Source: a virus. From it: a stretch of DNA of 64,000 nt. How positions within the stretch are numbered: the first letter of the stretch is position 1; every line of letters starts with the position of its first letter. A program made the position numbers and the translations under genes. The stretch covers positions 32,001 through 96,000 of the IMG/VR virus record IMGVR_UViG_3300021963_000054; one strand, given 5' to 3'. Below the pieces are notes generated by a model. The model had not been told where the DNA came from and made no database searches. It was given only the letters and a program-made list of their open reading frames with translations. Positions 1 through 64,000 of this stretch are shown here, piece by piece.

Positions 1-96
1 CCAAAGATTAGCATCATTCAATCTAAATTAAATAAAATGCTTGTTCTGGATGCAGATGATCCTACCAGCGTTGTTGTTAAAACTACTACAATTTAA
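1..96 (+). CDS. 3' end of upstream gene, probably baseplate wedge gp6 (partial)
   Basis: Open frame PKISIIQSKLNKMLVLDADDPTSVVVKTTTI* ends at TAA 94-96 and overlaps the next ATG (TAATG). It lies directly before gp7-gp8. Confidence 0.55.
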   Translation, partial: PKISIIQSKLNKMLVLDADDPTSVVVKTTTI

Positions 97-2885
97 TGGA
101 AAACGTTCGCACATCAAACCTGGTATCTTCACAGTTACCAGATTTCGTAAGAAGTGACTATCCAAAATTTGTCACATTCTTAGAGAAATACTATGAATGG
201 CTGGAAACTACAAATAGCGTTTCCTTTGAAATTGATGCATTACGTAATGCAAATGATATTGATAGTTCTGATGACTATTACATTGAACAACTAAAGAAGG
301 ATTTAGCTCCTTATTTTCCTCAAGAGATTGTAACCGACAAAAGACTTTTCTTAAAGTTGGTAACTCAATTTTATAAATCCAGCGGAACACAAGAATCTGT
401 TAAGTTCCTTTTCAGAGCATTGTATAATGAAAACATTGATATCTACTATCCAAAAGAAGATATTTTAAAAACTTCTGATGGTAAATGGGTTTTGCCTTTA
501 GCCCTTAGAATTGACACCAATGATAACAACATTTTCAACATTGCAAAAACTTTAATTACCGGACAAACTTCAAAAGCTACTGCTTTGGTTGAAAAAGTAA
601 TTCAATCTGTTGACCGTCAACTTGGTATTACATATACTGAAATTTATGTTTCAAACGTTCAGAGACTGTTTACAACAGGCGAAAGAATAACAGCAACGTA
701 TGTTGATGAAGATACTGGTCTAAACGTTACTGTTGGCGGTCGTTTGATTGGTGCTCTATCAGAAATAAAAATAAATCCGAACAATAGAGGTCTTTTTTAT
801 AACGCATATGATCCTGAAACTGGATATGATGGAGATCCTGTTAGTATTGTTGGTGGTTTAAACCCTGTTGCAAATACTCCAGTTGGCGCTGTTGCTTATG
901 TTGGAGTAACAACAAAGGGTGGTATTACCGATATCATTGTGGAAAAAAGTGGATTTGGATTTAGAGATCCTGCAATAAATTTGAATTCTTCAATCATTGA
1001 CTTCAAAGGCGGTTTTGCCAATACAGTTTTTGGTACAGAAGCAAAAGCCTCTATTAATCTTTTAGACACTTCAGTTTCAAGGAAATTAAATGTCTCAAAT
1101 ATGTCCATTCAAACATTACATGGTTTGCATCCAAATGTTGCAAACGTGGAAAATGTTACGGTAGCAAATGCATCAACATTTGATGCGTTCACAGTTTTTC
1201 CAATTTCATTCGTTATAGTTGATGGCTCCGGCGGTGGTTATCGTCAAAAGCCAACCGTTGAAACTTATAGTTTTTACAATGAAGACTATGATGACATTTT
1301 AGTATGTACTGCAAGAAACATCGTAGCAGGAACATCCCTTATAAATGATACTACACAAAACTTAACAGTTTCTTTTGAGACTGGTGACTATGTTAGATTG
1401 TTTATCAATAATAAATTTGAAGCAATTCGTGAAGTTTCTTCCGTAGATACGAATAATTTATATTTTGCTGAATCATTTCCTAATGATTTATCTGGAGTAT
1501 CCGTTTATAAAGTTCTAAGAAATGATTTATATAAAATCGGATCACTTGGCAGAATAACCATAAACAGTGGTGGTACAAATTACGCAAATGGCGATATTTT
1601 AATTTTTACTGGTGGTTCTGGATATGGAGCAAATGCATTTGTGAACGTTGCTCCGGGCGGCATAATTACTTCTGTAACAATGAATAATCATTCGTCAAAC
1701 GCTTTTGTTATTGGCGGCGAGGGATATAAAAGAGACTCATTGCCAACAATTACCATACAATCATCATCTGGCACAAGTGCTAATCTATCTGTCTCAGAGA
1801 TAACTGGCGATGGTGAGCAATATGGATTGACCACATCAAGAATTGGCGCAATAACATCATTGAGAGTTAGCAGTTATGGTTATGATTATGTTGAAGCTCC
1901 AACAGTCTCTTTGAGAAATGCGGACATTATATTGAATAGTGTTACAGAAGGACAATTGTTTGTTTCAAATACCTCAATTTATCAAGGCACATCAAACATT
2001 AGTTCTTCATTTAGCGCAACAGTGGATTCATATAATTCTGGAACTACAACTCTTAGAATATTTAATTATCGTGGCGTTTTTGACGCAACTAAAGTTATCA
2101 AGTCGGATGATGGAACAGTTACCGGAAATGTAACCTCATCGTTATTTTATGGTGATGGTAACGCAAAAGCTACAGCAAACTTTGAAAATGGATTGATTCG
2201 TTATCCAGGTATTTACTTGAATACTGATGGACAAATTAGTGCGGATAAGAAGTTGCAAGATGGCGAAAAATATCATAACTTCTCATACATTATTAAATCA
2301 CAAACCGACTATTCTAAGTTTAAGAAACCACTAAACGATATTGTACATCCTATTGGAACAAAAACTTTTATCACCAAGATTGACAACAATGAAGAAATGT
2401 TGGCTCAAGTTAACACTTCGTCTTTTATAACAATCACTTCACTCGCCGATACTTACAATATTGCCAATGGCTCTAATAAAATTATTACCACAAATACCAG
2501 CGCAAATCTACAGGCAACGGTTAATGTGGGCGATTTAATCCTTCTGTCAAATGTCCATAGAAGATTGCAAAATACAGTTAATGTTGTTTCAGGATCAAAC
2601 ATCTTGTTTGGTGCGGCTAACAGTGTCAATTTCATAAATGACCTGCAAGACGGCGATACGATATATTTGTCTACCGGTAATACTGTGACAATTAAAGAAG
2701 TCACCAATTCTTCTTTTGCTATACTAGACACCATAATTAATGTAACATCAACTTCAGCGACTGTTAATCTTGTTTATACTGCTACTGTCAGGGCTAATTC
2801 CAGAAATGCAAATACTATTTTTGCAAGTAGCATATTTACATCAAACGGTAGCAATTTGAGCGCAACCATTCAAAAAGTTAGATAA
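96..2885 (+). CDS. gp7: Baseplate wedge initiator, gp7-like (929 aa)
   Basis: N-terminus SQLPDFVRSDYPKFVTFLEKYYEWLE, YKSSGT..S.KFLFRALY, and C-terminal LQDGEKYHNFSYIIKS..HPIG motifs of T4-like gp7. Synteny before gp8. Confidence 0.8.
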   Translation: MENVRTSNLVSSQLPDFVRSDYPKFVTFLEKYYEWLETTNSVSFEIDALRNANDIDSSDDYYIEQLKKDLAPYFPQEIVTDKRLFLKLVTQFYKSSGTQESVKFLFRALYNENIDIYYPKEDILKTSDGKWVLPLALRIDTNDNNIFNIAKTLITGQTSKATALVEKVIQSVDRQLGITYTEIYVSNVQRLFTTGERITATYVDEDTGLNVTVGGRLIGALSEIKINPNNRGLFYNAYDPETGYDGDPVSIVGGLNPVANTPVGAVAYVGVTTKGGITDIIVEKSGFGFRDPAINLNSSIIDFKGGFANTVFGTEAKASINLLDTSVSRKLNVSNMSIQTLHGLHPNVANVENVTVANASTFDAFTVFPISFVIVDGSGGGYRQKPTVETYSFYNEDYDDILVCTARNIVAGTSLINDTTQNLTVSFETGDYVRLFINNKFEAIREVSSVDTNNLYFAESFPNDLSGVSVYKVLRNDLYKIGSLGRITINSGGTNYANGDILIFTGGSGYGANAFVNVAPGGIITSVTMNNHSSNAFVIGGEGYKRDSLPTITIQSSSGTSANLSVSEITGDGEQYGLTTSRIGAITSLRVSSYGYDYVEAPTVSLRNADIILNSVTEGQLFVSNTSIYQGTSNISSSFSATVDSYNSGTTTLRIFNYRGVFDATKVIKSDDGTVTGNVTSSLFYGDGNAKATANFENGLIRYPGIYLNTDGQISADKKLQDGEKYHNFSYIIKSQTDYSKFKKPLNDIVHPIGTKTFITKIDNNEEMLAQVNTSSFITITSLADTYNIANGSNKIITTNTSANLQATVNVGDLILLSNVHRRLQNTVNVVSGSNILFGAANSVNFINDLQDGDTIYLSTGNTVTIKEVTNSSFAILDTIINVTSTSATVNLVYTATVRANSRNANTIFASSIFTSNGSNLSATIQKVR

Positions 2886-2893
2886 ATAGAAAC

Positions 2894-4222
2894 ATGTCAG
2901 CACTCTTAACTAAAAATTTCAAAATTTTGATGGCAGAGCAAGTCTATAACCTGTTGGACTTGGGTGCAAATTCATACTTGCCCGCCGAAAAAAAATCTTA
3001 TATGTATGCCTTTTTTGGTAGACATTTACCATGGAATTCAGGCACTGAGGTAGAAGGAAGTCCTTCGGAAACCGATGCGGCTATAAATGATTACTACAAG
3101 CGTGGTGTTCTTGCAAAACAAATATCTTTAGAAAACGCATCTCTTGTTATTCCAAGAAATGATTGGGTTTCAAATACCGTATATAACACGTATGAAGCCA
3201 ATACAAATTTTTATGTAATAAATTCTAAGGATCAAGTTTTTAAGTGTCTTTCAAATGTTTCGCCAGGTACAGCTTCTACAGTATCACCAGAATTGACGCT
3301 ATCAACAACATCACTAGAAGAACCTTATGTTGAGACTTCCGATTTTTACAAATGGAAGTACATGTACACATTAACATCTGTACAGAAACAAAAATTCTTA
3401 ACTGATGATTGGATGCCAGTATCAGTAAACAAGTTTGTACGAGCCGCAGCCGAACCAGGCTCAATTGATATTGTGACTGTAACAAATTCTGGTAATAATT
3501 ACACAGTTGGTACTGTACAAAACATCATTACGATTGATGGCGATGGAACAGGTGCAGTATTGAAAGCCAACGTTTCTGGTGGTAAAGTACAAAATATAGT
3601 TATTCAAAATCGTGGAAATTATTACACTTATGCCAATCTAACTTTTACTGATGTTACTGGTGGAATAGGAACATTGGCGACTGCTGAAGTCTCAATCGCT
3701 CCACATAATGGTCATGGTTATGAGCCCGCTTATGAGTTGGGTGGTTCTACAATAATGTTTAATGTGGAATTTGACCAAGATGAGGGTGGAGTATTACCTG
3801 TGGATAATGATTTCCGTGAAGTTGTCATTTTACGAAATCCATACAAATATGGCACAACATCATTAGCCACCGCACAAACATATTCTTTATACACTCTTAT
3901 TAAAGTGTCGCCAGGTGTTGGTGATTTTAATAATGACGAAGTTGTTTATCAGGGAGCAACATACGGCAGTGCGACATTTACGGCTGACGTAATTTCATTT
4001 AGTGAAACACCAAACTTATTGTATCTAAACAATGTTCGTGGAACATTACAAACAAATCAAGCGATTAGAGGTTTGCAAACCGGCGCTATTCGTATCGTAA
4101 ATTCCGTAACAAATCCAACTCTCGATTTGTACTCCGGAAAGATATTATACATATCAGATAAATTACCAATTACAAGAGATCCAGCCCAAACCGAACGAAT
4201 TCGTTTCATTTTGAGTTTCTAA
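2894..4222 (+). CDS. gp8: Baseplate wedge subunit gp8 (442 aa)
   Basis: Motifs VIPRNDW, FYVINS..VFKCLSN, YKWKYMYT and C-terminal SGKILYI...ITR..QTERIRFILSF. Confidence 0.9.
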   Translation: MSALLTKNFKILMAEQVYNLLDLGANSYLPAEKKSYMYAFFGRHLPWNSGTEVEGSPSETDAAINDYYKRGVLAKQISLENASLVIPRNDWVSNTVYNTYEANTNFYVINSKDQVFKCLSNVSPGTASTVSPELTLSTTSLEEPYVETSDFYKWKYMYTLTSVQKQKFLTDDWMPVSVNKFVRAAAEPGSIDIVTVTNSGNNYTVGTVQNIITIDGDGTGAVLKANVSGGKVQNIVIQNRGNYYTYANLTFTDVTGGIGTLATAEVSIAPHNGHGYEPAYELGGSTIMFNVEFDQDEGGVLPVDNDFREVVILRNPYKYGTTSLATAQTYSLYTLIKVSPGVGDFNNDEVVYQGATYGSATFTADVISFSETPNLLYLNNVRGTLQTNQAIRGLQTGAIRIVNSVTNPTLDLYSGKILYISDKLPITRDPAQTERIRFILSF

Positions 4223-4233
4223 ACGAGGAATAA

Positions 4234-7200
4234 ATGACTGCTACTTTTAACTACGATCCATACTATGATGATTTTGATGAAGATAAAAACTTCATGCGAG
4301 TTTTGTTTCGTCCTGGGTATTCGGTTCAAGCCCGTGAATTAACACAGCTACAAACTATATTAGCTAACCAAATTGAAAAATTTGGTAATCATATTTTTAA
4401 GAGCGGTAGTCCGATTGTTGGTGGTAAAGTTTCATTAGACACTAAAGCGAATTATGTTGTTCTGGCTGCTCAGTATAATAACTTGGACGTTGATGCTACA
4501 CAATTTCTAAACAAGACTGTCGTTTCGTATAACTCATCAAAAATAATTAGAGCAAAAGTTATCGCAATTGACACATCAACTGCGAATCCAATTCTAATTT
4601 TGAAATATCTAAGTGGCGAAAGATTTTCTGAATCGGACGAAATTCGTGTTTATGGACAAGAAATTTATGCACAACTAAGATCCACAGCAGCCGTTGGTGG
4701 TTCTTACGTTGCTAAATTGCAAGAGGGCATATACTACTTCAAAGGACAATTCGTAAAAGTAGTTCCACAATATCTTGTTCTTGAAATTTTCTATCGTGTA
4801 GGATATAACACATCAACAATCAATCTAAATCCATCTTACAAAGTTGGTATTGAATTTACCGAAACCATTGTTGATGAAATTGATGACACCTCTCTATTGG
4901 ATCCAGCGCAGGGAGCATTTAATTATCAAGCCCCCGGCGCAGAACGTTTTGCGATCCAAACATCTCTTTCAAAGCGGACATTAGATTCTGCTGACATTTC
5001 CACATTCTTTGAAATCGTTCGTCTTGTTAATGGCGTAAAAACAAAAGAAATTGAATATCCAATTTATAGCGAAATTGAAAAAACTTTAGCTCGCCGAACA
5101 CATGACGAATCTGGAAACTATACAGTGGACCCATTTGTAGTTTCTCTTGAAGAAGGAGATAGTGCTAATGGCAAATTTAACGTTGTTTTGGATCCAGGTA
5201 AAGCATATGTGAGTGGTTATGAGTTTGAAACTATTGCTCCAACAATTATTGAAGTTGACCGAGCGAGAGATGTTTCAAATGTTTCAAGTTTTGACTTACC
5301 AACAAACTATGAAAGTAGTTTAGTTCTAGCAAACGTTCGTGGTACACTTGATATTACATCATTCCCATCTTTGGATATTCATTCCGTTCCACTGACAAAC
5401 ATAAGTTTGTCCACAACAGCAACATATAATTCTACCAAAATTGGTACCATTAATGCGAATATGATTCGCTACAATGATTCAACACTTTCATCAAATGGAA
5501 ATAGTCACAGTCATGTAGTGAATACGTTTGGAGCAAACACAACTCCTATCACAGGAACATTAGCCGCATCAGGTTCATCTGCTACTACAATCGCAATTCC
5601 TGCCGCATTCAATGCTGGTTTGCCATTGAATGCATATGCAAACATGTATTTTCAAATTACCAATGGTGCTGGCGCTTCATTGTCGCCAATTCTAATTACT
5701 AGTTCAAATACCGTAACTCTCAATTTAGCATCATCATTGACTTTTATTCCAGGTTCAAACACATTCACTATTCAGTCTGATATTAGAAATGCAGAATCGT
5801 TAGTTCAAAATGGTGGATCATATATTCAATTTGGTGGTAATATTGATGTAGATTCAAAAGATCCAACTACAGGATTTGTATCTATCAGTGAACCAGCAAG
5901 AACAAGTCTTGTTTTTGAAACTCCATATGAAGCTATTAAAGCTAATACAATTAGCAATATGGACTTTCAAGTTAGAAAACTATATCAGGGAACAACGGTA
6001 GGCTCTAGCGGTGTATTTACTGTGACCGCTTCTGGCACAGATACGTTCTCGTTCTCATCTGGAGTAGATCCACTTAGCAATTCGCAGATTCAAGACAATA
6101 TAATTTGTTTTGTTCGTTCCGATAGTGCAAGTAATACTCAGTATGGTATTCAACCTAATACAGTTATTAGTTTATCGCAATCTGGTTTTGCTGTTACTCC
6201 GATATCAGCATCTCAGTTTTCAATTGATTTGAAAGCTACTCAAACAATCAAAGTTGATTTGCTTATAAAAACAAAAATTAATAACGCTGAAGATGGTACA
6301 AACGGTGTTACCAAGCGTAAACAATTGGTGCCAATTACGGGCGGAATAGACTTACATTCATTGATTCCTTATGAAATGAATACTGCTGGAACTGAGGGAA
6401 CAACTGTTCTATATTCAGCAAATACATCTGGCGAAGTAACCTATTTTGCTGGCGGTGCGGTATTCAAAAGTATCGGCGCAATCAATTTTGATAACGGCAC
6501 AGTATTAACAGATTTGAGAACACCAGGAAAAGCAGTTAGCTTGCAAGTTCCGGATGTGTATGAAATTATTGGCATTTATGATTCTAAAAATACAGGATCA
6601 AATGTTACCTCTGCTATGTTGACAACTGCATCTAATGATATTACAACACACTATGAGTTTGACAATGGTCAACGCAAAACTCATTATGACCACGCAACAA
6701 TTAAATTGAAACGTGGTTATTCTGCGCCTGTTGGAAAAGTATTTGTACAATATAGATACTTCAAAAGTTTATCCGTATTTGCAGGCTTATTTGATGTTGA
6801 TTCATACTCAAAAGGTTCAAACATCTCTTATGATGAAATTTCTAAGTTTGATAATAAAGAAGATAAAAAACTTATTCCTCTAAGAGGCGCATTTGACTTT
6901 AGACCCTACAGAGCAATTGGTGGAACATCATTATCTGGAGCATTGAATCCAGAACCACTAGAAAACATCACGATGAATTATGATTACTACTTGCCAAGAA
7001 TTGACCAAGTGGTAGTTAAATCTTCTAGAGAAATTGGAGTGTTGAAAGGACAATCAGCCGTTGTTCCAGTTCCACCTCCAGTTGATAAAAAAGATATGTT
7101 GATTTATACTTTGTATATTCCAGCATATACCGAAAGTGTTAAAGATATCCGCGCAGACTTTAAGAATCATCGCAGATATACGATGAGTGACATTCAGGCG

Positions 7201-10200
7201 TTTGAGGATAGAATTCGTGGACTAGAGTACTATGTTGCATTGACAACATTGGAAAAGGATGCAGCCTCAACAAAAATTCTGGACAACAATGGTCTTGAAC
7301 GCTCAAAATATGGTATTCTTGTTGATAACTTCACAACAAAAGATTCACAAGCCACATTCTCAGACGCAGACTATGATAACAGAAACTTGATTGATGCTGG
7401 AAGATTGTATCCAGCTTCTCTAATGAGAACTGTTGCATTGGAAGCAAATACATCATTAAGCACAGGTGCAACAAAAGTTGTTGGAACTGGTACCAAAAAA
7501 GCATTGATGCTTTCATACACAACCTCTGAATTTGCAAAGCAACCTTATGCAACAAAATCTTTAGCGATTGCTGATGCAACTTTTGCTAACTTTAAAGGTA
7601 AAACAAAACTGTTCCCAGAATTTACTGGAGATGTTGATACTGGTTCTACAGCGAGAGTTACACTAAATTCAACTCAGGGCATTGATAATGCTTTCAACTT
7701 TATCAATGATGCATTTAAGTATGTTGCTGACAATAATAAACAATGGGCTGATGATAGAAATAGTCCCTTTGCTCAAATTGCTGATAGTAAATGGTATAAA
7801 ACTTTAAGAGAAACAGATTATACTAAACAAACAACCATACATTTAGGCGGAAGAACTTTCGGTCAATATGCAGCCGTTAATGACAACACTTATTTGACTA
7901 AGGGCGCAGAACTAAATCAGAAACAAATTTCCACATCAACTTCACAAGTGGACGTTGGAACTTTTGTTACAGATTTGGCTATTCAACCATACATGAAGTC
8001 AAAGCAAATTCTTTTTGCTACCGAAGGCATGAGACCTTCAACAGTAATGTATTCTTTCTTTGATGAAACTGATGTTAACAAGTATATTGTAGTGCCAAAC
8101 AAAGTTACTTTGAATGCTAATACAACTTTGATTTCTGGCGAATCAGTTCTTACAGCAAACACTATTGCAGACTTGACCGCAAACTTAGTAAGTCTATTAT
8201 CTGGTGGAAATTCTTTTGATGCTGGATTTGTTGTTGTAAGTGAGATTGGATCTGCTAATGTATCCATTATCAATGAAACAGGTAAACCTCTTTCGGGTAA
8301 ATATGTTTATGGACTAGACACCGGTAAATATTACACAGTAAGTTCCGTAGATGACCATCGTTCCGGTGTAACAAGAGGCGTTAGTGCTTCAACAATTACC
8401 CTTGCTTCCGATGCGCCAGCTTACAGCATAGTTGGAAACACGATTACTCTTATTCGCTCAACTTCATCATTTGAAGGAGTGGGCGCACAATTTACAGTAA
8501 CATCGTATGATACCAGCACAAAGGTTGCTACCGTAAGTGGAGCAAGTGCATATGCTGGTGGAACATATGTCTATAGTTTTGGAACAAATAGAACGAACAC
8601 TTTAGGACAAGTTGGCGGTGCATTCTATATGCCAAAAGCAACATTCCGTTCAGGTGAAAGAAACTTCCGCGTTACTGAATCTTTTAATAACACATATGAC
8701 GCAGATTCAATTTCGTTCTCAGATAAAACATACAACGCAACTGGTCTAACAGTAAGCAAAACAACTCTTGTTGATACTGTATTGAATGTTGATGTTGATA
8801 GAAAAATTGTTGGCACACAAACTTCTGATAGATTGATTGGTTCTGTAGCATCTGGTCAAGAATTTTTATATGCATGGTCTACTACCGATCCACTTGCACA
8901 AACATTCTTTGTTGATCCTGTAGTATATCCACAAGGTTTGTTCTTAAGTAGTGTTGATTTATTCTTTAAAGCAAAAGATGATGGCAACTTGCCAGTGACA
9001 ATGCAAATTCGTCCAACGGTAAATGGATTTCCATCTTCTGATTACTGGTATCCAGAATCTGTTGTGGTTAAATATCCATCACAGATTAATGTGTCTGAAT
9101 CGCCAAGCGTTTCAATTGCAAGTACAGCTACCAATTTTGAGTTTAGTTTTCCTGTTTATTTGAAACCAGGTCTATACGCACTAATTGTTTTGGCTGATAC
9201 TCAAGACTACATTCTTTGGCAAGCTGAAAAGGGCGGAACAACTACCAACAATGAGTATGTTGATAAACAGCCATACATGGGTACTTTGTATAAATCACAA
9301 AATACCGCAGAATGGACTCCGTTTATTAATGAAGACTTGATGTTTAGATTAAATCGTTGTGTTTTCACAACAAACAGCACTGCAACATATTACTTAAGAA
9401 ATGAAGCATTAGGCAGCGTTACAAATTATGATAAATTGAGATTGATTACAAATTCAATTGTACCAGATGCAAAAGTTACATCGTTGACGCATAGCATCGC
9501 AACGACTACGATTTCGGGCGCAAAAGAATCTTCATTTAGAACATTGTCTCCAGGACAAACATATGATTTCTCCAACGATGACTTATATCAAATTGGTTAT
9601 CGTAGAAAGAAAATGCTCAATGCAAATGATTTTACATTGAAACTTGATATGACAACAACAAGTGATGCTGTGTCGCCAATCTTCTCATTAGAATCTGCTT
9701 ATGTTAACATGTGGGAAAACTACATTGATAATGCAGAAATTAATTCTGAAGACTTCACAATCATTGCCCCAGGCAGTGGTTACAGTAATGCAAACTTGAT
9801 TACTATCACAAGTTCATCTGGTACCGGAGCAAATGCTAACGTGACTGTTGACGCAAATGGTAATGTTATTGCAGTTTATGTAACATCGCCAGGTTCTGGT
9901 TATTTGGATGACTTTGAAATTTCTTACTATACGCATCCAACAACTCCAGCAACAATCGTATTGAATAGCGAATATGATTCTACTGGTGGACCATGTTTAG
10001 CACGTTACATTACCAAGCCAGTTAAGTTAGCTGATGGATATGATGCTGGCGATTTGCGTGTATTCCTTGGCGCAAACAAGCCAGGATCTTCGGAAGTTTC
10101 GGTATTTTATAAAGTATTATCTGATAGTGATGCAACTTCATTTAAGGATAGACCATATCAGAAAATGGTATGTATTAATCCTACGGTAACTGCATCGCCA

Positions 10201-10392
10201 GATACAGAAGGCTTCCGTGATTATGAATATCGCCCATCTGCAACAGTAAACGCAATTACATATACTGGCGAAAATGGAGTTACATATGATACATTTAAGA
10301 CTTTTGCAATTAAAATTGTATTGACCTCCAGTGATCCAGCGATTGTGCCAAGTGTTAAAGACTTGCGTATCATCGCAACTCCTGCCGAGTAA
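4234..10392 (+). CDS. Large virion structural protein, DUF4815/VrlC-like (2052 aa)
   Basis: PYYDDFDEDKNFMRVLFRPGYSVQARELTQLQ N-terminus, DPLAQTF and P.VKDLRIIA C-terminus typical of this family in T4-like phages. Confidence 0.85.
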   Translation: MTATFNYDPYYDDFDEDKNFMRVLFRPGYSVQARELTQLQTILANQIEKFGNHIFKSGSPIVGGKVSLDTKANYVVLAAQYNNLDVDATQFLNKTVVSYNSSKIIRAKVIAIDTSTANPILILKYLSGERFSESDEIRVYGQEIYAQLRSTAAVGGSYVAKLQEGIYYFKGQFVKVVPQYLVLEIFYRVGYNTSTINLNPSYKVGIEFTETIVDEIDDTSLLDPAQGAFNYQAPGAERFAIQTSLSKRTLDSADISTFFEIVRLVNGVKTKEIEYPIYSEIEKTLARRTHDESGNYTVDPFVVSLEEGDSANGKFNVVLDPGKAYVSGYEFETIAPTIIEVDRARDVSNVSSFDLPTNYESSLVLANVRGTLDITSFPSLDIHSVPLTNISLSTTATYNSTKIGTINANMIRYNDSTLSSNGNSHSHVVNTFGANTTPITGTLAASGSSATTIAIPAAFNAGLPLNAYANMYFQITNGAGASLSPILITSSNTVTLNLASSLTFIPGSNTFTIQSDIRNAESLVQNGGSYIQFGGNIDVDSKDPTTGFVSISEPARTSLVFETPYEAIKANTISNMDFQVRKLYQGTTVGSSGVFTVTASGTDTFSFSSGVDPLSNSQIQDNIICFVRSDSASNTQYGIQPNTVISLSQSGFAVTPISASQFSIDLKATQTIKVDLLIKTKINNAEDGTNGVTKRKQLVPITGGIDLHSLIPYEMNTAGTEGTTVLYSANTSGEVTYFAGGAVFKSIGAINFDNGTVLTDLRTPGKAVSLQVPDVYEIIGIYDSKNTGSNVTSAMLTTASNDITTHYEFDNGQRKTHYDHATIKLKRGYSAPVGKVFVQYRYFKSLSVFAGLFDVDSYSKGSNISYDEISKFDNKEDKKLIPLRGAFDFRPYRAIGGTSLSGALNPEPLENITMNYDYYLPRIDQVVVKSSREIGVLKGQSAVVPVPPPVDKKDMLIYTLYIPAYTESVKDIRADFKNHRRYTMSDIQAFEDRIRGLEYYVALTTLEKDAASTKILDNNGLERSKYGILVDNFTTKDSQATFSDADYDNRNLIDAGRLYPASLMRTVALEANTSLSTGATKVVGTGTKKALMLSYTTSEFAKQPYATKSLAIADATFANFKGKTKLFPEFTGDVDTGSTARVTLNSTQGIDNAFNFINDAFKYVADNNKQWADDRNSPFAQIADSKWYKTLRETDYTKQTTIHLGGRTFGQYAAVNDNTYLTKGAELNQKQISTSTSQVDVGTFVTDLAIQPYMKSKQILFATEGMRPSTVMYSFFDETDVNKYIVVPNKVTLNANTTLISGESVLTANTIADLTANLVSLLSGGNSFDAGFVVVSEIGSANVSIINETGKPLSGKYVYGLDTGKYYTVSSVDDHRSGVTRGVSASTITLASDAPAYSIVGNTITLIRSTSSFEGVGAQFTVTSYDTSTKVATVSGASAYAGGTYVYSFGTNRTNTLGQVGGAFYMPKATFRSGERNFRVTESFNNTYDADSISFSDKTYNATGLTVSKTTLVDTVLNVDVDRKIVGTQTSDRLIGSVASGQEFLYAWSTTDPLAQTFFVDPVVYPQGLFLSSVDLFFKAKDDGNLPVTMQIRPTVNGFPSSDYWYPESVVVKYPSQINVSESPSVSIASTATNFEFSFPVYLKPGLYALIVLADTQDYILWQAEKGGTTTNNEYVDKQPYMGTLYKSQNTAEWTPFINEDLMFRLNRCVFTTNSTATYYLRNEALGSVTNYDKLRLITNSIVPDAKVTSLTHSIATTTISGAKESSFRTLSPGQTYDFSNDDLYQIGYRRKKMLNANDFTLKLDMTTTSDAVSPIFSLESAYVNMWENYIDNAEINSEDFTIIAPGSGYSNANLITITSSSGTGANANVTVDANGNVIAVYVTSPGSGYLDDFEISYYTHPTTPATIVLNSEYDSTGGPCLARYITKPVKLADGYDAGDLRVFLGANKPGSSEVSVFYKVLSDSDATSFKDRPYQKMVCINPTVTASPDTEGFRDYEYRPSATVNAITYTGENGVTYDTFKTFAIKIVLTSSDPAIVPSVKDLRIIATPAE

Positions 10393-10394
10393 TC

Positions 10395-10628
10395 ATGCTT
10401 GTGAAAGTTGAAGGTACCAATTTTATTAAAGATACCGGCACAAACGCCCTGTTGATGACGGGGCGGAATGCTTTGGTAGAAAATGAAGCAAGGAAAAAAC
10501 TTGCCGATAGGATGAATGGCAAAAATAATGAGATAAATAACTTGAAGAATCAAGTGGAAGAATTGTCTTCGGATATGAAGGAAATTAAGTCCCTACTAAA
10601 CGCATTGTTGAAACAGAGTAAAGAATAA
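10395..10628 (+). CDS. Small coiled-coil hypothetical protein (77 aa)
   Basis: Tightly packed ORF with a C-terminal heptad pattern (INNLKNQVEELSSDMKEIKSLL). Confidence 0.75.
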   Translation: MLVKVEGTNFIKDTGTNALLMTGRNALVENEARKKLADRMNGKNNEINNLKNQVEELSSDMKEIKSLLNALLKQSKE

Positions 10629-13600
10629 TGTCAATTAATAACATTACACGAACAAATACGATTGATGAATGGCGCATCCAGACAAATCAATCTGCGACCG
10701 AACTTAATAAAATAGAGACTGGAAATTATGATAAATTTTCTGGCTCTCTTAATATTGCATGTACCGCAGTTTTATCCATTACCGCTCAAGGAACTCCGCT
10801 TCAAGTTTCAAATAATGCACTAATTGGCACTCAACTTACCGTCGGTAAAGATATTATTTTAGGTTCAGAAATATCTCAAACCGGTAATTTGTCAGTTGGC
10901 AATACAGTTTATATTTACGGTGGTGCAACGGCACTTTATGTTGCAAACAATGTAATATCTAATGGCAGTCTTCTTGTTAGAAACACAATCACAACAAACA
11001 ATGTAACCGTAAATTCAAACGTAGTTGTTGTGGGTACAGCAAACGCAGGATATTTAGGTGTAGCAAATAGTGGTTATGTTGGCACAACTTTAACTGTTAT
11101 TGGAAATACAGCAGTTGGTAATTTGACAACCGCAAACTCAGTTGTTGCAGACAATGGTCGCTTTAGTAATAACGTAACTGTAGAACATATCATAGCGGCT
11201 AATTCTGTTGTATCTTATGGCGCTAGAATAACCAATAACACAATTACAGGCAATTTAAATTCAACATCTGTTGTAGCTGATAATGCAAGAATCACAGCAA
11301 ATGCTACAGCAACAGAAATAACTGTCACAACTCTAAATGCAACAAATGCTAGAGTGTCGGGAAATGCAAACGTTGCACACCTAACATCTTCTGGTTCTGT
11401 TGTTGCTGATAATGCAAGAATCACAGCAAATGCTACAGTTGCACACCTAACATCTTCTGGTTCTGTTGTTGCTGATAATGCAAGAATCACAGCAAATGCT
11501 ACGGCAACTGAAGTAACTGTGACAACTTTAAATGCAACTAATGCTAGAATTTCAGCAAACGCAAACGTTGCACATCTAACATCTTCCAGCTCTGTTGTTG
11601 CAGACAATCTAAGAATAACAAGTCCAACTGCTTCTGCTAACATCAGCGGTAACGTTATTGCCGGAAACGTAAATACACAAGGTATGGTGTATGCTGGTTC
11701 TTTAGTATCAGGTAAGACAGATGTTGGCGCATTAACTGTAACATCTTTAAGTACAGGTGGAGAGGCAACGGTTGGCGATTTAAATGTAACTGGCGATTTT
11801 GTATTGTCTGGTAGCATTGTTTATGATGCAGATATATTAACAATTAGCACTGCATCACCAATAACAACTACCGGAGAAGCATACTTTGGTGTATTCAGAG
11901 GAAATGATAAAGGCGGTGTATCTGGTGGATCTGGTGGCGCATCAGCAAATGCCAACGCATATATTCGCTGGAGTTCATCGGCTAACAACTGGCAAATTCG
12001 TGATGTATTCAATTCAGATTCCACAACAACATATTCCAAAATACTTACCGCAAATCTAATTACAACAAGTACTGCATCGGTAAGTAACAATGATTTTGCG
12101 TCTTCATGGTTAATGAAAAACTATGTTGATAATGCAAATACAAATCTAAAAAGTTACGTAGACACAAGTGCTATTCAAACAGCGGCTGCAAATGCTGGAT
12201 TACTTGGTATCAATTTAAGCGCAAACATTGGTGCCGCTAGAATTGCTGATACCGCAAATTCTGGTTTGGGCGATATCATTGTAATGGGTCGTGCTAATGG
12301 CGCATTTGGTGTTGCTAATCTCGCATCAAATACATTCAACGGAACATCAGGTTCTGCGGCACCAAGTAACGGCATAATTTCGTTTACAAGCACGAATGGT
12401 GTCACATTAGTCGGTGCGTCTAATACCATTACTGTTAATACGCCACAAGATGTAAGAACAACGGCAAGTCCAACATTTAGCGGATTGACACTAACCAATG
12501 CTCTTCCTACATCACAAGGTGGTACAGGAGCAACTTCACCTGGCGGTGCGCTAACGAATTTATTACCAGCTGGCGGAACATCAGGATATGTTTTAGCGAC
12601 TAGCGGATCAGGAACTTATTACTGGGCCGCTGGTGGTACTGGAGGTGGTGGTAGTGCAACTCCCGGTACAACAATTGTTTCAACGAGAACAACACCAACT
12701 GTTAATGCATCACAAAGAATATTCGCAACACCTATCTATCAAACTGGTACAGGTCAGTTAAGAGTTTTTATCAATGGTGTTAGACAGTTTGCATCCGAAT
12801 ATACTGAAGGCGCAAATAACTTAACAGGTGTGGCATCAGTATCATCAAATGGTTATTTTTCAACAACATCAGCAACTTCAACTCTTGTTGCTAACGCGGC
12901 TCTTGCGATTACTGGAACATTAACCGGAACAGGAACAATTACATCGTATGTTTCCGGAAAAACATATTATATAAGCAACATAAATGGCAATTTCTTCTCA
13001 CTATCCGAAACTGTAGGTGGTGCGGCTATTACAACAACAGCAGGCACAACAACTGGTCTTTCATTCACGACTGGACATAATGTAACATTAACAACTGGAA
13101 CAAGTGCTGGTGATGCAATTTTACTTGAAGTTGATGCATACACGGTGAATCCTTATTACGCAAATAACATAGCATATGGACCTGTAACTGGCGAAATTGC
13201 CGCATCAGCAAATACCATTCAGTTGGCTATTGACAGTTTGGAATCAAGAAAGATTACAACAACAGCGGCACAAGCAAACGTTGGTGCTGGTCTAATTACA
13301 GTTACAAACGCATATCAAGCCAACGTTGGTGCGGCTAGAATTTCTGATGTAGCAACACTTCAAGCAAATACTGGTGCATTAAGTATTGGTTTAACTAATG
13401 AAATTTCTGGTAGACAAGCAAACGTAGGTGCGGCTGTAATCTCAGTCACAAATGGTTATCAAGCAAATACAGGTGCAGTAAACATTGGTTTAAGTAACGA
13501 GATAACGAATAGACAAGCAAATACTGGTGCAGTAAACATTGGTTTAAGTAACGAGATAACGAATAGACAAGCAAACGTAGGTGCGGCTGCAATTACTGTC

Positions 13601-14230
13601 ACAAATGGTTATCAAGCAAATACTGGTGCAGCCTTAATTACTGCATTAAATGCAAGTAACATTTCTTCGGGTACATTACCATCGGGTAGAATTTCTGGTT
13701 CTTATACTGGTATAACTGGCGTTGGTACACTCACAGCAGGGACTTGGAATGCCACTAGCATTAGTACAACATACACAGATGCTAAAGTAACTTCTGTTGC
13801 TAGTAAGACTGGAGCGGTTTCATTGGCGCAAGCGGACATTTCGGGATTAACAACCGCCAGCAGTCCAACATTTGCTGGACTAACTATAAATGGCTCAATT
13901 ACTGCTACTGGTGATATCACAGCTGGTTACTCGGATGATAAACTAAAAACAAGATTGGGTAATATTGAGAATGCTCTTGATAAAGTCTCGGCTATTTCAG
14001 GATTCTTCTATGAGCCAAATAAAACAGCACAAGATTTAGGTTTTGAAGTTAAGAGAGAAGTTGGTGTATCTGCACAAGAAGTTCAAGCAATTATGCCAGA
14101 AGTTGTTGTTCCTGCTCCAATAGATAATCAATACTTAACTGTTTACTATGAAAAACTTATTCCTCTGTTGATTGAAGCTATTAAAGAATTGAGAGCAGAA
14201 GTTGAAGAAATAAAAGGACAAATTAAATGA
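10628..14230 (+). CDS. Tail fibre with C-terminal peptidase S74 intramolecular chaperone (1200 aa)
   Basis: T/A/N/S/G-rich with internal repeats. C-terminal SDDKLK..IENALDKV..ISG..Y..VGVSAQEV..YEKLIPLLIEAIKEL matches the S74 auto-cleaving chaperone. Confidence 0.85.
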   Translation: MSINNITRTNTIDEWRIQTNQSATELNKIETGNYDKFSGSLNIACTAVLSITAQGTPLQVSNNALIGTQLTVGKDIILGSEISQTGNLSVGNTVYIYGGATALYVANNVISNGSLLVRNTITTNNVTVNSNVVVVGTANAGYLGVANSGYVGTTLTVIGNTAVGNLTTANSVVADNGRFSNNVTVEHIIAANSVVSYGARITNNTITGNLNSTSVVADNARITANATATEITVTTLNATNARVSGNANVAHLTSSGSVVADNARITANATVAHLTSSGSVVADNARITANATATEVTVTTLNATNARISANANVAHLTSSSSVVADNLRITSPTASANISGNVIAGNVNTQGMVYAGSLVSGKTDVGALTVTSLSTGGEATVGDLNVTGDFVLSGSIVYDADILTISTASPITTTGEAYFGVFRGNDKGGVSGGSGGASANANAYIRWSSSANNWQIRDVFNSDSTTTYSKILTANLITTSTASVSNNDFASSWLMKNYVDNANTNLKSYVDTSAIQTAAANAGLLGINLSANIGAARIADTANSGLGDIIVMGRANGAFGVANLASNTFNGTSGSAAPSNGIISFTSTNGVTLVGASNTITVNTPQDVRTTASPTFSGLTLTNALPTSQGGTGATSPGGALTNLLPAGGTSGYVLATSGSGTYYWAAGGTGGGGSATPGTTIVSTRTTPTVNASQRIFATPIYQTGTGQLRVFINGVRQFASEYTEGANNLTGVASVSSNGYFSTTSATSTLVANAALAITGTLTGTGTITSYVSGKTYYISNINGNFFSLSETVGGAAITTTAGTTTGLSFTTGHNVTLTTGTSAGDAILLEVDAYTVNPYYANNIAYGPVTGEIAASANTIQLAIDSLESRKITTTAAQANVGAGLITVTNAYQANVGAARISDVATLQANTGALSIGLTNEISGRQANVGAAVISVTNGYQANTGAVNIGLSNEITNRQANTGAVNIGLSNEITNRQANVGAAAITVTNGYQANTGAALITALNASNISSGTLPSGRISGSYTGITGVGTLTAGTWNATSISTTYTDAKVTSVASKTGAVSLAQADISGLTTASSPTFAGLTINGSITATGDITAGYSDDKLKTRLGNIENALDKVSAISGFFYEPNKTAQDLGFEVKREVGVSAQEVQAIMPEVVVPAPIDNQYLTVYYEKLIPLLIEAIKELRAEVEEIKGQIK
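11260..11610 (+). repeat. Tandem coding repeats (ADNARITANAT / VAHLTSSGSVV)
   Basis: A 66-nt unit at 11372 is repeated almost exactly at 11438, with diverged copies on either side. Confidence 0.9.
13270..13635 (+). repeat. QAN(V/T)GA coding repeats, including a 54-nt tandem duplication (13460-13513 / 13514-13567)
   Basis: Eight QANxGA units. QANTGAVNIGLSNEITNR occurs twice with a 1-nt difference. Confidence 0.9.
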
Positions 14231-15408
14231 CAACAAAAGTCACAGGTTCAGTTTTAGCGGATACCGCAGTTAGTGCGGGAACTTATGGCGGTACACAAAC
14301 CCTTAAAGCATTTACTGTTGATGCACAAGGCAGAGTTACATATGCCGCAAACATAACTTCCGGTGTTATTACTGCTGGAACAAGAGGACAAGGCGCAGAT
14401 ATTATTGTTCCAACAATTCAGTATAATGCATTGGGTCAAATTGTTGCGGCTACAAATACTACAATTCGCACAGCAACAACTTCTGTTACTGGTGTTGTTC
14501 AATTAGCTGATTCTGTTTCTAATACAAGTACTACAGCGGCCGCAACAGCAAGTGCAGTAAAAGCCGCTTTTGATGCGGCGGCTTCAAATGCGTCAACTGC
14601 GCTATCTTCCGCACAAGCAAATACGGGTGCTGTAAATATTGCACTAAGTAATGAAAGTTCAAGTAGACAAGCAAACGTAGGTGCAGTTGCCATTTCAGCC
14701 AAAAATGCTGATAATCTATCATCTGGTACAGTTGCATCTGGTAGAATTTCTGGATCATACACTGGCATAACTGGAGTTGGAACTTTAACTGTAGGATCAA
14801 TACCATACGCAACAAGTGCTGGTAGCGCAAGTTCAGCAACAAATGCAACATATGCAACAAGTGCTGGTAGTGCAACAAATGCATCTGCGGCTACAAATGC
14901 AACATATGCAACAACAGCGGGCAGTGCAACTTATGCTTCAAGTTCTGGTGGAACAAGTAGCGTTGCTTGGACTAATGTAAGTTCAAGACCATTTCAATTA
15001 GTTAGTAGTGGTAGTTTTGCTATTACGGGCACAGATACATTTTATACATTAGCATCACGCCAATCATTCTTTCAAGACCAAGCTGGTATATTCATGTTAT
15101 CTGTTTCTTGGGATTATAATTTTTCATATTTCAGAGGCGCATATATCATAGGGGCAACATATGGTTTAAATCAATTGGGATCAGTTTGGTATTTTCCACA
15201 ACCCAACACCGGCTATCATTTAGGTTTTCCTGGCTCATATGGCGAATACGCAAGATTATATTACTATAATGCCGGCGTAGGTTCAACACAAGAATTTAGA
15301 ATATATTTACAACAAACTACAGCTTACTATTATGGATCAATTCCTGGCGGTAGCGGAAATTGGTATCTACATAGAATTACTGATGGTTATGGCGGATATA
15401 TTGGTTAA
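14227..15408 (+). CDS. Tail fibre / receptor-binding protein (393 aa)
   Basis: AGTYG..TVDAQGRVT, A.TSV.GVVQL.DS fibre motifs, YATSAGSA repeats and a Tyr-rich C-terminal head. Confidence 0.7.
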   Translation: MTTKVTGSVLADTAVSAGTYGGTQTLKAFTVDAQGRVTYAANITSGVITAGTRGQGADIIVPTIQYNALGQIVAATNTTIRTATTSVTGVVQLADSVSNTSTTAAATASAVKAAFDAAASNASTALSSAQANTGAVNIALSNESSSRQANVGAVAISAKNADNLSSGTVASGRISGSYTGITGVGTLTVGSIPYATSAGSASSATNATYATSAGSATNASAATNATYATTAGSATYASSSGGTSSVAWTNVSSRPFQLVSSGSFAITGTDTFYTLASRQSFFQDQAGIFMLSVSWDYNFSYFRGAYIIGATYGLNQLGSVWYFPQPNTGYHLGFPGSYGEYARLYYYNAGVGSTQEFRIYLQQTTAYYYGSIPGGSGNWYLHRITDGYGGYIG

Positions 15409-15417
15409 GGATAAAAA

Positions 15418-15864
15418 ATGGAAATAATTTACGAACTAGATTCCGGATGCATTGTTAACAATGAATCTGAACAATATTTGACAAACGCTGGAGCAAGAGG
15501 TGCACTAGGAACAATAACAATATTACAAAATATTCCAACGGAAGAACTTGTTTTATATACAGTAAACACTACTACAAAGAAGATAGTTAAAGTTGTTAAC
15601 TCACTACAAGAGAAAGAACATTTAACTTATTTGGATGGAGCAAGAGCCGTTCGTAGTATGATGTTATCACAAACAGATATTTTGATGGGGCAATCGGATA
15701 GACTATCTCTAACGGAAAAAGAAGCATTGGAACAATTCAGACAGGATCTTAGAGATTTCAATAAAGATTTGGAATTAAACGAGAATCATCATTCGGGCGC
15801 AAAAATACAATTAGTTTTGCCTGAAGTACCTGAAGTTCTTAAAAAATATAAGTTATTCTATTAA
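15418..15864 (+). CDS. Tail fibre assembly chaperone-like protein (148 aa)
   Basis: ARAVRSMMLSQTD...FRQDLRD...LPEVP pattern of tail assembly chaperones. Follows a fibre gene. Confidence 0.65.
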   Translation: MEIIYELDSGCIVNNESEQYLTNAGARGALGTITILQNIPTEELVLYTVNTTTKKIVKVVNSLQEKEHLTYLDGARAVRSMMLSQTDILMGQSDRLSLTEKEALEQFRQDLRDFNKDLELNENHHSGAKIQLVLPEVPEVLKKYKLFY

Positions 15865-15873
15865 AGATAAAAC

Positions 15874-16206
15874 ATGGCTGCATTTTCAGAAATCGTTATA
15901 GAGCAAGGCGCAACATTCAACACTACAATTAATGTTGAAGATACAGCTGGAGCCGCAATTAATCTTTATGGTTATACTGCAAACTCCATGATGCGTAAAT
16001 CATACTATTCCTCAAGCGCAACAACAATTACATCTACAGTAACTGGCACAGCAAATGGTGAAGTAACCCTTTCCGTAACTGCGGCTAATACTGCGGCATT
16101 AACTCCCGGAAGATATGTGTATGATGTTATCATTACATCTCCAACTTCCGTTGTCACACGGGTTGTTGAAGGAATTGTTACTGTTCTACCTTCAGTTACG
16201 AGGTAA
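15874..16206 (+). CDS. Conserved virion-associated protein (110 aa)
   Basis: IEQGATF..L.GYTA.S.MRKSY..GRYVYDV..RVVEGIVTV.P.VT pattern common in T4-like structural regions. Confidence 0.7.
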   Translation: MAAFSEIVIEQGATFNTTINVEDTAGAAINLYGYTANSMMRKSYYSSSATTITSTVTGTANGEVTLSVTAANTAALTPGRYVYDVIITSPTSVVTRVVEGIVTVLPSVTR

Positions 16207-16208
16207 TT

Positions 16209-16463
16209 ATGGTCACAGCTAGAATCAATACTCCAGGAGTGATTGGTAAAGTTGCTGTTCGCCCAAATCAAAGAACAACAATTGCAGATCCAAAGTTTAT
16301 TCCTAAACCAAATGTTGGTTTAGTTGAATTGTATGATACCACAGTTGATGCTCCGGAAGAGGGCGATGTTATCGCATATGTGGCTAGCACAGGAAAGTTT
16401 GAGAATCAGCCACTCGGTAACGTAAGTGTTCAAGTTCCAAGGATAAATGGCGGAGCTTTTTGA
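16209..16463 (+). CDS. Small virion-associated protein ending in NGGAF (84 aa)
   Basis: RBS GAGGT before the ATG. L.D...GD.I.Y...GKF fibre-type motif. Confidence 0.65.
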   Translation: MVTARINTPGVIGKVAVRPNQRTTIADPKFIPKPNVGLVELYDTTVDAPEEGDVIAYVASTGKFENQPLGNVSVQVPRINGGAF

Positions 16464-16474
16464 CTTACCAAATT

Positions 16475-16482
16475 CATAAATA
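16475..16482 (+). promoter_or_regulatory. T4-type late promoter variant (CATAAATA)
   Basis: Intergenic, one mismatch to TATAAATA. gp55 is encoded in the window. Confidence 0.55.
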
Positions 16483-16517
16483 GAAGAATAAGAAGATTCC
16501 ACAATTAAGGAACGATA

Positions 16518-18167
16518 ATGGCAAATACAGTAATCCAGTTAAAATATTCCAGCATAACCAACAAACCGCCTACACTTAATGTAGCGGAACCAGCATACTC
16601 TAGTGTATCCGAAACTCTTTGGATTGACAATGGAACTGGTGTCGTAGCGATTGGCGGTAAAGCATATACTGACAAAATTGATGCGGCTGCCTCAGCGGCG
16701 ACAGCTAACGTTCTTGTTAAGAGAGATACTACAGGTAACGCATCTTTCAATTACATCACTGCTAACATTGTTGGTAGCATTTATGGTAATGCAACAAGTG
16801 CAGACAAATGGTATACTCCTAGAGATATTGGTGTTTCCGGTGATGCAACAGGTATCGTTTCTGTTGACGGTACAGCAAACGCTAATATTCCATTAGTTCT
16901 TTCCAACTCTGGTGTGGCTGCTGGAAATTATGGTGGTGCAACAAATGCCGCAGTAATTTCTGTAGACACAAAAGGTCGTGTAACATACGCGGCTAACGTT
17001 CCGATTTCTTCTACACTAAACTTCTCGGGCGATATTGGTGCGGCTCCAGGAACATTATCTCTAATCTCCGATACCCTAACAATCAAGGGCAGTCTAAACG
17101 GCGGTATCAGTACCAATGCTGTTGATGCAAACAATACAGTACTTGTTAATGTTGATAATACTGTTCTTAGAAATTCTGGAAATCAATTTATCTCCGGCGA
17201 CTTGTCATTAACAGGAAGTTTGTTTGTTGCTGGTAATACCACAACAGTGGATACTACAACAATATCAACAGCAGACTCTTTAATTAGACTAGGCGCAAAT
17301 AACACAGTAAGCGATGTTCTAGATATTGGTTTCTATGGCAAAGCAAATACAGGCACAGAAGTAACTCATCACGGTCTTGTTCGTAGAGCAGGAACTGGTA
17401 ATGACTTCTTCTTGTTCAAAAATTTAAATACTGATCCAACAGCAAACGTTCTTGCTACAGGTTCAGTAACGGCTGCTAATACCGCAACATTAAGGGCTAA
17501 CCTAACTGGCGGTATGATTTCCGCTCTTGCTAATACTATTGGTGTTGTTGACGGTGGTACTGGCGCAGGCACATTTGCGACTGGTAGCATTCTAGTTGGT
17601 GATGGAACAAACTCATTAAAAGTACTAGCTAATACCGGTACAGCAGGAGCATATGGTTCTGCATCTAATACATTAATTGTTACCACAGATGCGTATGGTC
17701 GTGTGTCAGCTATTACAAATAGTGCAATTCAAATTGATGCTTCAAACATCGTATCTGGTAATTTAGCAATTAATAGAGGCGGCACAAACAACGATTCTTA
17801 CACAACTGGTGCCGCAGTATTCTATGATGGTACTGCAATTAAGACATTAGCAAATACTGGCACAGCAGGAACTTATGGTTCAGCATCTTATGTTCCTGTG
17901 GTTACAACTGATGCTTTAGGTCGTGTTTCGGGTGTAAGCAATACTGCAATCAATATTGATACAAGCGCAGTCGTTTCCGGCACACTAGGTATCGCAAGAG
18001 GCGGTTCAGGAGCATCTTCATTCTCAGTTAAAGGTGTTATCGTTTCTGATGCGGCATCAACAACTGGTGCATTGTCTGCATTGACTTCACCAACCGAAGG
18101 TCATCTATTACAAATTAATTCATCTGGAGCACCAACTTTTGCACACCTAAATGGTGGAACATTCTAA
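16518..18167 (+). CDS. Tail fibre-like protein (549 aa)
   Basis: MANTVIQLK N-terminus, G.YG..TD..GRV repeats, L.I.RGG motifs. Ends in NGGTF. Confidence 0.7.
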   Translation: MANTVIQLKYSSITNKPPTLNVAEPAYSSVSETLWIDNGTGVVAIGGKAYTDKIDAAASAATANVLVKRDTTGNASFNYITANIVGSIYGNATSADKWYTPRDIGVSGDATGIVSVDGTANANIPLVLSNSGVAAGNYGGATNAAVISVDTKGRVTYAANVPISSTLNFSGDIGAAPGTLSLISDTLTIKGSLNGGISTNAVDANNTVLVNVDNTVLRNSGNQFISGDLSLTGSLFVAGNTTTVDTTTISTADSLIRLGANNTVSDVLDIGFYGKANTGTEVTHHGLVRRAGTGNDFFLFKNLNTDPTANVLATGSVTAANTATLRANLTGGMISALANTIGVVDGGTGAGTFATGSILVGDGTNSLKVLANTGTAGAYGSASNTLIVTTDAYGRVSAITNSAIQIDASNIVSGNLAINRGGTNNDSYTTGAAVFYDGTAIKTLANTGTAGTYGSASYVPVVTTDALGRVSGVSNTAINIDTSAVVSGTLGIARGGSGASSFSVKGVIVSDAASTTGALSALTSPTEGHLLQINSSGAPTFAHLNGGTF

Positions 18168-18189
18168 ATTATAATGAAAGGATTTTATT

Positions 18190-18750
18190 ATGGATGTGAG
18201 ATTACAAAATGCTTATGTAGAGGTTTTGCTTGGCAATTTTATGGAAGTTGTCAAGCAGAATTTAATGTTTCAAGCACAAATTGAAGTAAATAAGAATAGT
18301 TTACAAGAAGCAGAAGATTCAGTAAGAAGATTAAAAGAAGTTTCTGAAGCGAATATAACATATCAATCTCAACTTGTTGAAAAAGATAAAATTATAAATG
18401 AGTTAACGAGCGAAAGAAATAACCTAAAAAGTTCTTCAGGAAATAATGATTCTTTGAAACAAGAAAAAGATAGATTGCAAAGTGCAGTCAATGACTACAT
18501 GAGACAATTAAAATCTGCACAACAAGAAGTATTGACGGTTAAGAGTGAATCTCAAAATGTTTTATTACAAAACAATAATCGGATTGAAGAACTCACTAAA
18601 TATGTTGCAAGATTGGAAACTGTAGTTCCGGCAAACAAACTTAAAAAAGTTAAACTTGGTGAAGTTATTCAACCTGATACTTCAGAGATTACAGTTGAAG
18701 AACCTGTTCTTCCAATTGATGATGTTGTGAAATCTGGCGGAACATTCTAA
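18190..18750 (+). CDS. Coiled-coil protein ending in SGGTF (186 aa)
   Basis: Long heptad-rich, E/K/Q/N-rich helix. RBS AAGGA. Confidence 0.7.
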   Translation: MDVRLQNAYVEVLLGNFMEVVKQNLMFQAQIEVNKNSLQEAEDSVRRLKEVSEANITYQSQLVEKDKIINELTSERNNLKSSSGNNDSLKQEKDRLQSAVNDYMRQLKSAQQEVLTVKSESQNVLLQNNNRIEELTKYVARLETVVPANKLKKVKLGEVIQPDTSEITVEEPVLPIDDVVKSGGTF

Positions 18751-18760
18751 GATTCGGTAA

Positions 18761-19870
18761 ATGGCAAATACAGTAATTCAATTAAAAAATTCGGGAGCAT
18801 CAGGTAATACACCAAGCACATTAGCGCCGGGTGAATTGGCTATTAACTATGCCGATGGTAAACTGTATTATGGTAATCAAGTAAATACTCCAATTCTATT
18901 TGATGTTATAACTGAGCCTACCGGACTAAATCAAGAAATTCAATTTAATGATTCTGGTGCATTTGGCGCATCAGCAAATCTAAAATTTGATAAAACAACA
19001 AAAACTTTAACTACCGATAAAATTGTTTCGGCGAATATTGAAGTTTCATCAAACTTAGTTGCTGATAATGTAATTGCACATACAGCATTGTATGTTGGCA
19101 TTGCAGATATTTCCCACACTCCTCTAGCGAACTCATTAGGGTACTTCACAGGAAATTCTTCTCCGTATGTTCAAGTAAACATTGAGAATATTGATCCAGA
19201 TGGTTCGGCTGATTGGGTTGCTACTGCTGACGTTGGTAGCGATTCAACATTCTACACAGACGTAGGTATTCAAAACTCAGGCAATTCAGATGGAACAATT
19301 AAACCACTAGATGGTTATTTGTTAGTACAAGGTAACACAGGTCAAATTGGTGGCAATCTTATAATTGGTACCATCTCTGGAACACCAGGGCAAGAAATTC
19401 GTGTTGTCGTTGATGGCAATGAAGATGCGAATGTAGTCTTAAAAATTAATTCTTCTGGTTTGCAGATGGTCAGAGGTGATATCACAAGTAATGTCACCAC
19501 AAGAATTAGTAACGTTTCAAACTCAGCATTTGCACAAGCAAACTTAGCATACAACGCAGCCAATTCCGCAGTAACGACAGGACAAGCCAACGTAGGCGCA
19601 GGATTAATTGTTGTTACTGGAAGAACAAATTTAGCATACGATAAAGCAAATGCCGCATATGATTATGCTAATACACTTATAACAGGTGGTGCTTCTGGTG
19701 ATTATTTTCCAACAAGTTCATATGGTTTCGTGTCTCAAAGTATAATTGCTCTTGTTTCGGATGACACATTCATACAGGGAGAATTAACTGGACCAGTTTA
19801 TGATTGTTCAGATAATCCAATAACTCCCGAAGGCTTTTACTTGGAAAAAGACCTTGGCTATTTAACGTAA
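18761..19870 (+). CDS. Fibre/virion structural protein (369 aa)
   Basis: MANTVIQLKNSG..P..L..GELAINY.DGKLYY N-terminus, IQFNDSG motif and AFAQANLAY heptads. Confidence 0.7.
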   Translation: MANTVIQLKNSGASGNTPSTLAPGELAINYADGKLYYGNQVNTPILFDVITEPTGLNQEIQFNDSGAFGASANLKFDKTTKTLTTDKIVSANIEVSSNLVADNVIAHTALYVGIADISHTPLANSLGYFTGNSSPYVQVNIENIDPDGSADWVATADVGSDSTFYTDVGIQNSGNSDGTIKPLDGYLLVQGNTGQIGGNLIIGTISGTPGQEIRVVVDGNEDANVVLKINSSGLQMVRGDITSNVTTRISNVSNSAFAQANLAYNAANSAVTTGQANVGAGLIVVTGRTNLAYDKANAAYDYANTLITGGASGDYFPTSSYGFVSQSIIALVSDDTFIQGELTGPVYDCSDNPITPEGFYLEKDLGYLT

Positions 19871-19878
19871 CATAAATA
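19871..19878 (+). promoter_or_regulatory. T4-type late promoter variant (CATAAATA)
   Basis: Immediately after a stop codon, 23 nt before the next start. Confidence 0.55.
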
Positions 19879-19901
19879 GATTGATAATTTAAGGATATTA
19901 A

Positions 19902-21710
19902 ATGCCAACGCAATTACAGTTAAGAAGAGGAAATACAGCGCAGACTGCAACATTTACTGGAGCAGTGGCTGAGATTACCGTTGACACAGATAAGAAAACA
20001 GTTGTTGTTCACGACGGCACAACAGCTGGTGGTTTTGCTCTTGCTTTAGAATCAGCACAGTTAGACCAATTTGCATTCACAAAAGCAAACTTAGCATTTG
20101 ATAGAGCAAACTCAGCATTTGCTCAAGCAAATGCAGCCTATGATACAGCTAACACAAAATTCAATTCTGCTGGCGGTACAATTTCTGGTAATGTAATCGT
20201 AACTGGTAACGTAACTCCAACAACAGATAATGTTTACAGTTTAGGTTCAGCAGGAAATCGTTGGAAAGATTTGTTTGTTGGACCAGGTTCAGTCAACATT
20301 GATGGTATTGTTATCGGAAACACTGGCGGGAATATTGTAATTAGTGGCGCATCTGATTTTGTTTTTCAACCCACAGGTGGCGCACCTTCAGTTTCTACTT
20401 CCGGTAGTGCTAACATCGCACTCAACGCATTCAATCAAGCTAACTTAGCATACAATCAAGCAAACGTTTCTTATGGTTCTTTTGCACAAGCTAATCTAGC
20501 ATACAGTCAAGCAAACTCTGGAACTGGTATTGCAGTTTCCGCTTTTGCACAAGCCAACTTAGCTTATACCGCGGCTAATAATGCTGTAGACACTTGGGTT
20601 AGAAATCAAGCTAACACAGCATATGACCAAGCAAATAATGCATTCGCTCAAGCTAATCTAGCGTTTACGGCTGCAAATAATGCTGTAGACACTTGGGTTA
20701 GAAATCAAGCTAACACCGCTTATAATAGAGCAAACTCAGCATTCGCACAGGCTAACCTAGCTTACGATACAGCAAATGCCGCATTGCCAAAACTTGGTGG
20801 TACAATTACTGGTGACTTGACTGTTTCTGGTAACTTAGTTATTTCTGGTAATACAACAACACTTAATGTTTCTTCATTGGCTGTTACTGATACTGTTATC
20901 CGATTAGGTACAGATAATCAAACCGACCTACTAGATATCGGTTTTGTTGGTCACTACGCTAATACGCCAAATAATCACACAGGTTTGATTCGTAAATTTA
21001 GCGATGGCAAATATTACTTGTTTGATAATTTGCAAACAGATAATGAGCCAACTAATATTGTTGATATTGCAAACACAAGAGTTGCAACACTAAGCGCAAA
21101 TCTAATCACGAACGTAATCTCATTGCGTGGACTTGATCCATTAGAATATTCAAATACAATTTATACTAATGCACAAGCAAATACAGGCAATGCAGTAATT
21201 ACATTAACATCTGCTTATCAAGCAAACGTCGGTGCTGGACTTATTACTGTAACATCAGATTATCAAGCAAACGTAGGTGCAGGTCTAATTACCAAGGTTG
21301 ATAAAGCTGGTGATGTAATGACTGGCGGTTTGTCTGCTAACGGCGCAATAATTGGCTCAAGTTTGACAGCAAACACTACAGCAACAATTAATACGAATGC
21401 TGTTTATGAATCTACTGCTGTAACAACTGCGGCCAATACTCAATTTACATTAGATTCATTTTCAACAACTGCATATCGTTCAGCTAAATATCTCGTTCAG
21501 ATTTCTAGCGGTTCATCATATGAATTACTAGAAATGACTTTGATCCATGATGGAACGACTGTGTATTTGTCTCAGTATGGTAACATTAAAACTGGTGCAA
21601 CATTAGGTGTATTTGACGCTACAATTTCAACTGGTACTTTAAGTTTGTTAGCTACACCAAACAATGCAGTAACTACGTTCAAGACAGCTATAACTCTGAT
21701 ACCGACATAA
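19902..21710 (+). CDS. Fibre protein with major-tropism-determinant N-terminal (Mtd_N)-like domain (602 aa)
   Basis: MPTQLQLRRG..FTGA.AEITVDTDK.T.VVHDG.TAGG N-terminus, A(F/Y)xxAN heptads, a 33-aa duplicated unit, and a C-terminal YRSAKY..HDG domain. Confidence 0.75.
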   Translation: MPTQLQLRRGNTAQTATFTGAVAEITVDTDKKTVVVHDGTTAGGFALALESAQLDQFAFTKANLAFDRANSAFAQANAAYDTANTKFNSAGGTISGNVIVTGNVTPTTDNVYSLGSAGNRWKDLFVGPGSVNIDGIVIGNTGGNIVISGASDFVFQPTGGAPSVSTSGSANIALNAFNQANLAYNQANVSYGSFAQANLAYSQANSGTGIAVSAFAQANLAYTAANNAVDTWVRNQANTAYDQANNAFAQANLAFTAANNAVDTWVRNQANTAYNRANSAFAQANLAYDTANAALPKLGGTITGDLTVSGNLVISGNTTTLNVSSLAVTDTVIRLGTDNQTDLLDIGFVGHYANTPNNHTGLIRKFSDGKYYLFDNLQTDNEPTNIVDIANTRVATLSANLITNVISLRGLDPLEYSNTIYTNAQANTGNAVITLTSAYQANVGAGLITVTSDYQANVGAGLITKVDKAGDVMTGGLSANGAIIGSSLTANTTATINTNAVYESTAVTTAANTQFTLDSFSTTAYRSAKYLVQISSGSSYELLEMTLIHDGTTVYLSQYGNIKTGATLGVFDATISTGTLSLLATPNNAVTTFKTAITLIPT

Positions 21711-21740
21711 TAAAATTCATAAACAAAGGGATAGTGAACT

Positions 21741-23696
21741 TTGGCAACAACAAGATTATCAACAGTAATTGGTAACGTCATTGTAGGCGCTACTGGACCT
21801 ACGGGTCCAACAGGTCCCACTGGTCCTACACCATCAATTGGCGGTTCAAACACTCACATTCAATTCAACAATAGTGGTTCTTTAGGTGGATCTTCTAGTT
21901 TAGTTTGGAATGGTACAGGGTTGAGTGTTGCAGGAGATATATTTGCAACTGGCAATAAAATTATAGGTATTAACGGCACAGGAGTTGCTGCCGGTACTTT
22001 TGCTTTTAGAAATTCTTCGGGTGTACAAAAGTCTGCTATTGGTTCATATTACAATATTGCGAATGAGGGGAACCTTGAGTTTATAAATGGCACAACCACT
22101 AGTATGGTGCTTAATTCTAGCGGTAACTTGGGTATTGGGACAAGTTCGCCTCAAGGCTCATTAGATGTTACGGCTACAGGTGCAACAGTTAATCAATTTT
22201 TGACTGGCGGCGGTGGTAACAATTCAGTAACAGGCATTTTTAGAATTGGCTCTGGCTCGGGTAGAGGTGCGAGTATCCAAGGCTTTCGTGGTGCATCTTC
22301 TAATATCCACAGCCTAGATTTCTACACATACAATTCCGCTGATGTTTTTGGTATGCGCCTTGATTCCAGCGGTAACTTGGGTATTGGTACAAGTTCTCCA
22401 GCGGCTGATTTAGAAATTAAACGAACAGGAGCAGTCAATGTTAAATTACAAGTAACTAGTGCTTATGAATCTGCATTATGGCTTGTAAATGGAGGAGGCT
22501 CTGAAGTAAGTGTTATTAACGCTGGAGGTAGTAATATACTTTCGTTTCGCACTAACAACACCGAGCGTATGCGTATCGACTCCAGCGGTAACGTAGGATT
22601 AACAACATCTGCATATACTCTTGGCTCCTTGTTGCAATTGGGTCGAGTATTTTCTTTTGCTCAAGATATTAACAGTGGATATTTAGGCGCTGGCTGGGTT
22701 GGTGGGTCAGCGCCAACTTTTGCAGTCACGGGCAATTATGCAGTACGTGAATATTTTGATAGTGCCCTAGGTACAATAGTTTGGCAGACGGCGGGAACAG
22801 GCACGGCAGGAAACGCAGTTGGTTTTGCCACAAGAATGACTCTCGATAACGCTGGTAACTTGGGTATTGGCACTACAACACCTTCAACTGGTAAATTTAG
22901 TGATGCGTCATATGCGTTTCTAAATCAATCTGCAAGCACTAGCACAGGCACAAATATTTTTGCCAGCAATTCTGATAACTCAAAATATATTGGCTTATGG
23001 AGCGGACATTCAGGGGCAGAGCCTGCAATTGGTGTTAAGACTGGAAATGCATTTACATTTGGTAAATGGGCGGCAATAAACGGAACTGGTGGTTTTACCG
23101 AAAATATGCGTATCGACTCTAGTGGCTCATTATTATTAGGTACAACAACTAACCCAACATCTGGCAGTTTTCCTCGTCCCACTTTATCAATAAAACAGTT
23201 GAATGATTCAGGTAGCGGGTACACCGCTATGCATATTGAGGCATTTGGGGATCAGTCAGTGCTTGGTATTGGTTATAACGGCGATGTTTTTGCATTTAGT
23301 ACGTCATACCGCGGCACAGGAGCTTACCGAGGTATATCTTTCAACACAAGTGGTACTGAAAGAATGCGTATCGACACCAGCGGTAACTTTAGCATTACTC
23401 AAACACCTGGTAAATACACAGTTGACGTAACTGGAGGAGCTACCAGTATTGCTAACGGCGGCACAGTTGATTTTCCTAGTGCGTCAGGAATGCTAGTAGT
23501 GAATAATTGGTTAAATGGAGCCGTAACACTATACCTTTGCGGTGGCGGATCAGTAACTGTAGTTTCAAACGTCATTGCTCAAGCTGGATCTTTTGCTTAT
23601 AACAGTGGTATTGGTGGGTATACTTGGACTAATAATGTTTATGGTGGAACTGCTACATTTGGGTTCTTCTTTGTCCGAACAAGAACAACAGCCTAA
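21741..23696 (+). CDS. Tail fibre/adhesin with short collagen stretch and RIDSSGN.GIGT repeats (651 aa, TTG start)
   Basis: SD-like AGGGA 9 nt before TTG. GPT repeats and about six (E)RMR(I/L)DSSGN modules. Confidence 0.75.
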   Translation: MATTRLSTVIGNVIVGATGPTGPTGPTGPTPSIGGSNTHIQFNNSGSLGGSSSLVWNGTGLSVAGDIFATGNKIIGINGTGVAAGTFAFRNSSGVQKSAIGSYYNIANEGNLEFINGTTTSMVLNSSGNLGIGTSSPQGSLDVTATGATVNQFLTGGGGNNSVTGIFRIGSGSGRGASIQGFRGASSNIHSLDFYTYNSADVFGMRLDSSGNLGIGTSSPAADLEIKRTGAVNVKLQVTSAYESALWLVNGGGSEVSVINAGGSNILSFRTNNTERMRIDSSGNVGLTTSAYTLGSLLQLGRVFSFAQDINSGYLGAGWVGGSAPTFAVTGNYAVREYFDSALGTIVWQTAGTGTAGNAVGFATRMTLDNAGNLGIGTTTPSTGKFSDASYAFLNQSASTSTGTNIFASNSDNSKYIGLWSGHSGAEPAIGVKTGNAFTFGKWAAINGTGGFTENMRIDSSGSLLLGTTTNPTSGSFPRPTLSIKQLNDSGSGYTAMHIEAFGDQSVLGIGYNGDVFAFSTSYRGTGAYRGISFNTSGTERMRIDTSGNFSITQTPGKYTVDVTGGATSIANGGTVDFPSASGMLVVNNWLNGAVTLYLCGGGSVTVVSNVIAQAGSFAYNSGIGGYTWTNNVYGGTATFGFFFVRTRTTA

Positions 23697-23704
23697 GGAA
23701 AAAA

Positions 23705-23977
23705 ATGGAATATACTGTCAACAAGATTCAAGACCAATCATTTGGATATAATATTTCAATGGAACATTTGGGGAAAAAAATTAACTTTAATGTTTTTTGT
23801 GCAAACAGTGAAACTGAAATTCCCGAATTGGTAGCCCATCACCTTGCTTTTTTAGAAGCACCCGTTCCTGTATATCAGACTGAACCCCAAGTCTCTAGTT
23901 TACAAACTTTACTAGAACAACAACAAGCACTCATCACCCAACTGCAAGCCGATGTAGCGGCGCTTAAAGGAGCATAA
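23705..23977 (+). CDS. Small fibre-associated protein with S74-type terminal coil (90 aa)
   Basis: RBS AAGGA. Ends in EQQQALITQLQADVAALKGA. Confidence 0.65.
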   Translation: MEYTVNKIQDQSFGYNISMEHLGKKINFNVFCANSETEIPELVAHHLAFLEAPVPVYQTEPQVSSLQTLLEQQQALITQLQADVAALKGA

Positions 23978-23983
23978 ACAATG
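23918..23983 (+). repeat. 66-nt dispersed repeat, copy 1 (copy 2 at 27992-28057)
   Basis: 63/66 nt identical: caacaacaa..ctcatcacccaa.tgcaagccgatgtagcggcgcttaaaggagcataaacaatg. Confidence 0.9.
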
Positions 23984-24022
23984 TCAACAATCACATGGAA
24001 CATCAGCGACAAGACTATATAA
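23981..24022 (+). pseudogene. 13-aa remnant MSTITWNISDKTI of a 30249-like gene
   Basis: Has RBS AAGGAG. The first residues resemble MRTIVWNVS (30249). The frame then runs into the leader shared with 30596. Confidence 0.6.
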
Positions 24023-24025
24023 AAT

Positions 24026-25015
24026 ATGGCATCTAATCAAGACTTCATCATAAAGAATGGGCTAACAGTTGGCTCATCGCAAGTGATTGCAGCCAATGGT
24101 CGTTGGGTTGGTGCCAACACAGGACTTATTGGTCCACAGGGAAGTGCTGGTCCTGCAGGTCCTCAAGGCGCTCAGGGAGCAACTGGTCCACAGGGAGCGG
24201 CTGCACCTTGGACAGTAATTACAACAAACACTACTGCAACATCAGGTCAACAATTAATTGCAAATACTTATACTGGTGGATTCATAGTAACATTACCAGC
24301 TTCACCTTCAGTTGGTAATGTAGTTAGAATTACCGATGGTTATGATTGGTCAGTAAATAATTTAACTATTGCGGGTAATGGAAGTACAATTGAAAATTCA
24401 GTTAATGATTTGTTAGCTGACGTTAGAGGAACAACAATTGAACTTGTTTATGATAGTTATACATGGCAAGTTGTATCAACGATTGGTCCAACAGGACCTA
24501 CCGGCGCAACAGGACCAACGGGTCCAACAGGTCCGCAAGGAGCACAAGGACCAGGCGGACCAACTGGACCTACTGGCGCACAAGGATTGACTGGTTCTAC
24601 TGGACCAACAGGACCGCAAGGTGCCCAAGGCGCACAAGGTCCTACTGGCGCAACAGGACCAACTGGTGCTCAAGGTGCTCAAGGTCCAACAGGAGCAACA
24701 GGTCCGACAGGCCCAGCTGGACCACAAGGATCTACTCCACCAATTAATGGTTCAAACACGAATATTATTTTTAATAATGCTGGCACTTTAGCTGGCTCTA
24801 ATAATTTTACATGGAATGGTTCAAAAGTAACTGTAACCGGTGAGAATCATGCGAATGTTCATGTAGCAACAAATGGAATTGTAGTGAACAGTTTAAATGT
24901 AGCAACTAGTTATACAATTGCGGCTGGCTATTCCGGCACATCAGCTGGACCAATTACCGTGAATTCTGGCGCAACAGTTACTATAGCGTCTGGTTCACGC
25001 TGGGTAATAGTTTAA
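24026..25015 (+). CDS. Collagen-like fibre protein 1 (MASNQDF family, 329 aa)
   Basis: Two Gly-X-Y stretches (GPT/GPQ/GAQ), a WTVIT..VTLPASP.VG domain and C-terminal SAGPITV..GSRWVIV. Confidence 0.85.
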
Positions 25016-25023
25016 GGAAAAAA

Positions 25024-26292
25024 ATGAGTTCAATTGTTGTTTCAGGTGATACAAGCGGCGCAGTAACATTAAATGCACCAACGGTTGCGGGTACGGTAAC
25101 TGTAACATTACCGTCTACTACTGGCACGATGCTAACAACAGCATCAACAACGGGCATCAGCGGTAGCGCAATATCTTCGGGTACTGTTGCAGAGGCTTAT
25201 GGCGGCACAGGCACTACAACGGGCTACTACGGCTTCAAGAACCGCATCATCAATGGTGGCATGACAATTGACCAGAGAAATGCTGGTGCTCTTGTAAGTG
25301 GTGCTTTAGCTGGCTCATACGTTTTGGATAGATGGAAGTTTTGGGTTAATGGAGGCGGCGGTTCTGCCGCTTATACTGTTCAGCAATCAACAATTTCACC
25401 AGCTGGTTTTACAAACTCAATTGCTATTACACAAACAGCTTCCCATTCGCCAATTACCACTCAGTATAATGCAATTGCTCAATATATTGAGGGATATAAT
25501 GTTGCAGATTTTGGGTGGGGCGAGGCTGGAGCAACTGCCGTTACTTTATCTTTTTGGGTTCGCAGTTCTTTAACAGGAACATTTGGGGGTGCTGTATCAA
25601 ATTCAAGTCAAGCTAGGTCGTATCCATTCACATATACCATTAGTTCTGCAAACACTTGGGAATATAAAACAATCACAATTCCTGGAGATACTACTGGCAC
25701 TTGGATCAAAAATAATGGCGCAGGTATTCTTTTATTTTGGCAACTTGGCGTTGGCTCAACATATCTGGGTACTGCTACAGGCGCTTGGCAGGCAGCTACA
25801 TATCTTGGTGCAACAGGTGCTACACAAATCACCGCAACAAACGGAGCCACCTTCTACATCACAGGTGTCCAGTTGGAAAAAGGCGCAACAGCGACTAGCT
25901 TTGACTACAGACCATATGGGACTGAGTTGCAACTTTGTCAGCGATACTTTCAAAGTTTTTCATACACAGGCGGAACAATGATTGCTACTGGCAGTACATT
26001 TGGAACAAGTACTGGAGCGATTCCTTTTAGTTTTTATTTCCCAATGCGTACAACGCCCTCAACAATAACACTTCCAGCAGTGGGAAACACTAGTGGGCAA
26101 TGGACAGTTTTAACTCCCGCAGGAGGTTTTCCGGGGACATTTGGAACGATTACCCTTAACAGCGCAGGCCAAAATAACATGAGGTTAAATTTTGATGGTT
26201 ATACAGGAGTTTATGCTTCCTCTGGTCAGGCGGCATTTCTGTACGCTTGTGGCTCAACGACTACGGTTGTAACTGCATCTGCGGAGTTGTAA
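25024..26292 (+). CDS. Tail fibre/adhesin with carbohydrate-binding-like domain (422 aa)
   Basis: FKNRIING.M.IDQR..TLSFWVRSS..GVQLEKG..AT.F..R.YG.EL.LCQRY pattern. Confidence 0.7.
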   Translation: MSSIVVSGDTSGAVTLNAPTVAGTVTVTLPSTTGTMLTTASTTGISGSAISSGTVAEAYGGTGTTTGYYGFKNRIINGGMTIDQRNAGALVSGALAGSYVLDRWKFWVNGGGGSAAYTVQQSTISPAGFTNSIAITQTASHSPITTQYNAIAQYIEGYNVADFGWGEAGATAVTLSFWVRSSLTGTFGGAVSNSSQARSYPFTYTISSANTWEYKTITIPGDTTGTWIKNNGAGILLFWQLGVGSTYLGTATGAWQAATYLGATGATQITATNGATFYITGVQLEKGATATSFDYRPYGTELQLCQRYFQSFSYTGGTMIATGSTFGTSTGAIPFSFYFPMRTTPSTITLPAVGNTSGQWTVLTPAGGFPGTFGTITLNSAGQNNMRLNFDGYTGVYASSGQAAFLYACGSTTTVVTASAEL

Positions 26293-26294
26293 TC

Positions 26295-26459
26295 ATGTAC
26301 AAACTAATAAACACACAAACACCAAACGGCTTGCAATTGAGTGATTACGCTTTGCGATTATCTGATGGCGCTTTTGTCAATAGAGAAAACAACGAAGAGT
26401 ATCTAAAATGGCTTGCAGAGGGCAACACGCCTGAACCAGCGGACGAAGGAACAGCATGA
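26295..26459 (+). CDS. Small fibre-associated protein (54 aa; start revised to ATG 26295)
   Basis: MYKLIN..RLSDGAF..EYLKWLAEGNTPEPAD. GGAG upstream and ATGA overlap with the next gene. Confidence 0.7.
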   Translation: MYKLINTQTPNGLQLSDYALRLSDGAFVNRENNEEYLKWLAEGNTPEPADEGTA

Positions 26460-27985
26460 CAACAACTATTAATGCAGATACCACAAACGGCGTTAAGATA
26501 ACATCTGATACATCAGGCGTTTTAGGTCTACAAACTAATGGTAATACAGCCGTTACAATTAATGGAAGTCAAAATGTGGGGATTGGGACTACAACACCAG
26601 ATATTTTTAGCCGTGGTTATGGAAGAACTGTTGGAATCAATGATTCTGGTTCAAGTGGTGCGGTTTTACAAATAAATTCTGCATCTTCATATTCTGCTTT
26701 AGAATTAGGTAGAGGCGGTGTAAGAAAAGCATTTTTTACAGCACAATCAACTGTTACGGAATTAGGAAACTTAGAGGCTGTTCCGTTAGCTTTTTATACT
26801 AACAGCGCAGAGCGTGCCCGTATCGACTCCAGCGGTAACTTGGGTATTGGGACTACAAGTCCAGATGCAAAACTAGATGTAACTTCTATAGGTACTGCAT
26901 CAGCGTACACAGTCACGGCAGTTATTCAAGACGCACAATATCCTGCAAGTGGCAACTCAACACTTGAATTTAATGGGTTTATTGGTGGTAATGGTTATCG
27001 TTCTGGCATTGGCTCTATTGGTGGTCAACAACTTGCTTTTTACACTCCAAGCACTTTTGGTGTTGCTCCAACAGAGCGTGCCCGTATCGACTCCAGCGGT
27101 AACTTGCTGGTGGGGACTACGACAGCAAGTGCAAACTTTTATGTTTATAACGCTCCTGTTTCGTATGCAGGATTAAATACAACGGCAATTTTTAGTTCGT
27201 CAGCATCGCAATCAACAGGTACAGGTGGTTTGATAGCTTTTGAGGGCAAATACACCTCTGGCGGTTCTCTTGCTAATTTTGCGGCTATTGGCGGGTTAAA
27301 AGAAAATTCAACCGATAGTAACTATTCTGGTTACCTTGGTTTCTATACTCGCTTAAATGGTTCTTTACCGGCAGAGCGCATGCGGCTGGACTCCAGCGGT
27401 AAATTGCTTTTGGGTGTTACATCTGGAACAGGATTGTCTGTTGGTGATTTTGCCATGGCGAATGGTAAGGCTATTCGTTTTAGAAATGCCGCTGACAGCG
27501 CATATATAAGTGCGTTTGAGTTTAATACATCAAATGGTTTAGACATAGGAAAAAACGGTTCTTTGGCCACTATTACTTTTGGTATTAGTGGTATTGGTGA
27601 GGTGAGCCGATTTGACACCAGCGGTCAATTGCTGGTAGGGACTACAACATCTGCGGGTGCTGTATCCAATACCAAAAGAATAGTTGGTGGGTCATTTAGT
27701 TCGTTTAATGGTGTATTAACTTCAGTAAGCAGTGGTGTCGCATACACGATGTTTACCATGACTGCTGACTTTACATCTTATTTGGTTACAGTTTCTGCTT
27801 TAGTTTCTACTGCGGCTTATTCAGAAACTGCAATAGTCCATTTAAACAATACCTCCGTAAATGTAATAGTAATTGCCGGGGGGTCTGCTATTACAATCCA
27901 AAATACAGGTATGGCTGTACAAGTTTACCAAAGTTCAGGTGCAACAGTATCAGAGTTAATATGGTCTGCAATACGAATAACTTAA
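26456..27985 (+). CDS. Tail fibre/adhesin with RIDSSGN repeats (509 aa)
   Basis: Repeated ERARIDSSGNL modules, with a 35-nt exact repeat at 26808 and 27072. Confidence 0.75.
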   Translation: MTTTINADTTNGVKITSDTSGVLGLQTNGNTAVTINGSQNVGIGTTTPDIFSRGYGRTVGINDSGSSGAVLQINSASSYSALELGRGGVRKAFFTAQSTVTELGNLEAVPLAFYTNSAERARIDSSGNLGIGTTSPDAKLDVTSIGTASAYTVTAVIQDAQYPASGNSTLEFNGFIGGNGYRSGIGSIGGQQLAFYTPSTFGVAPTERARIDSSGNLLVGTTTASANFYVYNAPVSYAGLNTTAIFSSSASQSTGTGGLIAFEGKYTSGGSLANFAAIGGLKENSTDSNYSGYLGFYTRLNGSLPAERMRLDSSGKLLLGVTSGTGLSVGDFAMANGKAIRFRNAADSAYISAFEFNTSNGLDIGKNGSLATITFGISGIGEVSRFDTSGQLLVGTTTSAGAVSNTKRIVGGSFSSFNGVLTSVSSGVAYTMFTMTADFTSYLVTVSALVSTAAYSETAIVHLNNTSVNVIVIAGGSAITIQNTGMAVQVYQSSGATVSELIWSAIRIT

Positions 27986-27988
27986 TTT

Positions 27989-28051
27989 ATGCAACAACAA
28001 GTCCTCATCACCCAATTGCAAGCCGATGTAGCGGCGCTTAAAGGAGCATAA
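27989..28051 (+). pseudogene. 20-aa mini-ORF MQQQVLITQLQADVAALKGA (remnant chaperone tail)
   Basis: Near-identical to the 3' end of 23705-23977. Supplies the AAGGAG RBS for 28055. Confidence 0.65.
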
Positions 28052-28054
28052 ACA

Positions 28055-29917
28055 ATGGCAATCACGCTAGACGGTACTACAGGAATAACTACGCCAGGAT
28101 TGTCCTTGGCTATTGAGAATTTTTCCACAACGGGCAACACTACGCTTGGTGATGCAAGTACCGATACTCTTAATGTGGGTAATGGCGGTTTGGTAAAAGA
28201 TGCAAACGGCAATGTAGGTATTGGGACTACTTCTCCAGTACTAAGACTGCATGTATCTGAATCAAACGGTTCTGGAGCTATGCAACTTGGATCTAACACT
28301 GCCAGTCAATATCAATACATTAATTTTGGTGGTGCAAGTGGCGGACAAAACGCCTGGCAGATAGGTAAAGCAGATGCTAGTGGTTCAATTGTTCCATCTC
28401 AGGGATTTTATCTATATGACTTTAAAAATTCTGTAACTAGAATGGTTGTTGACACATCGGGTAATGTAGGTATTGGGACAACCTCAGCCTCCGCATCTTA
28501 TGGCAGACTTACTGTTGCAGGAACAGGAATTTCAATTACACCGGATACAAGTGCCAAACTGCAAATAGGTAGGTATAGTGCAGGTGCCCCTTTCAGTTAT
28601 ATTAAGATGGGGTCAACATCGTCAGGTTTAAAAATTACTGACCCTGCTGATTCAGTAGATTTGATAACCCTCACTGCTAACGGTGACTTCGGTATAGGGA
28701 CCAGTGCGCCGACGGGTAAATTAACGGTTGATCCGGGTTCTACCTCTGGCACACGAATTGACGGATTACATCTACCTAAAAACCTTACTGCACAAGCAAA
28801 TTATTTGGCTTGGCAACAGGGTGTGAATGGATGGCGGGTGGGTATTGTATATAACGATAACACTTACCCCCTGGCTTTTTACTACGGAGCATCAACTCCT
28901 ACAGCATCATCCCCAGGCACCGAATTAATGAGAATAGATTCCGACGGTAACTTAGGGGTGGGTGTTACACCTAATGGAGTATCACTAGGCGGCAGCTACA
29001 AATTGCTTTCACTTGGAAAGTCCGGGGGATCCGGGATTTTTATGGGGCAGACGGATCTAACTACTGCTGGTTCATATTCCGCTCAATTTTTAGGTAAGAC
29101 AATCGGAGCTTCTGGGTATCAAATACACGGAGGGATGGTGATTGGAGCAGAGGGATCATCTAGCACTAATGCTACTGGACTAGTAACATTCTATACAGCA
29201 ACTGGTGGAACCATTTTAGAACGTATGCGAATAGATTCAGGTGGTTTTGTTGGTATAGGCACTACTGCATCTTACAGCTCGGTATGGGGCGCTGATTCAT
29301 GGCAACTAAACATAGGCGGGTCAAGATCCTATAGTTCTCTTATTCTTGGTAATACTAGTCGTTTCTATTCAATGGGTGCTGGTGCTGGTTATCATTATAT
29401 GTCTTATGACCATACAGCGGCAGCACACAACATAATAGTAAATACTACCGGAGTAGTTGCCTTAAGAGGAGGCGCCTACTCCACAGCCACGGGTGTAGGC
29501 ATCGCTTTTCCTCCAACTCAAGTCGCATCAACTGACGCAAATACACTGGATGATTATGAAGAGGGGACTTGGACACCAGCCATTTCTGGTTTTACGTTAA
29601 CTGTACCCCGCGCCAACTATACAAAAATTGGTAGATTAGTTACCGTATCTGCCACATTAACCACATCAAGTGGTAGTGGTTCAGGCTCTGTGGCTATTAC
29701 TAATCTTCCTTTTCCAGGAGCTATTGGGGAATTCACCGGTGCTGTAATGTTAAATAACATAGCATATACCGGTGATCCAGTTTTATACTGTTACCCCCCA
29801 AATTCATTTTTCGAAATTTATTTAAGCACTAGCAATAGTTCGTGGGTGACTTTACAAAAAAATGTTTTGGGGTCGTCCAGCTCCATTATTTTTAGTATTA
29901 CCTACACCACACCTTAA
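28055..29917 (+). CDS. Tail fibre/adhesin (620 aa)
   Basis: GNVGIGTT / MRIDS.G modules and C-terminal DANTLDDYEEGTWTP..YTKIGRLVTV..LPF domain. Confidence 0.75.
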   Translation: MAITLDGTTGITTPGLSLAIENFSTTGNTTLGDASTDTLNVGNGGLVKDANGNVGIGTTSPVLRLHVSESNGSGAMQLGSNTASQYQYINFGGASGGQNAWQIGKADASGSIVPSQGFYLYDFKNSVTRMVVDTSGNVGIGTTSASASYGRLTVAGTGISITPDTSAKLQIGRYSAGAPFSYIKMGSTSSGLKITDPADSVDLITLTANGDFGIGTSAPTGKLTVDPGSTSGTRIDGLHLPKNLTAQANYLAWQQGVNGWRVGIVYNDNTYPLAFYYGASTPTASSPGTELMRIDSDGNLGVGVTPNGVSLGGSYKLLSLGKSGGSGIFMGQTDLTTAGSYSAQFLGKTIGASGYQIHGGMVIGAEGSSSTNATGLVTFYTATGGTILERMRIDSGGFVGIGTTASYSSVWGADSWQLNIGGSRSYSSLILGNTSRFYSMGAGAGYHYMSYDHTAAAHNIIVNTTGVVALRGGAYSTATGVGIAFPPTQVASTDANTLDDYEEGTWTPAISGFTLTVPRANYTKIGRLVTVSATLTTSSGSGSGSVAITNLPFPGAIGEFTGAVMLNNIAYTGDPVLYCYPPNSFFEIYLSTSNSSWVTLQKNVLGSSSSIIFSITYTTP

Positions 29918-29982
29918 CCACAAAATTTATTAGCCTGAATGGATTATTAGCCGGGCACTAACCCAACTTTAAGGAAATTAAA

Positions 29983-30252
29983 ATGTCATTAACAAAAGCG
30001 ACCTCAATAGACCAAATCACCGTCACTGAGAACGGCATCGTTCTCTATCGTGAAGCCACCCGCATCATGGAAGATGGCACTGAACTAAGCAAGACCTATC
30101 ATCGTTCAAGCCTCACGCCGGGGCAAGACTTGACGGGTATCCCTGCCAATGTCGTTGCAATCTGCAATGCGGCCTGGACTGCTGAAGTCATTGCGGCTTA
30201 TCAAGCGCAAGTGGCTGAACAAGCGGCACAATTTCAAGGAGCGCCAGCATGA
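29983..30252 (+). CDS. Fibre-associated small protein / putative chaperone (89 aa)
   Basis: RBS AAGGA. IDQITV.ENG.V..R..T.I.EDG.E.S..YHR pattern. Locally about 50% GC. Confidence 0.7.
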   Translation: MSLTKATSIDQITVTENGIVLYREATRIMEDGTELSKTYHRSSLTPGQDLTGIPANVVAICNAAWTAEVIAAYQAQVAEQAAQFQGAPA

Positions 30253-30581
30253 GAACCATAGTCTGGAATGTGTCGGCAATGAACTGTTATCCCCAAGCAG
30301 AGGGACAAACAAATGTCGTATTCACCGTTCACTGGCAATGCAACGGCACTCAAGAGCAAGATGGCAAGACATACAACGGATCTGTCTACGCAAGTTGTGG
30401 TGTGACTTACGCCGCTGGATCAACATACATACCATATGCTAACTTAACAAAAGAAGATGTTCTTGGTTGGATTTGGGCATCTGGCGTGGACAAGGACGCT
30501 ACAGAAGCGGCCGTACAACAACAGATTGACACAGCAATTAATCCACCTTCGATTACTCCAACCTTGCCTTGGGAAAATTAA
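30249..30581 (+). CDS. Conserved fibre-associated protein (110 aa; paralogue of 34164)
   Basis: W.V....VV..VHW....YIPY..LT.E.VLGW....LPW pattern. Confidence 0.75.
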   Translation: MRTIVWNVSAMNCYPQAEGQTNVVFTVHWQCNGTQEQDGKTYNGSVYASCGVTYAAGSTYIPYANLTKEDVLGWIWASGVDKDATEAAVQQQIDTAINPPSITPTLPWEN

Positions 30582-30612
30582 AATCCTATTTTTTAACAAG
30601 ACTATATAAAAT

Positions 30613-32142
30613 ATGGCATCTAATCAAGACTTTATTGTAAAAAACGGTTTAACAATCGGCAGCTCACAAGTAATTGCCGCTAACGGTCGTTGGGTTGGTG
30701 TCAGCACAGGATTAATTGGTCCTCAAGGCGCACAGGGAGCCCAAGGTTCTCAAGGCGCAACAGGACCGACCGGACCTCAGGGAGCACAGGGAGCAACAGG
30801 TGGAACTGGTCCCACTGGTCCTCAAGGCGCTCAAGGTGCAACTGGAGGAACTGGACCAACTGGACCTCAAGGTGCTCAAGGAGCACAAGGTCCCGCTGGA
30901 CCAACTGGACCACAAGGCGCACAGGGAACACAAGGCGCACAAGGAAGTGCTGGACCTCCTGGTCCTACTGGTGCACAGGGACCAACTGGCGCACAGGGAC
31001 CAACTGGTGCTCAAGGTCCGACAGGTGCTACAGGACCAACAGGTCCAAGCAGCTGGTCAGCAATACCTGCTGGTACTAGAACCAACTATGATTTAAAATT
31101 TCAACCCAACAATGCTGACTATGCAGGATTTCAGTTTTTAAACGATGCTGGCTCGGGAGCTGGGTATCTGTTAGTTCGGTCTACTTCATCCGATAGCTTT
31201 CCACCCTATACAGCGGGCGGAATAACGCTTGTTTCAGACGTTGGCGGGTTAAACTTTTTTGCGAGAAGTGGAACCCAACTTGTAAGGATGGGGACGGGAA
31301 GCACCGAAACCTTTAGGCTCGAATCAAATTATTCACTGTCTATCAACAGCTCCCGTGCACCAATCTTCTACGACTACAACAACACTGGGTATTACACTGA
31401 CCCAGCCAGCACGTCAAATATGTATAATATAACTGTTCGTTCTGGCAGTCCATACGCAGCCGTTACAGATTTAGGATATGTATCTCCTATACAAGTCAGC
31501 GAAACAGGAACAGGAACAAACTCAGACCGATATGTTCCGATGATTTCAGGAACATCAACATCTTCTTCAGGTTATAGACAACATACTGTTTTTGGTTCTT
31601 TAAGAGGTTCTGTTTGGGGTTCCGCTTTTATTGCAGTTGGTGGTAACGACTCTTATCCGACTGTAGCATACACTTTTCACTATACTGGATATGGAACTGC
31701 TCCAGATTCTTGGAGAGCACCAATCTTCTACGACTCCAACAACACCGGGTATTACACTGACCCAGCCAGCACATCAGTTTTGAATGGACTAACAGTTGGT
31801 GGTGGAACTATTGCAACAACATCAGGCTCTCCTTCATACTATATGGCTAGAGCATGGGTAAATTTTGACGGTGCGGGAAGCATCCGGGCGCAAGTTAACG
31901 TGTCATCAATTTCTAAAAGTACTACAGGTACGTACCAAATAAATTTTGCAACTGCAATGCCAGATGCAAACTACGTAATGTCATATTCAAATAGCTATTT
32001 GTCGCCCGCATCTAACTCAAATGCTCCAGGCGGTGCGGCGGCGCCATACACGGCTTCGGTCGGAAGTGTTTGCTCTTACCAATCACAAGCGGTAGGAAAT
32101 TTAACTGATAATACTTATCAGTTGGTAGTAGTTTATAGATAA
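30613..32142 (+). CDS. Collagen-like fibre protein 2 (MASNQDF family, 509 aa)
   Basis: Long Gly-X-Y tract (about 30718-31050), two [18 protein letters not shown] repeats, and C-terminal [26 protein letters not shown]. Confidence 0.85.
31357..31776 (+). repeat. 60-nt direct repeat pair (31357-31416, 31717-31776)
   Basis: 57/60 nt identical. Encodes [20 protein letters not shown]. Confidence 0.9.
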
Positions 32143-32152
32143 GGAAATTAAT

Positions 32153-32452
32153 ATGAATAAAAGAATAATTTATCCGAACGATAATGGTGGTTTAGTACTT
32201 GTTATTCCAGCGCCAAATTGTGGATTAACAATAGAACAAATTGCCGCTAAAGATGTTCCTAATGGAAAACCTTATAAAATTTTAGAAGCAAGTGATGTTC
32301 CAGAAGACCATAATTTTTTTGACGCTTGGGAAGCAGATTTTTCTACCTATGATGGTCATGGAGAAGATTATGGTATTGGTTCACTCAATGCTGTAGTAGG
32401 ATGGAATAATGATGGATCACCGATGTTGAGAGTTGGGGAAATAATACAATGA
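32153..32452 (+). CDS. Fibre-associated small protein (99 aa)
   Basis: RBS AAGGA. IIY....IPA....IA.KDVP.G.PYKI...D.P...F.DAW pattern. Confidence 0.7.
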   Translation: MNKRIIYPNDNGGLVLVIPAPNCGLTIEQIAAKDVPNGKPYKILEASDVPEDHNFFDAWEADFSTYDGHGEDYGIGSLNAVVGWNNDGSPMLRVGEIIQ

Positions 32453-32697
32453 TTACTATTAATATTGACAAAGCAAAAAATATTGCTCACGAAAAACGTA
32501 GAATTGCCAGGGCTGCTGAATTTACTCCTTTAGACATTAAAGCAACTATTCCATCGGAATCAGTAGTCGCAGAGGCAGCTAGACAAATTATTAGAGATAA
32601 GTATACTGAGATACAAATAGGAATTAATTCTTCTGCCACCATTGATGAAATTAAAAATGAGATGGATAAATTTTCAGATAAATTAAATGGCATCTAA
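32449..32697 (+). CDS. Fibre-associated small protein (82 aa)
   Basis: ATGA coupling. I.I..DKAK.IAH..RR.AR..EF.PLD pattern. Confidence 0.7.
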
Positions 32698-34102
32698 TCA
32701 AGACTTCATCGTAAAGAACGGCCTCACAATAGGCAGTTCACAAGTAATTGCAGCCAATGGTCGCTGGGTTGGTGCTAACACAGGACTTTTTGGTCCTCAA
32801 GGCGCAACAGGACCTCAAGGCGCACAGGGAGCAACTGGTCCAACCGGCGCTCAAGGTCCTACTGGTCCAACTGGCGCACAGGGAGCAACTGGTCCCACTG
32901 GTCCTACTGGTCCACAAGGCGCACAGGGTCCAACAGGAAGTACTGGACCAACTGGACCTCAAGGAGCACAAGGCGCACAGGGAGGTGCTGGACCAACAGG
33001 ACCTCAAGGAGCACAGGGACCAACTGGCGCTACGGGACCAACGGGACCCACTGGACCTTCTGGCGCATCAATCTTAGGATCAAGCAATACTTGGACAGGT
33101 GGAAATTACTTTCGTTCTAATTTGGGAGCAACTTCCGGAAGTTTAAATAGTCCACCTTTACAAGCATATTCAGATAGCAATAACTCTGCTTTTATGTCTT
33201 TTCACAAAGGTGGAGTATATGCAGTAAACATGGGACTGGACTCCGATAACATATTGCGTATTGGTGGTTGGTCTGCTTCAGCGAATCGTTGGGAATTGGA
33301 TATGTCTGGAAACAATTGGGCAGCCAGTTCGTTCAGAGCAACAAGCTGGTACTACTCCAGTGACACCGCATATGGATTTATCGGGACTAACGTATATGCA
33401 GATACAATTAATTCTGGCGTGGGTGGCGACCAATTAGAATTATGTTATTACAGAGGTTCATTTACTTCTTCATCTGGTAGTATGCGAGCACCTTTGTTTT
33501 ATGATAGAGATGACACTGGATATTATCTTGATCCAAATACTACAAGCGATTCTGCATTGAGAATTCGTGGCGGTGCTTTACATGGTCCAAATCCTACTTG
33601 GGGATCTTACCTTTTAGTTGGCGGTGATGGAAGACAGAATTATACTAACAGCGGTTCAGTAGCATCTGTTTGTTCAACAAATGGCAATTTGCACATGGAT
33701 GCAGCCTCTGGTTATCAAATGTACTTAAACTATTATGATGGCGACGGAATTAACTTTGGTAATGGCGCAAATGGTGTTCACAGCACCTTATCTAGCGCAG
33801 GTAACCTTGCATTGGGCGGGACAGTAACGGCCACAAACCTTATCGGACAGTCTCAAACTTGGCAAAATGTGGTGGGCAGCAGGGCGGCAGGCACCTTGTA
33901 CACCAACAGCACATCACGTCCAATAACCGTAATAATTTGCTGTGCTTATGGGCAAAGTAATATGACTGTGTATGTTGACAGTGTGGCGTTTCTTGTAACA
34001 GGTCCATATGGAAACAGCGTAATTTTGTCTGCAACACTAATTGTTCCACCAGGATCTACATACAAGGCAGATAGTGTAAGTTATTGGATGGAACTTCGCT
34101 AA
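32687..34102 (+). CDS. Collagen-like fibre protein 3 (MASNQDF family, 471 aa)
   Basis: Gly-X-Y tract (about 32792-33066) and C-terminal QTWQNV..SR..GT.YTN.T.RPI.V..IVPPG.TY..W.ELR fibre tip. Confidence 0.85.
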
Positions 34103-34121
34103 ACTGATATGATTAATTGAG

Positions 34122-34129
34122 TATAAATA
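34122..34129 (+). promoter_or_regulatory. T4 late promoter TATAAATA
   Basis: Exact consensus, intergenic, upstream of the 34164-36673 gene run. Confidence 0.8.
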
Positions 34130-34163
34130 AACCACTGACCCGCCAACATTTTAGGAGAAAATA

Positions 34164-34529
34164 ATGGCTATTACATATACCTGGAAAGTCACCAGTCTAA
34201 AAACTAAGAACGAAGGATCCAATCAAAACGCAGTTGTGCAAACATACTGGCAAAAGATTGGTACTGATGAAAATGGTAACGTAGGAACATTTTCTGGTGC
34301 AACACCATTCACATCAACAACTATGCCTGAAGGAAATCTTTTTGTTCCATTTGAAGAATTAACCGAAGAAGTTGTTCTTGAATGGATTAAAGATGTTGTC
34401 GTTGGTTCTTATGAAGCGCATGTGAATGGAAAAATTCAAGAGCAGATTGACCAGCATGTCAATCCTGTTTCCGAAGCACAAATGCCATGGGCACCCGCTT
34501 CTAATACAGCACCAGGAATACCCACATAA
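34164..34529 (+). CDS. Conserved fibre-associated protein (121 aa; paralogue of 30249)
   Basis: RBS AGGAG. TYTWKV...VVQTYW...FVPFEELTEE.VLEW...MPW. Confidence 0.8.
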   Translation: MAITYTWKVTSLKTKNEGSNQNAVVQTYWQKIGTDENGNVGTFSGATPFTSTTMPEGNLFVPFEELTEEVVLEWIKDVVVGSYEAHVNGKIQEQIDQHVNPVSEAQMPWAPASNTAPGIPT

Positions 34530-34581
34530 AAGACGAGATATATATTAGATAGTTTATTAATTCATTATAAAGGAGTTTGAC

Positions 34582-34785
34582 ATGAATGATATGATGCAAC
34601 CACAACAAGAAGAACAACAAGTTACACTAACGCTTAAGACAAGTTGGTTAAATGTTCTTATAGCTGGCTTGGAAGAAATTCCACACAAGTTTAGTAGACC
34701 AGTTATTGATTCTATTTCTCAACAAGCAAGAGCGCAGTTAGAAAACAAACCTCAAGGACCATTAGCATCTAAAGTAATTAATTAA
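34582..34785 (+). CDS. Hypothetical protein (67 aa)
   Basis: Strong RBS AAGGAG. Confidence 0.7.
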   Translation: MNDMMQPQQEEQQVTLTLKTSWLNVLIAGLEEIPHKFSRPVIDSISQQARAQLENKPQGPLASKVIN

Positions 34786-34787
34786 TT

Positions 34788-35360
34788 ATGAACGGCGAAT
34801 GGGCTTACTTCAAAAGTAGATTTACCAAAGAGCAATGTGATTTCATTTTAGATGAAGGTCTAAAGTTACCTTCTAAAAAAGCATCTATGGGTGTTTCAGA
34901 TGAAATTGTGGATGATGATTACCGAAGAAGTGAGATTCGGTTTATTCATCAAGAACCCAAATTCCAATTTCTCTTTGATGAGATTTGGAAAATGGCAATT
35001 CAAGCAAACCACGACTTCTTCAATTTTCATATTAGCAGATTAAGTTTTGTACAACTTGCTGAATATTCATCCGAATATCAAGGCGAATATAAAAGACACC
35101 ATGATGTGTTTTGGATGAATGGTGATCCACACTTTCATAGAAAACTTACATGTGTAATCCAGTTGACTGATCCGACAACTTATGAAGGTGGTGATTTTGA
35201 GATGTATGACTTGTCGCAAAATTCTCCAGATAAGGAAGAAATACGACAACAAGGTACGGCAATATTTCTTCCATCTTTCATAAGTCACGCAGCCTTGCCA
35301 GTGACAGAAGGAACAAGACATTCATTAGCAGTATGGATGGAAGGTCCTAAGTGGAGATAA
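34788..35360 (+). CDS. 2OG-Fe(II) oxygenase, prolyl-4-hydroxylase/PKHD-like (190 aa)
   Basis: HxD (HHD), RKL, YEGG, distal H (SHA) and R-x-S (TRHS) motifs. Confidence 0.9.
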   Translation: MNGEWAYFKSRFTKEQCDFILDEGLKLPSKKASMGVSDEIVDDDYRRSEIRFIHQEPKFQFLFDEIWKMAIQANHDFFNFHISRLSFVQLAEYSSEYQGEYKRHHDVFWMNGDPHFHRKLTCVIQLTDPTTYEGGDFEMYDLSQNSPDKEEIRQQGTAIFLPSFISHAALPVTEGTRHSLAVWMEGPKWR

Positions 35361-35361
35361 T

Positions 35362-35916
35362 ATGAAAACAAATATGATTGTGGTTGATGAGTTCTATAAT
35401 AATCCAAATGATGTAAGAGAGTTTGCTTTAGCACAAGAGTTTGGTGTTACTGGTAATTGGCCAGGTTCTAGAACAAAAACTTTTATCAATGAAAGCACAA
35501 AAGAAACCATACAAAAAATACTCCAAGATGTATCTGGAAATGTTACAGACTGGCAAGCAAATGATGGTTATACAGGAAGTTTTCAACTAACAACTTCAAT
35601 GGATAGAAGTTGGATTCATGCTGATTCATACAACACTTGGGCAGGCGTTTTGTATTTGACTCCTGATGCTCCACTATCTGGTGGTACAGGAGTTTTTAGA
35701 TATAAGAAAACAGGAAGCATGACAGAAGATGGCACAGATTTATCCGGCGTCACACAAGATATGACTAAGTGGGAACTTGTTGATAGAGTTGGAAATGTTT
35801 ACAATAGATTAGTATTGTATCGTGGAAACAATTATCATATGTCTTTAGATTACTTCGGCAAAGACAAAGAAGATGGTAGACTGTTTCAACTATTTTTCAT
35901 AACAACAGAATATTGA
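35362..35916 (+). CDS. 2OG-Fe(II) oxygenase, DUF6445-like (184 aa)
   Basis: VVD.FY.NP..VR..AL, IHAD, AGVLYL.P, GGT, NRLVLY, distal H and R-L-x-Q. Confidence 0.8.
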   Translation: MKTNMIVVDEFYNNPNDVREFALAQEFGVTGNWPGSRTKTFINESTKETIQKILQDVSGNVTDWQANDGYTGSFQLTTSMDRSWIHADSYNTWAGVLYLTPDAPLSGGTGVFRYKKTGSMTEDGTDLSGVTQDMTKWELVDRVGNVYNRLVLYRGNNYHMSLDYFGKDKEDGRLFQLFFITTEY

Positions 35917-35917
35917 T

Positions 35918-36673
35918 ATGAAAATATGCAGAGTTATCTTTTCTACAAACAGACCAGAATTCTTAATACCGACTTTAGAATCACACCAAAAGTATATTGA
36001 CTTTGGTGACCATGAAGTTTATGGCATATTCATAGATGACTATCCAAAAGATAGAGATGATAAACTTATTGTAGAGTTAGCCAAAAAATATGGATTCAAT
36101 GAAGCAGTTCTTCATACAGAGAATCTTGGTTTAACACCAACTTGGACAGAGTTATGGAATTATCTAGCCACACAAGATTATGATTACATCTGGCACCATG
36201 AGGATGATGTAGTCTTTGGTGCACCAATCAAAATACAAACTCTGATAGATTTTCTGGAAGAAAACAAAGAGTTTTGTCAAGTCAATCTAAAGCGAAATCC
36301 ATGGTATGATTTTGAATTGAACAAACCAGCAATCACATGGGAAGACAAATTCTTTAGGGAGTACCGATATGATGTTAGGGATGACTATTTCTGGACAATG
36401 GCATCATTGTATCCAGCTTGGGTAACAAAAGAGCCAGTAAAAGAAGTTGAAGATTGCAATTTGGCTGAATATCCAGTGATGAAATATTTCAAAGAGCAAT
36501 ATAAGATGAAGATGGCCATTCTTAAGAATCAAGACGGAAGCAATCTTGTGGAACATATTGGAGTATATTCCCAAGGCAAAAGAGTGCTTGAGGGTGAGCC
36601 AGGATGGGAAGGTTTTAAGTGGTTTGATCCTAATAAAAAATATGATTCCAAGACTGGTGCCTTAATAGTATAA
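35918..36673 (+). CDS. GT-A fold (family 2-like) glycosyltransferase (251 aa)
   Basis: N-terminal strand + NRP..L..TLES, IFIDD, YIWHHEDD (DxD-like) and distal HIG. Confidence 0.75.
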   Translation: MKICRVIFSTNRPEFLIPTLESHQKYIDFGDHEVYGIFIDDYPKDRDDKLIVELAKKYGFNEAVLHTENLGLTPTWTELWNYLATQDYDYIWHHEDDVVFGAPIKIQTLIDFLEENKEFCQVNLKRNPWYDFELNKPAITWEDKFFREYRYDVRDDYFWTMASLYPAWVTKEPVKEVEDCNLAEYPVMKYFKEQYKMKMAILKNQDGSNLVEHIGVYSQGKRVLEGEPGWEGFKWFDPNKKYDSKTGALIV

Positions 36674-36676
36674 ATA
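36669..36676 (+). promoter_or_regulatory. T4 late promoter TATAAATA
   Basis: Exact consensus upstream of gp13. Confidence 0.8.
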
Positions 36677-36702
36677 GATAATAAAACTATTGGGAACTAT
36701 AA

Positions 36703-37659
36703 ATGGCTAAACCCACAACTAGAGCAACTTTCAAAGACTACTGCCTACGCAGATTGGGTCATCCAGTAATCCAAATCAATGTGGATGATGACCAAGTTGA
36801 AGACAGAATTGATGATGCGCTACAATTCTTTGAAGACTATCATTTTGATGGTTGCGAACAATTGTACATGAAGCATCAAATTACCCAAGCAGACATTGAC
36901 CGCAGATGGATTTATTGCCCAGATCCGGTCATTTTTGTTACCGGCATTATACCATTTGACCAGTCATCTTCCTCAGTCAATATGTTTGACTTGCGCTATC
37001 AGTTGCGTTTGCACGATTTGTATGACTTCACATCGGTGTCTTATGTGTCATATGAAATTACCATGCAACACATCCGCACATTGAATCTACTATTTTCCGG
37101 AACACCATTGTTTAGATTCAATCGTAAACAAAATAAGATTTTCTTAGATATTGATTGGGGTAAAGATTTACAAGTTGGTCAATACGTTGTTGTGGAATGT
37201 TACCGCGCATTAAGACCAGACACAGTTACTTTGACCGGAACTTTGACTGGTACAACAAGTAGCAACACTATCACAGGAACAGCAACAATATTTGACCAAG
37301 AAGTTCTTGAAAATGACTTTATCACACTATCTGATGGTCAAGAAGTTCAGATTCGTACAATCAATTCTCCAACAAGTATTACCATTGCTAACAGTTTATC
37401 GGCAAATATTACCGCAAACACAGCAACAAAAGCTGGCGTTTCGGATGTTTGGAATGACAAGTTTTTGAAGACTTATGCTACAGCAAAAATTAAGTATCAA
37501 TGGGGTACTAATCTTTCTAAGTTTGCGGGCATTCAAATGCCTGGTGGAGTAACACTAGATGGTCCAAGAATCATGCAAGAAGCACAAGCTGAGTTGGACA
37601 AACTAGAAGAAGAAATGTACACCATCAGCAGTATGCCTAGCGAAATCTTTGTGGGCTAA
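36703..37659 (+). CDS. gp13: Neck protein gp13
   Basis: KDYCLRRLG.PVI.INVDDDQ..DRIDDALQ and QWG.NLSKF.G.Q.PGGVTLDG. Confidence 0.92.
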   Translation: MAKPTTRATFKDYCLRRLGHPVIQINVDDDQVEDRIDDALQFFEDYHFDGCEQLYMKHQITQADIDRRWIYCPDPVIFVTGIIPFDQSSSSVNMFDLRYQLRLHDLYDFTSVSYVSYEITMQHIRTLNLLFSGTPLFRFNRKQNKIFLDIDWGKDLQVGQYVVVECYRALRPDTVTLTGTLTGTTSSNTITGTATIFDQEVLENDFITLSDGQEVQIRTINSPTSITIANSLSANITANTATKAGVSDVWNDKFLKTYATAKIKYQWGTNLSKFAGIQMPGGVTLDGPRIMQEAQAELDKLEEEMYTISSMPSEIFVG

Positions 37660-37661
37660 AC

Positions 37662-38570
37662 ATGCCAACGAATTTTTATTTTAATAATTTTCCATTACAC
37701 CAAATAACTAGTGAGCAATTACTAGTAGAAGATTTGGTGATTGAAGCTATGCAAATACATGGCATGGATGTTTATTATCTACCACAGACTTCCAGAGACC
37801 AAGTAGACATGCTCTATGGTGAAGACACATTAAAAGAATTTCGTAGTGCTTATGGAATTGAAATGTATCTTGAGAATGTTAGCGGCATGGATGGTGAAGG
37901 CGATTTCATATCAAAGTTTGGCTTAGAGATTAGAGATGAAGTAACTTTGTTAATGTCCCGCAGAAGATTTGCATCTCTAGGAACATCTTTAGTTAGACCA
38001 AGAGAGGGTGATTTAATTTATATTCCTCTACTAAGAAATTTCTTTGAGATATCGTTTGTGGAACATGAAAACAATCAAGCGATGTTCTACACATTAGGTC
38101 GTGGTCGTGGTGGTAATGTTTATGTGTATGCATTGAAACTAAAACAATTTGTCTTTAGTGAAGAAATTATTTCTACTGGCGTTGATGAAATTGATGACCA
38201 GATATTTGATAGCTACAAACGTGCATCGTTGCCTATTGCAAATACTACAGTATTTCCGGCAGGAACTGGTTCTTTTGTTCCTGGCGAAATCATATATCAA
38301 GGTTCTTCATTAGCAACAGCAAACGCACAAGCTATTGTTCATTCTTATACTGCACATTCATCCGTCAGCATTATTCGTGTACAAGGATCTTTTGCTACTG
38401 GCAATGTTCGCGGCAACACAAGCAATGCTTTGAGAAGTGCCATAACTTACAATGATGATACGCAAGTTGGTAATAGCATCTTTGAAGATATCGCAGACAA
38501 TGTTAGAATAGAAACTGAAGCCGATGGAATATTGGACTTCACGGAACATAATCCATTTGGTGAAGCCTGA
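37662..38570 (+). CDS. gp14: Neck protein gp14
   Basis: EQ.LVEDL..E..QI.G.DVYY.P, SKFGL, RPREGDLIY.P and DFTE.NPFG. Confidence 0.92.
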   Translation: MPTNFYFNNFPLHQITSEQLLVEDLVIEAMQIHGMDVYYLPQTSRDQVDMLYGEDTLKEFRSAYGIEMYLENVSGMDGEGDFISKFGLEIRDEVTLLMSRRRFASLGTSLVRPREGDLIYIPLLRNFFEISFVEHENNQAMFYTLGRGRGGNVYVYALKLKQFVFSEEIISTGVDEIDDQIFDSYKRASLPIANTTVFPAGTGSFVPGEIIYQGSSLATANAQAIVHSYTAHSSVSIIRVQGSFATGNVRGNTSNALRSAITYNDDTQVGNSIFEDIADNVRIETEADGILDFTEHNPFGEA

Positions 38571-39571
38571 TGTTAAATAACTCACACTTTTATAATAGAA
38601 CAATTCGTAAAGTAGTAGTTGCTTTTGGCACACTATTCAACGATTTGTTATTGGTAAGATACAATAAAGCTGGAACAATTGAGCATGAGAGAATGCGTGT
38701 TCCTCTTTCCTATGGCGCAAAAGAGAAATATGTTACCAGATTGATATCTGATCCAACACTAACAAAATCTATTGCAACATATGTGCCAAGAATTTCTTTT
38801 GATTTGGTTGGATTAGAATACGATTCATCCAGAAAATTCAATTCAATCAATAGAAACTTTTCTACAAATGCTTTGACGGGTGCAGTATCCGCACAGTACG
38901 CACCAATACCTTACAACTTTGAATTTGAGTTAGCTATCTATGTTAGAAACACAGAGGATGGTACACAAATTCTTGAGCAGATATTGCCATACTTCACACC
39001 AGACTTTACTGTGACTGTGGATTTAATACCTTCATTAGGTAGAAAATATGATATGCCAGTCATTCTTAATTCTGTGACACCACAAACAGAGTATGAAGGT
39101 GATATGTCTACGACTAGACTTATCATTTGGAACTTATCTTTTACTGTAAAAGGATATATTTTCCCACCAGTAAGCACCGTTGGTTTAATTGAACAGGCAA
39201 ACACGAACATCTACACCGATTCAAGAAACACCCTATCGCAAAAAGTATATGTTGATTATGCTAATGGTTCTGGTGTTTTAGTTACAGGTGAAGTTGTTAG
39301 AAGTTCATCCAAAAACAAAACAGGGACTGTTGTGTACTTTGCAAATAATAGCGGAGGCACATTAGTAGTGTCAGACTTAAATGAATTACTTGAAGAAGAT
39401 GATGTGATTGTTGGTGATTATTCTAATGCTACATATACAATAAATACCGTAGATTTGAATCCACTAAAAACAGTTTCAATTATAACTGTACCAGATCCAG
39501 TAACAGCAAATTCGGATGAAGATTTTGGATTCTCAGAAACGATTACAGAATTTCCAAGTACATTGACTTAA
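38570..39571 (+). CDS. gp15: Tail sheath stabiliser / terminator gp15
   Basis: FYN.TIRK.V.AFGTLFN, VPL.YG.KEK, PRISF and QILEQILPYF.P. Confidence 0.92.
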   Translation: MLNNSHFYNRTIRKVVVAFGTLFNDLLLVRYNKAGTIEHERMRVPLSYGAKEKYVTRLISDPTLTKSIATYVPRISFDLVGLEYDSSRKFNSINRNFSTNALTGAVSAQYAPIPYNFEFELAIYVRNTEDGTQILEQILPYFTPDFTVTVDLIPSLGRKYDMPVILNSVTPQTEYEGDMSTTRLIIWNLSFTVKGYIFPPVSTVGLIEQANTNIYTDSRNTLSQKVYVDYANGSGVLVTGEVVRSSSKNKTGTVVYFANNSGGTLVVSDLNELLEEDDVIVGDYSNATYTINTVDLNPLKTVSIITVPDPVTANSDEDFGFSETITEFPSTLT

Positions 39572-39585
39572 AATAGGAAGTCTAA

Positions 39586-40527
39586 ATGACAAAAAAGTTT
39601 TCTCAATTAACCGCAATCTCTAATGTTGGAGACACACCAGGAAATGTTATATTTTCTATTTCCAACACGGCAAGCGGAACATCAAATACTATATCACTCA
39701 TTTCATTACGCACATATCTTGATTCTACATTTGCAACAGATATCGCATCACAAGCAAACGTTGGCGCTGGTCTTATTACAGTAACCGCAGCCGGTCAAGC
39801 TAACGTTGGTGTTGAAGTGGCTGCAAGGTCAGCAAACGTTGGCGCAGGTAGAATTGCGGATGTTGCTTCTGGTCAAGCAAACGTTGGTGCTGGTATCATT
39901 ACTGTAACTTCCGCATACCAAGCAAATACTGGTGCAGCCGCTTTAGCAGGTCAAGCAAACGTAGGCGCTGGACTATTAGCATATCAAACTACATCACAAG
40001 CAAACGTTGGTGTTGCTATTGCAGTCGGTCAAGCAAACGTAGGCGCTGGATTAATTACTACTAAAGCTAATTATGAAGCTAACGTCGGTGCAGCCGCTTT
40101 AGCAGGTCAAGCAAACGTTGGTGCAAGTGTTGTTATATTAACCAATAATCTTGGTAATGCATTCAATCAAGCTAACAGCGCATACACAGCGGCTAATACT
40201 GCATTGAACATTTCACAGAACATTAGAATTCAAGATTATACACTACAATTAACTGACCGCGGCGGGCACATCTATAGTACCAATACACAAGTTCAAACAA
40301 TTACAATTCCTAATTCTGGTGTTGTTGCATGGCCTACTGGCACAGTAATTGATATCGTGTTGAATGGTACTGGTAGAATTAATGTTGCAACATCAAATGA
40401 TGTTACTCTTTATGTTGCTAACAATTCAACAGTAAAAGGATATGCAAACGTTTACTCATATGGTTGGGCTACACTATTAAATGTTGGAGCAAATACTTGG
40501 TTCATCAAAGGGCAGGGCGTAGATTGA
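39586..40527 (+). CDS. Short fibre/whisker-like protein with ten xAN(V/T)G repeats (313 aa)
   Basis: KKFSQLT N-terminus, repeat stalk, and C-terminal YTL.L.D.G....TIP....(W/F)P.GT....W.I.G domain. Confidence 0.7.
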   Translation: MTKKFSQLTAISNVGDTPGNVIFSISNTASGTSNTISLISLRTYLDSTFATDIASQANVGAGLITVTAAGQANVGVEVAARSANVGAGRIADVASGQANVGAGIITVTSAYQANTGAAALAGQANVGAGLLAYQTTSQANVGVAIAVGQANVGAGLITTKANYEANVGAAALAGQANVGASVVILTNNLGNAFNQANSAYTAANTALNISQNIRIQDYTLQLTDRGGHIYSTNTQVQTITIPNSGVVAWPTGTVIDIVLNGTGRINVATSNDVTLYVANNSTVKGYANVYSYGWATLLNVGANTWFIKGQGVD

Positions 40528-40907
40528 AAACTAATGAAAATCTATCCAACATCTTTGGAGTTCAACCACTCGCAGAAGACGAATCTTCTTTGATTGAAAT
40601 TGTTCCAACAGATGTGGACTCAGACTTTGAATTTGCAAGAAACAACATTCGTGAGTTAGCCGAAAAAGGTAAAGTTGCTGTAGATAATATTCTTATGGTA
40701 GCAAAAGCAACGGATCATCCAAGAGCATATGAAGTTGCGGCCACATTAATTAAGAATATGTCTGACATTAATAAAGATTTGCTTGAGTTGCAGAAGAAGA
40801 AAAAAGAGTTGTCACCAGTTAAAGAACAGACTGTGGTGAATGTGGACAAAGCAGTATTCGTAGGCTCAACAAGAGATTTGATTAAACAAATTAAACAGGT
40901 AGGATAA
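40524..40907 (+). CDS. gp16: Terminase small subunit gp16 (start revised to TTG 40524)
   Basis: DFEFAR.N, HPRAYEVA.TL.K and A.FVGST..L. TTGA overlap with the upstream stop. Confidence 0.88.
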   Translation: MKTNENLSNIFGVQPLAEDESSLIEIVPTDVDSDFEFARNNIRELAEKGKVAVDNILMVAKATDHPRAYEVAATLIKNMSDINKDLLELQKKKKELSPVKEQTVVNVDKAVFVGSTRDLIKQIKQVG

Positions 40908-40908
40908 A

Positions 40909-41343
40909 ATGGAACAACTAATCCAACAACTAAAGGTAATCTTGGGCACCAATTTTGCTTTGTATCTAAAATCACATGGCTTTCATTGGAATATTGAGGG
41001 TGCTAATTTTCCACAGTATCATGGATTCCTTGATGAATTCTATAATGATGTTTGGGCACAAAACGATGTTATTGCTGAACACATTCGTCAGTTAGATTCA
41101 TATGCGCCAGGTTCATTAGAAAGAATGTTGGAATTGGCTGACTTGGAAGAATCACAAAACATTCCTATGGCACTTGCTATGATGACAGAATTGAAACGTG
41201 ATAATGATAGATTCATCATACATCTACGTGCGGGTATTGTAGCCGCTGAACAAGCAGATGAACCAGCAGTTGGTAACTTCTTGCAAGACTTGCTAGGCGC
41301 ACATCAGAAAAAAGCATGGATGTTAAGAAGCATTATTAAGTAA
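40909..41343 (+). CDS. dps: Dps / ferritin-like DNA-binding protein
   Basis: H.FHWN..G..F...H..L...Y......D.IAE.IR ferroxidase motif and H.K.AWML C-terminus. Confidence 0.9.
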   Translation: MEQLIQQLKVILGTNFALYLKSHGFHWNIEGANFPQYHGFLDEFYNDVWAQNDVIAEHIRQLDSYAPGSLERMLELADLEESQNIPMALAMMTELKRDNDRFIIHLRAGIVAAEQADEPAVGNFLQDLLGAHQKKAWMLRSIIK

Positions 41344-42977
41344 TGTCAATTGGTGGTTATTTAGGTAATCCAAAGTTAAAACGTTCTGGTGTACAAGTTG
41401 AGTACACCAATGACCAATTAATTGAGATTACTCGGTGCATTAAAGACCCAGTCTACTTCATTAAGAATTATGTAAAGATTGTTAACGTAGACTTGGGTCT
41501 CATTCCTTTTGATATGTGGAACTTTCAAGAGGAGATGGTTCGTGGTTTCCATAATAATCGCTTCTCTATTGCTAAGATGCCACGACAGGTTGGTAAAACA
41601 ACCACCACAGCTGGTTATATGCTTTGGGCAGTTTTGTTTACAGATGACTACAAGATTGCGATTTTAGCGAACAAAGGCGACTTAGCCCGTGACATTCTTG
41701 GTCGTATCAAATACTCATATGAATATCTTCCATTGTGGATGCAACAAGGCATTATGGAATGGAACAAAGGAAACATCGTTCTTGAGAATGGTTCTGAGAT
41801 TTCAGCTTACGCAACAAACGCATCTGGTGTTCGTGGAGGAACATACAATCTAGTATTCTTGGATGAGTTTGCTTTCGTTCCACAAAACATCGCAGCCGAA
41901 TTCTTTACTTCCACTTATCCGGTAATCTCGTCTGGTAAAACTACAAAAGTTATTATCGTTTCAACGCCGCATGGATTGAATCAGTTCTATAAGATGTGGA
42001 CTGATGCAGTAGAACAACGTTCATTGTATGTACCATTTGAAGTTCACTGGTCTATGGTGCCAGGAAGAGATGCCGCTTGGCGTGAAGAAACGATTAGGAA
42101 CACCAGTGAAGAACAGTTCAGGCAAGAGTTTGAGACTGAGTTTATCGGTTCTTCAGCTACATTGATTCCTGGTGCTAAACTGAAGATGTTAGCGTTTAAT
42201 AATCCAGTAGAAAAAGAAGAATACTTAGACATTTACGAAGCACCTAAGCCAGGTCATACTTACATGGCGATTGTAGATTGCGCTGAAGGTGTAGGCCTGG
42301 ACTATTCCGTATGCTCAATTGTAGACGTTACCGAATTACCATACAAACATGTAGCCAAGTTTAGAGACAATAAACTGTCAGCGTTTATCTTTCCAACTTA
42401 TGTTTACAACCTAGCTAATAGATATAATCGTGCTTGGATATTGGTAGAAACAAATAGTGTTGGACAACAAGTCGTTGATATTTTACATTATGATTTGGAG
42501 TATGAAAACATCTTCCGAATTGAAAGCCATGATATTAAAGGTCAGCACATTGCCAGCGGATTCAAGAAGGGTGCAGCCTATGGTGTCAAAACATCCAAGA
42601 CAGTCAAAAAGATTGGTTGTTCCAACTTAAAAACTCTAATAGAAACTGACAAACTCATTACTACAGACTTTGACACCATTGCGGAGCTAAATACCTTTGT
42701 AAGAGATAAAGATTCTTATAAAGCCGAAGAGGGCAACAATGATGATATTGTAATGACTTTGGTGCTTTTTTCATGGTTGTCAGCACAAAGTTTCTTCAAA
42801 GAGATAACAAATTCCGATGTTAGACAAAGACTTTTAGAAGAAAGAAACATCCAAATGGAAGAAGAATTACTGCCGATAGGCATTTTGGATGACGGCTTAG
42901 AAGAAGAAAAACATTTTGATGGAGAAGACCTCTGGACTGTAACAAAACGCAGAGGATATCTTTCGTCAGCTTTATAA
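41343..42977 (+). CDS. gp17: Terminase large subunit gp17
   Basis: YLGNP.LK, PRQ.GKTT Walker A, LDEFAF Walker B and a nuclease domain ending in DD.VM. Confidence 0.97.
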   Translation: MSIGGYLGNPKLKRSGVQVEYTNDQLIEITRCIKDPVYFIKNYVKIVNVDLGLIPFDMWNFQEEMVRGFHNNRFSIAKMPRQVGKTTTTAGYMLWAVLFTDDYKIAILANKGDLARDILGRIKYSYEYLPLWMQQGIMEWNKGNIVLENGSEISAYATNASGVRGGTYNLVFLDEFAFVPQNIAAEFFTSTYPVISSGKTTKVIIVSTPHGLNQFYKMWTDAVEQRSLYVPFEVHWSMVPGRDAAWREETIRNTSEEQFRQEFETEFIGSSATLIPGAKLKMLAFNNPVEKEEYLDIYEAPKPGHTYMAIVDCAEGVGLDYSVCSIVDVTELPYKHVAKFRDNKLSAFIFPTYVYNLANRYNRAWILVETNSVGQQVVDILHYDLEYENIFRIESHDIKGQHIASGFKKGAAYGVKTSKTVKKIGCSNLKTLIETDKLITTDFDTIAELNTFVRDKDSYKAEEGNNDDIVMTLVLFSWLSAQSFFKEITNSDVRQRLLEERNIQMEEELLPIGILDDGLEEEKHFDGEDLWTVTKRRGYLSSAL

Positions 42978-42980
42978 AAA

Positions 42981-42988
42981 CATAAATA
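42981..42988 (+). promoter_or_regulatory. T4-type late promoter variant (CATAAATA)
   Basis: Intergenic, upstream of gp18. Confidence 0.6.
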
Positions 42989-43032
42989 GATAATACGATT
43001 TAGTTCTATAATAATAAAAAGGAGAACACAAA

Positions 43033-44703
43033 ATGGCTTTCCAATTATCACCAGGAGTTAATATCTCCGAAGTAGATTTGACAACAGTTGTTCCTTCTGT
43101 TGCAACTACGATTGGTGGTTTAGCCGGCGCTTTTACATGGGGTCCAGCTAATGAAATCACTATCATTAGCAACGAAACGCAACTTGTAGACAGATTCGGT
43201 AAACCAGACGCTAATACATTCCAGACATTCTTTACCGCTGCCAACTTCTTATCATATGGAAGCGACTTGAGAATTGTACGTGCTGTAGGAGCAGGCGCTA
43301 AAAATGCGACAGCAAATTCATCAGCTACAACTGTATTGATTGAAAACATAACAGATTACGAACAAAACCATTCATCAAATGGCACATCAGCTTTCCATGC
43401 TAAGTGGGCAGGCGCTATTGGCAATTCAATTCGTGTTGAAATGGCTGACAGTTCTTCATACTCTGGTTGGACTTCATACAAAGCTGAGTTTGATTCTGCA
43501 CCAGCAACTTCAACATACGCTTCTCAGCGTGGTTCTTCAAATGATGAATTACACGTTATTGTTGTTGACGTAACAGGTAGAATTTCTGGTACTGCAAATA
43601 CAGTTCTTGAAAAATGGGGTTACGTTTCTAAAGCAAGCGATGCTAAGAATTCAGATGGCTCAAGTAACTACATTAAAGATGTTATCAATTCTAGATCCAA
43701 ATACATTTGGTGGGCTGGTAATTTAGCCGCAAACTGGGGTACAGCCGCAACTGGTGCAGTTTCATATACTACAGTAGCAACAGCATATGCTTCAACTTTA
43801 ACTGGTGGTATTGATGATACTCCTGTAGCAGCCAATACAAATACCGCGTATGCTAAGTTTGCGAATCCTGATGCAGTAGATGTTTCTCTATTGATGGCAG
43901 GTGCTACAAGCGGCACAACAGTACCAAACTATTTGATTGCTCTTGCTGAGACACGTAAAGATTGTATGGTATTTGTTTCACCAGAACAAGATGATGTTGT
44001 AAACAATTCTGGCTCAGAATCTACAACAGTAATTACTACCGCAGGTACATATACCAAGTCTTCATACGCAGTTATGGATTCTGGCTACAAGTATCAATAC
44101 GACAAATACAATGACGTATATCGTTGGGTACCATTGAACGGCGATATCGCTGGTCTTTGTGTTCGTACAGATAATGAACGTGATCCATGGTTCTCACCAG
44201 CTGGACTAAATCGTGGCGTTATCAAGAACGTTGTTAAACTTGCTTGGAACCCAACCAAAGCTGAACGTGATGAATTGTACAAAGCTGGTGTAAATTCAGT
44301 TGTTACATTCCCAGGCGAAGGCACAATACTATACGGTGACAAAACTCTATTGAATCGTCCAAGTGCGTTTGATAGAATCAATGTTCGCCGCTTGTTTATC
44401 GTTCTAGAAAAGTCTATTGCTAAAGCAGCCCGTTCTTCATTGTTCGAATTCAATGATGAATTTACAAGAGCCGCTTTTGTTAATATTGTAGAACCATTCT
44501 TGCGTGATGTACAAGGTCGCCGCGGCATCTATGATTACCGTGTTGTTGCTGATACCACAAATAACACAGCAGAAGTTATTGACCAAAATCAATTTGTTGG
44601 CGATATTTACATCAAACCCGCTCGTTCTATCAACTTCATTCAATTGAATTTCACCGCTGTTCGCACTGGTGTAGCATTTGAAGAAATTGTTGGAAGAGTT
44701 TAA
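43033..44703 (+). CDS. gp18: Tail sheath protein gp18
   Basis: SPGV...E.DLT, W.SPAG.NRG, FDRINVRRLF and KPARSINFI.LNF. Confidence 0.97.
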   Translation: MAFQLSPGVNISEVDLTTVVPSVATTIGGLAGAFTWGPANEITIISNETQLVDRFGKPDANTFQTFFTAANFLSYGSDLRIVRAVGAGAKNATANSSATTVLIENITDYEQNHSSNGTSAFHAKWAGAIGNSIRVEMADSSSYSGWTSYKAEFDSAPATSTYASQRGSSNDELHVIVVDVTGRISGTANTVLEKWGYVSKASDAKNSDGSSNYIKDVINSRSKYIWWAGNLAANWGTAATGAVSYTTVATAYASTLTGGIDDTPVAANTNTAYAKFANPDAVDVSLLMAGATSGTTVPNYLIALAETRKDCMVFVSPEQDDVVNNSGSESTTVITTAGTYTKSSYAVMDSGYKYQYDKYNDVYRWVPLNGDIAGLCVRTDNERDPWFSPAGLNRGVIKNVVKLAWNPTKAERDELYKAGVNSVVTFPGEGTILYGDKTLLNRPSAFDRINVRRLFIVLEKSIAKAARSSLFEFNDEFTRAAFVNIVEPFLRDVQGRRGIYDYRVVADTTNNTAEVIDQNQFVGDIYIKPARSINFIQLNFTAVRTGVAFEEIVGRV

Positions 44704-44729
44704 TAAATAGAGAGATAGGAGAAACTTAA

Positions 44730-45275
44730 ATGGCATTTAACATTAACGAATTCCGCTCTCAGATGCAGGGAGATGGAGCACGCCCAAATTTATTTGAGGT
44801 AACGCTTCCATTCCCAGCATTCTCATTGCCAGGAAATGCACAAACTAAATTAAGTTTTATGTGCAAGACTGCTCAACTACCTGGTTCAACACTAGGTACT
44901 GTACCAGTTCAATACTTTGGTCGTGAATTAAAATTTGCGGGAAATAGAACCTTTCAAGATTGGTCTATTACAATTATCAATGACGAAGATTTTGTCATTC
45001 GTAATGCATTTGAACGTTGGATGAATGGCATTAATAGCCATAATTTGAACGTTCGTAATCCAGCAGCCGCTTCCCAACTAGGCTATAGCGTAGATGGTGA
45101 AGTTCGTCAGTATGGTAAAGCTGGTTCCATTTTGAAGAAGTACAAATTCATTGGTGTATTCCCAACTGACCTTTCAACAATTGATGTTGATTGGAGTTCC
45201 AATGATACAATTGAAGAATTTACTGTAAATCTTACCTATCAATGGTGGGAATCAGTAGAGGACCTAGTAGTCTAA
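44730..45275 (+). CDS. gp19: Tail tube protein gp19
   Basis: GARPNLFEV, GR..K.AG.RTF.DW..T..ND and IEEF.V. Confidence 0.96.
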   Translation: MAFNINEFRSQMQGDGARPNLFEVTLPFPAFSLPGNAQTKLSFMCKTAQLPGSTLGTVPVQYFGRELKFAGNRTFQDWSITIINDEDFVIRNAFERWMNGINSHNLNVRNPAAASQLGYSVDGEVRQYGKAGSILKKYKFIGVFPTDLSTIDVDWSSNDTIEEFTVNLTYQWWESVEDLVV

Positions 45276-45278
45276 GTA

Positions 45279-45307
45279 AGGGGGGAGCCCAGGCTCTCCT
45301 CTTTTTT
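45279..45307 (+). terminator. Rho-independent terminator after gp19
   Basis: AGGGGGGAGC-CCAG-GCTCTCCTCT followed by a T-run. Confidence 0.85.
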
Positions 45308-45328
45308 ATAATGTAAAGGAAAATCAAA

Positions 45329-46996
45329 GTGGCTATAAAACTATTCGGCTTCACACTCGGTGAAAAAGATATTGTTCAGAAAGAAAAACCTGAACAGGCT
45401 TCGTTCGCCCTTCCGACGGAAGCATTGGACGATGGCGCCGTTACGATTACACAAAATGCCCACTATGGTACATATGTTGACTTAGAAGGTGCAGTTCGGA
45501 ATGAATTAGAATTAATTACCCGCTATCGTGAAATGTCCAATCACCCAGAGTGTGATATGGCAATTACTGAGATTGTAGATGAAGCAATCAGTCACGATGA
45601 TAAAGGTAAAGTTGTTGATATTGTTCTTGATGAATTAAAACAACCAGAGACAATCAAGAAAAAAATTAGAGAAGAATTTGATAACGTATTATCAATGTTA
45701 AACTTCTCAAACTTAGCAGATGATATCTTCCGTCGTTGGTACATTGATGGAAGAATTTATTTTCATATCATTGTAAACGAAAAGAATCCTAAAGAAGGCA
45801 TTCAAGAATTGCGATATATTGATCCACGCAAGATTCGTAAAGTACGTGAGGTACAAAAAGGTCGTGACTTAAAGACTGGCGCAGATGTTATTAAGTCTAT
45901 GGCGGAATACTATGTCTACAATGACAAAGGTACTACAGCACAAAATTATACAGCAAGCGTTAATTCTGGATTAAGAATTGCACCAGATGCAGTTGTTAAT
46001 GTGAATTCTGGAATGATGGATGCAAAGAATACATTCGTTATTTCATATCTACACAAAGCAATCAAGCCACTCAATCAATTACGTATGATTGAAGATGCGA
46101 TTGTTATCTATCGTGTTTCAAGAGCACCAGAACGTAGAGTATTTTACATTGACGTAGGTAATTTACCAAAAGGTAAAGCTGAACAATACTTGCGTGATGT
46201 TATGGTTAAGTATAAGAACAAAGTTGTTTATGATGCTAACACTGGTGAATTGCGTGATGACCGCAAACACATGTCCATGCTTGAAGACTTCTGGTTACCA
46301 CGCCGTGAAGGTGGTAAAGGTACAGAGATTACTACATTACCAGCTGGTCAAAATCTTGGTCAAATGGAAGATGTACAATACTTCCAAAAGAAACTATTGC
46401 AATCATTGAATGTTCCATACTCAAGACTGGAACCACAAGGCGGTGGTATGGTCGGTCTTGGTAGAACAACAGAAGTTACCCGTGATGAATTAAAGTTTAA
46501 TAAGTTTGTTGTTAAGCTACGCAACAAGTTTTCTCAGGTGTTTGACCATGCTCTTAAGATACAACTATCATTAAAAGGTATTTGTTCACAAGAAGAATGG
46601 GAAGAATTTAGAGAAGATATTTTCTATGATTATATAAAAGATAATAACTTTACAGAGTTACGTGATGCTGAATTACTGCAACAAAGATTACAAGCACTTG
46701 GACAAATTGATCCATATGTTGGTCGTTACTACTCACAAGAGTGGGTAAAGAAAAATGTTCTTCATTTGACAGATGACCAAATGGAAGAAATGCAAAAGCA
46801 AATTGATTCTGAGCCTGAGCCACAACCACTTGGACCAGATGGTCGCCCAATGCAACAAGATATGCAACAACAAGACCAAGCTACACCAGAACAATTTCCA
46901 CCAGAAGATAACGTGACAGAAAATGGCTCTGCTGAATCTCCAACACCAGAATTAGATAGTGTGGTAAAGAGATTTGGAAGAGTAATAAATAGGTAA
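45329..46996 (+). CDS. gp20: Portal protein gp20 (GTG start)
   Basis: LFGF, YIDPRKI, RAPERR.FYIDVGNLPK.KAEQY and EDFWLPRREGG.GTEITTLP. Confidence 0.97.
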   Translation: MAIKLFGFTLGEKDIVQKEKPEQASFALPTEALDDGAVTITQNAHYGTYVDLEGAVRNELELITRYREMSNHPECDMAITEIVDEAISHDDKGKVVDIVLDELKQPETIKKKIREEFDNVLSMLNFSNLADDIFRRWYIDGRIYFHIIVNEKNPKEGIQELRYIDPRKIRKVREVQKGRDLKTGADVIKSMAEYYVYNDKGTTAQNYTASVNSGLRIAPDAVVNVNSGMMDAKNTFVISYLHKAIKPLNQLRMIEDAIVIYRVSRAPERRVFYIDVGNLPKGKAEQYLRDVMVKYKNKVVYDANTGELRDDRKHMSMLEDFWLPRREGGKGTEITTLPAGQNLGQMEDVQYFQKKLLQSLNVPYSRLEPQGGGMVGLGRTTEVTRDELKFNKFVVKLRNKFSQVFDHALKIQLSLKGICSQEEWEEFREDIFYDYIKDNNFTELRDAELLQQRLQALGQIDPYVGRYYSQEWVKKNVLHLTDDQMEEMQKQIDSEPEPQPLGPDGRPMQQDMQQQDQATPEQFPPEDNVTENGSAESPTPELDSVVKRFGRVINR

Positions 46997-47009
46997 TAAA
47001 GGAGTAATT

Positions 47010-47201
47010 ATGGACACAAGACAATTTATAGATTTGCTTGGCGCTGGTCAAAGTGCCGAAGCTAAGAGTGCTTTAGAAGAATTGATTTCTGCAAAAGCAT
47101 TTGAGGCACTAGATGCAAAGAAACAAGAAATTGGTTCAACACTATTCAATGGTAAAGAACAAGAAGTTGCTGTTGAAGTAGAAACACAAGAAGAACAATG
47201 A
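47010..47201 (+). CDS. Small acidic prohead core protein, gp67-like (63 aa)
   Basis: Position after the portal, acidic tail, RBS AAGGAG. Confidence 0.55.
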   Translation: MDTRQFIDLLGAGQSAEAKSALEELISAKAFEALDAKKQEIGSTLFNGKEQEVAVEVETQEEQ

Positions 47202-48091
47202 AATCTTTACAAGAATTTAAAACTGTCATTGAAGAAGAAAAACAAGACTTCACTAAGTTTGATGCGCTAGTTCGTGCAGGCTTGGCTAACAAAGCACAAC
47301 TTCAAAGATTACATCAAATTCTTGGCAAAATGTCTGAGGAGAAACCAAACTTTTCTCCAGCAGACCGTGCTATTATACAAAACATGTTTACCAAAATGGT
47401 AGATATGATTACCAATAATCCACAGATGTATCGTACTGCACGTAAGGCAGTATCAGAAGGCGTATTAGATACAGCAGATTTCAAACTTGATGTTACTGGT
47501 AGAAAAGTAAAAGCACACAGAGTTAAAGTTGGTGATGCTATGAATACATTACCAGCAGATAACATTAAAGAAGAAATAGAAATGATTGGTGAGGATCTTC
47601 GGAATGAGCCACCATTTGTTTTGCTTCTAAAGAGAACCGCAGTACGTTTGTATCCTGGTAATGTTAGAGTTGCAACATACCATAATCAAAAGTTGAATAG
47701 AGATTTTGCTATTCCGTTTTCAATAACAGGCACTGGTGATATTCAATCTGAAGAAGTTAGCAATGACGAATTCAAAGACCAGATTAAAAAAACACAAGAC
47801 AAGTCAACTGGTAAAGTAAAAGCCGATGTAGCTAAAGGCGCAGTTCAATCGGTATCAATTGACGAAGCAGTTATGGATATACTTCACAAGATTGTGGCAG
47901 GTAAGTCTGCACAGTCGGTAAAGTTTGCCACTGGCGAAACTCGTAAAGTTGACCATTATACAGCATCAGCTTTGACACAAGTTCATAAAGCATTGAATGA
48001 TGATAATAAAAAGAAGTTTGCTGATATGGTACATAAATCACCAGCACATTTTTCAAAAGCGTCTGAGTTTGCTTTCAGCAAAGTTAAATGA
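47198..48091 (+). CDS. Putative internal head protein (297 aa)
   Basis: N-terminus MKSLQEF resembles the T4 capsid-targeting sequence. Lies in the head operon. Confidence 0.55.
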   Translation: MKSLQEFKTVIEEEKQDFTKFDALVRAGLANKAQLQRLHQILGKMSEEKPNFSPADRAIIQNMFTKMVDMITNNPQMYRTARKAVSEGVLDTADFKLDVTGRKVKAHRVKVGDAMNTLPADNIKEEIEMIGEDLRNEPPFVLLLKRTAVRLYPGNVRVATYHNQKLNRDFAIPFSITGTGDIQSEEVSNDEFKDQIKKTQDKSTGKVKADVAKGAVQSVSIDEAVMDILHKIVAGKSAQSVKFATGETRKVDHYTASALTQVHKALNDDNKKKFADMVHKSPAHFSKASEFAFSKVK

Positions 48092-48519
48092 AACTAGTTG
48101 ATTTAATCTTTGAAGGTAAACTTGTAGAAGCGAAAGAAGAACTTTTTACTCGCTTGAATGAAGTTGCATCTAAAAGATTAGAAGAAATAAAACGTACCGT
48201 TGCGGCAGATATATATGAAGAAGTTGAAGTGCTTGATGAAGCAAACATTCAACGTATGGGCAGAATCCAAAAGATTCGCCGTAGAATTAGACGCAACGCA
48301 AAGGGAAGAATTATTGTTCAACGTAACGTAAGACGTTCAGCAATTAAAGGTTTTAGAATTTCTGGTAATACTGTTAAGAGAATTCCTGCAATGGCAAGAA
48401 TTCAAAAAGCTAGAAAGTTAAAGAGATATTGGAAAACTAAAGGTAGAGCAAAGTTGAATAGAACATTACTAAAAAGAAAAATGTCTTTGCGCCGCCGCAC
48501 CTCAATGGGAATAAAATAA
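48088..48519 (+). CDS. Highly basic prohead core protein, gp68-like (143 aa)
   Basis: Acidic N-half ending in LDE, followed by an R/K-rich C-half. Lies between portal and protease. Confidence 0.65.
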   Translation: MKLVDLIFEGKLVEAKEELFTRLNEVASKRLEEIKRTVAADIYEEVEVLDEANIQRMGRIQKIRRRIRRNAKGRIIVQRNVRRSAIKGFRISGNTVKRIPAMARIQKARKLKRYWKTKGRAKLNRTLLKRKMSLRRRTSMGIK

Positions 48520-48520
48520 A

Positions 48521-48898
48521 ATGGCATTTGAAATACTAAACGCAGCCCGTTCAAAATCAACAATTCGTGTCGTTGGTGCAAGTGCCAATGTCCGTATTAA
48601 TTTGAACCAGCTTTCAACTAATACTCAGAATGAGATTATTACATCTGCGGCAATCAATCAGTTTCACTGGTCAACATCTGGTGTGATTGAAGTTTATCGT
48701 GGTAATGATGCAACTGGAACATTGGTATTGCAAACATTTGGCGAAGGTTCATTGCCACTTTCTGCATTTGATATTTCTGTTGCAAACACGGCAACAGCAA
48801 ACCTTTATATCGTTAATACGGGAGCAGGTACTGCAATTATTGGATTGACAAAGCAAGCAACTTATGTAAGAGAACCAGATACAGGATTCCTAGTATGA
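48521..48898 (+). CDS. Hypothetical virion protein (125 aa)
   Basis: Tightly packed, beta-rich ORF coupled to gp21. Confidence 0.7.
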   Translation: MAFEILNAARSKSTIRVVGASANVRINLNQLSTNTQNEIITSAAINQFHWSTSGVIEVYRGNDATGTLVLQTFGEGSLPLSAFDISVANTATANLYIVNTGAGTAIIGLTKQATYVREPDTGFLV

Positions 48899-49545
48899 AA
48901 CTAATTACAGAAACAATTGAAGACGTTCAGTATATTACTGAAACAAAAGAAAACGGAAAGAAAAACCTTTACATTGAAGGTGTCTTTCTAGTTGGAGAAC
49001 AAGCCAATAAGAATCGTAGAATGTACAAGATGGATACACTACGAGAAGAAGTTGGCCGATACAATCAAGAATACATTGCAACTAATCGTGCATTGGGCGA
49101 ATTAGGTCATCCAGATACACCAACATTAAATCTTGAACGTGTATCCCACAAAATCATCTCTCTCAAAGAGAATGGTAATGTATTCATTGGTAAAGCACAA
49201 ATTCTTGAAACACCTTACGGTAACATTGTGAAGAATTTTATTGATTCTGGAGTAAGTCTAGGTGTTTCCTCAAGAGGTATGGGTTCTTTGATTCCTGGTG
49301 AAGACGGAATTAATATTGTCGGCAACGACTTTCGTTTGGCTACGGCCGCAGATATTGTTGCTGATCCGTCAGCACCAGGTGCATTCGTAAACGGCATCAT
49401 GGAAAACAAAGAATGGTTATTTGTTGAAGGACGTTTTGTTGAAGTCGATATCGACAGAACAAAACAAGCAATTCAAAGAGCCCCAAGAAAAGATGTTGAA
49501 AAAGTGGCTATTCGCCTCTTTGAAAATTTTCTATCAAAACTTTAA
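48895..49545 (+). CDS. gp21: Prohead protease gp21
   Basis: MKLITE, ALGELGHP, GVSSRG.GSL and DIVADPSAP.AFV. Confidence 0.97.
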   Translation: MKLITETIEDVQYITETKENGKKNLYIEGVFLVGEQANKNRRMYKMDTLREEVGRYNQEYIATNRALGELGHPDTPTLNLERVSHKIISLKENGNVFIGKAQILETPYGNIVKNFIDSGVSLGVSSRGMGSLIPGEDGINIVGNDFRLATAADIVADPSAPGAFVNGIMENKEWLFVEGRFVEVDIDRTKQAIQRAPRKDVEKVAIRLFENFLSKL

Positions 49546-49549
49546 TTAT

Positions 49550-49557
49550 TATAAATA
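49550..49557 (+). promoter_or_regulatory. T4 late promoter TATAAATA
   Basis: Exact consensus upstream of gp22-gp23. Confidence 0.85.
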
Positions 49558-49581
49558 AATATACACAAAAGGAGATTCCTA

Positions 49582-50598
49582 ATGGCTACAAATAAACTTT
49601 TTGAGGCGGCTGCTGAGATTCTTGCATCAGGCAAGGGTAAGAATGCTATGCCTCCAGAAAAGCTACCTGGCGAACAAGTTGATGCTGGTGGACCAACCCC
49701 ACAAAATGCAAAACAAGACGATGACTCGCACAAAATTACTCCCGCATCAAAGAGTGCTACAGCACCTGCGACTAAGCCTTCTGCGGCTTCTGCTAAACAA
49801 GAAGAAGTAGAAGTTGAGGGCGAAGTTGTTTCAGAGGAACAAGTTGAAGAAGTTGAACTAAATCTTTCCGAAGATATCAACGCCTTGTTTGCTGATGACA
49901 ACACAATCTCAGAAGAATTCAAACAAAAAGTTACCACAATTTTTGAAGCCCGTGTCCTTGACCGCGTTAAACAAATTGAGGAAGAAACTGAATCTCGCTA
50001 CGCATCTATGCTAGAAGAAGCAGTTGAAGCAGTTAAAGAAGACTTGACCGAAAAAGTAAATGACTATATTGCTTATGTGGTTGAGCAGTGGATGGCAGAC
50101 AATGAAATTGCAATCGAAAAAGGCATTCGTGCTGAATTGACAGAAGATTTCATCTCTGGTCTACGTAATCTATTTGCAGAACACTACATTGATGTTCCTG
50201 CTGAAAAAGTTGACCTCGTTGACGAAATGGCTACCAAGATTGATGAATTGGAAGGCAAGTTAAACGAGGAAGTTGAGCGTTCAGTACAGTATCGTAAAGA
50301 ACTAGTTGAGGCTCACAAAGTAGAAGTTACCCGTGAAGTATGTGAAGGTTTGACCGACACTCAAGTTGAAAAAATTAAAGCACTTGCAGAGAGTGTAGAG
50401 TTCTCCACAGAGGAAGAATACAAACAAAAACTTGAGACAATTCGTGAAAATTATTTCCCTTCTGGTGTAAAGAAGGCTGATGAAGCCCAACTTCACGAAC
50501 AAGTGTCTGACGATGTTGATACCAAGAAACAACAAGTTTCTAGCGATGCATTCGTTAACTCTATTGTTCAATCAATTTCAAAAACAACCCGATTCTAA
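49582..50598 (+). CDS. gp22: Prohead scaffold gp22
   Basis: SEEFK.K..TIFEA, Y.VE.WM..N..AI..G.R.E..E.F..GL..LF.EHYID.P. Confidence 0.95.
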   Translation: MATNKLFEAAAEILASGKGKNAMPPEKLPGEQVDAGGPTPQNAKQDDDSHKITPASKSATAPATKPSAASAKQEEVEVEGEVVSEEQVEEVELNLSEDINALFADDNTISEEFKQKVTTIFEARVLDRVKQIEEETESRYASMLEEAVEAVKEDLTEKVNDYIAYVVEQWMADNEIAIEKGIRAELTEDFISGLRNLFAEHYIDVPAEKVDLVDEMATKIDELEGKLNEEVERSVQYRKELVEAHKVEVTREVCEGLTDTQVEKIKALAESVEFSTEEEYKQKLETIRENYFPSGVKKADEAQLHEQVSDDVDTKKQQVSSDAFVNSIVQSISKTTRF

Positions 50599-50620
50599 TA
50601 TAAACCAAGGAGAACTCTAA

Positions 50621-51955
50621 ATGTATCTTTCCGAAGACCTACAAAAAAAATGGGCGCCTGTTCTAGAACACGCTGACCTACCAAAAATTACTGACCCATA
50701 CAAACGTGCTGTTACAGCATTGGTACTTGAGAACCAAGTACAAGCTATGGCTAAAGAAGCTGGCATTCTTAACGAAGCCGCACCAACCAACTCAGCTGGT
50801 ACTGGTGGTTTCGGTACTGGCGCAACCGCAACTGGACCAGTTGCTGGTTTTGACCCAATCCTTATCAGCTTGGTTCGCCGTTCACTACCTAACCTAATCG
50901 CTTATGATATCTGCGGTGTTCAGCCTATGACTGGCCCAACAGGCATGATTTTCGCAATGCGTTCTATGTACGGTACTGACCGTGTGCCTTCAACTGGTAC
51001 CGAAGCATTCTTCAACGAAGCTAATACGACTTTCTCTGCACCAGGCGGTTCGCTTGCACAGCAAAGTTTTGGTATGAAGTCTTCTACATCTGACCGTCCA
51101 TATGGCGTGTTTGATGCTAATACTTCTACCGGTCTTGCTACAGCATCTGGTGAAGGTGACGCACTTGCTGAAATGGGCTTCTCAATCGAGAAAGTTACCG
51201 TTACAGCTAAGACCCGTCAATTGAAAGCTGAATACTCAATGGAATTGGCACAAGACTTGAAAGCAGTTCATGGTCTTGACGCTGAAACCGAATTGAGCAA
51301 CATTCTTTCTTCTGAGATTCTTGCTGAAATCAACCGTGAAGTTCTACGTACAATCTATACAGTTGCTAAAGTTGGCTGTAAAGTTGGTACAACCACAGTT
51401 GGTACTTTTGACCTTGACACCGATTCTAACGGTCGTTGGATGGTTGAAAAAGTTAAAGGCTTGGCATTCCAATTGGAACGTGAAGCTAACACCATTGCTA
51501 AGACAACCCGTCGTGGTAAAGGTAACGTGATGATTTGTTCTTCTGATGTTGCTTCTGCTCTTGCAATGGCTGGCATCCTAGACTATTCATCAGCACTACA
51601 AGGTCAAGTTAACCTAACAGTTGACGATACCGGTAACACCTTTGCTGGTACATTGTTTGGCCGTATCAAAGTGTATATTGATCCATATTTCGGCGCTAAC
51701 TCTACTTCTGAGTTCGCAGTTATGGGCTTCAAAGGTTCTAACGCTTATGATGCTGGTCTATTCTACTGCCCATACGTTCCTCTACAAATGGTTCGTGCAG
51801 TTGATACCACAACCTTCCAGCCAAAAATTGGCTTCAAGACCCGTTACGGTCTAGTTGCTAACCCATTTGCAGAAGGCACAACCCAAGGTTCTGGTGGTTT
51901 GAACGTAGGTGCAAACTTCTATTACAGAGGATTTAAAATCACGAATATAATGTGA
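50621..51955 (+). CDS. gp23: Major capsid protein gp23
   Basis: KW.P.L, GVQPMTGPTG, ELAQDLKAVHGLDAE.EL, YCPYVPL and FQPKIGFKTRYG. Confidence 0.98.
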   Translation: MYLSEDLQKKWAPVLEHADLPKITDPYKRAVTALVLENQVQAMAKEAGILNEAAPTNSAGTGGFGTGATATGPVAGFDPILISLVRRSLPNLIAYDICGVQPMTGPTGMIFAMRSMYGTDRVPSTGTEAFFNEANTTFSAPGGSLAQQSFGMKSSTSDRPYGVFDANTSTGLATASGEGDALAEMGFSIEKVTVTAKTRQLKAEYSMELAQDLKAVHGLDAETELSNILSSEILAEINREVLRTIYTVAKVGCKVGTTTVGTFDLDTDSNGRWMVEKVKGLAFQLEREANTIAKTTRRGKGNVMICSSDVASALAMAGILDYSSALQGQVNLTVDDTGNTFAGTLFGRIKVYIDPYFGANSTSEFAVMGFKGSNAYDAGLFYCPYVPLQMVRAVDTTTFQPKIGFKTRYGLVANPFAEGTTQGSGGLNVGANFYYRGFKITNIM

Positions 51956-51985
51956 TTATAACCCCACATTAAGATGGGGATTTAC

Positions 51986-52011
51986 AGAGGGAACTTAGGT
52001 TCCCTCTTTTT
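51986..52011 (+). terminator. Rho-independent terminator after gp23
   Basis: AGAGGGAAC-TTAG-GTTCCCTCT-TTTT, preceded by a second hairpin CCCCA..TGGGG at 51962-51979. Confidence 0.9.
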
Positions 52012-52039
52012 GTTTATGTTTTACATAAAGTTATTAAAT

Positions 52040-52047
52040 TATAAATA
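52040..52047 (+). promoter_or_regulatory. T4 late promoter TATAAATA
   Basis: Exact consensus 5 nt before the HNH gene start. Confidence 0.7.
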
Positions 52048-52052
52048 AGAAT

Positions 52053-52610
52053 ATGATTAAACACAAACATCATATCATACCGAGACATGCGGGTGGAACC
52101 AACCATCCATCAAATCTAATTGAATTGACTATAGAAGAACATGCAGAGGCACACAGAATCTTGTATGAAGAATATGGTAGAAACGAAGATAAGTGGGCAT
52201 GGTTAGGTTTGTCTGGTCAAATAGGTAAAGATGAAATATTAAGGCAAATTGCTATGGCACAAAAAGGTGTAAAGAAACCAGAAGGATTTGGTGAAAAGAT
52301 TAGTGCATTCAGAAAGACATTTAAGTATTCAGAAGAATCTAAAAAGAAAATGAGTGATGCTAAAATAGGTAAATCTATTTCAGCGGAACAAAAAGAAAAA
52401 ATAAGACAATCAAATATAGGTAAAAAACAAACTGATTATCAAAAACAAAGAGCCTCAGAAACAAGACAAAAAAAATATATGTTGACTAATCCAGATGGTG
52501 AATCATTTGAAGTATTGAATTTATCAAAATTTTGTAGGGAAAACGGATTCAACCAAGCAAATATGTGTATGTCAAGGATTAAAGGATGGACTTGTAAAAA
52601 GATTATATAA
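52053..52610 (+). mobile_element. Free-standing HNH homing endonuclease with NUMOD3-like motifs (185 aa)
   Basis: HKHHIIPRH.GG.N..SNL..LT.EEH..AH, SEESKKKMS / SAEQKEKI repeats, and AT-rich codon usage. Confidence 0.88.
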
Positions 52611-52613
52611 ATA
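52606..52613 (+). promoter_or_regulatory. T4 late promoter TATAAATA
   Basis: Exact consensus just before gp3. Confidence 0.7.
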
Positions 52614-52618
52614 TACGT

Positions 52619-53158
52619 ATGGCAACTACACCAACATCTAGCACTCCACTAAATCAGAATTTTTTACACCCAAATAAGTTTCAATTAACTTTTTCACGGG
52701 TGCCAAACATTCAATATTTCTGTCAAGCGGTATCAGTACCAGGCATATCTATGGGAGAAGTACCAGTATCTACACCATTCGTAGAAAAGTATTCTCCTGG
52801 TGAAAAAGCAATTTATGATATGCTCAATGTTACATTTGCTATTGACGAAGAAATGCGTTCATGGATTGAGATACACGATTGGATTCGTGCTATGACATTC
52901 CCAGAAGACTTTGAACAATACAGAGAATTGCCTAGATTATCTAAAAATTTTGGTAATCCAAAGACGCCACAATTTTCTGACGCAACACTTACCATATACT
53001 CATCTGCATTTACACCACTTTACAGATTTAAGTTTGTAGATGTATTTCCAACATCACTGGCATCTTTCATGTTAGCATCACAAGATACACCAGAAAATAT
53101 TCTAACATCTGATGCATCTTTCAGATATACCTACTACACTATTGACAAAATGTTTTAA
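52619..53158 (+). CDS. gp3: Tail completion protein gp3
   Basis: N.NFL.PN.F, YFCQ....PG, F..DE.M..W.EI..W, SDATL and F...FP.SL. Confidence 0.9.
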   Translation: MATTPTSSTPLNQNFLHPNKFQLTFSRVPNIQYFCQAVSVPGISMGEVPVSTPFVEKYSPGEKAIYDMLNVTFAIDEEMRSWIEIHDWIRAMTFPEDFEQYRELPRLSKNFGNPKTPQFSDATLTIYSSAFTPLYRFKFVDVFPTSLASFMLASQDTPENILTSDASFRYTYYTIDKMF

Positions 53159-53170
53159 TTGATGTATACT
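53142..53170 (+). promoter_or_regulatory. Sigma70-type promoter upstream of uvsY
   Basis: TTGACA-N17-TATACT followed by RBS AAGGAGG. Confidence 0.8.
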
Positions 53171-53189
53171 CCTACAAGGAGGAATTGTA

Positions 53190-53624
53190 ATGACTAAACT
53201 TGAAGAATTGATGAATGAATGGGCTAAAGATTCCCAGATTGATAGAACTGAGCCAGGTAAAGCACTAATTGATATACCACAGCTTCATAGCAAGTATCTG
53301 AACATTCTATCACGCCACAAGTTGCTTTGTAAAGAAGCTGACTTCAAATATTCCCGGATGAAGAAAATTAAATGGGAATACTATACTGGTAAGATGGGCG
53401 ATGATGATTTGCAGAAGTATGGCTGGGCACCATTTCCATTCACAATCAAGTCTGAAATTACCACATACATGGAAGCAGATGAGGACTTGAATAAATTCAT
53501 AGCATCTAGAATGATACATGAAGAAATCGTTAATTGCTGTGAGTTGATTTTGAAAGAACTACATAGTAGAACATTTCAACTTAAATCATTTATTGATTGG
53601 GAACGGTTCGTTCAAGGTGTCTGA
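53190..53624 (+). CDS. uvsY: Recombination mediator UvsY
   Basis: W.KDS.ID, IP.LHSKYL, EYYTGK, Y..AD.D and R..Q.K..IDW.RF. Confidence 0.92.
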   Translation: MTKLEELMNEWAKDSQIDRTEPGKALIDIPQLHSKYLNILSRHKLLCKEADFKYSRMKKIKWEYYTGKMGDDDLQKYGWAPFPFTIKSEITTYMEADEDLNKFIASRMIHEEIVNCCELILKELHSRTFQLKSFIDWERFVQGV

Positions 53625-55083
53625 TTTAATTATTAGTAAAGTGAACGAGGCTTATATAAAACTAGAGTGTGAGAAAAGCCTCGCTCAAGAAATATCTGAC
53701 CATTTCACATTTCATGTGCCGGGTTATCAATTTACTCCAGCGTACAAGAATAGATTGTGGGATGGTAAGATACGTCTTCTTGATTTAAGAACATACTGCA
53801 TGTACTATGGTTTGATACCATACATACAAAAGTTTTGTGATGATAGAAATTACAAGATATATTATTACCCAGAAGTTAACTTAACCAACAACTTCTCAAT
53901 TAAAGAAGCAGAACAATTTGTTTCTACATTAAATTTACCTATTGTTCCAAGAGATTATCAACTATCATCTTTTGTTCATGCAATAAGAAACAAACGTTCA
54001 TTGCTTCTTTCACCAACTGCATCGGGCAAATCTCTTATTCTTTATTTGATTCTACGCAAGATTCAAGATGAAGACCACAAGAAAGGTTTGTTGATTGTAC
54101 CAACAACATCTTTGGTAGAACAGATGTACTCAGATTTCAAATCATACGGATATGATTCGGAAACAAACTGCCATAAACAATACGCAGGTAAAGATAAAAA
54201 CACAGACAAGTTTTTAACCATCACAACTTGGCAATCTATCTACAATCGTGAACCAGAATACTTTGAACAATTTGATTTTGTTCTTGGTGATGAAGCACAT
54301 CAATTCAAAGCTAAATCATTAGCTACAATTATGGGTGGTCTTACAGAAGCCAAGTATCGTATAGGTTGTACTGGTACACTTGATGGTACACAAACACACA
54401 AACTTGTACTTGAAGGTTTGTTTGGTGCTGTGTTGAAAGTAATAACTACCAAAGAATTGATTGACAACAAACAACTTGCAGATTTCAAAATAAAATGTCT
54501 GATACTCAAATATCCAGAAGAAGTATGTAAGCAAGCTAGGTCTTGGGACTATCAATCCGAGATAGAATACATAGTTATGAATGCACAAAGAAATGCATTC
54601 ATTAAAAATTTAGTTTTGTCATTAAAAGGAAACTCTCTAGTTCTCTTTCAATTGGTTGAGAAACACGGTAAAGAATTGTTTAAGTTGATAGACGCTGAAA
54701 AGGGAAATCGTAAAGTATTTTTTGTTTACGGAGATACAGATGTTGAAGTCAGAGAATCAATTCGTGCTATTACAGAAGAAGAAAATGATGCTATTATTGT
54801 GGCATCTTATGGCACTTTTAGTACTGGCGTTAACATTCGCAACCTACACAACGTCATCTTTGCTTCTCCATCTAAATCTCGCATTCGCAATTTGCAGTCC
54901 ATTGGTCGTGGATTACGAAAGGGCGACAACAAAGAATCAGCAGTCTTATTTGACATTTCAGACGATTTTAGAATAGGCAAGTTTACCAATTTTACCTTGA
55001 AACATTTTGTGGAACGTGTTAAAATATATGAAGATGAGAAGTTCACTTACAAGTTTTACAACATAGAGTTAAAAAATGCATAA
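53617..55083 (+). CDS. uvsW: DNA helicase UvsW (start revised to GTG 53617)
   Basis: WDGKIRL, PRDYQ, SPTASGKS, DEAH and QSIGR.LR superfamily 2 motifs. Confidence 0.96.
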   Translation: MSDLIISKVNEAYIKLECEKSLAQEISDHFTFHVPGYQFTPAYKNRLWDGKIRLLDLRTYCMYYGLIPYIQKFCDDRNYKIYYYPEVNLTNNFSIKEAEQFVSTLNLPIVPRDYQLSSFVHAIRNKRSLLLSPTASGKSLILYLILRKIQDEDHKKGLLIVPTTSLVEQMYSDFKSYGYDSETNCHKQYAGKDKNTDKFLTITTWQSIYNREPEYFEQFDFVLGDEAHQFKAKSLATIMGGLTEAKYRIGCTGTLDGTQTHKLVLEGLFGAVLKVITTKELIDNKQLADFKIKCLILKYPEEVCKQARSWDYQSEIEYIVMNAQRNAFIKNLVLSLKGNSLVLFQLVEKHGKELFKLIDAEKGNRKVFFVYGDTDVEVRESIRAITEEENDAIIVASYGTFSTGVNIRNLHNVIFASPSKSRIRNLQSIGRGLRKGDNKESAVLFDISDDFRIGKFTNFTLKHFVERVKIYEDEKFTYKFYNIELKNA

Positions 55084-55492
55084 CGAAATAAAAATTCTAA
55101 GATTACAAGATGGCGAAGATATTATAGCCTCGTATCATATAGATGAAAGCAAAATGGTGGTGATGAATAATCCTATGACTTTGTTCTTTAAGAGAATCAG
55201 TTCTGGCAAGTCTATGGTTATGATGGCACCATGGTTGCCTTTAGAATTGATTGGTGAGAATACAGCTAGAGTATATGAGACTAGCGTTCTTACGATGATT
55301 GAGCCTAAGAAGTCGCTCGTTGATTACTACCTGAGTGCTGTTGAAGAATCTAATGAATTGATTCAGATGAGTGCAGACGCTATTGATGAAGCGTTGCTTA
55401 ATGAGTGTGATGATGATTATGATGAAGACGATGCTGAGTTTGAGCAAGTTCAAGAGTCAATTAAAGAAACCAAGAAGAACTTATTACATTAA
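55076..55492 (+). CDS. Conserved hypothetical protein (138 aa)
   Basis: I..L..GEDII..NPM..PW.P pattern and acidic tail, at the usual uvsW-gp55 position. Confidence 0.75.
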   Translation: MHNEIKILRLQDGEDIIASYHIDESKMVVMNNPMTLFFKRISSGKSMVMMAPWLPLELIGENTARVYETSVLTMIEPKKSLVDYYLSAVEESNELIQMSADAIDEALLNECDDDYDEDDAEFEQVQESIKETKKNLLH

Positions 55493-55512
55493 TTGCAGAC
55501 CCCACAGGGTGT

Positions 55513-55541
55513 ATTGTACGCACGACACTGGCGGTTGTCAA
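55513..55541 (-). promoter_or_regulatory. Antisense sigma70-type promoter
   Basis: Minus strand TTGACA (55541-55536) - N17 - TACAAT (55518-55513) in the intergenic gap before gp55. Confidence 0.7.
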
Positions 55542-55559
55542 GTGTTATTTTAGGAAATA

Positions 55560-56123
55560 ATGATGAAAGAGAAACACTACGTTAACAATGCCGATTTTTT
55601 GAAGGCATTGATAGACTATAAAACTGCATGTGATGCAGCCAAAGCAGAAAGTAAGGATGATCCTATAGTACCAAACTATATCGGTGAATGTTTCCTAAAA
55701 ATTGCTAACCATTTATCACGCAAACCAAACTTCATATCGTATTCTTTCCGAGAAGAAATGGTATGCGATGGTATTGAGAATTGCATAATGTATTTTCGGA
55801 ACTTTGATCCAACAAAGTCTTCCAATCCATTCGCATATTTTACCCAAATCATATACTTTGCTTTTCTAAGGCGCATTCAAAAAGAAAAGAAACAACTCTA
55901 TGTAAAGTATAAAGCTACTGAACAGTTTGGACTTCTTGATGAAGGCGAAATGTATGAAGATGTGGATGGTAACATGAAACAATTTGTTTTGTATGACAAT
56001 CTTTCCGAATTCATTCAAACATTTGAAGCAAAGAAAAACGAAAAGAAGAAAACAAAACTAAAAGTACTTGATAAATTCCTAGAAGAAGATATCATAGACG
56101 AACAATTACCTGACAAAAATTAA
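55560..56123 (+). CDS. gp55: Late-transcription sigma factor gp55
   Basis: HYVNN.DFL, YIGECF.KIA..LS.KPNF..Y and NPFAYFTQI.Y.AFLRRI.KEK. Confidence 0.97.
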   Translation: MMKEKHYVNNADFLKALIDYKTACDAAKAESKDDPIVPNYIGECFLKIANHLSRKPNFISYSFREEMVCDGIENCIMYFRNFDPTKSSNPFAYFTQIIYFAFLRRIQKEKKQLYVKYKATEQFGLLDEGEMYEDVDGNMKQFVLYDNLSEFIQTFEAKKNEKKKTKLKVLDKFLEEDIIDEQLPDKN

Positions 56124-56136
56124 TTTATGGAGTATA

Positions 56137-56589
56137 ATGATGCTAGTATTGCCTGATAATATGATTGGTAAGCCTGTTGGTTTTACTTGTTCCACTTTTG
56201 ATTTGCTACATGCTGGTCACATTCTGATGTTAGCCGAAGCAAAATCAATCTGTGATTACCTAATTGTTGCGTTGCAGATGGATCCATCAATTGATAGACC
56301 AGAATCTAAAAACAAACCAGTTCAGTCTATTGTTGAACGATATGTCCAACTTTCCGCTGTTAAATTTGTAGATGAAATTATTGTGTACCAGACAGAGAAA
56401 GATTTGGAAGATATGTTGATGTTCTTGCCAATTACAATACGAATTATTGGTGAAGAATACAAAGACAAAGATTTTACTGGTAAACAAATTTGTGAAGATA
56501 GAGCAATTAAAATTTTCTACAACCAACGCAGACATAGTTTTTCAACAACCGAATTACGTAAGAGAGTGGCTAATAAAAGTACACTATGA
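56137..56589 (+). CDS. Cytidylyltransferase, glycerol-3-phosphate (TagD)-like (150 aa)
   Basis: FDLLHAGH (HXGH), K.KP.QS..ER and R.HSFSTT. Confidence 0.88.
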   Translation: MMLVLPDNMIGKPVGFTCSTFDLLHAGHILMLAEAKSICDYLIVALQMDPSIDRPESKNKPVQSIVERYVQLSAVKFVDEIIVYQTEKDLEDMLMFLPITIRIIGEEYKDKDFTGKQICEDRAIKIFYNQRRHSFSTTELRKRVANKSTL

Positions 56590-57656
56590 AGATTGCTTTA
56601 ATTAATGATACACATGCTGGCGCACGTGGTGATAGTTTATTGTTCAATGAGTTCTTTTTTAAATTCTGGGAAGGTACATTCTTTCCATACCTAAAAGAGA
56701 ATAACATAACTCAGATTGTGCATCTTGGTGATGTAGTTGATAGACGCAAATTTATCAACTACGTCATTTTGAATTCTTGGCGTAAACGATTCTTTGATGT
56801 GCTTGAAAAAGAAAACATCAAGATGGATATCATCGTTGGTAACCATGATGTGACATACAAGAACACAAACGAAATTAATGCTATGCATGAATTGTTTGAT
56901 AGGTATGATAACATCAATGTGTTTATTGATCCTGTTGAAAGAACTTATGATAGTCTTCCAATCGCATTGGTACCATGGATCAATTCATCCAACTACGAAA
57001 ATTCACTTCAGTTTTTGCGTGATACAAAATCGGAAATTGTTTTTGGGCACTTTGAGATTTCTGGTTTTGAGATGGACAGAGGTAATGTTTGTCATGCTGG
57101 ACTAGATAAGAAAATCTTTGACAGATTTGATATGGTTCTATCTGGACACTTTCATCACAAGTCTTCGGATGGTACAATTCATTATCTTGGTAATCAATAC
57201 GAAATTACCTGGACAGATTACAATGATCCGAGAGGCTTTCATATCTTTGATACCGAGACAAGAGAGTTGACATTCGTTTCAAATCCGTGTAGAATGTTCT
57301 ACAAGATTAGCTATGATGATGAATCACAATCGTTTGAGTACTGGAAAGCATATGAATTCTCGGTACACAAAGACACTTATGTTAAAGTGGTTGTGGTAAA
57401 CAAAACAAATGCTTATCTTTTTGATTATGTGCTTGAGCAATTAAACAAAGCTGGTGTATCCGATGTGGCTGTGGTAGAAGATTTTTCTGATACCACAATA
57501 GATGATGACCAAGAACTAGTTGACCAAGCGGAAGATACCATGACTATTCTTTCCAAGTATATTGATGGGTTGACACTTGATGTAGATTCTGATAAACTAA
57601 AGAATCTAATGCGTGAGTTATATGTTGAATCTTTGAATGTTGAAGTGACTGAATGA
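56586..57656 (+). CDS. gp47: Recombination nuclease gp47 (Mre11/SbcD-like)
   Basis: DTH.G, LGD..D, GNHD and SGHFH phosphoesterase motifs. Confidence 0.96.
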   Translation: MKIALINDTHAGARGDSLLFNEFFFKFWEGTFFPYLKENNITQIVHLGDVVDRRKFINYVILNSWRKRFFDVLEKENIKMDIIVGNHDVTYKNTNEINAMHELFDRYDNINVFIDPVERTYDSLPIALVPWINSSNYENSLQFLRDTKSEIVFGHFEISGFEMDRGNVCHAGLDKKIFDRFDMVLSGHFHHKSSDGTIHYLGNQYEITWTDYNDPRGFHIFDTETRELTFVSNPCRMFYKISYDDESQSFEYWKAYEFSVHKDTYVKVVVVNKTNAYLFDYVLEQLNKAGVSDVAVVEDFSDTTIDDDQELVDQAEDTMTILSKYIDGLTLDVDSDKLKNLMRELYVESLNVEVTE

Positions 57657-59365
57657 TTTTTTTCAAAGCGATAAAATTTAAGAACTTTCTATCCACTGGT
57701 AATTACTTCACAGAAATTAATCTGTGTAATAGTACCAACACACTGGTAGTAGGAACAAACGGCGCCGGTAAGTCTACCTTGCTTGATGCGCTGTGCTTTG
57801 TTTTGTTTGGAAAACCATTTCGTTCTATCAATAAACCACAACTGGTAAACTCAATCAATCAAAAAGATTGTGTGGTTGAATGTGAGTTTAGTATCGGAAG
57901 CAAGAATTTTAAGATTGTTCGTGGTATCAAACCAAACATCTTTCAAATTTATGTTGATGGTGAAATGTTGAATCAAGATGCGGCTGTAAAAGACTACCAA
58001 GAACACCTAGAGAAATTTATTCTCAAACTTAATTATAAGTCTTTCACACAGATTGTCATTCTCGGTTCAGCATCTTTTGTGCCATTCATGCAACTATCTG
58101 CGGCTGACCGCAGAGCAATCATTGAAGATTTGCTGGACATTCAAATCTTTTCTACCATGAATAGTTTGTTGAAAGATAAACACTCAATCAATAAAGAAAC
58201 TGTTCAGAGTAACAAGCATGAATTAGACTTGTGTTCCAATCAACACAAATTGGTAGAAGAACATACAGAAAAAATCAAAAAGACTACCGATGAATTGATT
58301 GTAAGCAAAGAGTTGGAAGTAGCGAATGTTTGGCTTGAGATTGATTTGGTGCAAACCGAAATTCAATCAATGAACACACAAATTGTAGAGTTGCAAAAAG
58401 CAATAGAAGACAAAACTGTGGTGAATGACAAACTCAAAAAATTGAACCAGTTTGAAACTCAGATTGAAACCAATCTGTCCAAGTATCGTAAAGACATAAA
58501 CTTTTTCCTAAATAACGATGACTGCCCAACATGCAGACAAAGTATCCAACTAGAGTTTAAAGATAATCAAGTAAAAGATTTGAATGATAAAGCTGAAAAG
58601 TGTACACATGGTTTGTCCAAACTAGAAGCTGACATTCTAGCACAACAAAACAGATTGAATGAGATTACCAAAATTTCTAGTGAGATTCAAGTCAAGCAAG
58701 TTGCTGTTGCATCCAATAACTCCACTATTGTGGAATTAAATAAGTACATAGGTAAATTGCAAAAAGAGATAGGAGTATTGTCATCATCCAAGGAAGACTT
58801 GTCCTCGGAGACCAATAAACTTCTCGCATTGAAAACACAATTAGAGCAACTAGAATCCAAAAAGAAATTGTTAATAGAAGAAAAAACATATCTTGAAGCC
58901 GCCTCTCTGTTGTTAAAAGATACTGGTATCAAAACAAAAATTATTAAACAGTATTTGCCTATCATAAACAAGTTGGTAAATAAGTATCTAGCATCGCTGG
59001 ATTTCTTTGTCAATTTCAATCTTGATGAATCGTTCAAAGAAACAATCAAGTCACGCCATCGTGATGAATTTAGTTATGCATCGTTTAGTGAAGGTGAGAA
59101 ACAGAGAATTGATATGGCACTTATGTTGACATGGAGAGCAGTAGCAAAACTTAAGAATTCTACCAATACTAATTTGTTAATTTTGGATGAAGTGTTTGAT
59201 AGTAGCCTAGATAATAATGGAACTGAGTACTTGATGACAATTCTACAGATGCTTGAAGATGTTAATCTATTTGTGATATCACACAAGGGTGACATACTGC
59301 AAGATAAGTTCCGAAACTTAATTCGGTTTGAGAAGGTAAATAATTTTTCAAGGATAGTAAAATGA
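57653..59365 (+). CDS. gp46: Recombination ATPase gp46 (Rad50/SbcC-like)
   Basis: GTNGAGKS, CPTC zinc hook, FSEGEK and LILDE.FD. Confidence 0.97.
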   Translation: MIFFKAIKFKNFLSTGNYFTEINLCNSTNTLVVGTNGAGKSTLLDALCFVLFGKPFRSINKPQLVNSINQKDCVVECEFSIGSKNFKIVRGIKPNIFQIYVDGEMLNQDAAVKDYQEHLEKFILKLNYKSFTQIVILGSASFVPFMQLSAADRRAIIEDLLDIQIFSTMNSLLKDKHSINKETVQSNKHELDLCSNQHKLVEEHTEKIKKTTDELIVSKELEVANVWLEIDLVQTEIQSMNTQIVELQKAIEDKTVVNDKLKKLNQFETQIETNLSKYRKDINFFLNNDDCPTCRQSIQLEFKDNQVKDLNDKAEKCTHGLSKLEADILAQQNRLNEITKISSEIQVKQVAVASNNSTIVELNKYIGKLQKEIGVLSSSKEDLSSETNKLLALKTQLEQLESKKKLLIEEKTYLEAASLLLKDTGIKTKIIKQYLPIINKLVNKYLASLDFFVNFNLDESFKETIKSRHRDEFSYASFSEGEKQRIDMALMLTWRAVAKLKNSTNTNLLILDEVFDSSLDNNGTEYLMTILQMLEDVNLFVISHKGDILQDKFRNLIRFEKVNNFSRIVK

Positions 59366-59949
59366 ATGATAATGATATTTTAGTTATTGATACTGGAGCA
59401 AAAGCTCCAACCAAAGTTGTAGAAGAACAGATTCTTCCACTGTCTATTTTAACAGAAGGTAATCCAATTCTAAAAACACCAGTTGAAGAATTTGATATGT
59501 CGCAAGTCATGCAACCAGAAATTCAAAAATTTATTAAGCAGTTGAAGTTGACAATGAAAACCTACAATGGTGTTGGACTGTCAGCGAATCAATGTGGTTT
59601 TAAGTTTAGAATGTTTGTTATTGGTACAGACCAATTTCAGATGACTTGTATCAATCCAAGAATTATTGATGTTGATGGTGAACCAAAACTAATGCGTGAA
59701 GGTTGCTTGTCATATCCAGCGTTGTTTGTTGGCGTACCTAGATATGAAGGTATTCTTGTACATTACTATGATGAATACTCACAGCCAAAAGAATTGTGGT
59801 TGCGTGGTATTACCGCACAATGTTTCCAACATGAATTGGAACATCTTGATGGTAAAGTATTTCTTGAAAGAGTTAAGCCTCTTGCTATGCAGATGGCAAG
59901 AAAACGTCAAACTAAATTGATTAAGAAGATTGTAAGGAAATCAAAATGA
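59362..59949 (+). CDS. def: Peptide deformylase
   Basis: GVGLSANQ, EGCLS and QHELEHLDG motifs. Confidence 0.95.
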   Translation: MNDNDILVIDTGAKAPTKVVEEQILPLSILTEGNPILKTPVEEFDMSQVMQPEIQKFIKQLKLTMKTYNGVGLSANQCGFKFRMFVIGTDQFQMTCINPRIIDVDGEPKLMREGCLSYPALFVGVPRYEGILVHYYDEYSQPKELWLRGITAQCFQHELEHLDGKVFLERVKPLAMQMARKRQTKLIKKIVRKSK

Positions 59950-60317
59950 GCGATATAAAAGTTCAAGAAACAACTGAGTATGAGAGTTGTCTTGATTTTG
60001 AGAGTGATGATATCAATGATGTTTCTAAATTTATGGATGGTGAAGAAACACAAGAAGAAAAACTTCCTATAGTTGAAGTTGATGATTCGTTGCTTACCAG
60101 AGACCAATTCTTCAAGAAGTATTGGAAAGGTATGCCGACTTTTGACCAGAATGATAATCCACCTTGGAAACAACTTTATGTTAACTTCCGAAATGAAGAA
60201 GATTATCTAGCATTTGCTAAGTTGATTGACCAAGCACTATCAGATAAGAGTAAAAGTATTTGGTATCCAAAACTTGACGTAGAAGAAAACTCATTGAATC
60301 GTTGGATTGTAGAATGA
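59946..60317 (+). CDS. Small acidic protein coupled to the glycosyltransferase (123 aa)
   Basis: W.GMP.F.Q....V.F...ED...F...I.Q.....KSIWYP pattern. ATGA overlaps at both ends. Confidence 0.75.
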   Translation: MSDIKVQETTEYESCLDFESDDINDVSKFMDGEETQEEKLPIVEVDDSLLTRDQFFKKYWKGMPTFDQNDNPPWKQLYVNFRNEEDYLAFAKLIDQALSDKSKSIWYPKLDVEENSLNRWIVE

Positions 60318-61219
60318 TTAACCCTAAGTATCCAGTTTATATTATCTCTAAAGGTCGGCATGAATCCATGTTGACTTCTCGGTCACTCGCTCGTATGAAA
60401 GTTCCTCATTACATTGCAATTGAACCACAAGACCTAGACAACTATGAGAAAGCATTGGATGAATTTAAGATTCGCCCATATGTTACATTGCTAGTTGCGC
60501 CATTCAGTAATCATGGCGATGGTCCTGGTCGTGCTAGAAATTGGTGTTGGGATCATGCGATTGAAATTGGTGCAGAAAAGCATTGGGTACTAGATGATAA
60601 CATTTCTGATTTCTACCGTTTGAATCAGAACAAACGATACCGTGTAGAATCTGGTGCTATCTTCCGAGCCGCAGAAGATTTTGTTGACCGCTTTGAGAAT
60701 GTGCCAATCTCTGGCTTTCAGTATCGTTTCTTCATTGCACCAAATTCAAAGTATCCTCCTTTCGTAACTAACACACGAATCTATTCTTGTTTGCTTATCT
60801 CTAATGATTGCAAACATCGTTGGCGTGGTAGGTACAATGAAGATACTGATATCTGTCTCCGCGTATTGAAAGATGGTGATTGCACTATTCAATTCAATGC
60901 ATTCTTGCAAGGTAAAGCGGCTACACAAACAGTTAAGGGTGGTAACACCGAAGAATTCTATCATAAAGAATTTGCTGACCAAGACGAAAACTTTAAGAAG
61001 ACTGGTTACAACAGTAGTGGCACAATCAATAAGTCTCAGATGCTTGCAGATATGCATCCAGATGTTGCAAGAGTTGTTTGGCGTTATGGTCGTTGGCATC
61101 ATTATGTTGACTATAATCCATTCAAGGTAAACAAACTGCGAATGAAAGCTGATGCTGTAATTCCAGAAGGCAACAACGAATATGGAATGAAGTTGATTCG
61201 TAATTGGAAAGCAGATTGA
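60314..61219 (+). CDS. TET/JBP-associated (GREB1-like) glycosyltransferase, putative DNA base modifier (start revised to 60314)
   Basis: YPVYIISKGR, EPQD...Y, G.G.ARN..W, HWVLDDNI, RIYSC.L, WRG.YNEDTD..L..L and K..T....GGN. Confidence 0.78.
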   Translation: MINPKYPVYIISKGRHESMLTSRSLARMKVPHYIAIEPQDLDNYEKALDEFKIRPYVTLLVAPFSNHGDGPGRARNWCWDHAIEIGAEKHWVLDDNISDFYRLNQNKRYRVESGAIFRAAEDFVDRFENVPISGFQYRFFIAPNSKYPPFVTNTRIYSCLLISNDCKHRWRGRYNEDTDICLRVLKDGDCTIQFNAFLQGKAATQTVKGGNTEEFYHKEFADQDENFKKTGYNSSGTINKSQMLADMHPDVARVVWRYGRWHHYVDYNPFKVNKLRMKADAVIPEGNNEYGMKLIRNWKAD

Positions 61220-62073
61220 TGAGTATTGTTGATGAAATAGGCAAAGAGAGTCTAAAGCGGTATCTTGAAAACTGTGCTAAGGTTGCAGACATAGATATTG
61301 AGGCGGCATTCAAAGTCACATTGAATTGTATGAAAGCGCATGATGGCGCAATCATACCAGATGATGATATGCGTCAAATGAAAGACCTTGAGAACAGATG
61401 GTATGCATCATTGGAAACAGGAACGCCAGACTATTCTGTTTACTCTGATGCTTATTATTTCTGCGAAGTGTGGATGTGTTGGACAAAATACTCTAGAAGG
61501 TATCTCAAAGAAATCAATGCGCCAAAGTCTATGTTTGGTAAAAGTATAGTTGAATACATTGGTAATGTTGACAATGTGGTTGACTTGGGATGCGGTTTCG
61601 GTTATACTACAGTTGGTATGAAAGAATTGTTTCCCAACTCCAATGTCTATGGTACAAATCTAAAAGATAGTTACCAGTACAAGATGGCAACAGAGTTGGG
61701 TGACAAACACAATTTCAAAATCATTGAGAATCTTACTCAAGTTGAAAAGCCAGGAACAAGTTTGTTTTTTGCTTCCGAGTACTTTGAACACTTTGACAGA
61801 CCGATTGAACATTTGATTGATGTGATTGAACAAGGCTCACCAACTTATATGTTGATTGCTAACACATTCAACGGAAGAGCCATTGGTCACTTCAATCAAT
61901 ACAAAGATTGTACCGAAGTCTATGATGGAAAACAAATGGGAAGATTGTTCGGAAAAACACTCAGAAAATATGGATACGAAAGTGTTAACACAGATTGTTG
62001 GAATAATAGACCAGCTTTTTGGCAGAGAAAAGATAGTTGTTTTTTAACAACAGAGAACTTTAGTAATACTTGA
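61219..62073 (+). CDS. Class I SAM-dependent methyltransferase (start revised to 61219)
   Basis: VVDLGCGFG motif I and ASEYFEH. TGATG coupling to the glycosyltransferase. Confidence 0.8.
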   Translation: MSIVDEIGKESLKRYLENCAKVADIDIEAAFKVTLNCMKAHDGAIIPDDDMRQMKDLENRWYASLETGTPDYSVYSDAYYFCEVWMCWTKYSRRYLKEINAPKSMFGKSIVEYIGNVDNVVDLGCGFGYTTVGMKELFPNSNVYGTNLKDSYQYKMATELGDKHNFKIIENLTQVEKPGTSLFFASEYFEHFDRPIEHLIDVIEQGSPTYMLIANTFNGRAIGHFNQYKDCTEVYDGKQMGRLFGKTLRKYGYESVNTDCWNNRPAFWQRKDSCFLTTENFSNT

Positions 62074-62097
62074 CATTCGTTCTGGTCCTGATATACT
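62070..62097 (+). promoter_or_regulatory. Sigma70-type early promoter with extended -10
   Basis: TTGACA-N16-TATACT, with TGn directly before the -10. Confidence 0.75.
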
Positions 62098-62122
62098 TGT
62101 ATCTGTAGTTAGAAGGAACATC

Positions 62123-64000
62123 ATGCAGTTTACCCAAGAATCCAAATCTCAATTAGCCAAGTTGATGGCTACCGAAAACCTCACCGTTGAACACCGAAAA
62201 GTATCTACGGCTTCCTTTAATCTTAAGGACCGTGTTCTTACTCTCCCAATCTGGAATGATATGTCTGGCGAAATGTATGATTTACTTACCGGGCATGAAG
62301 TTGGTCACGCATTAGAAACGCCAGAAGAAGGTTGGCACAATGCCGTCATGGGCACTGGCAAATTTGATAAGAATTTCAAAAACTTCCTTAATGTGGTTGA
62401 AGATGCCCGCATTGAGAAAAAAGTCAAACGCCGTTTTCCCGGCTTGCGCCAATCGTTTGTCAAAGCATACGGTCAACTATTAGAAAAAGATTTTTTCGGT
62501 ATCAAGTATCGTAATGTGAATGCTTTGCCTTTCATTGACCGCTTGAACCTTTACACTAAAGGTGGTGTCTCCCTCGGCATTCAATTCAACAATGAAGAAA
62601 CCAAAATGTTAGCCGATGTTGAATCGTGCGAAACGTGGGAAGATGTTGTCCGTATTACCGAAGCAATTTTTGACTATTCAAAAACCGAACAAAAAGAATT
62701 GCAACAAGAAAAAATTCGCCAACTGAATTCATTCTATGATGATGAAGATGGCGATTATGAAATGGACATGGACAGCAATGATGATTCTTCCAATGATGAA
62801 GAAGAAAATCAGAAAGATGGTCAGTCACAAGATGGTGAAACTGAAAAAGAATCATCCGATGGTGAAGATACAGAAAAATCTGAATCTGGTAAATCAGATT
62901 CCGACTCGGAAGAAACATCAGAAGAACAGCCAGAAAAAAGCAATACCATTGAACGTGATAAAGAATCACATGATAGTACCAGTGAAAATTCTGACTTTGA
63001 ACCAGTTTGTGAAACCGATGAAAAGTTTCGTGAAAACGAAAGTCAATTGTTGGACAGGTCTTGCAAAGAATATCTGTATGTGAATTTGCCAACACCTATC
63101 TTTTCAGAAATTCTTACACCATACAAACGTGTGCATGAATTGATGGAAAACTTTTGGAATGACCGCCTTGACAATCGTAAAGATATCCAAAATAATTTGC
63201 TCCGCGATTTCAAAAACAAGAATGACCGGTATGTTTCTTTGCTTGCAAAAGAATTTGAAATGCGTAAAGCCGCATCAAAATTCTCTCGCCAAAAAGTTTC
63301 TGAGACTGGTGATATTGACGTTAGCCGTATCTATAAATACCAAGTTGATGACAATATTTTCCGCAAAGCTACCTTTGTACCAAAAGGCAAATCGCATGGT
63401 TTAGTTTTGTTGCTTGACCGTTCAGGTTCAATGCAAAGCAATATGTCTTCATCATGGGAACAAATTTTGGTTCTCGCAATGTTTTGCCGCAAAGTGAATA
63501 TTCCTTTTGTTGTTTATGGTTTCGGTAATGATGATAGTACTTTTCAACATGACCATGGTCGTTTTAATCATAGGTCATTTTCAGAAAATGTAAACGAATT
63601 GTCTGGTTCGAATGTTTTCTTGCGTGAGTATTTGAATTCTAAAATGAGTGCAAGTGAATTTACTCGGTGTACCAAAAATATTCTGGCTTTGGCTAGCAGT
63701 TATGATTATCGTAATTATCGTAGATTTTCAACACCTAGTTCTGAAACTTTATCAAATACTCCAATGACGGAAGCAATGATTGCATTGAAGCCTTTGACAG
63801 AACAATTCCGTAAAGTGAACAATCTTGATATTGTTAATACTGTTATCATGCACGATGGTGATGCCGACAGAATTGGCGCTGTGGTTGGTGAACGTACTGA
63901 CTACAATGGTAAATCATATCTTGGAAGAACGGGTATCGGTAACGATACATACAACCTTGTGTTGCGTGACAAGAAAAATAAATTTGAAGAATTGATGCGT
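62123..64000 (+). CDS. HEXXH metallopeptidase-like / vWA (CobT-like) protein, 3'-truncated; absent from the ORF track
   Basis: MQFTQESKSQLAKLMATENL..GHEVGHAL..NVVEDARIEK, an acidic linker, then LLLDRSGSM (MIDAS) in the same frame. RBS AAGGA. Confidence 0.85.
   Translation, partial: MQFTQESKSQLAKLMATENLTVEHRKVSTASFNLKDRVLTLPIWNDMSGEMYDLLTGHEVGHALETPEEGWHNAVMGTGKFDKNFKNFLNVVEDARIEKKVKRRFPGLRQSFVKAYGQLLEKDFFGIKYRNVNALPFIDRLNLYTKGGVSLGIQFNNEETKMLADVESCETWEDVVRITEAIFDYSKTEQKELQQEKIRQLNSFYDDEDGDYEMDMDSNDDSSNDEEENQKDGQSQDGETEKESSDGEDTEKSESGKSDSDSEETSEEQPEKSNTIERDKESHDSTSENSDFEPVCETDEKFRENESQLLDRSCKEYLYVNLPTPIFSEILTPYKRVHELMENFWNDRLDNRKDIQNNLLRDFKNKNDRYVSLLAKEFEMRKAASKFSRQKVSETGDIDVSRIYKYQVDDNIFRKATFVPKGKSHGLVLLLDRSGSMQSNMSSSWEQILVLAMFCRKVNIPFVVYGFGNDDSTFQHDHGRFNHRSFSENVNELSGSNVFLREYLNSKMSASEFTRCTKNILALASSYDYRNYRRFSTPSSETLSNTPMTEAMIALKPLTEQFRKVNNLDIVNTVIMHDGDADRIGAVVGERTDYNGKSYLGRTGIGNDTYNLVLRDKKNKFEELMR

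What the first reader, a model, noticed from the sequence alone, without database searches (positions are those of the whole stretch)
1..64000. GATC survives only as GGATC/GATCC: footprint of a CC/GG-targeted DNA modification
Seen: by eye I found about 75 GATC sites (e.g. GATCC 58-62, GGATC 1539-1543). Every one has a 5' G or a 3' C, and I found no [ACT]GATC[AGT]. Asp before Gln, Arg or His is repeatedly coded GAC although GAT dominates elsewhere. Rough expectation, assuming about 38% GC (not computed): about 220 GATC, of which about a third would be G/C-flanked by chance. So flanked sites are near neutral frequency and unflanked ones are purged. Established: phages lose host restriction sites, and a modified base inside a site blocks cleavage. 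Inference: the phage modifies the first C of CC (or the paired second G of GG), which protects overlapping GATC sites. A sequence-specific, partial modification read out from conditional site avoidance.
Basis: partly seen in the sequence, partly recalled or inferred. Interest (0 to 1): 0.92.

Follow-up and report, generated by a model that had tools for sequence, protein, structure and literature searches.

The report
Restriction sites survive only beside GG/CC
This uncultured T4-like water phage has lost every GATC, CGCG, GCWGC and CGWCG site except those whose outer G or C is doubled (GGATC, CCGCG and so on); the cultured SAR11 phage HTVC008M does the same for GATC, which points to an undescribed phage-made DNA mark at GG/CC steps that blocks host restriction enzymes.

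Summary

**Counts**
- Window: 77 GATC, all GGATC or GATCC.
- Whole 105-kb contig: 124 of 124.
- Three further palindromes obey the same rule: CGCG 29/29, GCWGC 62/63, CGWCG 15/15.
- Against codon-preserving shuffles, sites without a doubled edge base number 1 against 371 expected. Sites with one number 213 against 195, which is neutral.
- G/C-rich 6-bp palindromes that contain a GG/CC step persist. Those without one are purged.

**Relatives**
- Related phages show the rule too, one of them on GTAC (1/214 against 277/302).
- Pelagibacter myophage HTVC008M has 83 GATC, all G/C-flanked.
- Podophages of the same SAR11 strain have no GATC at all, GGATC included. Two T4-like relatives purge GG/CC-containing palindromes as well.
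- The rescue is therefore neither a property of the enzymes nor host carry-over. It belongs to the phage lineage.

**What is not settled**
- The best reading is a covalent GG/CC-step modification, probably on the 5' C of CC.
- No canonical DNA methylase, TET, DpdA or Dnd gene occurs in complete relatives.
- The TET-associated glycosyltransferase cassette in the window is not required.

The scan had already noted the GCWGC rule on this same DNA.

The parts
1..64000 (.). Genome-wide rule: GATC (77/77), CGCG (15/15), GCWGC (44/45) and CGWCG (10/10) occur only with the outer G or C doubled outward, so that a GG/CC step straddles the site edge.
   Evidence: for counts. for codon-preserving shuffles over the contig: unflanked 1 against 371.5 expected; flanked 213 against 194.5.
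58..62 (+). Example of a surviving site, GATCC.
   Evidence: contig position 32058.
1539..1543 (+). Example of a surviving site, GGATC.
   Evidence: contig position 33540.
31049..31053 (+). The only unflanked site among 231 sites of the four motifs: GCAGC in the context caaGCAGCtgg.
59946..62070 (+). Three coupled genes: a 123-aa protein of unknown function, a TET-associated glycosyltransferase (TAGT) and a class I SAM methyltransferase. This was a candidate DNA-glycosylation cassette but is not required for the rule.
   Evidence: PF20691 with E 4e-47. phrog_842. 889 methyltransferase homologues carrying Methyltransf_23/11/12 domains. The cassette is absent from G20 (complete genome) and from HTVC008M, both of which show the rule.
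56137..56586 (+). Small cytidylyltransferase-like (RfaE-II-like) gene. It is present in six metagenomic genomes that show the rule and absent from two that do not, but it is also absent from HTVC008M. A weak lead only.
   Evidence: PF01467. phrog_7878. Distribution.
34788..36670 (+). Two 2OG-Fe(II)-type oxygenases (PF13640, DUF6445) and a GT2 glycosyltransferase. Possible modification genes with an unknown target. Distant homologues occur in genomes with and without the rule.

Best explanation
**What the contig is.** It belongs to a T4-like aquatic myophage of the pelagimyophage/cyanomyophage group.

**Proposed mechanism.** Its virion DNA most likely carries a covalent mark at GG/CC dinucleotide steps, about 70 per kb, or roughly 18% of G:C pairs. 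The mark is made after replication by a phage-encoded enzyme that is not a canonical DNA methylase. It probably sits on the 5' C of CC or on its paired G, and it is probably bulky.

**How it shapes the sequence.**
- When the marked pair is the outer pair of a restriction site (GGATC, GGCWGC, GGTAC, GGNNCC hexamers), the host type II enzyme is fully blocked, even if only one side is marked.
- When the marked pair lies just outside the site (CCGCG, CCGWCG), or the site is GGCC, the block is partial.
- All other copies of the sites that the hosts cut have been removed by selection, mainly through synonymous codon choice.

**Shown:** the sequence rule, its generality, its restriction to certain phage lineages, and the absence of canonical modification genes.

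**Inferred:** that the cause is a covalent modification, its position and its chemistry.
For: **The rule in this contig**
- Four motifs give 230 of 231 sites flanked. Unflanked sites number 1 against 371.5 expected. Sites flanked by exactly GG/CC number 213 against 194.5. Sites flanked only by GGG/CCC number 11 against 25.3.
- Codon level: Asp-GAT is 0 of 98 before C[AGT] unless preceded by G, against 76% elsewhere.

**6-bp palindromes (median observed/expected)**
- With a GG/CC step: 0.62 (G0), 0.62 (G1), 0.88 (G2, complete), 0.94 (G20, complete), 0.97 (G21), 0.63 (G18).
- With at least 4 G/C and no step: 0.00, 0.00, 0.10, 0.18, 0.30, 0.22.
- For G1, G2, G18, G20 and G21, p = 8e-6 to 2e-3; no p was computed for this G0 contrast.

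**Other motifs and genomes**
- In G18, GTAC is 1/214 unflanked against 277/302 flanked.
- HTVC008M has 83 GATC, all flanked (0/193 against 83/124).

**Controls**
- SAR11 podophages, including two isolated on the same strain HTCC1062, have 0 GATC against about 150 flanked sites expected, pooled.
- G16 (complete) has GGATCC 0/19, GGTACC 0/19 and CCATGG 0/21. G22 has GATC flanked 0/86.

**Position of the mark**
- One-sided flanks: GATC 1.00 and GCWGC 1.50, against CGCG 0.67 and CGWCG 0.37. Two-sided flanks: 1.96 and 4.3 for the latter two.

**Host side**
- SAR11 metagenome-assembled genomes show only GAWTC methylation (PMC8919816, read).
Against: - There is no direct chemical or sequencing evidence of any modification.
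- No candidate enzyme was found. PF00145, PF01555, PF02086, PF12851, PF00303, PF01702 and PF01507 are all absent from the complete relative G2. Of these, PF01555, PF02086 and PF00145 were tested on HTVC008M and G20, and PF20691 on G20 only; all were absent.
- GGCC, which contains the step on both strands, is still depleted to 0.3-0.6. It is fully purged (0 of about 45) in podophages, so it looks partly rather than wholly unprotected.
- GACATC (0/26) and CTGCAG (2/30) are not rescued.
- Rescue of CGCG is absent in some relatives that do rescue GATC (G18, G21, HTVC008M).
Confidence: 0.6

Rival explanations
1. The mark is on the backbone, not on a base: a phosphorothioate-like change of the GpG (or CpC) phosphodiester. 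An enzyme that cuts exactly at the site boundary then cannot cleave that strand, and the remaining nick is resealed.
For: - The usual GATC enzymes cut ^GATC, and Hpy99I cuts CGWCG^. This is my knowledge of REBASE and NEB data, not checked here. In G^GATC and CGWCG^G the scissile bond is then the GpG step.
- GGCC (cut GG^CC) and the far-cutting-type site GACATC are not rescued.
- GpsG and CpsC contexts are known in bacterial Dnd/Ssp systems (PMC6435447, listed).
Against: - No DndC/SspD-type PAPS-reductase domain was found in G0, G1, G2, G3 or G4.
- Hexamers whose step lies inside the site, and whose known enzymes cut elsewhere (ACCGGT, TGGCCA, CGGCCG, GCCGGC), are near neutral in G2, G20 and G21 but purged in G16.
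- Known GTAC, GCWGC and CGCG enzymes mostly cut inside the site.
- The asymmetry between G-edged and C-edged sites is not predicted.
Confidence: 0.12
2. All C (or all G) in the DNA is replaced before replication by a modified base that adapted host enzymes tolerate singly. Only two adjacent modified bases (CC/GG) block them, so no sequence-specific modifying enzyme is needed.
For: - No sequence-specific DNA-modifying enzyme can be found in complete genomes.
- The contig and G2 encode MazG-type and dGTP-diphosphohydrolase-type enzymes, sugar-nucleotide enzymes and several glycosyltransferases.
Against: - There is no thymidylate-synthase-type hydroxymethylase or hydroxylase in G0, G1 or G2.
- No dCTPase-type pathway was recognised.
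- GGCC would be expected to be blocked.
- Purging of C-free or G-poor sites is equally strong, so this model gives no extra explanatory gain.
Confidence: 0.1
3. A host orphan methylase acting at CC marks phage DNA in each infection cycle, and the protection is carried into the next cell.
For: - No phage DNA methylase was found.
- The rule is patchy among related phages.
Against: - Podophages HTVC011P and HTVC019P, isolated on the same strain as HTVC008M, keep no GGATC at all: 0 against 35 and 28 expected.
- SAR11 methylomes show only GAWTC (PMC8919816).
- Neutral frequency of flanked sites needs near-complete marking of about 7,000 steps per genome copy.
Confidence: 0.06
4. Several separate site-specific methylases (GGATC, CCGCG, GGCWGC, CCGWCG, GGTAC and so on), or flank preferences intrinsic to each host enzyme, give the same look by coincidence.
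For: - Overlapping methylases do explain single cases. For example GGCC survives only as GGGCC/GGCCC in Synechococcus phage DSL-LC03 (0/22 against 16/12) and in Paraglaciecola virus GD1 (1/50 against 42/19). That fits a GGNCC methylase.
- In HTVC008M alone, only GATC shows a clean rule.
Against: - Five motifs plus about a dozen hexamers would all have to follow the same geometric rule.
- No methylase genes occur in complete genomes.
- Podophages and G16/G22 show that host enzymes do cut the flanked forms.
Confidence: 0.07

Closest known systems
Classical restriction-site avoidance in phage genomes (for example PMC6286503, listed)
   Same: Host type II sites are purged by selection: TCGA 21/222, GATC, CGCG, GCWGC, CGWCG and many 6-bp palindromes at zero.
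   Different: Here the avoidance is conditional. The same site is neutral when its edge forms a GG/CC step. I found no report of this among the papers searched.
Chlorovirus CC-specific cytosine-5 methyltransferases M.CviPII and M.CviQIX (first C of CC/CCD; PMC9636781)
   Same: - A virus-encoded mark on the first C of nearly every CC.
- The inferred position and the weaker effect in CCC runs fit a CCD-like specificity.
   Different: - No PF00145 domain is present in this contig or in complete relatives.
- CviQIX methylation makes DNA resistant to HaeIII, whereas GGCC is still depleted here.
- A methyl group just outside a site would hardly explain the rescue of CCGCG and CCGWCG.
Phage C5-methyltransferase / TET / glycosyltransferase hypermodification clusters (PMC8256090; bioRxiv 10.1101/2023.12.21.572611)
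   Same: - Post-replicative, sequence-context-limited and bulky cytosine modification.
- The window encodes a glycosyltransferase of the same family (TAGT).
   Different: - Those systems act at GpC[C/T] and need a C5-methyltransferase and a TET enzyme. Both are absent here.
- The rule also occurs in genomes without TAGT.
Motif-limited 7-deazaguanine (DpdA) modification, as in phages 9g and CAjan, and Mom modification of phage Mu (my own knowledge; 9g paper PMC5567051 listed)
   Same: - Only a fraction of one base is modified, in a short sequence context.
- The modification gives resistance to many but not all restriction enzymes.
   Different: - No TGT/DpdA domain was found in 16 related records.
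- The contexts differ (GA/GGC for CAjan; a longer context for Mom).
Bacterial Dnd/Ssp phosphorothioation (PMC6435447)
   Same: GpsG and CpsC contexts exist, and phosphorothioate bonds resist nucleases.
   Different: - No Dnd/Ssp-type gene was found.
- Bacterial phosphorothioation is partial, whereas near-complete marking is needed here.

Membership tests
Restriction-site avoidance under host type II restriction | Short palindromic sites are far below a codon-aware expectation. | tested here: met
   TCGA 21/222, GATC 124/291, CGCG 29/90, GCWGC 63/156, and 18 hexamer palindromes at zero.
CC-specific C5 methyltransferase (M.CviPII/M.CviQIX type) | Cytosine-5 methyltransferase domain (PF00145) encoded by the virus. 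| tested here: not met
   no match in G0, G1, G2 (complete), G18, G20 (complete) or HTVC008M.
CC-specific C5 methyltransferase (M.CviPII/M.CviQIX type) | The mark is on the first C of CC(D). | tested here: inconclusive
   one flank is enough for G-edged sites but only partly for C-edged ones, and CCC-flanked sites are at 0.44. This is consistent, but indirect.
CC-specific C5 methyltransferase (M.CviPII/M.CviQIX type) | GGCC becomes resistant to HaeIII-type enzymes. | tested here: inconclusive
   GGCC is at 0.30 here, against 0 of about 45 in SAR11 podophages. At most this is partial protection.
C5-MT / TET / TAGT hypermodification cluster | TET-associated glycosyltransferase present. | tested here: met
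   PF20691, E 4e-47, window 60302-61216.
C5-MT / TET / TAGT hypermodification cluster | Adjacent C5 methyltransferase and TET/JBP dioxygenase. | tested here: not met
   The neighbour is a class I small-molecule-type methyltransferase.
C5-MT / TET / TAGT hypermodification cluster | The cluster accounts for the protection seen. | tested here: not met
   G20 (complete) and HTVC008M lack TAGT yet show the rule. TAGT-bearing L034 and L079 show no rescue.
DpdA / 7-deazaguanine DNA modification | TGT-family DNA transglycosylase (PF01702). | tested here: not met
   none in 16 records, including complete G2.
Dnd/Ssp phosphorothioation | DndC/SspD PAPS-reductase-like ATP pyrophosphatase (PF01507). | tested here: not met
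   none in G0-G4.
Any covalent DNA modification | A non-canonical nucleotide is detectable in virion DNA. | not testable with these tools
No reads or chemistry were available.

The most novel reading that the evidence does not exclude
Abundant T4-like phages of SAR11-type hosts, including cultured HTVC008M, carry a previously unseen DNA modification. It is placed at essentially every GG/CC step by an enzyme outside all known DNA-modifying families. SAR11 populations, thought to be almost free of restriction systems, in fact exert very strong restriction pressure on their phages.
Probability: 0.45. Interest if true: 0.9.

Novelty: new variant of a known kind. Interest (0 to 1): 0.85.

Why it matters
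- **A modification read from sequence alone.** If a GG/CC-step mark exists, this is a way to read a partial, sequence-specific DNA modification and its position directly from genome sequence, and to find it in uncultured viruses.
- **An unknown enzyme.** The enzyme would be of an unknown kind, because complete genomes that show the rule have no canonical DNA methylase, TET, DpdA or Dnd gene.
- **SAR11 and restriction.** A paper on pelagimyophages argued that their glycosyltransferases act on the host surface because only one of more than 100 SAR11 genomes has a restriction-modification system (PMC7029224). Yet SAR11 phages of two families have purged GATC, GGCC, TCGA and other sites completely. 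Strong sequence-specific DNA cleavage must therefore act on them.
- **Testable now.** HTVC008M is in culture, so the idea can be tested directly.

Tried and rejected
**Candidate genes**
- TAGT cassette as the determinant: rejected. It is absent from G20 and HTVC008M, which show the rule, and present in L034 and L079/L081, which show no rescue.
- Small cytidylyltransferase-like gene: it tracks the rule in eight metagenomic genomes but is absent from HTVC008M.
- DUF6267: by tblastn and by profile search it is the only gene shared by all rule-positive genomes and missing from G16 and G22.
  - It also occurs in P-TIM40 and S-H38, which show no rescue.
  - Its sequence has a KWDG and EGFV pattern that suggests a ligase-like nucleotidyltransferase.
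  - The model was poor (mean pLDDT 54), so no fold search was made. A profile search against solved structures gave nothing.

**Gene families searched for and not found**
- C5, N4/N6 and D12 methylases, TET, ThyA-type enzymes, DpdA and DndC.

**Rival causes**
- Host carry-over methylation and enzyme flank preference: rejected by the podophage control.

**Other dead ends**
- Megablast against isolated phages: no match.
- The 123-aa protein: no family, no solved relative, and only viral unnamed clusters.

**Tools unavailable**
Full report
**Names used below.** G0 is the window's own contig. G1, G2, G16, G18, G20, G21 and G22 are the session's handles for related IMG/VR records. "Flanked" means that the outer G or C of a site is doubled outward, as in GGATC or CCGCG.

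**1. The observation**

The window (38.5% G+C) holds 77 GATC. All are GGATC or GATCC, and none is [ACT]GATC[AGT]. The expected total is 214-223.

The window is bases 32001-96000 of a 104,951-bp linear IMG/VR contig, estimated 61% complete. The whole contig has 124 GATC and every one is flanked.

I shuffled synonymous codons within each of 120 ORFs, which keeps proteins and codon usage. Against this null:
- GATC is 124 against 291.
- GGATC/GATCC is 133 against 141, which is neutral.
- All nine unflanked hexamer classes are at zero.

At codon level, Asp followed by a C[AGT] codon and not preceded by G is GAC 98 times and GAT never.

**2. The rule is general**

Three further palindromes behave the same way:
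- CGCG: 29/29 as CCGCG/CGCGG.
- GCWGC: 62/63 as GGCWGC/GCWGCC. GCAGCC is over-used at 51 against 21, and GCAGCA is 4 against 64.
- CGWCG: 15/15 as CCGWCG/CGWCGG.

Pooled over the four motifs:
- Unflanked: 1 against 371.5 expected.
- Flanked by exactly GG/CC: 213 against 194.5.
- Flanked only by a GGG/CCC run: 11 against 25.3.

AGCTC (21/111) survives mostly as AGCTCC (16 of 21), and GAGTC shows a weaker trend.

Among 6-bp palindromes with at least four G/C:
- The 17 without a GG/CC step have median observed/expected 0.00. Examples are AGCGCT 0/9, TGCGCA 0/10, CGTACG 0/6.5 and GAGCTC 0/9.5.
- The 13 with a step have median 0.62. Examples are GGCGCC 6/7.6, CCATGG 15/15, GGATCC 9/12 and CCGCGG 9/4.

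Some sites are not rescued:
- TCGA (21/222), whose edges are A/T.
- GACATC (0/26).
- CTGCAG (2/30).
- GGCC in part (0.30; GGGCC 0.17).

**3. What the phage is**

Pfam and PHROG scans show a T4-like myophage:
- T4 core genes: gp23, gp20, gp18, gp19, terminase, UvsY, UvsW, gp46/47, gp45/44/62, RegA, gp32, gp59 and gp55.
- Also PhoH, peptide deformylase, CobS and Hsp20.

Its gp23 is about 63% identical to those of cyanomyophages and of Pelagibacter phage HTVC008M.

**4. Relatives**

- **G1** (108.7 kb, 91% nucleotide identity): CGCG 39/39, GCWGC 56/58 and CGWCG 6/6 are flanked. GATC is 123/149, and the 26 exceptions are all non-palindromic hexamers.
- **G2** (162,299 bp, terminal repeats, complete). 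Unflanked against flanked observed/expected:
  - GATC 0.37 against 0.95.
  - CGCG 0.32 against 0.86.
  - GCWGC 0.47 against 1.09.
  - CGWCG 0/47 against 4/24.
  - Hexamers with a step 0.88 against 0.10 without (p = 8e-6).
- **G18** (161 kb) adds a fifth motif: GTAC unflanked 1/214, flanked 277/302.
- **G20** (214 kb, complete) and **G21** also show the hexamer split.

Two T4-like relatives are negative controls:
- G16 (168 kb, complete) has purged all G/C-rich palindromes, including GGATCC 0/19, GGTACC 0/19, CCATGG 0/21 and ACCGGT 0/18.
- G22 has no GATC at all (flanked 0/86).

**5. A cultured example and the decisive control**

HTVC008M (147,284 bp, host Ca. Pelagibacter ubique HTCC1062) has 83 GATC and all are flanked. 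Unflanked is 0/193, flanked is 83/124, and GGATCC is 28/12. TCGA is 2/195 and CGCG is 1/33.

Podophages isolated on the same strain (HTVC011P, HTVC019P) and on other SAR11 strains (HTVC168P, Ran, Bylgja) have no GATC whatever. Each would be expected to keep 27-35 flanked sites. They also purge GGCC, except Bylgja.

It follows that:
- The GATC-cutting activity in SAR11 populations does cut GGATC.
- Nothing supplied by the host protects GGATC.
- The rescue is therefore a property of the myophage lineage.

SAR11 metagenome-assembled genomes show only GAWTC methylation (PMC8919816).

**6. Where the mark probably sits**

- For G-edged sites one doubled edge is enough (GATC 1.00, GCWGC 1.50).
- For C-edged sites one is only partly enough (CGCG 0.67, CGWCG 0.37), and two-sided sites are enriched (1.96, 4.3). 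G1 and G2 show the same for CGWCG (0.23, 0.17).
- This fits a mark on the pair formed by the 5' C of CC and the 3' G of GG. That pair is inside GGATC but one pair outside CCGCG.
- A mark that acts from outside the site is more likely bulky than a methyl group.
- The weaker effect of CCC runs suggests a CCD-like context, as in chlorovirus M.CviPII/M.CviQIX (PMC9636781).
- GGCC at 0.3-0.6 in the myophages, against complete loss in podophages, reads as partial protection. Why it is only partial is unexplained.

**7. The gene is not identified**

- Complete G2 lacks C5, N4/N6 and D12 methylases, TET/JBP, ThyA-type enzymes, TGT/DpdA and DndC-type domains. For HTVC008M and complete G20 only the three methylase families were tested, and all were absent.
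- The window's cassette of a 123-aa protein, TAGT and a class I methyltransferase (59946-62070) is 89-97% identical in protein between G0 and G2, while its neighbours are 44-76% identical. It has therefore been exchanged recently. It is missing from G20 and HTVC008M, so it cannot be the cause.
- The small cytidylyltransferase-like gene and DUF6267 track the rule in part but fail in HTVC008M and in P-TIM40/S-H38 respectively.
- G2 carries a deoxy-sugar pathway and several glycosyltransferases, so DNA glycosylation remains possible.

**8. Comparison with what is known**

Conditional avoidance of this kind was not found in the papers searched. The closest known systems are:
- CC-specific chlorovirus methylases.
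- GpC-specific methylase/TET/glycosyltransferase clusters (PMC8256090).
- Motif-limited 7-deazaguanine modification.
- Mom of phage Mu.
- Phosphorothioation.

The defining gene of each is absent here, so I file this under none of them.

**9. Verdict**

A GG/CC-step DNA modification is the best explanation (0.6). Its chemistry and its enzyme are unknown. HTVC008M makes the idea directly testable.

Noticed in passing
Pelagibacter phage HTVC008M, KC465899 (loci L218, L225, L244-L247): This published, cultured phage has 83 GATC, all GGATC/GATCC (0/193 unflanked). GGATCC is over-used (28 against 12) and TCGA is almost absent (2/195). I found no report of this in the papers searched.
   Followed up: yes
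G18 = IMGVR_UViG_3300010158_000028 (loci L200-L208): GTAC survives only as GGTAC/GTACC (1/214 against 277/302), while CGCG is purged even when flanked (1/16).
   Followed up: partly
SAR11 podophages KC465900, KC465901, OR420735, MT375530, MT375520 (loci L257-L266): They have no GATC at all, and four of the five have no GGCC (Bylgja keeps 52; see the GGCC item below). A paper states that only one of more than 100 SAR11 genomes has a restriction-modification system (PMC7029224). HTVC010P (KC465898) does not avoid GATC (131 sites).
   Followed up: partly
G16 = IMGVR_UViG_3300043399_000371 (loci L180-L188): A complete 168-kb T4-like genome in which nearly all 32 palindromic hexamers with at least four G/C are at or near zero, while A/T-rich ones are mostly neutral.
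   Followed up: no
Synechococcus phage DSL-LC03 (OR003938), Paraglaciecola virus GD1 (MW805361), Pelagibacter phage Bylgja (MT375520): GGCC survives only, or mainly, as GGGCC/GGCCC: 0/22 against 16/12, 1/50 against 42/19, and 11/17 against 41/16. This would fit an overlapping GGNCC-type methylation.
   Followed up: no
window 59946-62070 against G2 52669-54775: The cassette of the 123-aa protein, TAGT and the methyltransferase is 89/97/95% identical in protein between G0 and G2, while flanking genes are 44-76% identical. This points to recent exchange between lineages.
   Followed up: partly
contig-wide (window included): The non-palindromic hexamer GACATC/GATGTC is absent (0 against 26 expected) with no rescue. 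It is probably the target of an enzyme that cuts away from its site.
   Followed up: no
G1 and G2 (loci L084-L098): Among unflanked GATC, only the non-palindromic hexamers AGATCA, AGATCG and CGATCA occur. TGATCA, AGATCT and CGATCG are at 0-4, while GGATCC is near neutral.
   Followed up: partly
G2 74137-75372 (L087:14137-15369); HTVC008M 104818-106050: DUF6267 (PF19782) carries a KWDG and EGFV pattern like the motifs of ligase-type nucleotidyltransferases. In one viral Atlas cluster (760 aa representative) 61% of members carry DUF6267 and 18% a cytidylyltransferase-like domain, which suggests fused forms. The structure model was too poor to test this.
   Followed up: partly
L003:3999-4352 (contig 98999-99355): A MazZ-like dATP/dGTP diphosphohydrolase N-terminal domain (PF18909, E 3.5e-34) lies next to an Anp1-like glycosyltransferase. 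Its role is unknown.
   Followed up: no

Follow-up and report, generated by a model that had tools for sequence, protein, structure and literature searches.

Flank-dependent loss of restriction-type palindromes from a T4-like phage genome points to a probable protection linked to GG/CC steps

Why should a phage genome keep the word GCWGC almost solely where a G precedes it or a C follows it? The question is raised by the window analyzed here (the whole stretch of 64,000 nucleotides, positions 1 to 64000), which belongs to a 105-kb contig, designated G000, that is ~61% complete. The initial annotation had noted about 45 GCWGC sites, all flanked except one AGCAGCT. Exact counting gave the same picture: of 45 sites, just 1 is bare, and the other 44 are preceded by G or followed by C, on one side only in 42 cases. 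Many HGCWGCD sites were looked for as evidence against the rule, and only the bare AGCAGCT was found. The features concerned are as follows.

Positions 1 to 64000, whole window: purged palindromes starting with G or C occur only with the terminal G or C doubled (e.g., GGCWGC/GCWGCC, GGATC/GATCC, CCGCG/CGCGG, and CCGWCG/CGWCGG).

Positions 3446, 4465, 7261, 13586, 20133, 24089, 33320, 39787, 43828, 49609, and 55635: examples of flanked GCWGC from the window site list.

Positions 31048 to 31054, plus strand: AGCAGCT, the sole bare GCWGC, coding for Ser-Ser (AGC AGC) in the fibre gene at 30613 to 32142.

The main null model shuffled synonymous codons while leaving each protein and the overall codon usage unchanged (200 shuffles for the window). 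Under this model, 85.6 ± 5.4 bare GCWGC sites are expected in the window (minimum, 73 in 200 shuffles) versus the 1 observed, and 24.2 ± 4.6 flanked sites (maximum, 39) versus the 44 observed. Markov models of order 1 and 2 predict 59 to 62 bare and 29 to 30 flanked sites. In the whole contig there are 1 bare site (119 ± 7 expected under the codon shuffle) and 62 flanked sites (40 ± 6 expected). GCGGC and GCCGC had been described as common, and GCSGC is indeed enriched (158 observed versus ~72 expected from the codon shuffle); avoidance is thus confined to GCWGC and does not extend to GCNGC as a whole. Neither of the two closest relatives, G001 and G002, gave a blastn match to the 300 bp around the bare AGCAGCT, as would be expected of a variable segment acquired recently.

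The avoidance is visible in the coding of Ala-Ala, as had been proposed. Compared with expectation, the dicodons GCA-GCA (1 versus 37 expected), GCA-GCT (3 versus 27), and GCT-GCA (6 versus 27) are depleted, and GCA-GCC (33 versus 9), GCC-GCA (31 versus 9), and GCG-GCT (38 versus 6) are in excess, while single Ala codons are mostly GCA and GCT (1138 and 819, respectively, with 288 GCC and 258 GCG). Ala-Ala is written as GCG-GCN, GCC-GCN, or GCA-GCC because restriction-type words have been removed via synonymous codon choice.

A scan of palindromes for the same flank dependence, which the initial annotation had suggested, placed at least eight cores of the contig under one rule: GCWGC, GATC, CGCG, CGWCG, CAGCTG, CACGTG, GTGCAC, and, partly, CASTG. 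For the whole contig and the codon null, the bare forms of GATC (0 versus 168 ± 10 expected), CGCG (0 versus 62 ± 8), CGWCG (0 versus 37 ± 6), and CAGCTG (0 versus 19) are missing, whereas the flanked forms number 124 versus 130, 29 versus 35, 15 versus 20, and 13 versus 13, respectively. The exempting flank is the doubling base alone: a G next to cores beginning with G and a C next to those beginning with C. Restriction words starting with A or T are absent from the window whatever their flank, and no flank effect was seen for such cores: TCGA occurs 21 times versus 231 expected, AAGCTT and TCATGA have 0 occurrences, and TGCGCA is erased too. Across 56 related loci, the doubled forms of purged G/C-start cores number 285 versus 464 expected, and those of purged A/T-start cores number 126 versus 958.

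These palindromes are underrepresented against a null that keeps proteins and codon usage, and the avoided words agree with known Type II specificities, as in restriction-site avoidance. GCWGC is the site of TseI/ApeKI, GATC that of MboI/Sau3AI, CGCG that of FnuDII/BstUI, CGWCG that of Hpy99I, CAGCTG that of PvuII, and GTGCAC that of ApaLI, and TCGA, AAGCTT, TCATGA, and TGCGCA are those of TaqI, HindIII, BspHI, and FspI, respectively. In the classical avoidance of lytic dsDNA phages, 4- to 6-bp Type II palindromes are likewise lost via synonymous codons, and the words likewise differ between related phages by host. However, classical avoidance is independent of the flank in the podophages and cyanophages tested, whereas the studied phage keeps the doubled-G/C copies at their expected frequency.

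The base beyond CC is free at exempt sites, and a longer protecting motif such as CCD, CCG, or CCA was accordingly rejected; CCC is rare there, but it is rare throughout these genomes. Palindromes with an internal CC or GG are seldom purged in exempting genomes (3/42, versus 80/227 without CC/GG), and the opposite bias is seen in control cyanophages (24/38 purged with internal CC/GG versus 39/146 without). GGCC is depleted 3- to 4-fold despite having CC on both strands. Forcing by Trp-Pro was considered for the surviving GGCC copies and accounts for only 4 of 36, most survivors being avoidable.

The rule holds in five of five sequenced relatives (G001 to G005), in some cases on different cores, GTAC among them. 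It is obeyed by G002, G003, and G004 (observed/expected, GATC bare 0/143 versus flanked 42/72; CASTG 0/90 versus 35/45; GTAC 0/110 versus 32/55). In G005, GTAC follows the rule (bare 0/60 versus flanked 30/25) and GATC is purged in any flank (bare 0/109, flanked 0/46), GGATC being gone too. HTVC008M, KVP40, and Aeh1, all in culture, obey the rule as well; the HTVC008M values (observed/expected) are 0/208 bare versus 83/86 flanked for GATC, 0/141 versus 28/58 for GAWTC, and 0/35 versus 14/14 for GTATAC. In KVP40, each of the 18 GTCGAC sites has the form GGTCGAC or GTCGACC. Only G-start cores are exempt in HTVC008M and KVP40, whereas G-start and C-start cores are exempt alike in G000 to G004 and Aeh1. 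GCATGC and CTTAAG show little exemption. The T4-like phages P-TIM40, S-SZBM1, S-WAM1, and Aeromonas phage 65 are without the rule.

One reading of these counts needs no phage function at all: the host nucleases themselves could recognize degenerate sites such as HGCWGCD, HGATCD, and DCGCGH. Many unrelated enzymes would then have to share one odd flank requirement, and G005, of the same phage group, purges GATC in any flank. A same-host control is provided by HTVC008M and the podophages HTVC011P and HTVC019P of the same SAR11 strain, a control borrowed from a phage other than the studied one. Both podophages purge GATC and GANTC in any flank, the flanked forms included (observed/expected for GGATC/GATCC and GGANTC, 0/21, 0/22 and 0/24, 0/25), together with CCGG and GGCC, whereas HTVC008M retains the flanked forms and has CCGG at 51/55. 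Since the podophages purge plain and flanked cores, the flank does not matter to the selecting nucleases, which recognize the core itself, and it is the myophage that accounts for the escape. An HGATCD-type enzyme is thus excluded in the HTVC008M host system, where the exemption is specific to the phage, and degenerate host nucleases are an extremely improbable explanation for the studied contig as well.

We favor, with a probability of roughly 0.55, an explanation in which the nucleases read plain cores and the phage lineage has a shield of its own at GG/CC steps. Selection would strip a dozen or more restriction-type words from a T4-like phage via synonymous codons, and the nucleases imposing it would recognize the plain cores. 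In a surviving copy, the outermost G:C pair and the identical pair outward of it would form a 5'-GG-3'/5'-CC-3' step spanning the edge of the site. This step would carry or acquire a shield that stops cleavage, one shielded half-site being sufficient, and the shield would be a property of the phage lineage and not of the host enzymes, its writer lying outside the known DNA-modifying families. By analogy, the same explanation could apply to the studied uncultured phage and to HTVC008M.

We infer that the shield would be a covalent DNA mark, attached either to a base or to the backbone at the CC/GG step. A single-base mark cannot sit inside both G-start and C-start sites, so the explanation has to assume a mark that is bulky, lies in the backbone, or is present on both bases. 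Points against the favored explanation are this assumption, the missing candidate writer, the depletion of GGCC despite its CC, the dependence of the exemption on the enzyme (G005, GCATGC, and CTTAAG), the restriction of the exemption to G-start cores in HTVC008M and KVP40, the borrowed same-host control, and the ~61% completeness of the contig. The initial annotation had preferred a single CC/GG modification to odd degenerate enzymes. One GG/CC-linked protection is supported as the better fit by the eight or more cores, all five relatives, HTVC008M, KVP40, and Aeh1, and the SAR11 podophages, which purge flanked GATC and GANTC too, speak against the degenerate enzymes. For a covalent base modification as the means of protection, no known DNA-modifying enzyme family was found, including in the complete genomes of G001 and HTVC008M. 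The annotation's further idea that the words foretell the host's restriction-modification motifs is reasonable, and the set so predicted would be GATC, GCWGC, CGCG, CGWCG, TCGA, AAGCTT, TCATGA, TGCGCA, CAGCTG, CTGCAG, CACGTG, and GTGCAC.

The shield could also be dispensable. Sites abutted by GG/CC might be cut more slowly for structural reasons, and large T4-like phages might tolerate such slow sites through the strong recombinational repair and host shut-off proposed for them, a tolerance that small phages would not have, with no DNA mark involved. Several observations suit this intrinsic flank effect: no gene-content profile yielded a shared writer gene, the rule is found in phages of diverse hosts (SAR11, Vibrio, Aeromonas, and a freshwater host), and the exemption varies by enzyme. 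Furthermore, GGCC is kept solely as GGGCC/GGCCC in two phages otherwise without the rule, DSL-LC03 (observed/expected, bare 0/123 versus flanked 43/62) and Paraglaciecola virus (3/143 versus 100/78). However, the effect is all or none on a large number of unrelated cores, their flanked forms reaching the full null frequency, and the exact doubling base and nothing else is required. Phage 65, P-TIM40, S-SZBM1, and S-WAM1 have the same repair genes and purge the flanked copies completely, and sites with internal CC/GG, such as CCGG, are kept in HTVC008M but erased in the same-host podophages. We therefore consider an intrinsic flank effect rather unlikely.

A phage-borne shield calls for a writer, and known families were searched. 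PF00145 (C5-methyltransferase) had no match in G000, G001 to G004, or HTVC008M and one subthreshold match in G005, and PF01555 and PF02086 are absent from G000 and from the complete G001 and HTVC008M. No PF12851 (TET/JBP) match was found in G000 to G005, no PF00303 (thymidylate synthase family, dCMP hydroxymethylase) match in G000 to G005 or HTVC008M, and no PF01507 (DndC/SspD) or PF00266 (cysteine desulfurase) match in G000, G001, G002, or HTVC008M; PF01702 (TGT/DpdA transglycosylase) gave none in G000, the sole genome searched for it. At tblastn sensitivity, no nonstructural gene was common to the exempting genomes and missing from the nonexempting ones. Gene-content profiles yielded only gp5, a gp59-like protein, a small wHTH protein, an NT5C-like nucleotidase that is missing in Aeh1, and repeat domains of fibres, among which no obvious enzyme stands out. 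The DruA-like genes of HTVC008M (gp106 and gp122) were rejected as they are confined to that phage. Nothing relevant was found in the literature on flank-dependent avoidance or DNA modification in HTVC008M-type phages.

These searches bear on a further possibility, namely, that several phage or host methyltransferases protect the DNA, each with a site one base longer than that of the nuclease (e.g., GGATC, GCWGCC, and CCGCG). Such recognition sites do occur, for example, in enzymes of the AlwI type (GGATC), and genes could be missing from a contig that is 61% complete. However, this would take a separate enzyme for each of the eight or more cores, with an identical kind of one-base extension every time, and the relatives extend the rule to still other cores (GTAC and CASTG). 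No C5, N4/N6, or Dam-type methyltransferase was found in the complete exempting genomes G001 and HTVC008M, G001 coming close to a complete, methyltransferase-free genome that obeys the rule, whereas nonexempting cyanophages carry genes for C5, N4/N6, or Dam-type enzymes. Separate methyltransferases are accordingly a very improbable source of the pattern.

The remaining candidates for a writer lie side by side in the window.

Positions 59946 to 61219, plus strand: two-gene module of a 123-amino-acid ORF and a TET-associated glycosyltransferase (TAGT, PF20691), a candidate DNA glycosyltransferase.

Positions 61204 to 62073, plus strand: class I SAM-methyltransferase-like ORF adjoining the TAGT gene, with subthreshold Pfam matches and a faint TrmB-like NCBIfam match.

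The TAGT (60302 to 61219) matches PF20691 with an E value of 4e-47 and belongs to phrog_842. Each of the group's 82 loci retains the module; the 123-amino-acid ORF lies directly upstream of the TAGT gene in 81 of them and is apparently fused to it in Aeh1. Together with GalE and an RfaE-domain-II-like enzyme, both encoded elsewhere in the contig, this cassette could constitute the shield by attaching a bulky sugar to hydroxylated bases at CC. The equal exemption of G-start and C-start cores in the TAGT-positive G000 to G004 and Aeh1 is what a bulky adduct predicts, and HTVC008M and KVP40, which exempt G-start cores only, are TAGT negative. However, these two phages follow the rule although no TAGT was found in them, while phage 65 and henriette possess a TAGT and show no exemption, even CCWGG being purged there. 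As a general shield, TAGT is thus neither necessary nor sufficient, and the prediction that TAGT-positive phages exempt C-start cores held just in the G000 group and Aeh1. In addition, G000 and G001 have neither TET/JBP nor a ThyA-family gene and hence lack any source of a hydroxymethylated or hydroxylated base, and the published partner methyltransferases target GpC[C/T] (PMC8256090), a context incompatible with the rule. Overall, the cassette appears quite unlikely to be the shield. Judging by its matches, the neighboring SAM-methyltransferase-like ORF is no recognizable DNA methyltransferase; it occurs in only 23 of the 82 related loci, is not CmoA-like, is missing from the rule-obeying loci L019, L029, and L033 to L038, and was rejected as the shield.

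A phage-lineage shield at GG/CC steps can be compared with several known systems. Chlorella viruses encode cytosine methyltransferases with short motifs, M.CviPII (CCD) and M.CviPI (GC). As in the inferred shield, a virus-encoded mark on a motif of two to three bases blocks many different restriction sites that overlap it, and CC(D) is the closest known specificity; these enzymes, however, are canonical C5-methyltransferases, the family that is absent from G000, G001, and HTVC008M, and no nicking-enzyme partner was seen. In natural phosphorothioation, the DNA motifs are GpsGCC and GpsATC for Dnd and CpsCA for Ssp, and the modification is partial and restricted to motifs such as CCA. A linkage mark at the GG/CC step would fit the boundary of G-start and C-start cores alike, but PF01507 and PF00266 are absent here and the base after CC is free, unlike in CCA. 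T-even hydroxymethylcytosine with glucosylation needs a dCMP hydroxymethylase, and 7-deazaguanine modification by DpdA needs a TGT-family transglycosylase; PF00303 is absent here, as is PF01702 from G000.

Phage hypermodification by a C5-methyltransferase, TET, and a glycosyltransferase is postreplicative and limited by context on cytosine (Burke et al. 2021, PMC8256090; bioRxiv 10.1101/2023.12.21.572611). A TAGT-family enzyme is common to that pathway and the window, whereas the methyltransferase and TET are absent here. Its GpC[C/T] context would protect every GCWGC and no GATCC, the opposite of our counts: bare GCWGC is purged although one of its strands reads GCT, and GATCC is exempt although it has no GpC. 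In the Synechococcus phage S-B43, CmoA-CmoX-CmoY produces 5-carboxymethylcytosine at GC (PMC12783734). That phage is likewise T4-like, and its dinucleotide mark makes it resistant to restriction enzymes with overlapping sites; CmoX, however, is a homologue of the C5-methyltransferases, which are absent here, and has the motif GC, whereas here the motif is CC.

Should such a shield exist, sequence by itself would show both the attack on a phage and the response to it: the set of purged cores would name the nucleases that an uncultured phage encounters, and the contexts that stay exempt would reveal how its countermeasure is directed. A CC/GG-directed protection without a recognizable writer would be new among the DNA modifications of phages and might yield an enzyme that marks DNA at a given dinucleotide. 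More tentatively, aquatic T4-like phages, including KVP40, Aeh1, and HTVC008M, may carry an undescribed CC/GG-step mark, written from outside the known families, that would protect every restriction site with its edge on such a step and thereby shape codon choice genome-wide. KVP40 and Aeh1 are easy to grow, making the idea testable at once. The shield would also be relevant to a discrepancy: about twenty restriction words are missing from SAR11 phages, yet SAR11 genomes are reported to be almost entirely without restriction-modification systems (PMC7029224). The capsid protein of the studied phage is ~63% identical to cyanophage and pelagiphage capsids alike.

Exact counting gave 45 GCWGC sites in the window, of which 44 are preceded by a G or followed by a C (on one side only in 42), and the single exception foreseen in the initial annotation is AGCAGCT at positions 31048 to 31054. 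This bare copy, one whose terminal G or C is not doubled by the flanking base, lies in a fibre segment that was unmatched in the two closest relatives. Markov nulls predicted ~60 bare and ~29 flanked (doubled) copies, and a synonymous-codon shuffle preserving all proteins and codon usage (200 shuffles) predicted 85.6 ± 5.4 bare (minimum, 73) and 24.2 ± 4.6 flanked copies. The proposed distortion of Ala-Ala codons was also borne out: GCA-GCA occurs once versus 37 expected, GCA-GCC 33 times versus 9, and GCG-GCT 38 times versus 6. GCSGC is enriched, and the avoided word is therefore GCWGC and not GCNGC.

A scan of all palindromes with each of the four possible flanking bases identified GCWGC as one case of a single rule, here called the GG/CC rule, that covers G-start and C-start cores alike. 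G-start cores are present only with an extra G 5' or C 3' and C-start cores only with an extra C 5' or G 3'; there is no constraint on the bases outward of CC. Over the whole contig, bare copies compared with the codon null were 0 versus 168 ± 10 for GATC, 1 versus 119 ± 7 for GCWGC, 0 versus 62 ± 8 for CGCG, 0 versus 37 ± 6 for CGWCG, 0 versus 19 for CAGCTG, and 0 versus 20 for CTGCAG, while the doubled forms were near the null level (GATC, 124 versus 130; CGCG, 29 versus 35; CAGCTG, 13 versus 13). A/T-start cores, in which a GG/CC step is impossible at the site edge, are gone from the contig (TCGA, 21 versus 231; AAGCTT, 0 versus 30; TCATGA and TGCGCA, 0). GGCC is still depleted 3- to 4-fold.

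The source is a single linear IMG/VR viral contig of 104,951 bp, ~61% complete (CheckV), with the window at bases 32001 to 96000. Among its genes are T4-type ones for structure and replication (gp23, scaffold, UvsW, gp55, gp46/47, gp45, gp44/62, regA, gp32, and gp59), and its capsid protein is ~63% identical to cyanomyophage capsids and, equally, to that of SAR11 myophage HTVC008M. With the window gene for a TET-associated glycosyltransferase (TAGT) as a handle, 502 related viral contigs were retrieved. All five larger relatives (G001 to G005) follow the rule, each with a different set of purged cores. Counts below are observed/expected for bare versus flanked copies. The rule holds in G002, G003, and G004 (GATC, 0/143 versus 42/72; CASTG, 0/90 versus 35/45; GTAC, 0/110 versus 32/55; GCWGC, 0/44 versus 18/22; A-start AGCT, 0/78 and 0/91). 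In G005, GTAC obeys (0/60 versus 30/25) and GATC is purged both ways (0/109 and 0/46); in the complete G001, the rule was seen on 6-mers only. Summed over 56 loci, purged G/C-start cores had 285 doubled copies versus 464 expected, and A/T-start cores had 126 versus 958.

Among cultured phages, HTVC008M strongly obeys (GATC, 0/208 versus 83/86; GAWTC, 0/141 versus 28/58; GASTC, 0/91 versus 15/37; GTATAC, 0/35 versus 14/14), and T4-like phages KVP40 and Aeh1 likewise follow the rule. All surviving copies of the nonpalindromic GAGTC in HTVC008M have the 3' C (GAGTCC); none has the 5' G alone (GGAGTC). Podophages HTVC011P and HTVC019P, isolated on the same SAR11 strain, have GATC and GANTC fully purged, including the flanked copies, and CCGG and GGCC are also at zero, whereas in HTVC008M CCGG is kept (51/55) and GGCC partly so (22/96). 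The selecting agent thus reads the cores whatever their flank, and escaping it is a trait of HTVC008M linked to CC/GG. Independently, palindromes with CC/GG were seldom purged in exempting genomes, those sparing flanked copies (3 of 42, versus 80 of 227 without CC/GG), but were the preferred targets of purging in control cyanophages (24 of 38 versus 39 of 146). All three SAR11 phages (NC_020482 to NC_020484) purge GATC, GANTC, TCGA, and several 6-mers; in HTVC010P, from the same host, GATC is not purged. The purging contrasts with a report that only 1 of >100 SAR11 genomes has a restriction-modification system (PMC7029224).

The inference in the initial annotation that one GG/CC-linked protection is at work, and not several degenerate enzymes, is supported as a phenomenon. 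The likeliest form of such a shield would be a covalent mark placed at CC/GG steps. In the main rival explanation, the flank has an intrinsic kinetic effect that only some large phages tolerate, and no mark is required. Both the all-or-none counts and the T4-like phages P-TIM40, S-SZBM1, S-WAM1, and Aeromonas phage 65, which purge without any exemption, weaken this rival. S-SZBM1 (NC_070839) has no TTSAA (~705 expected) or CCGG (0/231), and many 6-mers are also absent.

The genomes sort into three classes: no exemption, exemption of G-start cores only (G-start versus C-start, 0.63 versus 0.15 in HTVC008M and 0.39 versus 0.03 in KVP40), and equal exemption of both (1.16/0.95 in the source contig, 1.00/1.00 in G002, 0.56/0.57 in G004, and 0.32/0.27 in Aeh1). 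A single-base mark cannot lie inside both G- and C-start sites, so the mark would be bulky, on both bases, or on the linkage. TAGT is present in the third class and absent from the second, which would suit a bulky sugar lengthening the reach of a mark by one base. Coordinates of TAGT, its neighbours, and a fibre domain are as follows.

Window 59946-61219: small ORF and TAGT (PF20691, E = 4e-47), conserved, followed by a weakly SAM-methyltransferase-like ORF
Window 59946-60317: 123-amino-acid ORF upstream of TAGT, matching the N-terminal extension of the longer Aeh1 TAGT
Window ~10628-21710 and G001 17831-26192: shared fibre repeat domain

The annotated Aeh1 TAGT proteins (NC_005260, 63453 to 64652) are longer (~400 amino acids), and the match of the 123-amino-acid ORF suggests that TAGT is split into two genes here but forms one fused gene in other lineages. 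TAGT is neither necessary nor sufficient as the shield, since TAGT-positive phages 65 and henriette have no exemption and the exempting HTVC008M and KVP40 have no TAGT.

In the genomes tested, including the complete G001 and HTVC008M, no C5, N4/N6, or Dam methyltransferases were identified, and methyltransferase genes are present in nonexempting cyanophages. Nor did the tested genomes yield TET/JBP, a ThyA-type hydroxymethylase, DndC/SspD, or cysteine desulfurase, the last two results arguing against Dnd/Ssp phosphorothioation. The TGT family had no match in the source contig, and a CmoX-type candidate was negative. Context-specific phage DNA marks are described at GpC[C/T] (PMC8256090) and at GC (PMC12783734); both misfit, because GCT lies inside every GCWGC and GATCC contains no GC. 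From gp46 to the CobT-like gene, the window carries def, then the small ORF with TAGT and the methyltransferase-like ORF; at the corresponding position HTVC008M (L176; NC_020484, 84548 to 87258) has an uncharacterized ORF of 335 amino acids along with genes for a JmjC/cupin oxygenase and for a DruA-like protein (PF14236, E = 5.5e-18). HTVC008M has another DruA-like gene (99535 to 100659) after the DNA polymerase; DruA-like genes were rejected as the shield, having no match in 13 other genomes tested. Gene-content profiles comparing exempting with nonexempting genomes at tblastn sensitivity brought up nothing beyond structural genes and fibre repeats. Only the large-fibre repeat domain occurred in every exempting genome (DSL-LC03 among them) while missing from phage 65 and three cyanophages. 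This domain is probably a host-range signal and not a DNA function.

Our literature search found no paper describing flank-conditional site avoidance. The present analysis extends the rule to a freshwater T4-like lineage and to C-start cores, and it contributes the three-class division, the internal CC/GG test, and the negative TAGT, DruA-like, CmoX-type, and Dnd/Ssp tests.

The contig has a sizeable sugar-handling repertoire, comprising GalE (bona fide, above the NCBIfam cutoff), an RfaE-domain-II-like nucleotidyltransferase, and three glycosyltransferases (TAGT, phrog_1574, and a GT2 adjoining two 2OG-Fe(II) oxygenases), for which DNA, virion proteins, or the host envelope are candidate targets. 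Two nucleotide-related genes were also identified. Positions in the window and in contig pieces L001 and L003 are as follows.

L001 5127-6095, window 56137-56589, window 35918-36673, and L003 4184-4999: GalE and other sugar genes
L003 4999-5355 (contig 98999-99355): 118-amino-acid protein matching the dATP/dGTP diphosphohydrolase N-terminal domain (PF18909, E = 3.5e-34)
L001 16980-17480 (contig coordinates): NT5C-like deoxypyrimidine 5'-nucleotidase

The matched diphosphohydrolase is of the MazZ type, known from 2-aminoadenine phages. Where phages have replaced a pyrimidine, NT5C-like nucleotidases go with the rewiring of their nucleotide pools; this one is common to the source contig, G001, G002, HTVC008M, and KVP40 and is missing from four cyanophages and Aeh1.

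In phages otherwise lacking the GG/CC exemption, GGCC occurs almost solely as GGGCC/GGCCC, those listed being DSL-LC03 (OR003938; 0/123 bare versus 43/62 flanked), Paraglaciecola Antarctic GD virus 1 (MW805361; 3/143 versus 100/78), KVP40, and PTm1 (1/77 versus 13/33). This GGCC-only flank effect may have a separate, GGCC-specific cause.

Follow-up and report, generated by a model that had tools for sequence, protein, structure and literature searches.

Gene organization of the locus

The cassette lies in the genome of an uncultured T4-like phage from water (G000, completeness 61%). The window, meaning the whole stretch of DNA analysed, covers 64,000 nucleotides of a 105-kb contig, and all positions below refer to it. 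Seven chained genes run from 56137 to 62073, and the last three, confirmed as open reading frames on the + strand (59946-60317, 60314-61219 and 61219-62073), form the cassette. The features of the chain that are used below are the following:

56137..56589, + strand: sugar-phosphate nucleotidyltransferase-like gene, 150 aa, first in the chain, with a 4-nt overlap with gp47
59946..59949, + strand: stop/start overlap ATGA between def and the small gene, read directly from the sequence
59946..60317, + strand: small adaptor gene, 123 aa, with an acidic N-terminal tail and a conserved domain of ~65 aa
60314..60317, + strand: stop/start overlap ATGA between the small gene and TAGT, read directly; the split point of the fusion found in relatives
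60314..61219, + strand: TAGT-family (JGT/GREB1-like, GT-A) glycosyltransferase gene, 301 aa, start ATG at 60314 (PF20691, phrog_842)
61217..61221, + strand: stop/start overlap TGATG between TAGT and the methyltransferase (MT) gene, read directly from the sequence
61219..62073, + strand: class-I SAM-dependent methyltransferase gene, 284 aa, with an N-terminal helical domain, start ATG at 61219

The initial annotation had described three genes joined by ATGA/TGATG overlaps and prolonging a gp47-gp46-def chain, and the reading frames, the junctions and the profile matches all bear this out. The SbcD-like gp47 corresponds to phrog_100 (E 1e-103), the SbcC-like gp46 to phrog_77 (E 3e-174) and the deformylase (def) to PF01327 (E 6e-38); gp55 was identified via phrog_234. 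Overlaps of 4 nt also occur further upstream in the chain, at 56586-56589, 57653-57656 and 59362-59365. The order def-small-TAGT-MT-peptidase is common to all 21 of the 21 related IMG/VR loci, and the cassette is surrounded by recombination and replication genes, with no late promoter TATAAATA found between 52613 and 63332. Sigma-70-like sites at the edges of the chain (56110 and 62070) were also considered, but such sites are fewer than in shuffled sequences and no claim is made for them. The first product of the chain matches PF01467 (E 9e-12) and phrog_7878 (E 2e-34), as well as RfaE domain II (E 2.7e-23) and TagD (E 9e-16), both of the latter under the curated cut-offs. Its gene is a candidate for activating the donor sugar and may be associated with the cassette.

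The TAGT glycosyltransferase and its adaptor

Assignment of the middle gene to the TAGT glycosyltransferases, as initially proposed, is confirmed by a match to PF20691 over profile positions 1-205 of 205 (E 3.8e-47, 161.3 bits against a cut-off of 27.5) together with invariant GT-A residues, and phrog_842 is matched at E 3.8e-49. Across 24 diverse homologues, down to 21% identity, R75, D94, D95 and D177 are invariant, N175 is conserved and E176 is present in at least 90%. They are the counterparts of the R...DDD...ED motifs known from phage DNA GT-A enzymes; 5hmC is a substrate of phage GT-A/JGT-like enzymes (bioRxiv 10.1101/2023.12.21.572611). The catalytic residues are intact, and characterised members of the family glycosylate DNA or sugar attached to it; the protein is predicted to do likewise. 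More than 7800 homologues were found, many of them ~80% identical, and in one relative TAGT is fused to a UDG-superfamily domain; a sequence search of the PDB gave no match.

The small protein has no match in Pfam, PHROG or NCBIfam, and ParB_N (PF02195) is absent from it. Its conserved domain carries the motifs W..MPEF, ED..F and KTKSIWYP, its model when folded alone is of low confidence (pLDDT 64), and an Atlas search matched unnamed viral clusters only. By tblastn it matches the region just 5′ of the TAGT domain within a single open reading frame of Aeromonas phages (Aeh1p093, 399 aa). Among 78 close TAGT loci, 75 have the adaptor domain next to TAGT or fused to it (fused in 14), and in relatives of ~200 aa it forms the C-terminal part behind a ParB_N domain. 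On this sequence comparison the small protein is the detached N-terminal domain of the long TAGT proteins, with no separate third function. A sequencing or programmed frameshift at the small/TAGT junction was rejected, because the split is kept, with differing reading frames, in 21 of 21 related loci, where the junction takes two forms, and both genes possess a start of their own. Relatives' modules also encode ParB_N (PF02195) partner proteins (L070, L082, L084, L101 and G021), and the closest relatives of their ParB_N are those of ParB-N6/N4 DNA methylase fusions. It may be noted that thousands of matches seeming to place the small domain itself in ParB_N-N6/N4 methylase fusions came from the ParB_N columns; the pairwise check gave E 0.033 and this assignment was dropped.

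The methyltransferase

The third gene encodes a member of an uncharacterised family confined to phage sequences (888 homologues, 667 representatives). Its DLGCGFG (aa 122-128) and EYFEH (aa 187-191) are invariant in 38 homologues, as are C87, E187, E190, H191 and H224, and the family has motifs of its own (PDYSVY, CW..YS, FASEYFEH, GHF and WNNRP). Pfam methyltransferase scores are sub-threshold (17.9 against a cut-off of 27) while homologues carry PF13489/PF08241; the PDB sequence search gave weak generic methyltransferase matches only. No match was obtained by tblastn against 50,697 phage records, and among genome contigs the gene was found in 12 MAG contigs only, with no cultured host. The initial annotation took it for a small-molecule or sugar methylase lacking DNA-methyltransferase motifs, and this view holds: PF00145, PF01555 and PF02086 are not matched, and the alignment contains neither PC nor (D/N/S)PP(Y/F) motifs. 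In its AF2 model (pLDDT 94), which matched hundreds of class-I methyltransferases at Z >8, the fold resembles small-molecule O-methyltransferases, the best structural neighbours being small-molecule O-/C-methyltransferases (MfnG at Z 13.3, MmcR, DnrK and SgvM). The RdmB hydroxylase is also a neighbour (Z 12.1), and no DNA methylase is among the best 50 structural matches listed. MT is thus predicted to be a tailoring enzyme that O-methylates a sugar.

Linkage and mobility of the cassette

The small gene, TAGT and MT occur together within 8 kb in 57 of 80 MT loci, from 41 lineages and in permuted orders, and natural TAGT-MT fusions exist (P0122, P0162, P0219 and L103, 555 aa), as do fusions of MT with ParB_N. 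Nucleotide identity is 85-96% within the cassette but 50-80% in the flanking sequence (L010, L013); the cassette is transferred as a unit and is horizontally mobile. That the three genes form one functional unit is therefore supported by the gene fusions, the permuted but conserved linkage and the block transfer. MT is almost never found without TAGT, whereas 66 of 78 close loci and every cultured carrier have the small gene and TAGT but no MT. The slot between the small gene and TAGT is alternatively filled by an FkbM methylase, a second TAGT or a GT-B-like gene, so that several tailoring genes, MT among them, alternate in one slot. In 6 lineages NDP-sugar 4,6-dehydratase/epimerase genes adjoin the module. 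Small phages have it before TerS/TerL (G011, G013, G020) or, in Vibrio phage 1.076.O, between portal and head-morphogenesis genes.

Search for a handle-making enzyme

No C5-MTase or TET gene was found in the window, as had been noted initially, nor in the whole 105-kb contig, the PF12851 search for TET having been run without a positive control. A complete close relative (G001, 162 kb with terminal repeats) has a TAGT that is 98% identical. The TS-type hydroxymethylase profile PF00303 had no match in 47 records that carry the cassette or a TAGT, including 7 with a completeness of 90% or more, while the same search recovered the TS genes of Aeh1, PTm1, GD virus 1 and Kuja. dCMP hydroxymethylase (gp42, TS family) was likewise missing from G000 and from the complete G001, G006 and G031. 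PF00145 (C5-MTase) gave 0 of 28 records and PF01702 (DpdA) 0 of 5. The TET/JBP profile PF12851, in the search without positive control, gave a single sub-threshold match of 15 bits (G013), which is a PF13640 P4H-like oxygenase. An oxygenase of this type is also encoded in the window at 34788-35360; as the missing oxidase, however, the P4H-like 2OG oxygenase was rejected, as just 3 of 27 module records contain it and G001 does not. ThyX as a universal partner was also rejected, as it occurs only in T4-like carriers. In the stretches scanned of the small complete module phages (G020, G013 and G011) no nucleotide-metabolism genes were seen. Seven near-complete genomes thus lack any known handle-making enzyme searched for.

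The initial annotation had further proposed a methylated-sugar adduct on cytosine, responsible for an avoidance of GATC/GCWGC. Of this, the methylated sugar is a reasonable inference from the identity of TAGT, the type of MT and the functional unity of the three genes, but the cytosine part is left without pathway genes. The hydroxymethyl model fails because the upstream hydroxymethylation pathway, on which it had been made to depend beforehand, was not found. Nor does the GATC/GGATC pattern follow the cassette: G001 and ten cassette-bearing loci (including L010-L012, L015-L019 and L022), with a TAGT of up to 98% identity, lack the conditional avoidance of GATC. G000 itself strongly avoids TCGA, CGCG, GGCC and GATC (observed/expected 0.14-0.33), which counts against a genome-wide protective modification of C or G.

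Comparison with known systems

The TAGT family includes the second glucosyltransferase of T6 (PMC13390438), and the T2/T6 beta-glucosyl-HMC-alpha-glucosyltransferase shares with the cassette the family PF20691 and the T4-like background, although the T6 enzyme was not detected by tblastn at E 1e-5. In both systems a transferase builds (here, by prediction) a tailored glycan on DNA and alternative transferases swap at one locus. The T-evens, however, make 5hmC with gp42 before replication and have neither methylase nor adaptor domain, whereas the cassette has both and its lineage has no TS-family enzyme. Closer in context are the GT-A (JGT-like) DNA glycosyltransferase clusters associated with C5-MT/5mYOX in metaviromes (Burke 2021, PMC8256090; Pyle 2023/2024). 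These share with the cassette the GT-A fold with R/DD/ED motifs and, by prediction for the cassette, post-replicative action, and their neighbourhoods likewise contain ParB-like proteins, epimerases, O-methyltransferases, second glycosyltransferases and terminases. They differ in possessing 5mYOX/C5-MT; in the cassette and in complete carrier genomes neither could be detected. The same surveys left ~65% of glycosyltransferase contigs unexplained, with no hydroxymethylating enzyme nearby; the cassette belongs to this group, and methylated glycans are unreported there.

Experiments have established that ParB-like proteins activate phage DNA dioxygenases (O'Toole 2026, PMC13229309). As in the cassette's relatives, a non-segregation ParB_N partner stands beside a DNA-modifying enzyme in these thymine dioxygenase systems, and its C-terminal domain is required for function. 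The cassette instead pairs a glycosyltransferase with a methyltransferase, and the small protein of the window has lost ParB_N and keeps only the domain that stands C-terminal to ParB_N in its own relatives. The closest cultured relatives (45-55% identity) are Aeh1p093 and its homologues in phages 65, phiAS5, PTm1, Kuja and 1.076.O, in which adaptor and TAGT are fused in one protein of predicted function with no MT partner; the Aeromonas phages Aeh1 and 65 have no dCMP hydroxymethylase (PMC2993671, Table 4). MT shares its class-I Rossmann core and N-terminal helical domain with the O-methyltransferases MfnG, MmcR and DnrK/RdmB (Z 12-13), and like natural-product O-methyltransferases and sugar-tailoring methylases it is genetically paired with a glycosyltransferase. 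Sequence identity to them is nevertheless at most ~13%, and MT has its own invariant motifs and is phage-confined.

Proposed mechanism and alternatives

We propose, with about even confidence, that the cassette is a self-contained mobile glycosylation module that places a sugar on phage DNA, where it is then O-methylated. TAGT would transfer the sugar from a nucleotide-sugar donor, and the small protein would most likely act as a detached adaptor docking TAGT to a partner or substrate, since in other phages the adaptor domain forms the C-terminal part of ParB_N proteins. The target is most likely the phage's own DNA after replication; we infer this from the ParB_N partners, the MT+ParB_N fusions, the UDG-domain fusion and the position in the replication region without a late promoter. 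MT would then O-methylate the transferred sugar, a downstream tailoring step suggested by its rarity without TAGT, the slot swaps, its fold and the neighbouring NDP-sugar genes. The resulting methylated-glycosyl base may alter how host nucleases see the phage DNA.

That the searches of complete relatives found no handle-making enzyme would also fit a non-DNA target, for instance a protein of the virion or the host or a different glycoconjugate, with MT capping the sugar and the ParB_N/adaptor serving as a protein scaffold. GREB1, a member of the TAGT family, O-GlcNAcylates a protein (PMC7968844), the module of small phages adjoins packaging or structural genes, and restriction-site avoidance persists in G000. 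We consider this unlikely, since the ParB_N of the partners is akin to that of DNA methylase fusions, TAGT can be fused to a UDG domain, the T4-like cassette sits in a replication/recombination cluster without a late promoter, and every characterised phage TAGT/JGT-like enzyme acts on DNA. Within DNA, the adaptor-TAGT(-MT) system might attach the (methylated) sugar directly to a canonical base or native DNA position with no hydroxymethyl handle, the ParB-derived adaptor giving access to the duplex, a possibility that we regard as quite unlikely.

Two further explanations appear very improbable. One is the initial model, by which genes beyond the window encode a conventional route to 5-hydroxymethyl-cytosine (or -uracil) and TAGT and MT follow, explaining GATC/GCWGC. 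TAGT relatives in T6 and Vibrio phage Kuja, the latter with two TAGTs, do coexist with TS-like enzymes (PMC13390438 and this analysis), G000 is incomplete, and phage 5mYOX enzymes can evade the TET/JBP Pfam model (PMC13229309). Against these points, G001 and six near-complete carriers have no TS-like enzyme, C5-MTase, N6/N4 methylase or Dam, DpdA is absent from the 5 records searched, ThyX alone is present and in T4-like carriers only, and G001 and the ten cassette-bearing loci named above do not share the conditional GATC pattern. The other would have MT act first on DNA, modifying a base or creating the handle through Cys87 and a Glu/Glu/His/His cluster, before TAGT glycosylates the product. 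It could draw on the invariance of these residues, the MT+ParB_N fusions, the non-methylating RdmB among the structural neighbours and the lack of another handle-making enzyme. TAGT is, however, independent of MT, which most loci and all cultured carriers lack, other genes for sugar tailoring occupy the same slot, MT resembles no DNA methylase in sequence or among the best structural matches listed, and a methyl group is no glycosyl acceptor.

Significance

DNA glycosylation is a major counter-defence of phages, and epigenetic tools draw on its enzymes. With the glycosylation module proposed here, the orphan GT-A class gains a defined architecture: a highly conserved TAGT, an obligatory adaptor domain (split, fused or carried on ParB_N) and a swappable tailoring slot, filled in this case by a new methyltransferase family. 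Methylated DNA glycans are not described in the literature compared. The seven near-complete genomes without the known handle enzymes searched for imply an unknown route to hydroxylated bases or a new acceptor, and the question can be tested directly in phages already in culture that carry the two-domain core (Aeh1, 65 and 1.076.O). Handle-free glycosylation, if true, would represent an unprecedented DNA glycosylation chemistry, widespread in aquatic phages.

Cassette organization and protein families

The source contig (G000) is a linear IMG/VR record of 104,951 bp from an uncultured T4-like phage, with 38% GC and an estimated completeness of 61%; the window covers its bases 32001-96000.

Genes of the cassette and of the coupled chain (window positions)
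59946-60317, + strand: small-protein ORF, 123 aa
60314 (ATG) to 61219, + strand: TET/JBP-associated glycosyltransferase (TAGT) gene, 301 aa
61219 (ATG) to 62073, + strand: methyltransferase (MT) gene, 284 aa
upstream in the chain: def (PF01327, E 6e-38)
upstream in the chain: gp46 (SbcC-like, E 3e-174)
upstream in the chain: gp47 (SbcD-like, E 1e-103)

The cassette junctions read as ATGA, ATGA and TGATG stop/start overlaps, and 4-nt overlaps likewise link def, gp46, gp47 and the gene at 56137, whose 150-aa product resembles a nucleotidyltransferase; therefore seven genes are chained. ORFs and junctions thus confirm the initial annotation of three overlap-joined genes continuing the gp47-gp46-def chain. 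The first gene of the chain (56137-56589), which resembles heptose-1-phosphate adenylyltransferase or glycerol-3-phosphate cytidylyltransferase, is kept in 7 T4-like lineages, and its product may activate the donor sugar.

The middle gene scores 161 bits against PF20691 (cut-off 27.5) and is, judged by its sequence, unambiguously a TAGT. R75, D94, D95 and D177 are invariant across 24 aligned homologues with identity down to 21%, and match the R/DDD/ED active-site motifs of phage GT-A DNA glycosyltransferases (bioRxiv 10.1101/2023.12.21.572611). For the third protein all Pfam methyltransferase matches were below threshold. Its family is large (888 homologues in one search, 667 representatives at 50% identity in another), and in it the DLGCGFG and FASEYFEH motifs and Cys87 do not vary. 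The closest solved structures to its confident AlphaFold model (pLDDT 94) are small-molecule O-/C-methyltransferases with an N-terminal helical domain, among them MfnG (Z 13.3), MmcR, DsyB, DnrK and SgvM; no DNA methylase was among the matches listed. The family assignments made initially for the second and third genes were thus right. No tblastn match to the MT family was found among 50,697 deposited phage genomes, and in prokaryote genomes it occurs in 12 MAG contigs only.

No family match was found for the small protein in profile searches, and in tblastn it matched the stretch directly upstream of the TAGT domain within single ORFs. Such fused ORFs are found in Aeromonas phages (Aeh1p093 has 399 aa) and in PTm1 of Tenacibaculum (471 aa); homologues that are likewise long, 389-452 aa, are present in the cultured 1.076.O, GD virus 1 and Kuja. 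This adaptor domain is adjacent or fused to TAGT in 75 (fused in 14) of the 78 IMG/VR loci whose TAGT is a close relative (65-97% identity); in the remaining 3 the upstream sequence is missing. In more distant phages the same ~65-aa domain (W..MPEF ... KTKSIWYP) forms the C-terminal half of ~200-aa proteins, the N-terminal half being ParB_N (PF02195). The small gene and TAGT lie in different frames in 21 of 21 close relatives, with two junction structures; therefore the split is real and an assembly error is ruled out. By these comparisons, the small protein corresponds to a domain that has split off from TAGT proteins.

Two variants of the fusion may be noted. A 547-aa protein at L093:7622-9262 (also in L107) joins a UDG-superfamily domain (PF03167, E 2e-5) to the adaptor domain and TAGT; the next gene is sliding-clamp-like. 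In the cultured Vibrio phage Kuja (record 30264-32952, L220) the fused adaptor-TAGT gene is present as a tandem pair (446 and 452 aa), with a TS-like gene (E 3e-62) ~6 kb away; a hydroxymethyl pyrimidine may be the substrate of this TAGT subfamily there.

A mobile unit with a swappable slot

In both function and evolution the three genes form a single unit. Adaptor, TAGT and MT lie within 8 kb in 57 of the 80 loci found by the MT profile, representing 41 lineages with permuted gene order, and several proteins are MT-TAGT fusions (P0122, P0162, P0219, L103), while other MT-family proteins are fused to ParB_N. In two relatives nucleotide identity is 85-96% over ~60000-62070, nearly the whole cassette, versus 50-80% in flanking genes; at the protein level, TAGT is 98% and MT 94% identical to the related locus L010, against 76% for gp46, 44% for def and 62% for a peptidase. 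MT without TAGT is rare, but no MT accompanies adaptor and TAGT in 66 of the 78 close loci or in any cultured carrier.

Contents of the slot between adaptor and TAGT in loci without MT
second TAGT paralogue: 8 loci
FkbM-family methylase (PF05050): 3 loci
GT-B-like gene: 1 locus
uncharacterised 355-aa protein: 5 loci

Genes for an NDP-sugar 4,6-dehydratase/epimerase are found beside the module in six lineages; in the complete phage G013 they lie immediately upstream of it. The asymmetric dependency, the slot contents and the sugar genes together fit a core transferase whose glycan-tailoring enzymes are interchangeable. Therefore we infer that MT is a sugar O-methyltransferase acting after TAGT, and the methylated-sugar product proposed initially is plausible.

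Restriction-site avoidance

Each of the 124 GATC sites in G000, of which 77 lie in the window, has the form GGATC or GATCC, and [ACT]GATC[AGT] does not occur. The initial annotation had tentatively linked this avoidance to the cassette, a link that failed on comparison of relatives: in the complete 162-kb relative G001 (TAGT 98% identical) 92 of 248 GATC sites are unflanked, and ten further cassette-bearing loci lack the conditional pattern, which therefore does not track the cassette. In G000 the observed/expected ratios are strongly reduced (TCGA 0.14, CGCG 0.24, GGCC 0.24, GATC 0.33), as against 0.90 (normal), 0.64, 0.40 and 0.48 in G001. Searches for N6/N4, Dam-type and C5 methylases were negative in G000, G001 and three further records (G002, G006, G031); therefore the GATC pattern is not explained by a phage-encoded methylase. 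This sharp difference in palindromes between close relatives looks like host-specific restriction pressure, and the strong avoidance in G000 argues against a genome-wide protective modification of C or G.

Target of the module

Our best reading, which we hold with roughly even confidence, is that adaptor, TAGT and O-methyltransferase make up a mobile module attaching a methylated sugar to phage DNA; that its target is something other than DNA we consider unlikely. Characterised phage members of the TAGT family act on DNA (PMC13390438; bioRxiv 10.1101/2023.12.21.572611). Also in favour of DNA, the ParB_N partners are most closely related to the ParB_N domains found in fusions of ParB with DNA methylases, experiments have established ParB-like activators of phage DNA dioxygenases (PMC13229309), one adaptor-TAGT protein bears a UDG-superfamily domain, recombination and replication genes surround the cassette, and a motif scan found no TATAAATA late promoter near it. 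Against DNA, the searches revealed no enzyme that would make a handle for the sugar. PF00303 was found in none of 47 TAGT-bearing records, including seven of at least 90% completeness (G001, which has terminal repeats, G006, G011, G013, G020, G021 and G031), while as positive control the TS genes of Aeh1, PTm1, GD virus 1 and Kuja were recovered. PF00145 was likewise found in 0 of 28 records, and PF01702, PF01555 and PF02086 each in 0 of 5. The hydroxymethyl-cytosine pathway of the initial annotation is therefore unsupported, near-complete relatives included. The search with PF12851, run without a positive control, gave a single 15-bit match, a P4H-like PF13640 protein, and phage dioxygenases can evade this model (PMC13229309). 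Gene 42 is reported to be absent from Aeh1 and 65 (PMC2993671). The G020 gene set is of small-phage type (Gp157, ERF, SSB, RusA, then the module beside terminase), and no nucleotide-metabolism gene was found among ten genes scanned around its module.

Several neighbouring features were recorded. A TATAAATA motif at 34122 precedes the genes at 34788-36673, which encode a P4H-like 2OG oxygenase (PF13640), a DUF6445 protein and a GT2 glycosyltransferase; this oxygenase is ruled out as the partner of the cassette, its family being absent from G001. Just beyond the window (G000 98184-98999; L031:5185-5997), between CobS and gp45, a 271-aa protein of phrog_1574, a group of no assigned function, with a weak Anp1 mannosyltransferase match (E 2.5e-5) lies beside the cassette region in 8 lineages and may be a further glycosyltransferase. 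In G020 the N-terminal ATPase part (L119:352-1065) and the C-terminal nuclease part (L119:5367-6179) of the large terminase are ~4.3 kb apart, separated by 805-aa and 233-aa ORFs without known family, which may reflect an insertion or a split terminase. In PTm1 (L025/L026/L028) the thymidylate synthase match falls in two stretches inside a 527-aa open frame; there is also a second TS-like stretch, divergent in sequence and interrupted by an in-frame TAA.

The MT family is a new methyltransferase family, and the cassette provides a defined architecture for the many phage GT-A genes classed as 'orphan'; its adaptor-TAGT core is open to testing in cultured phages.
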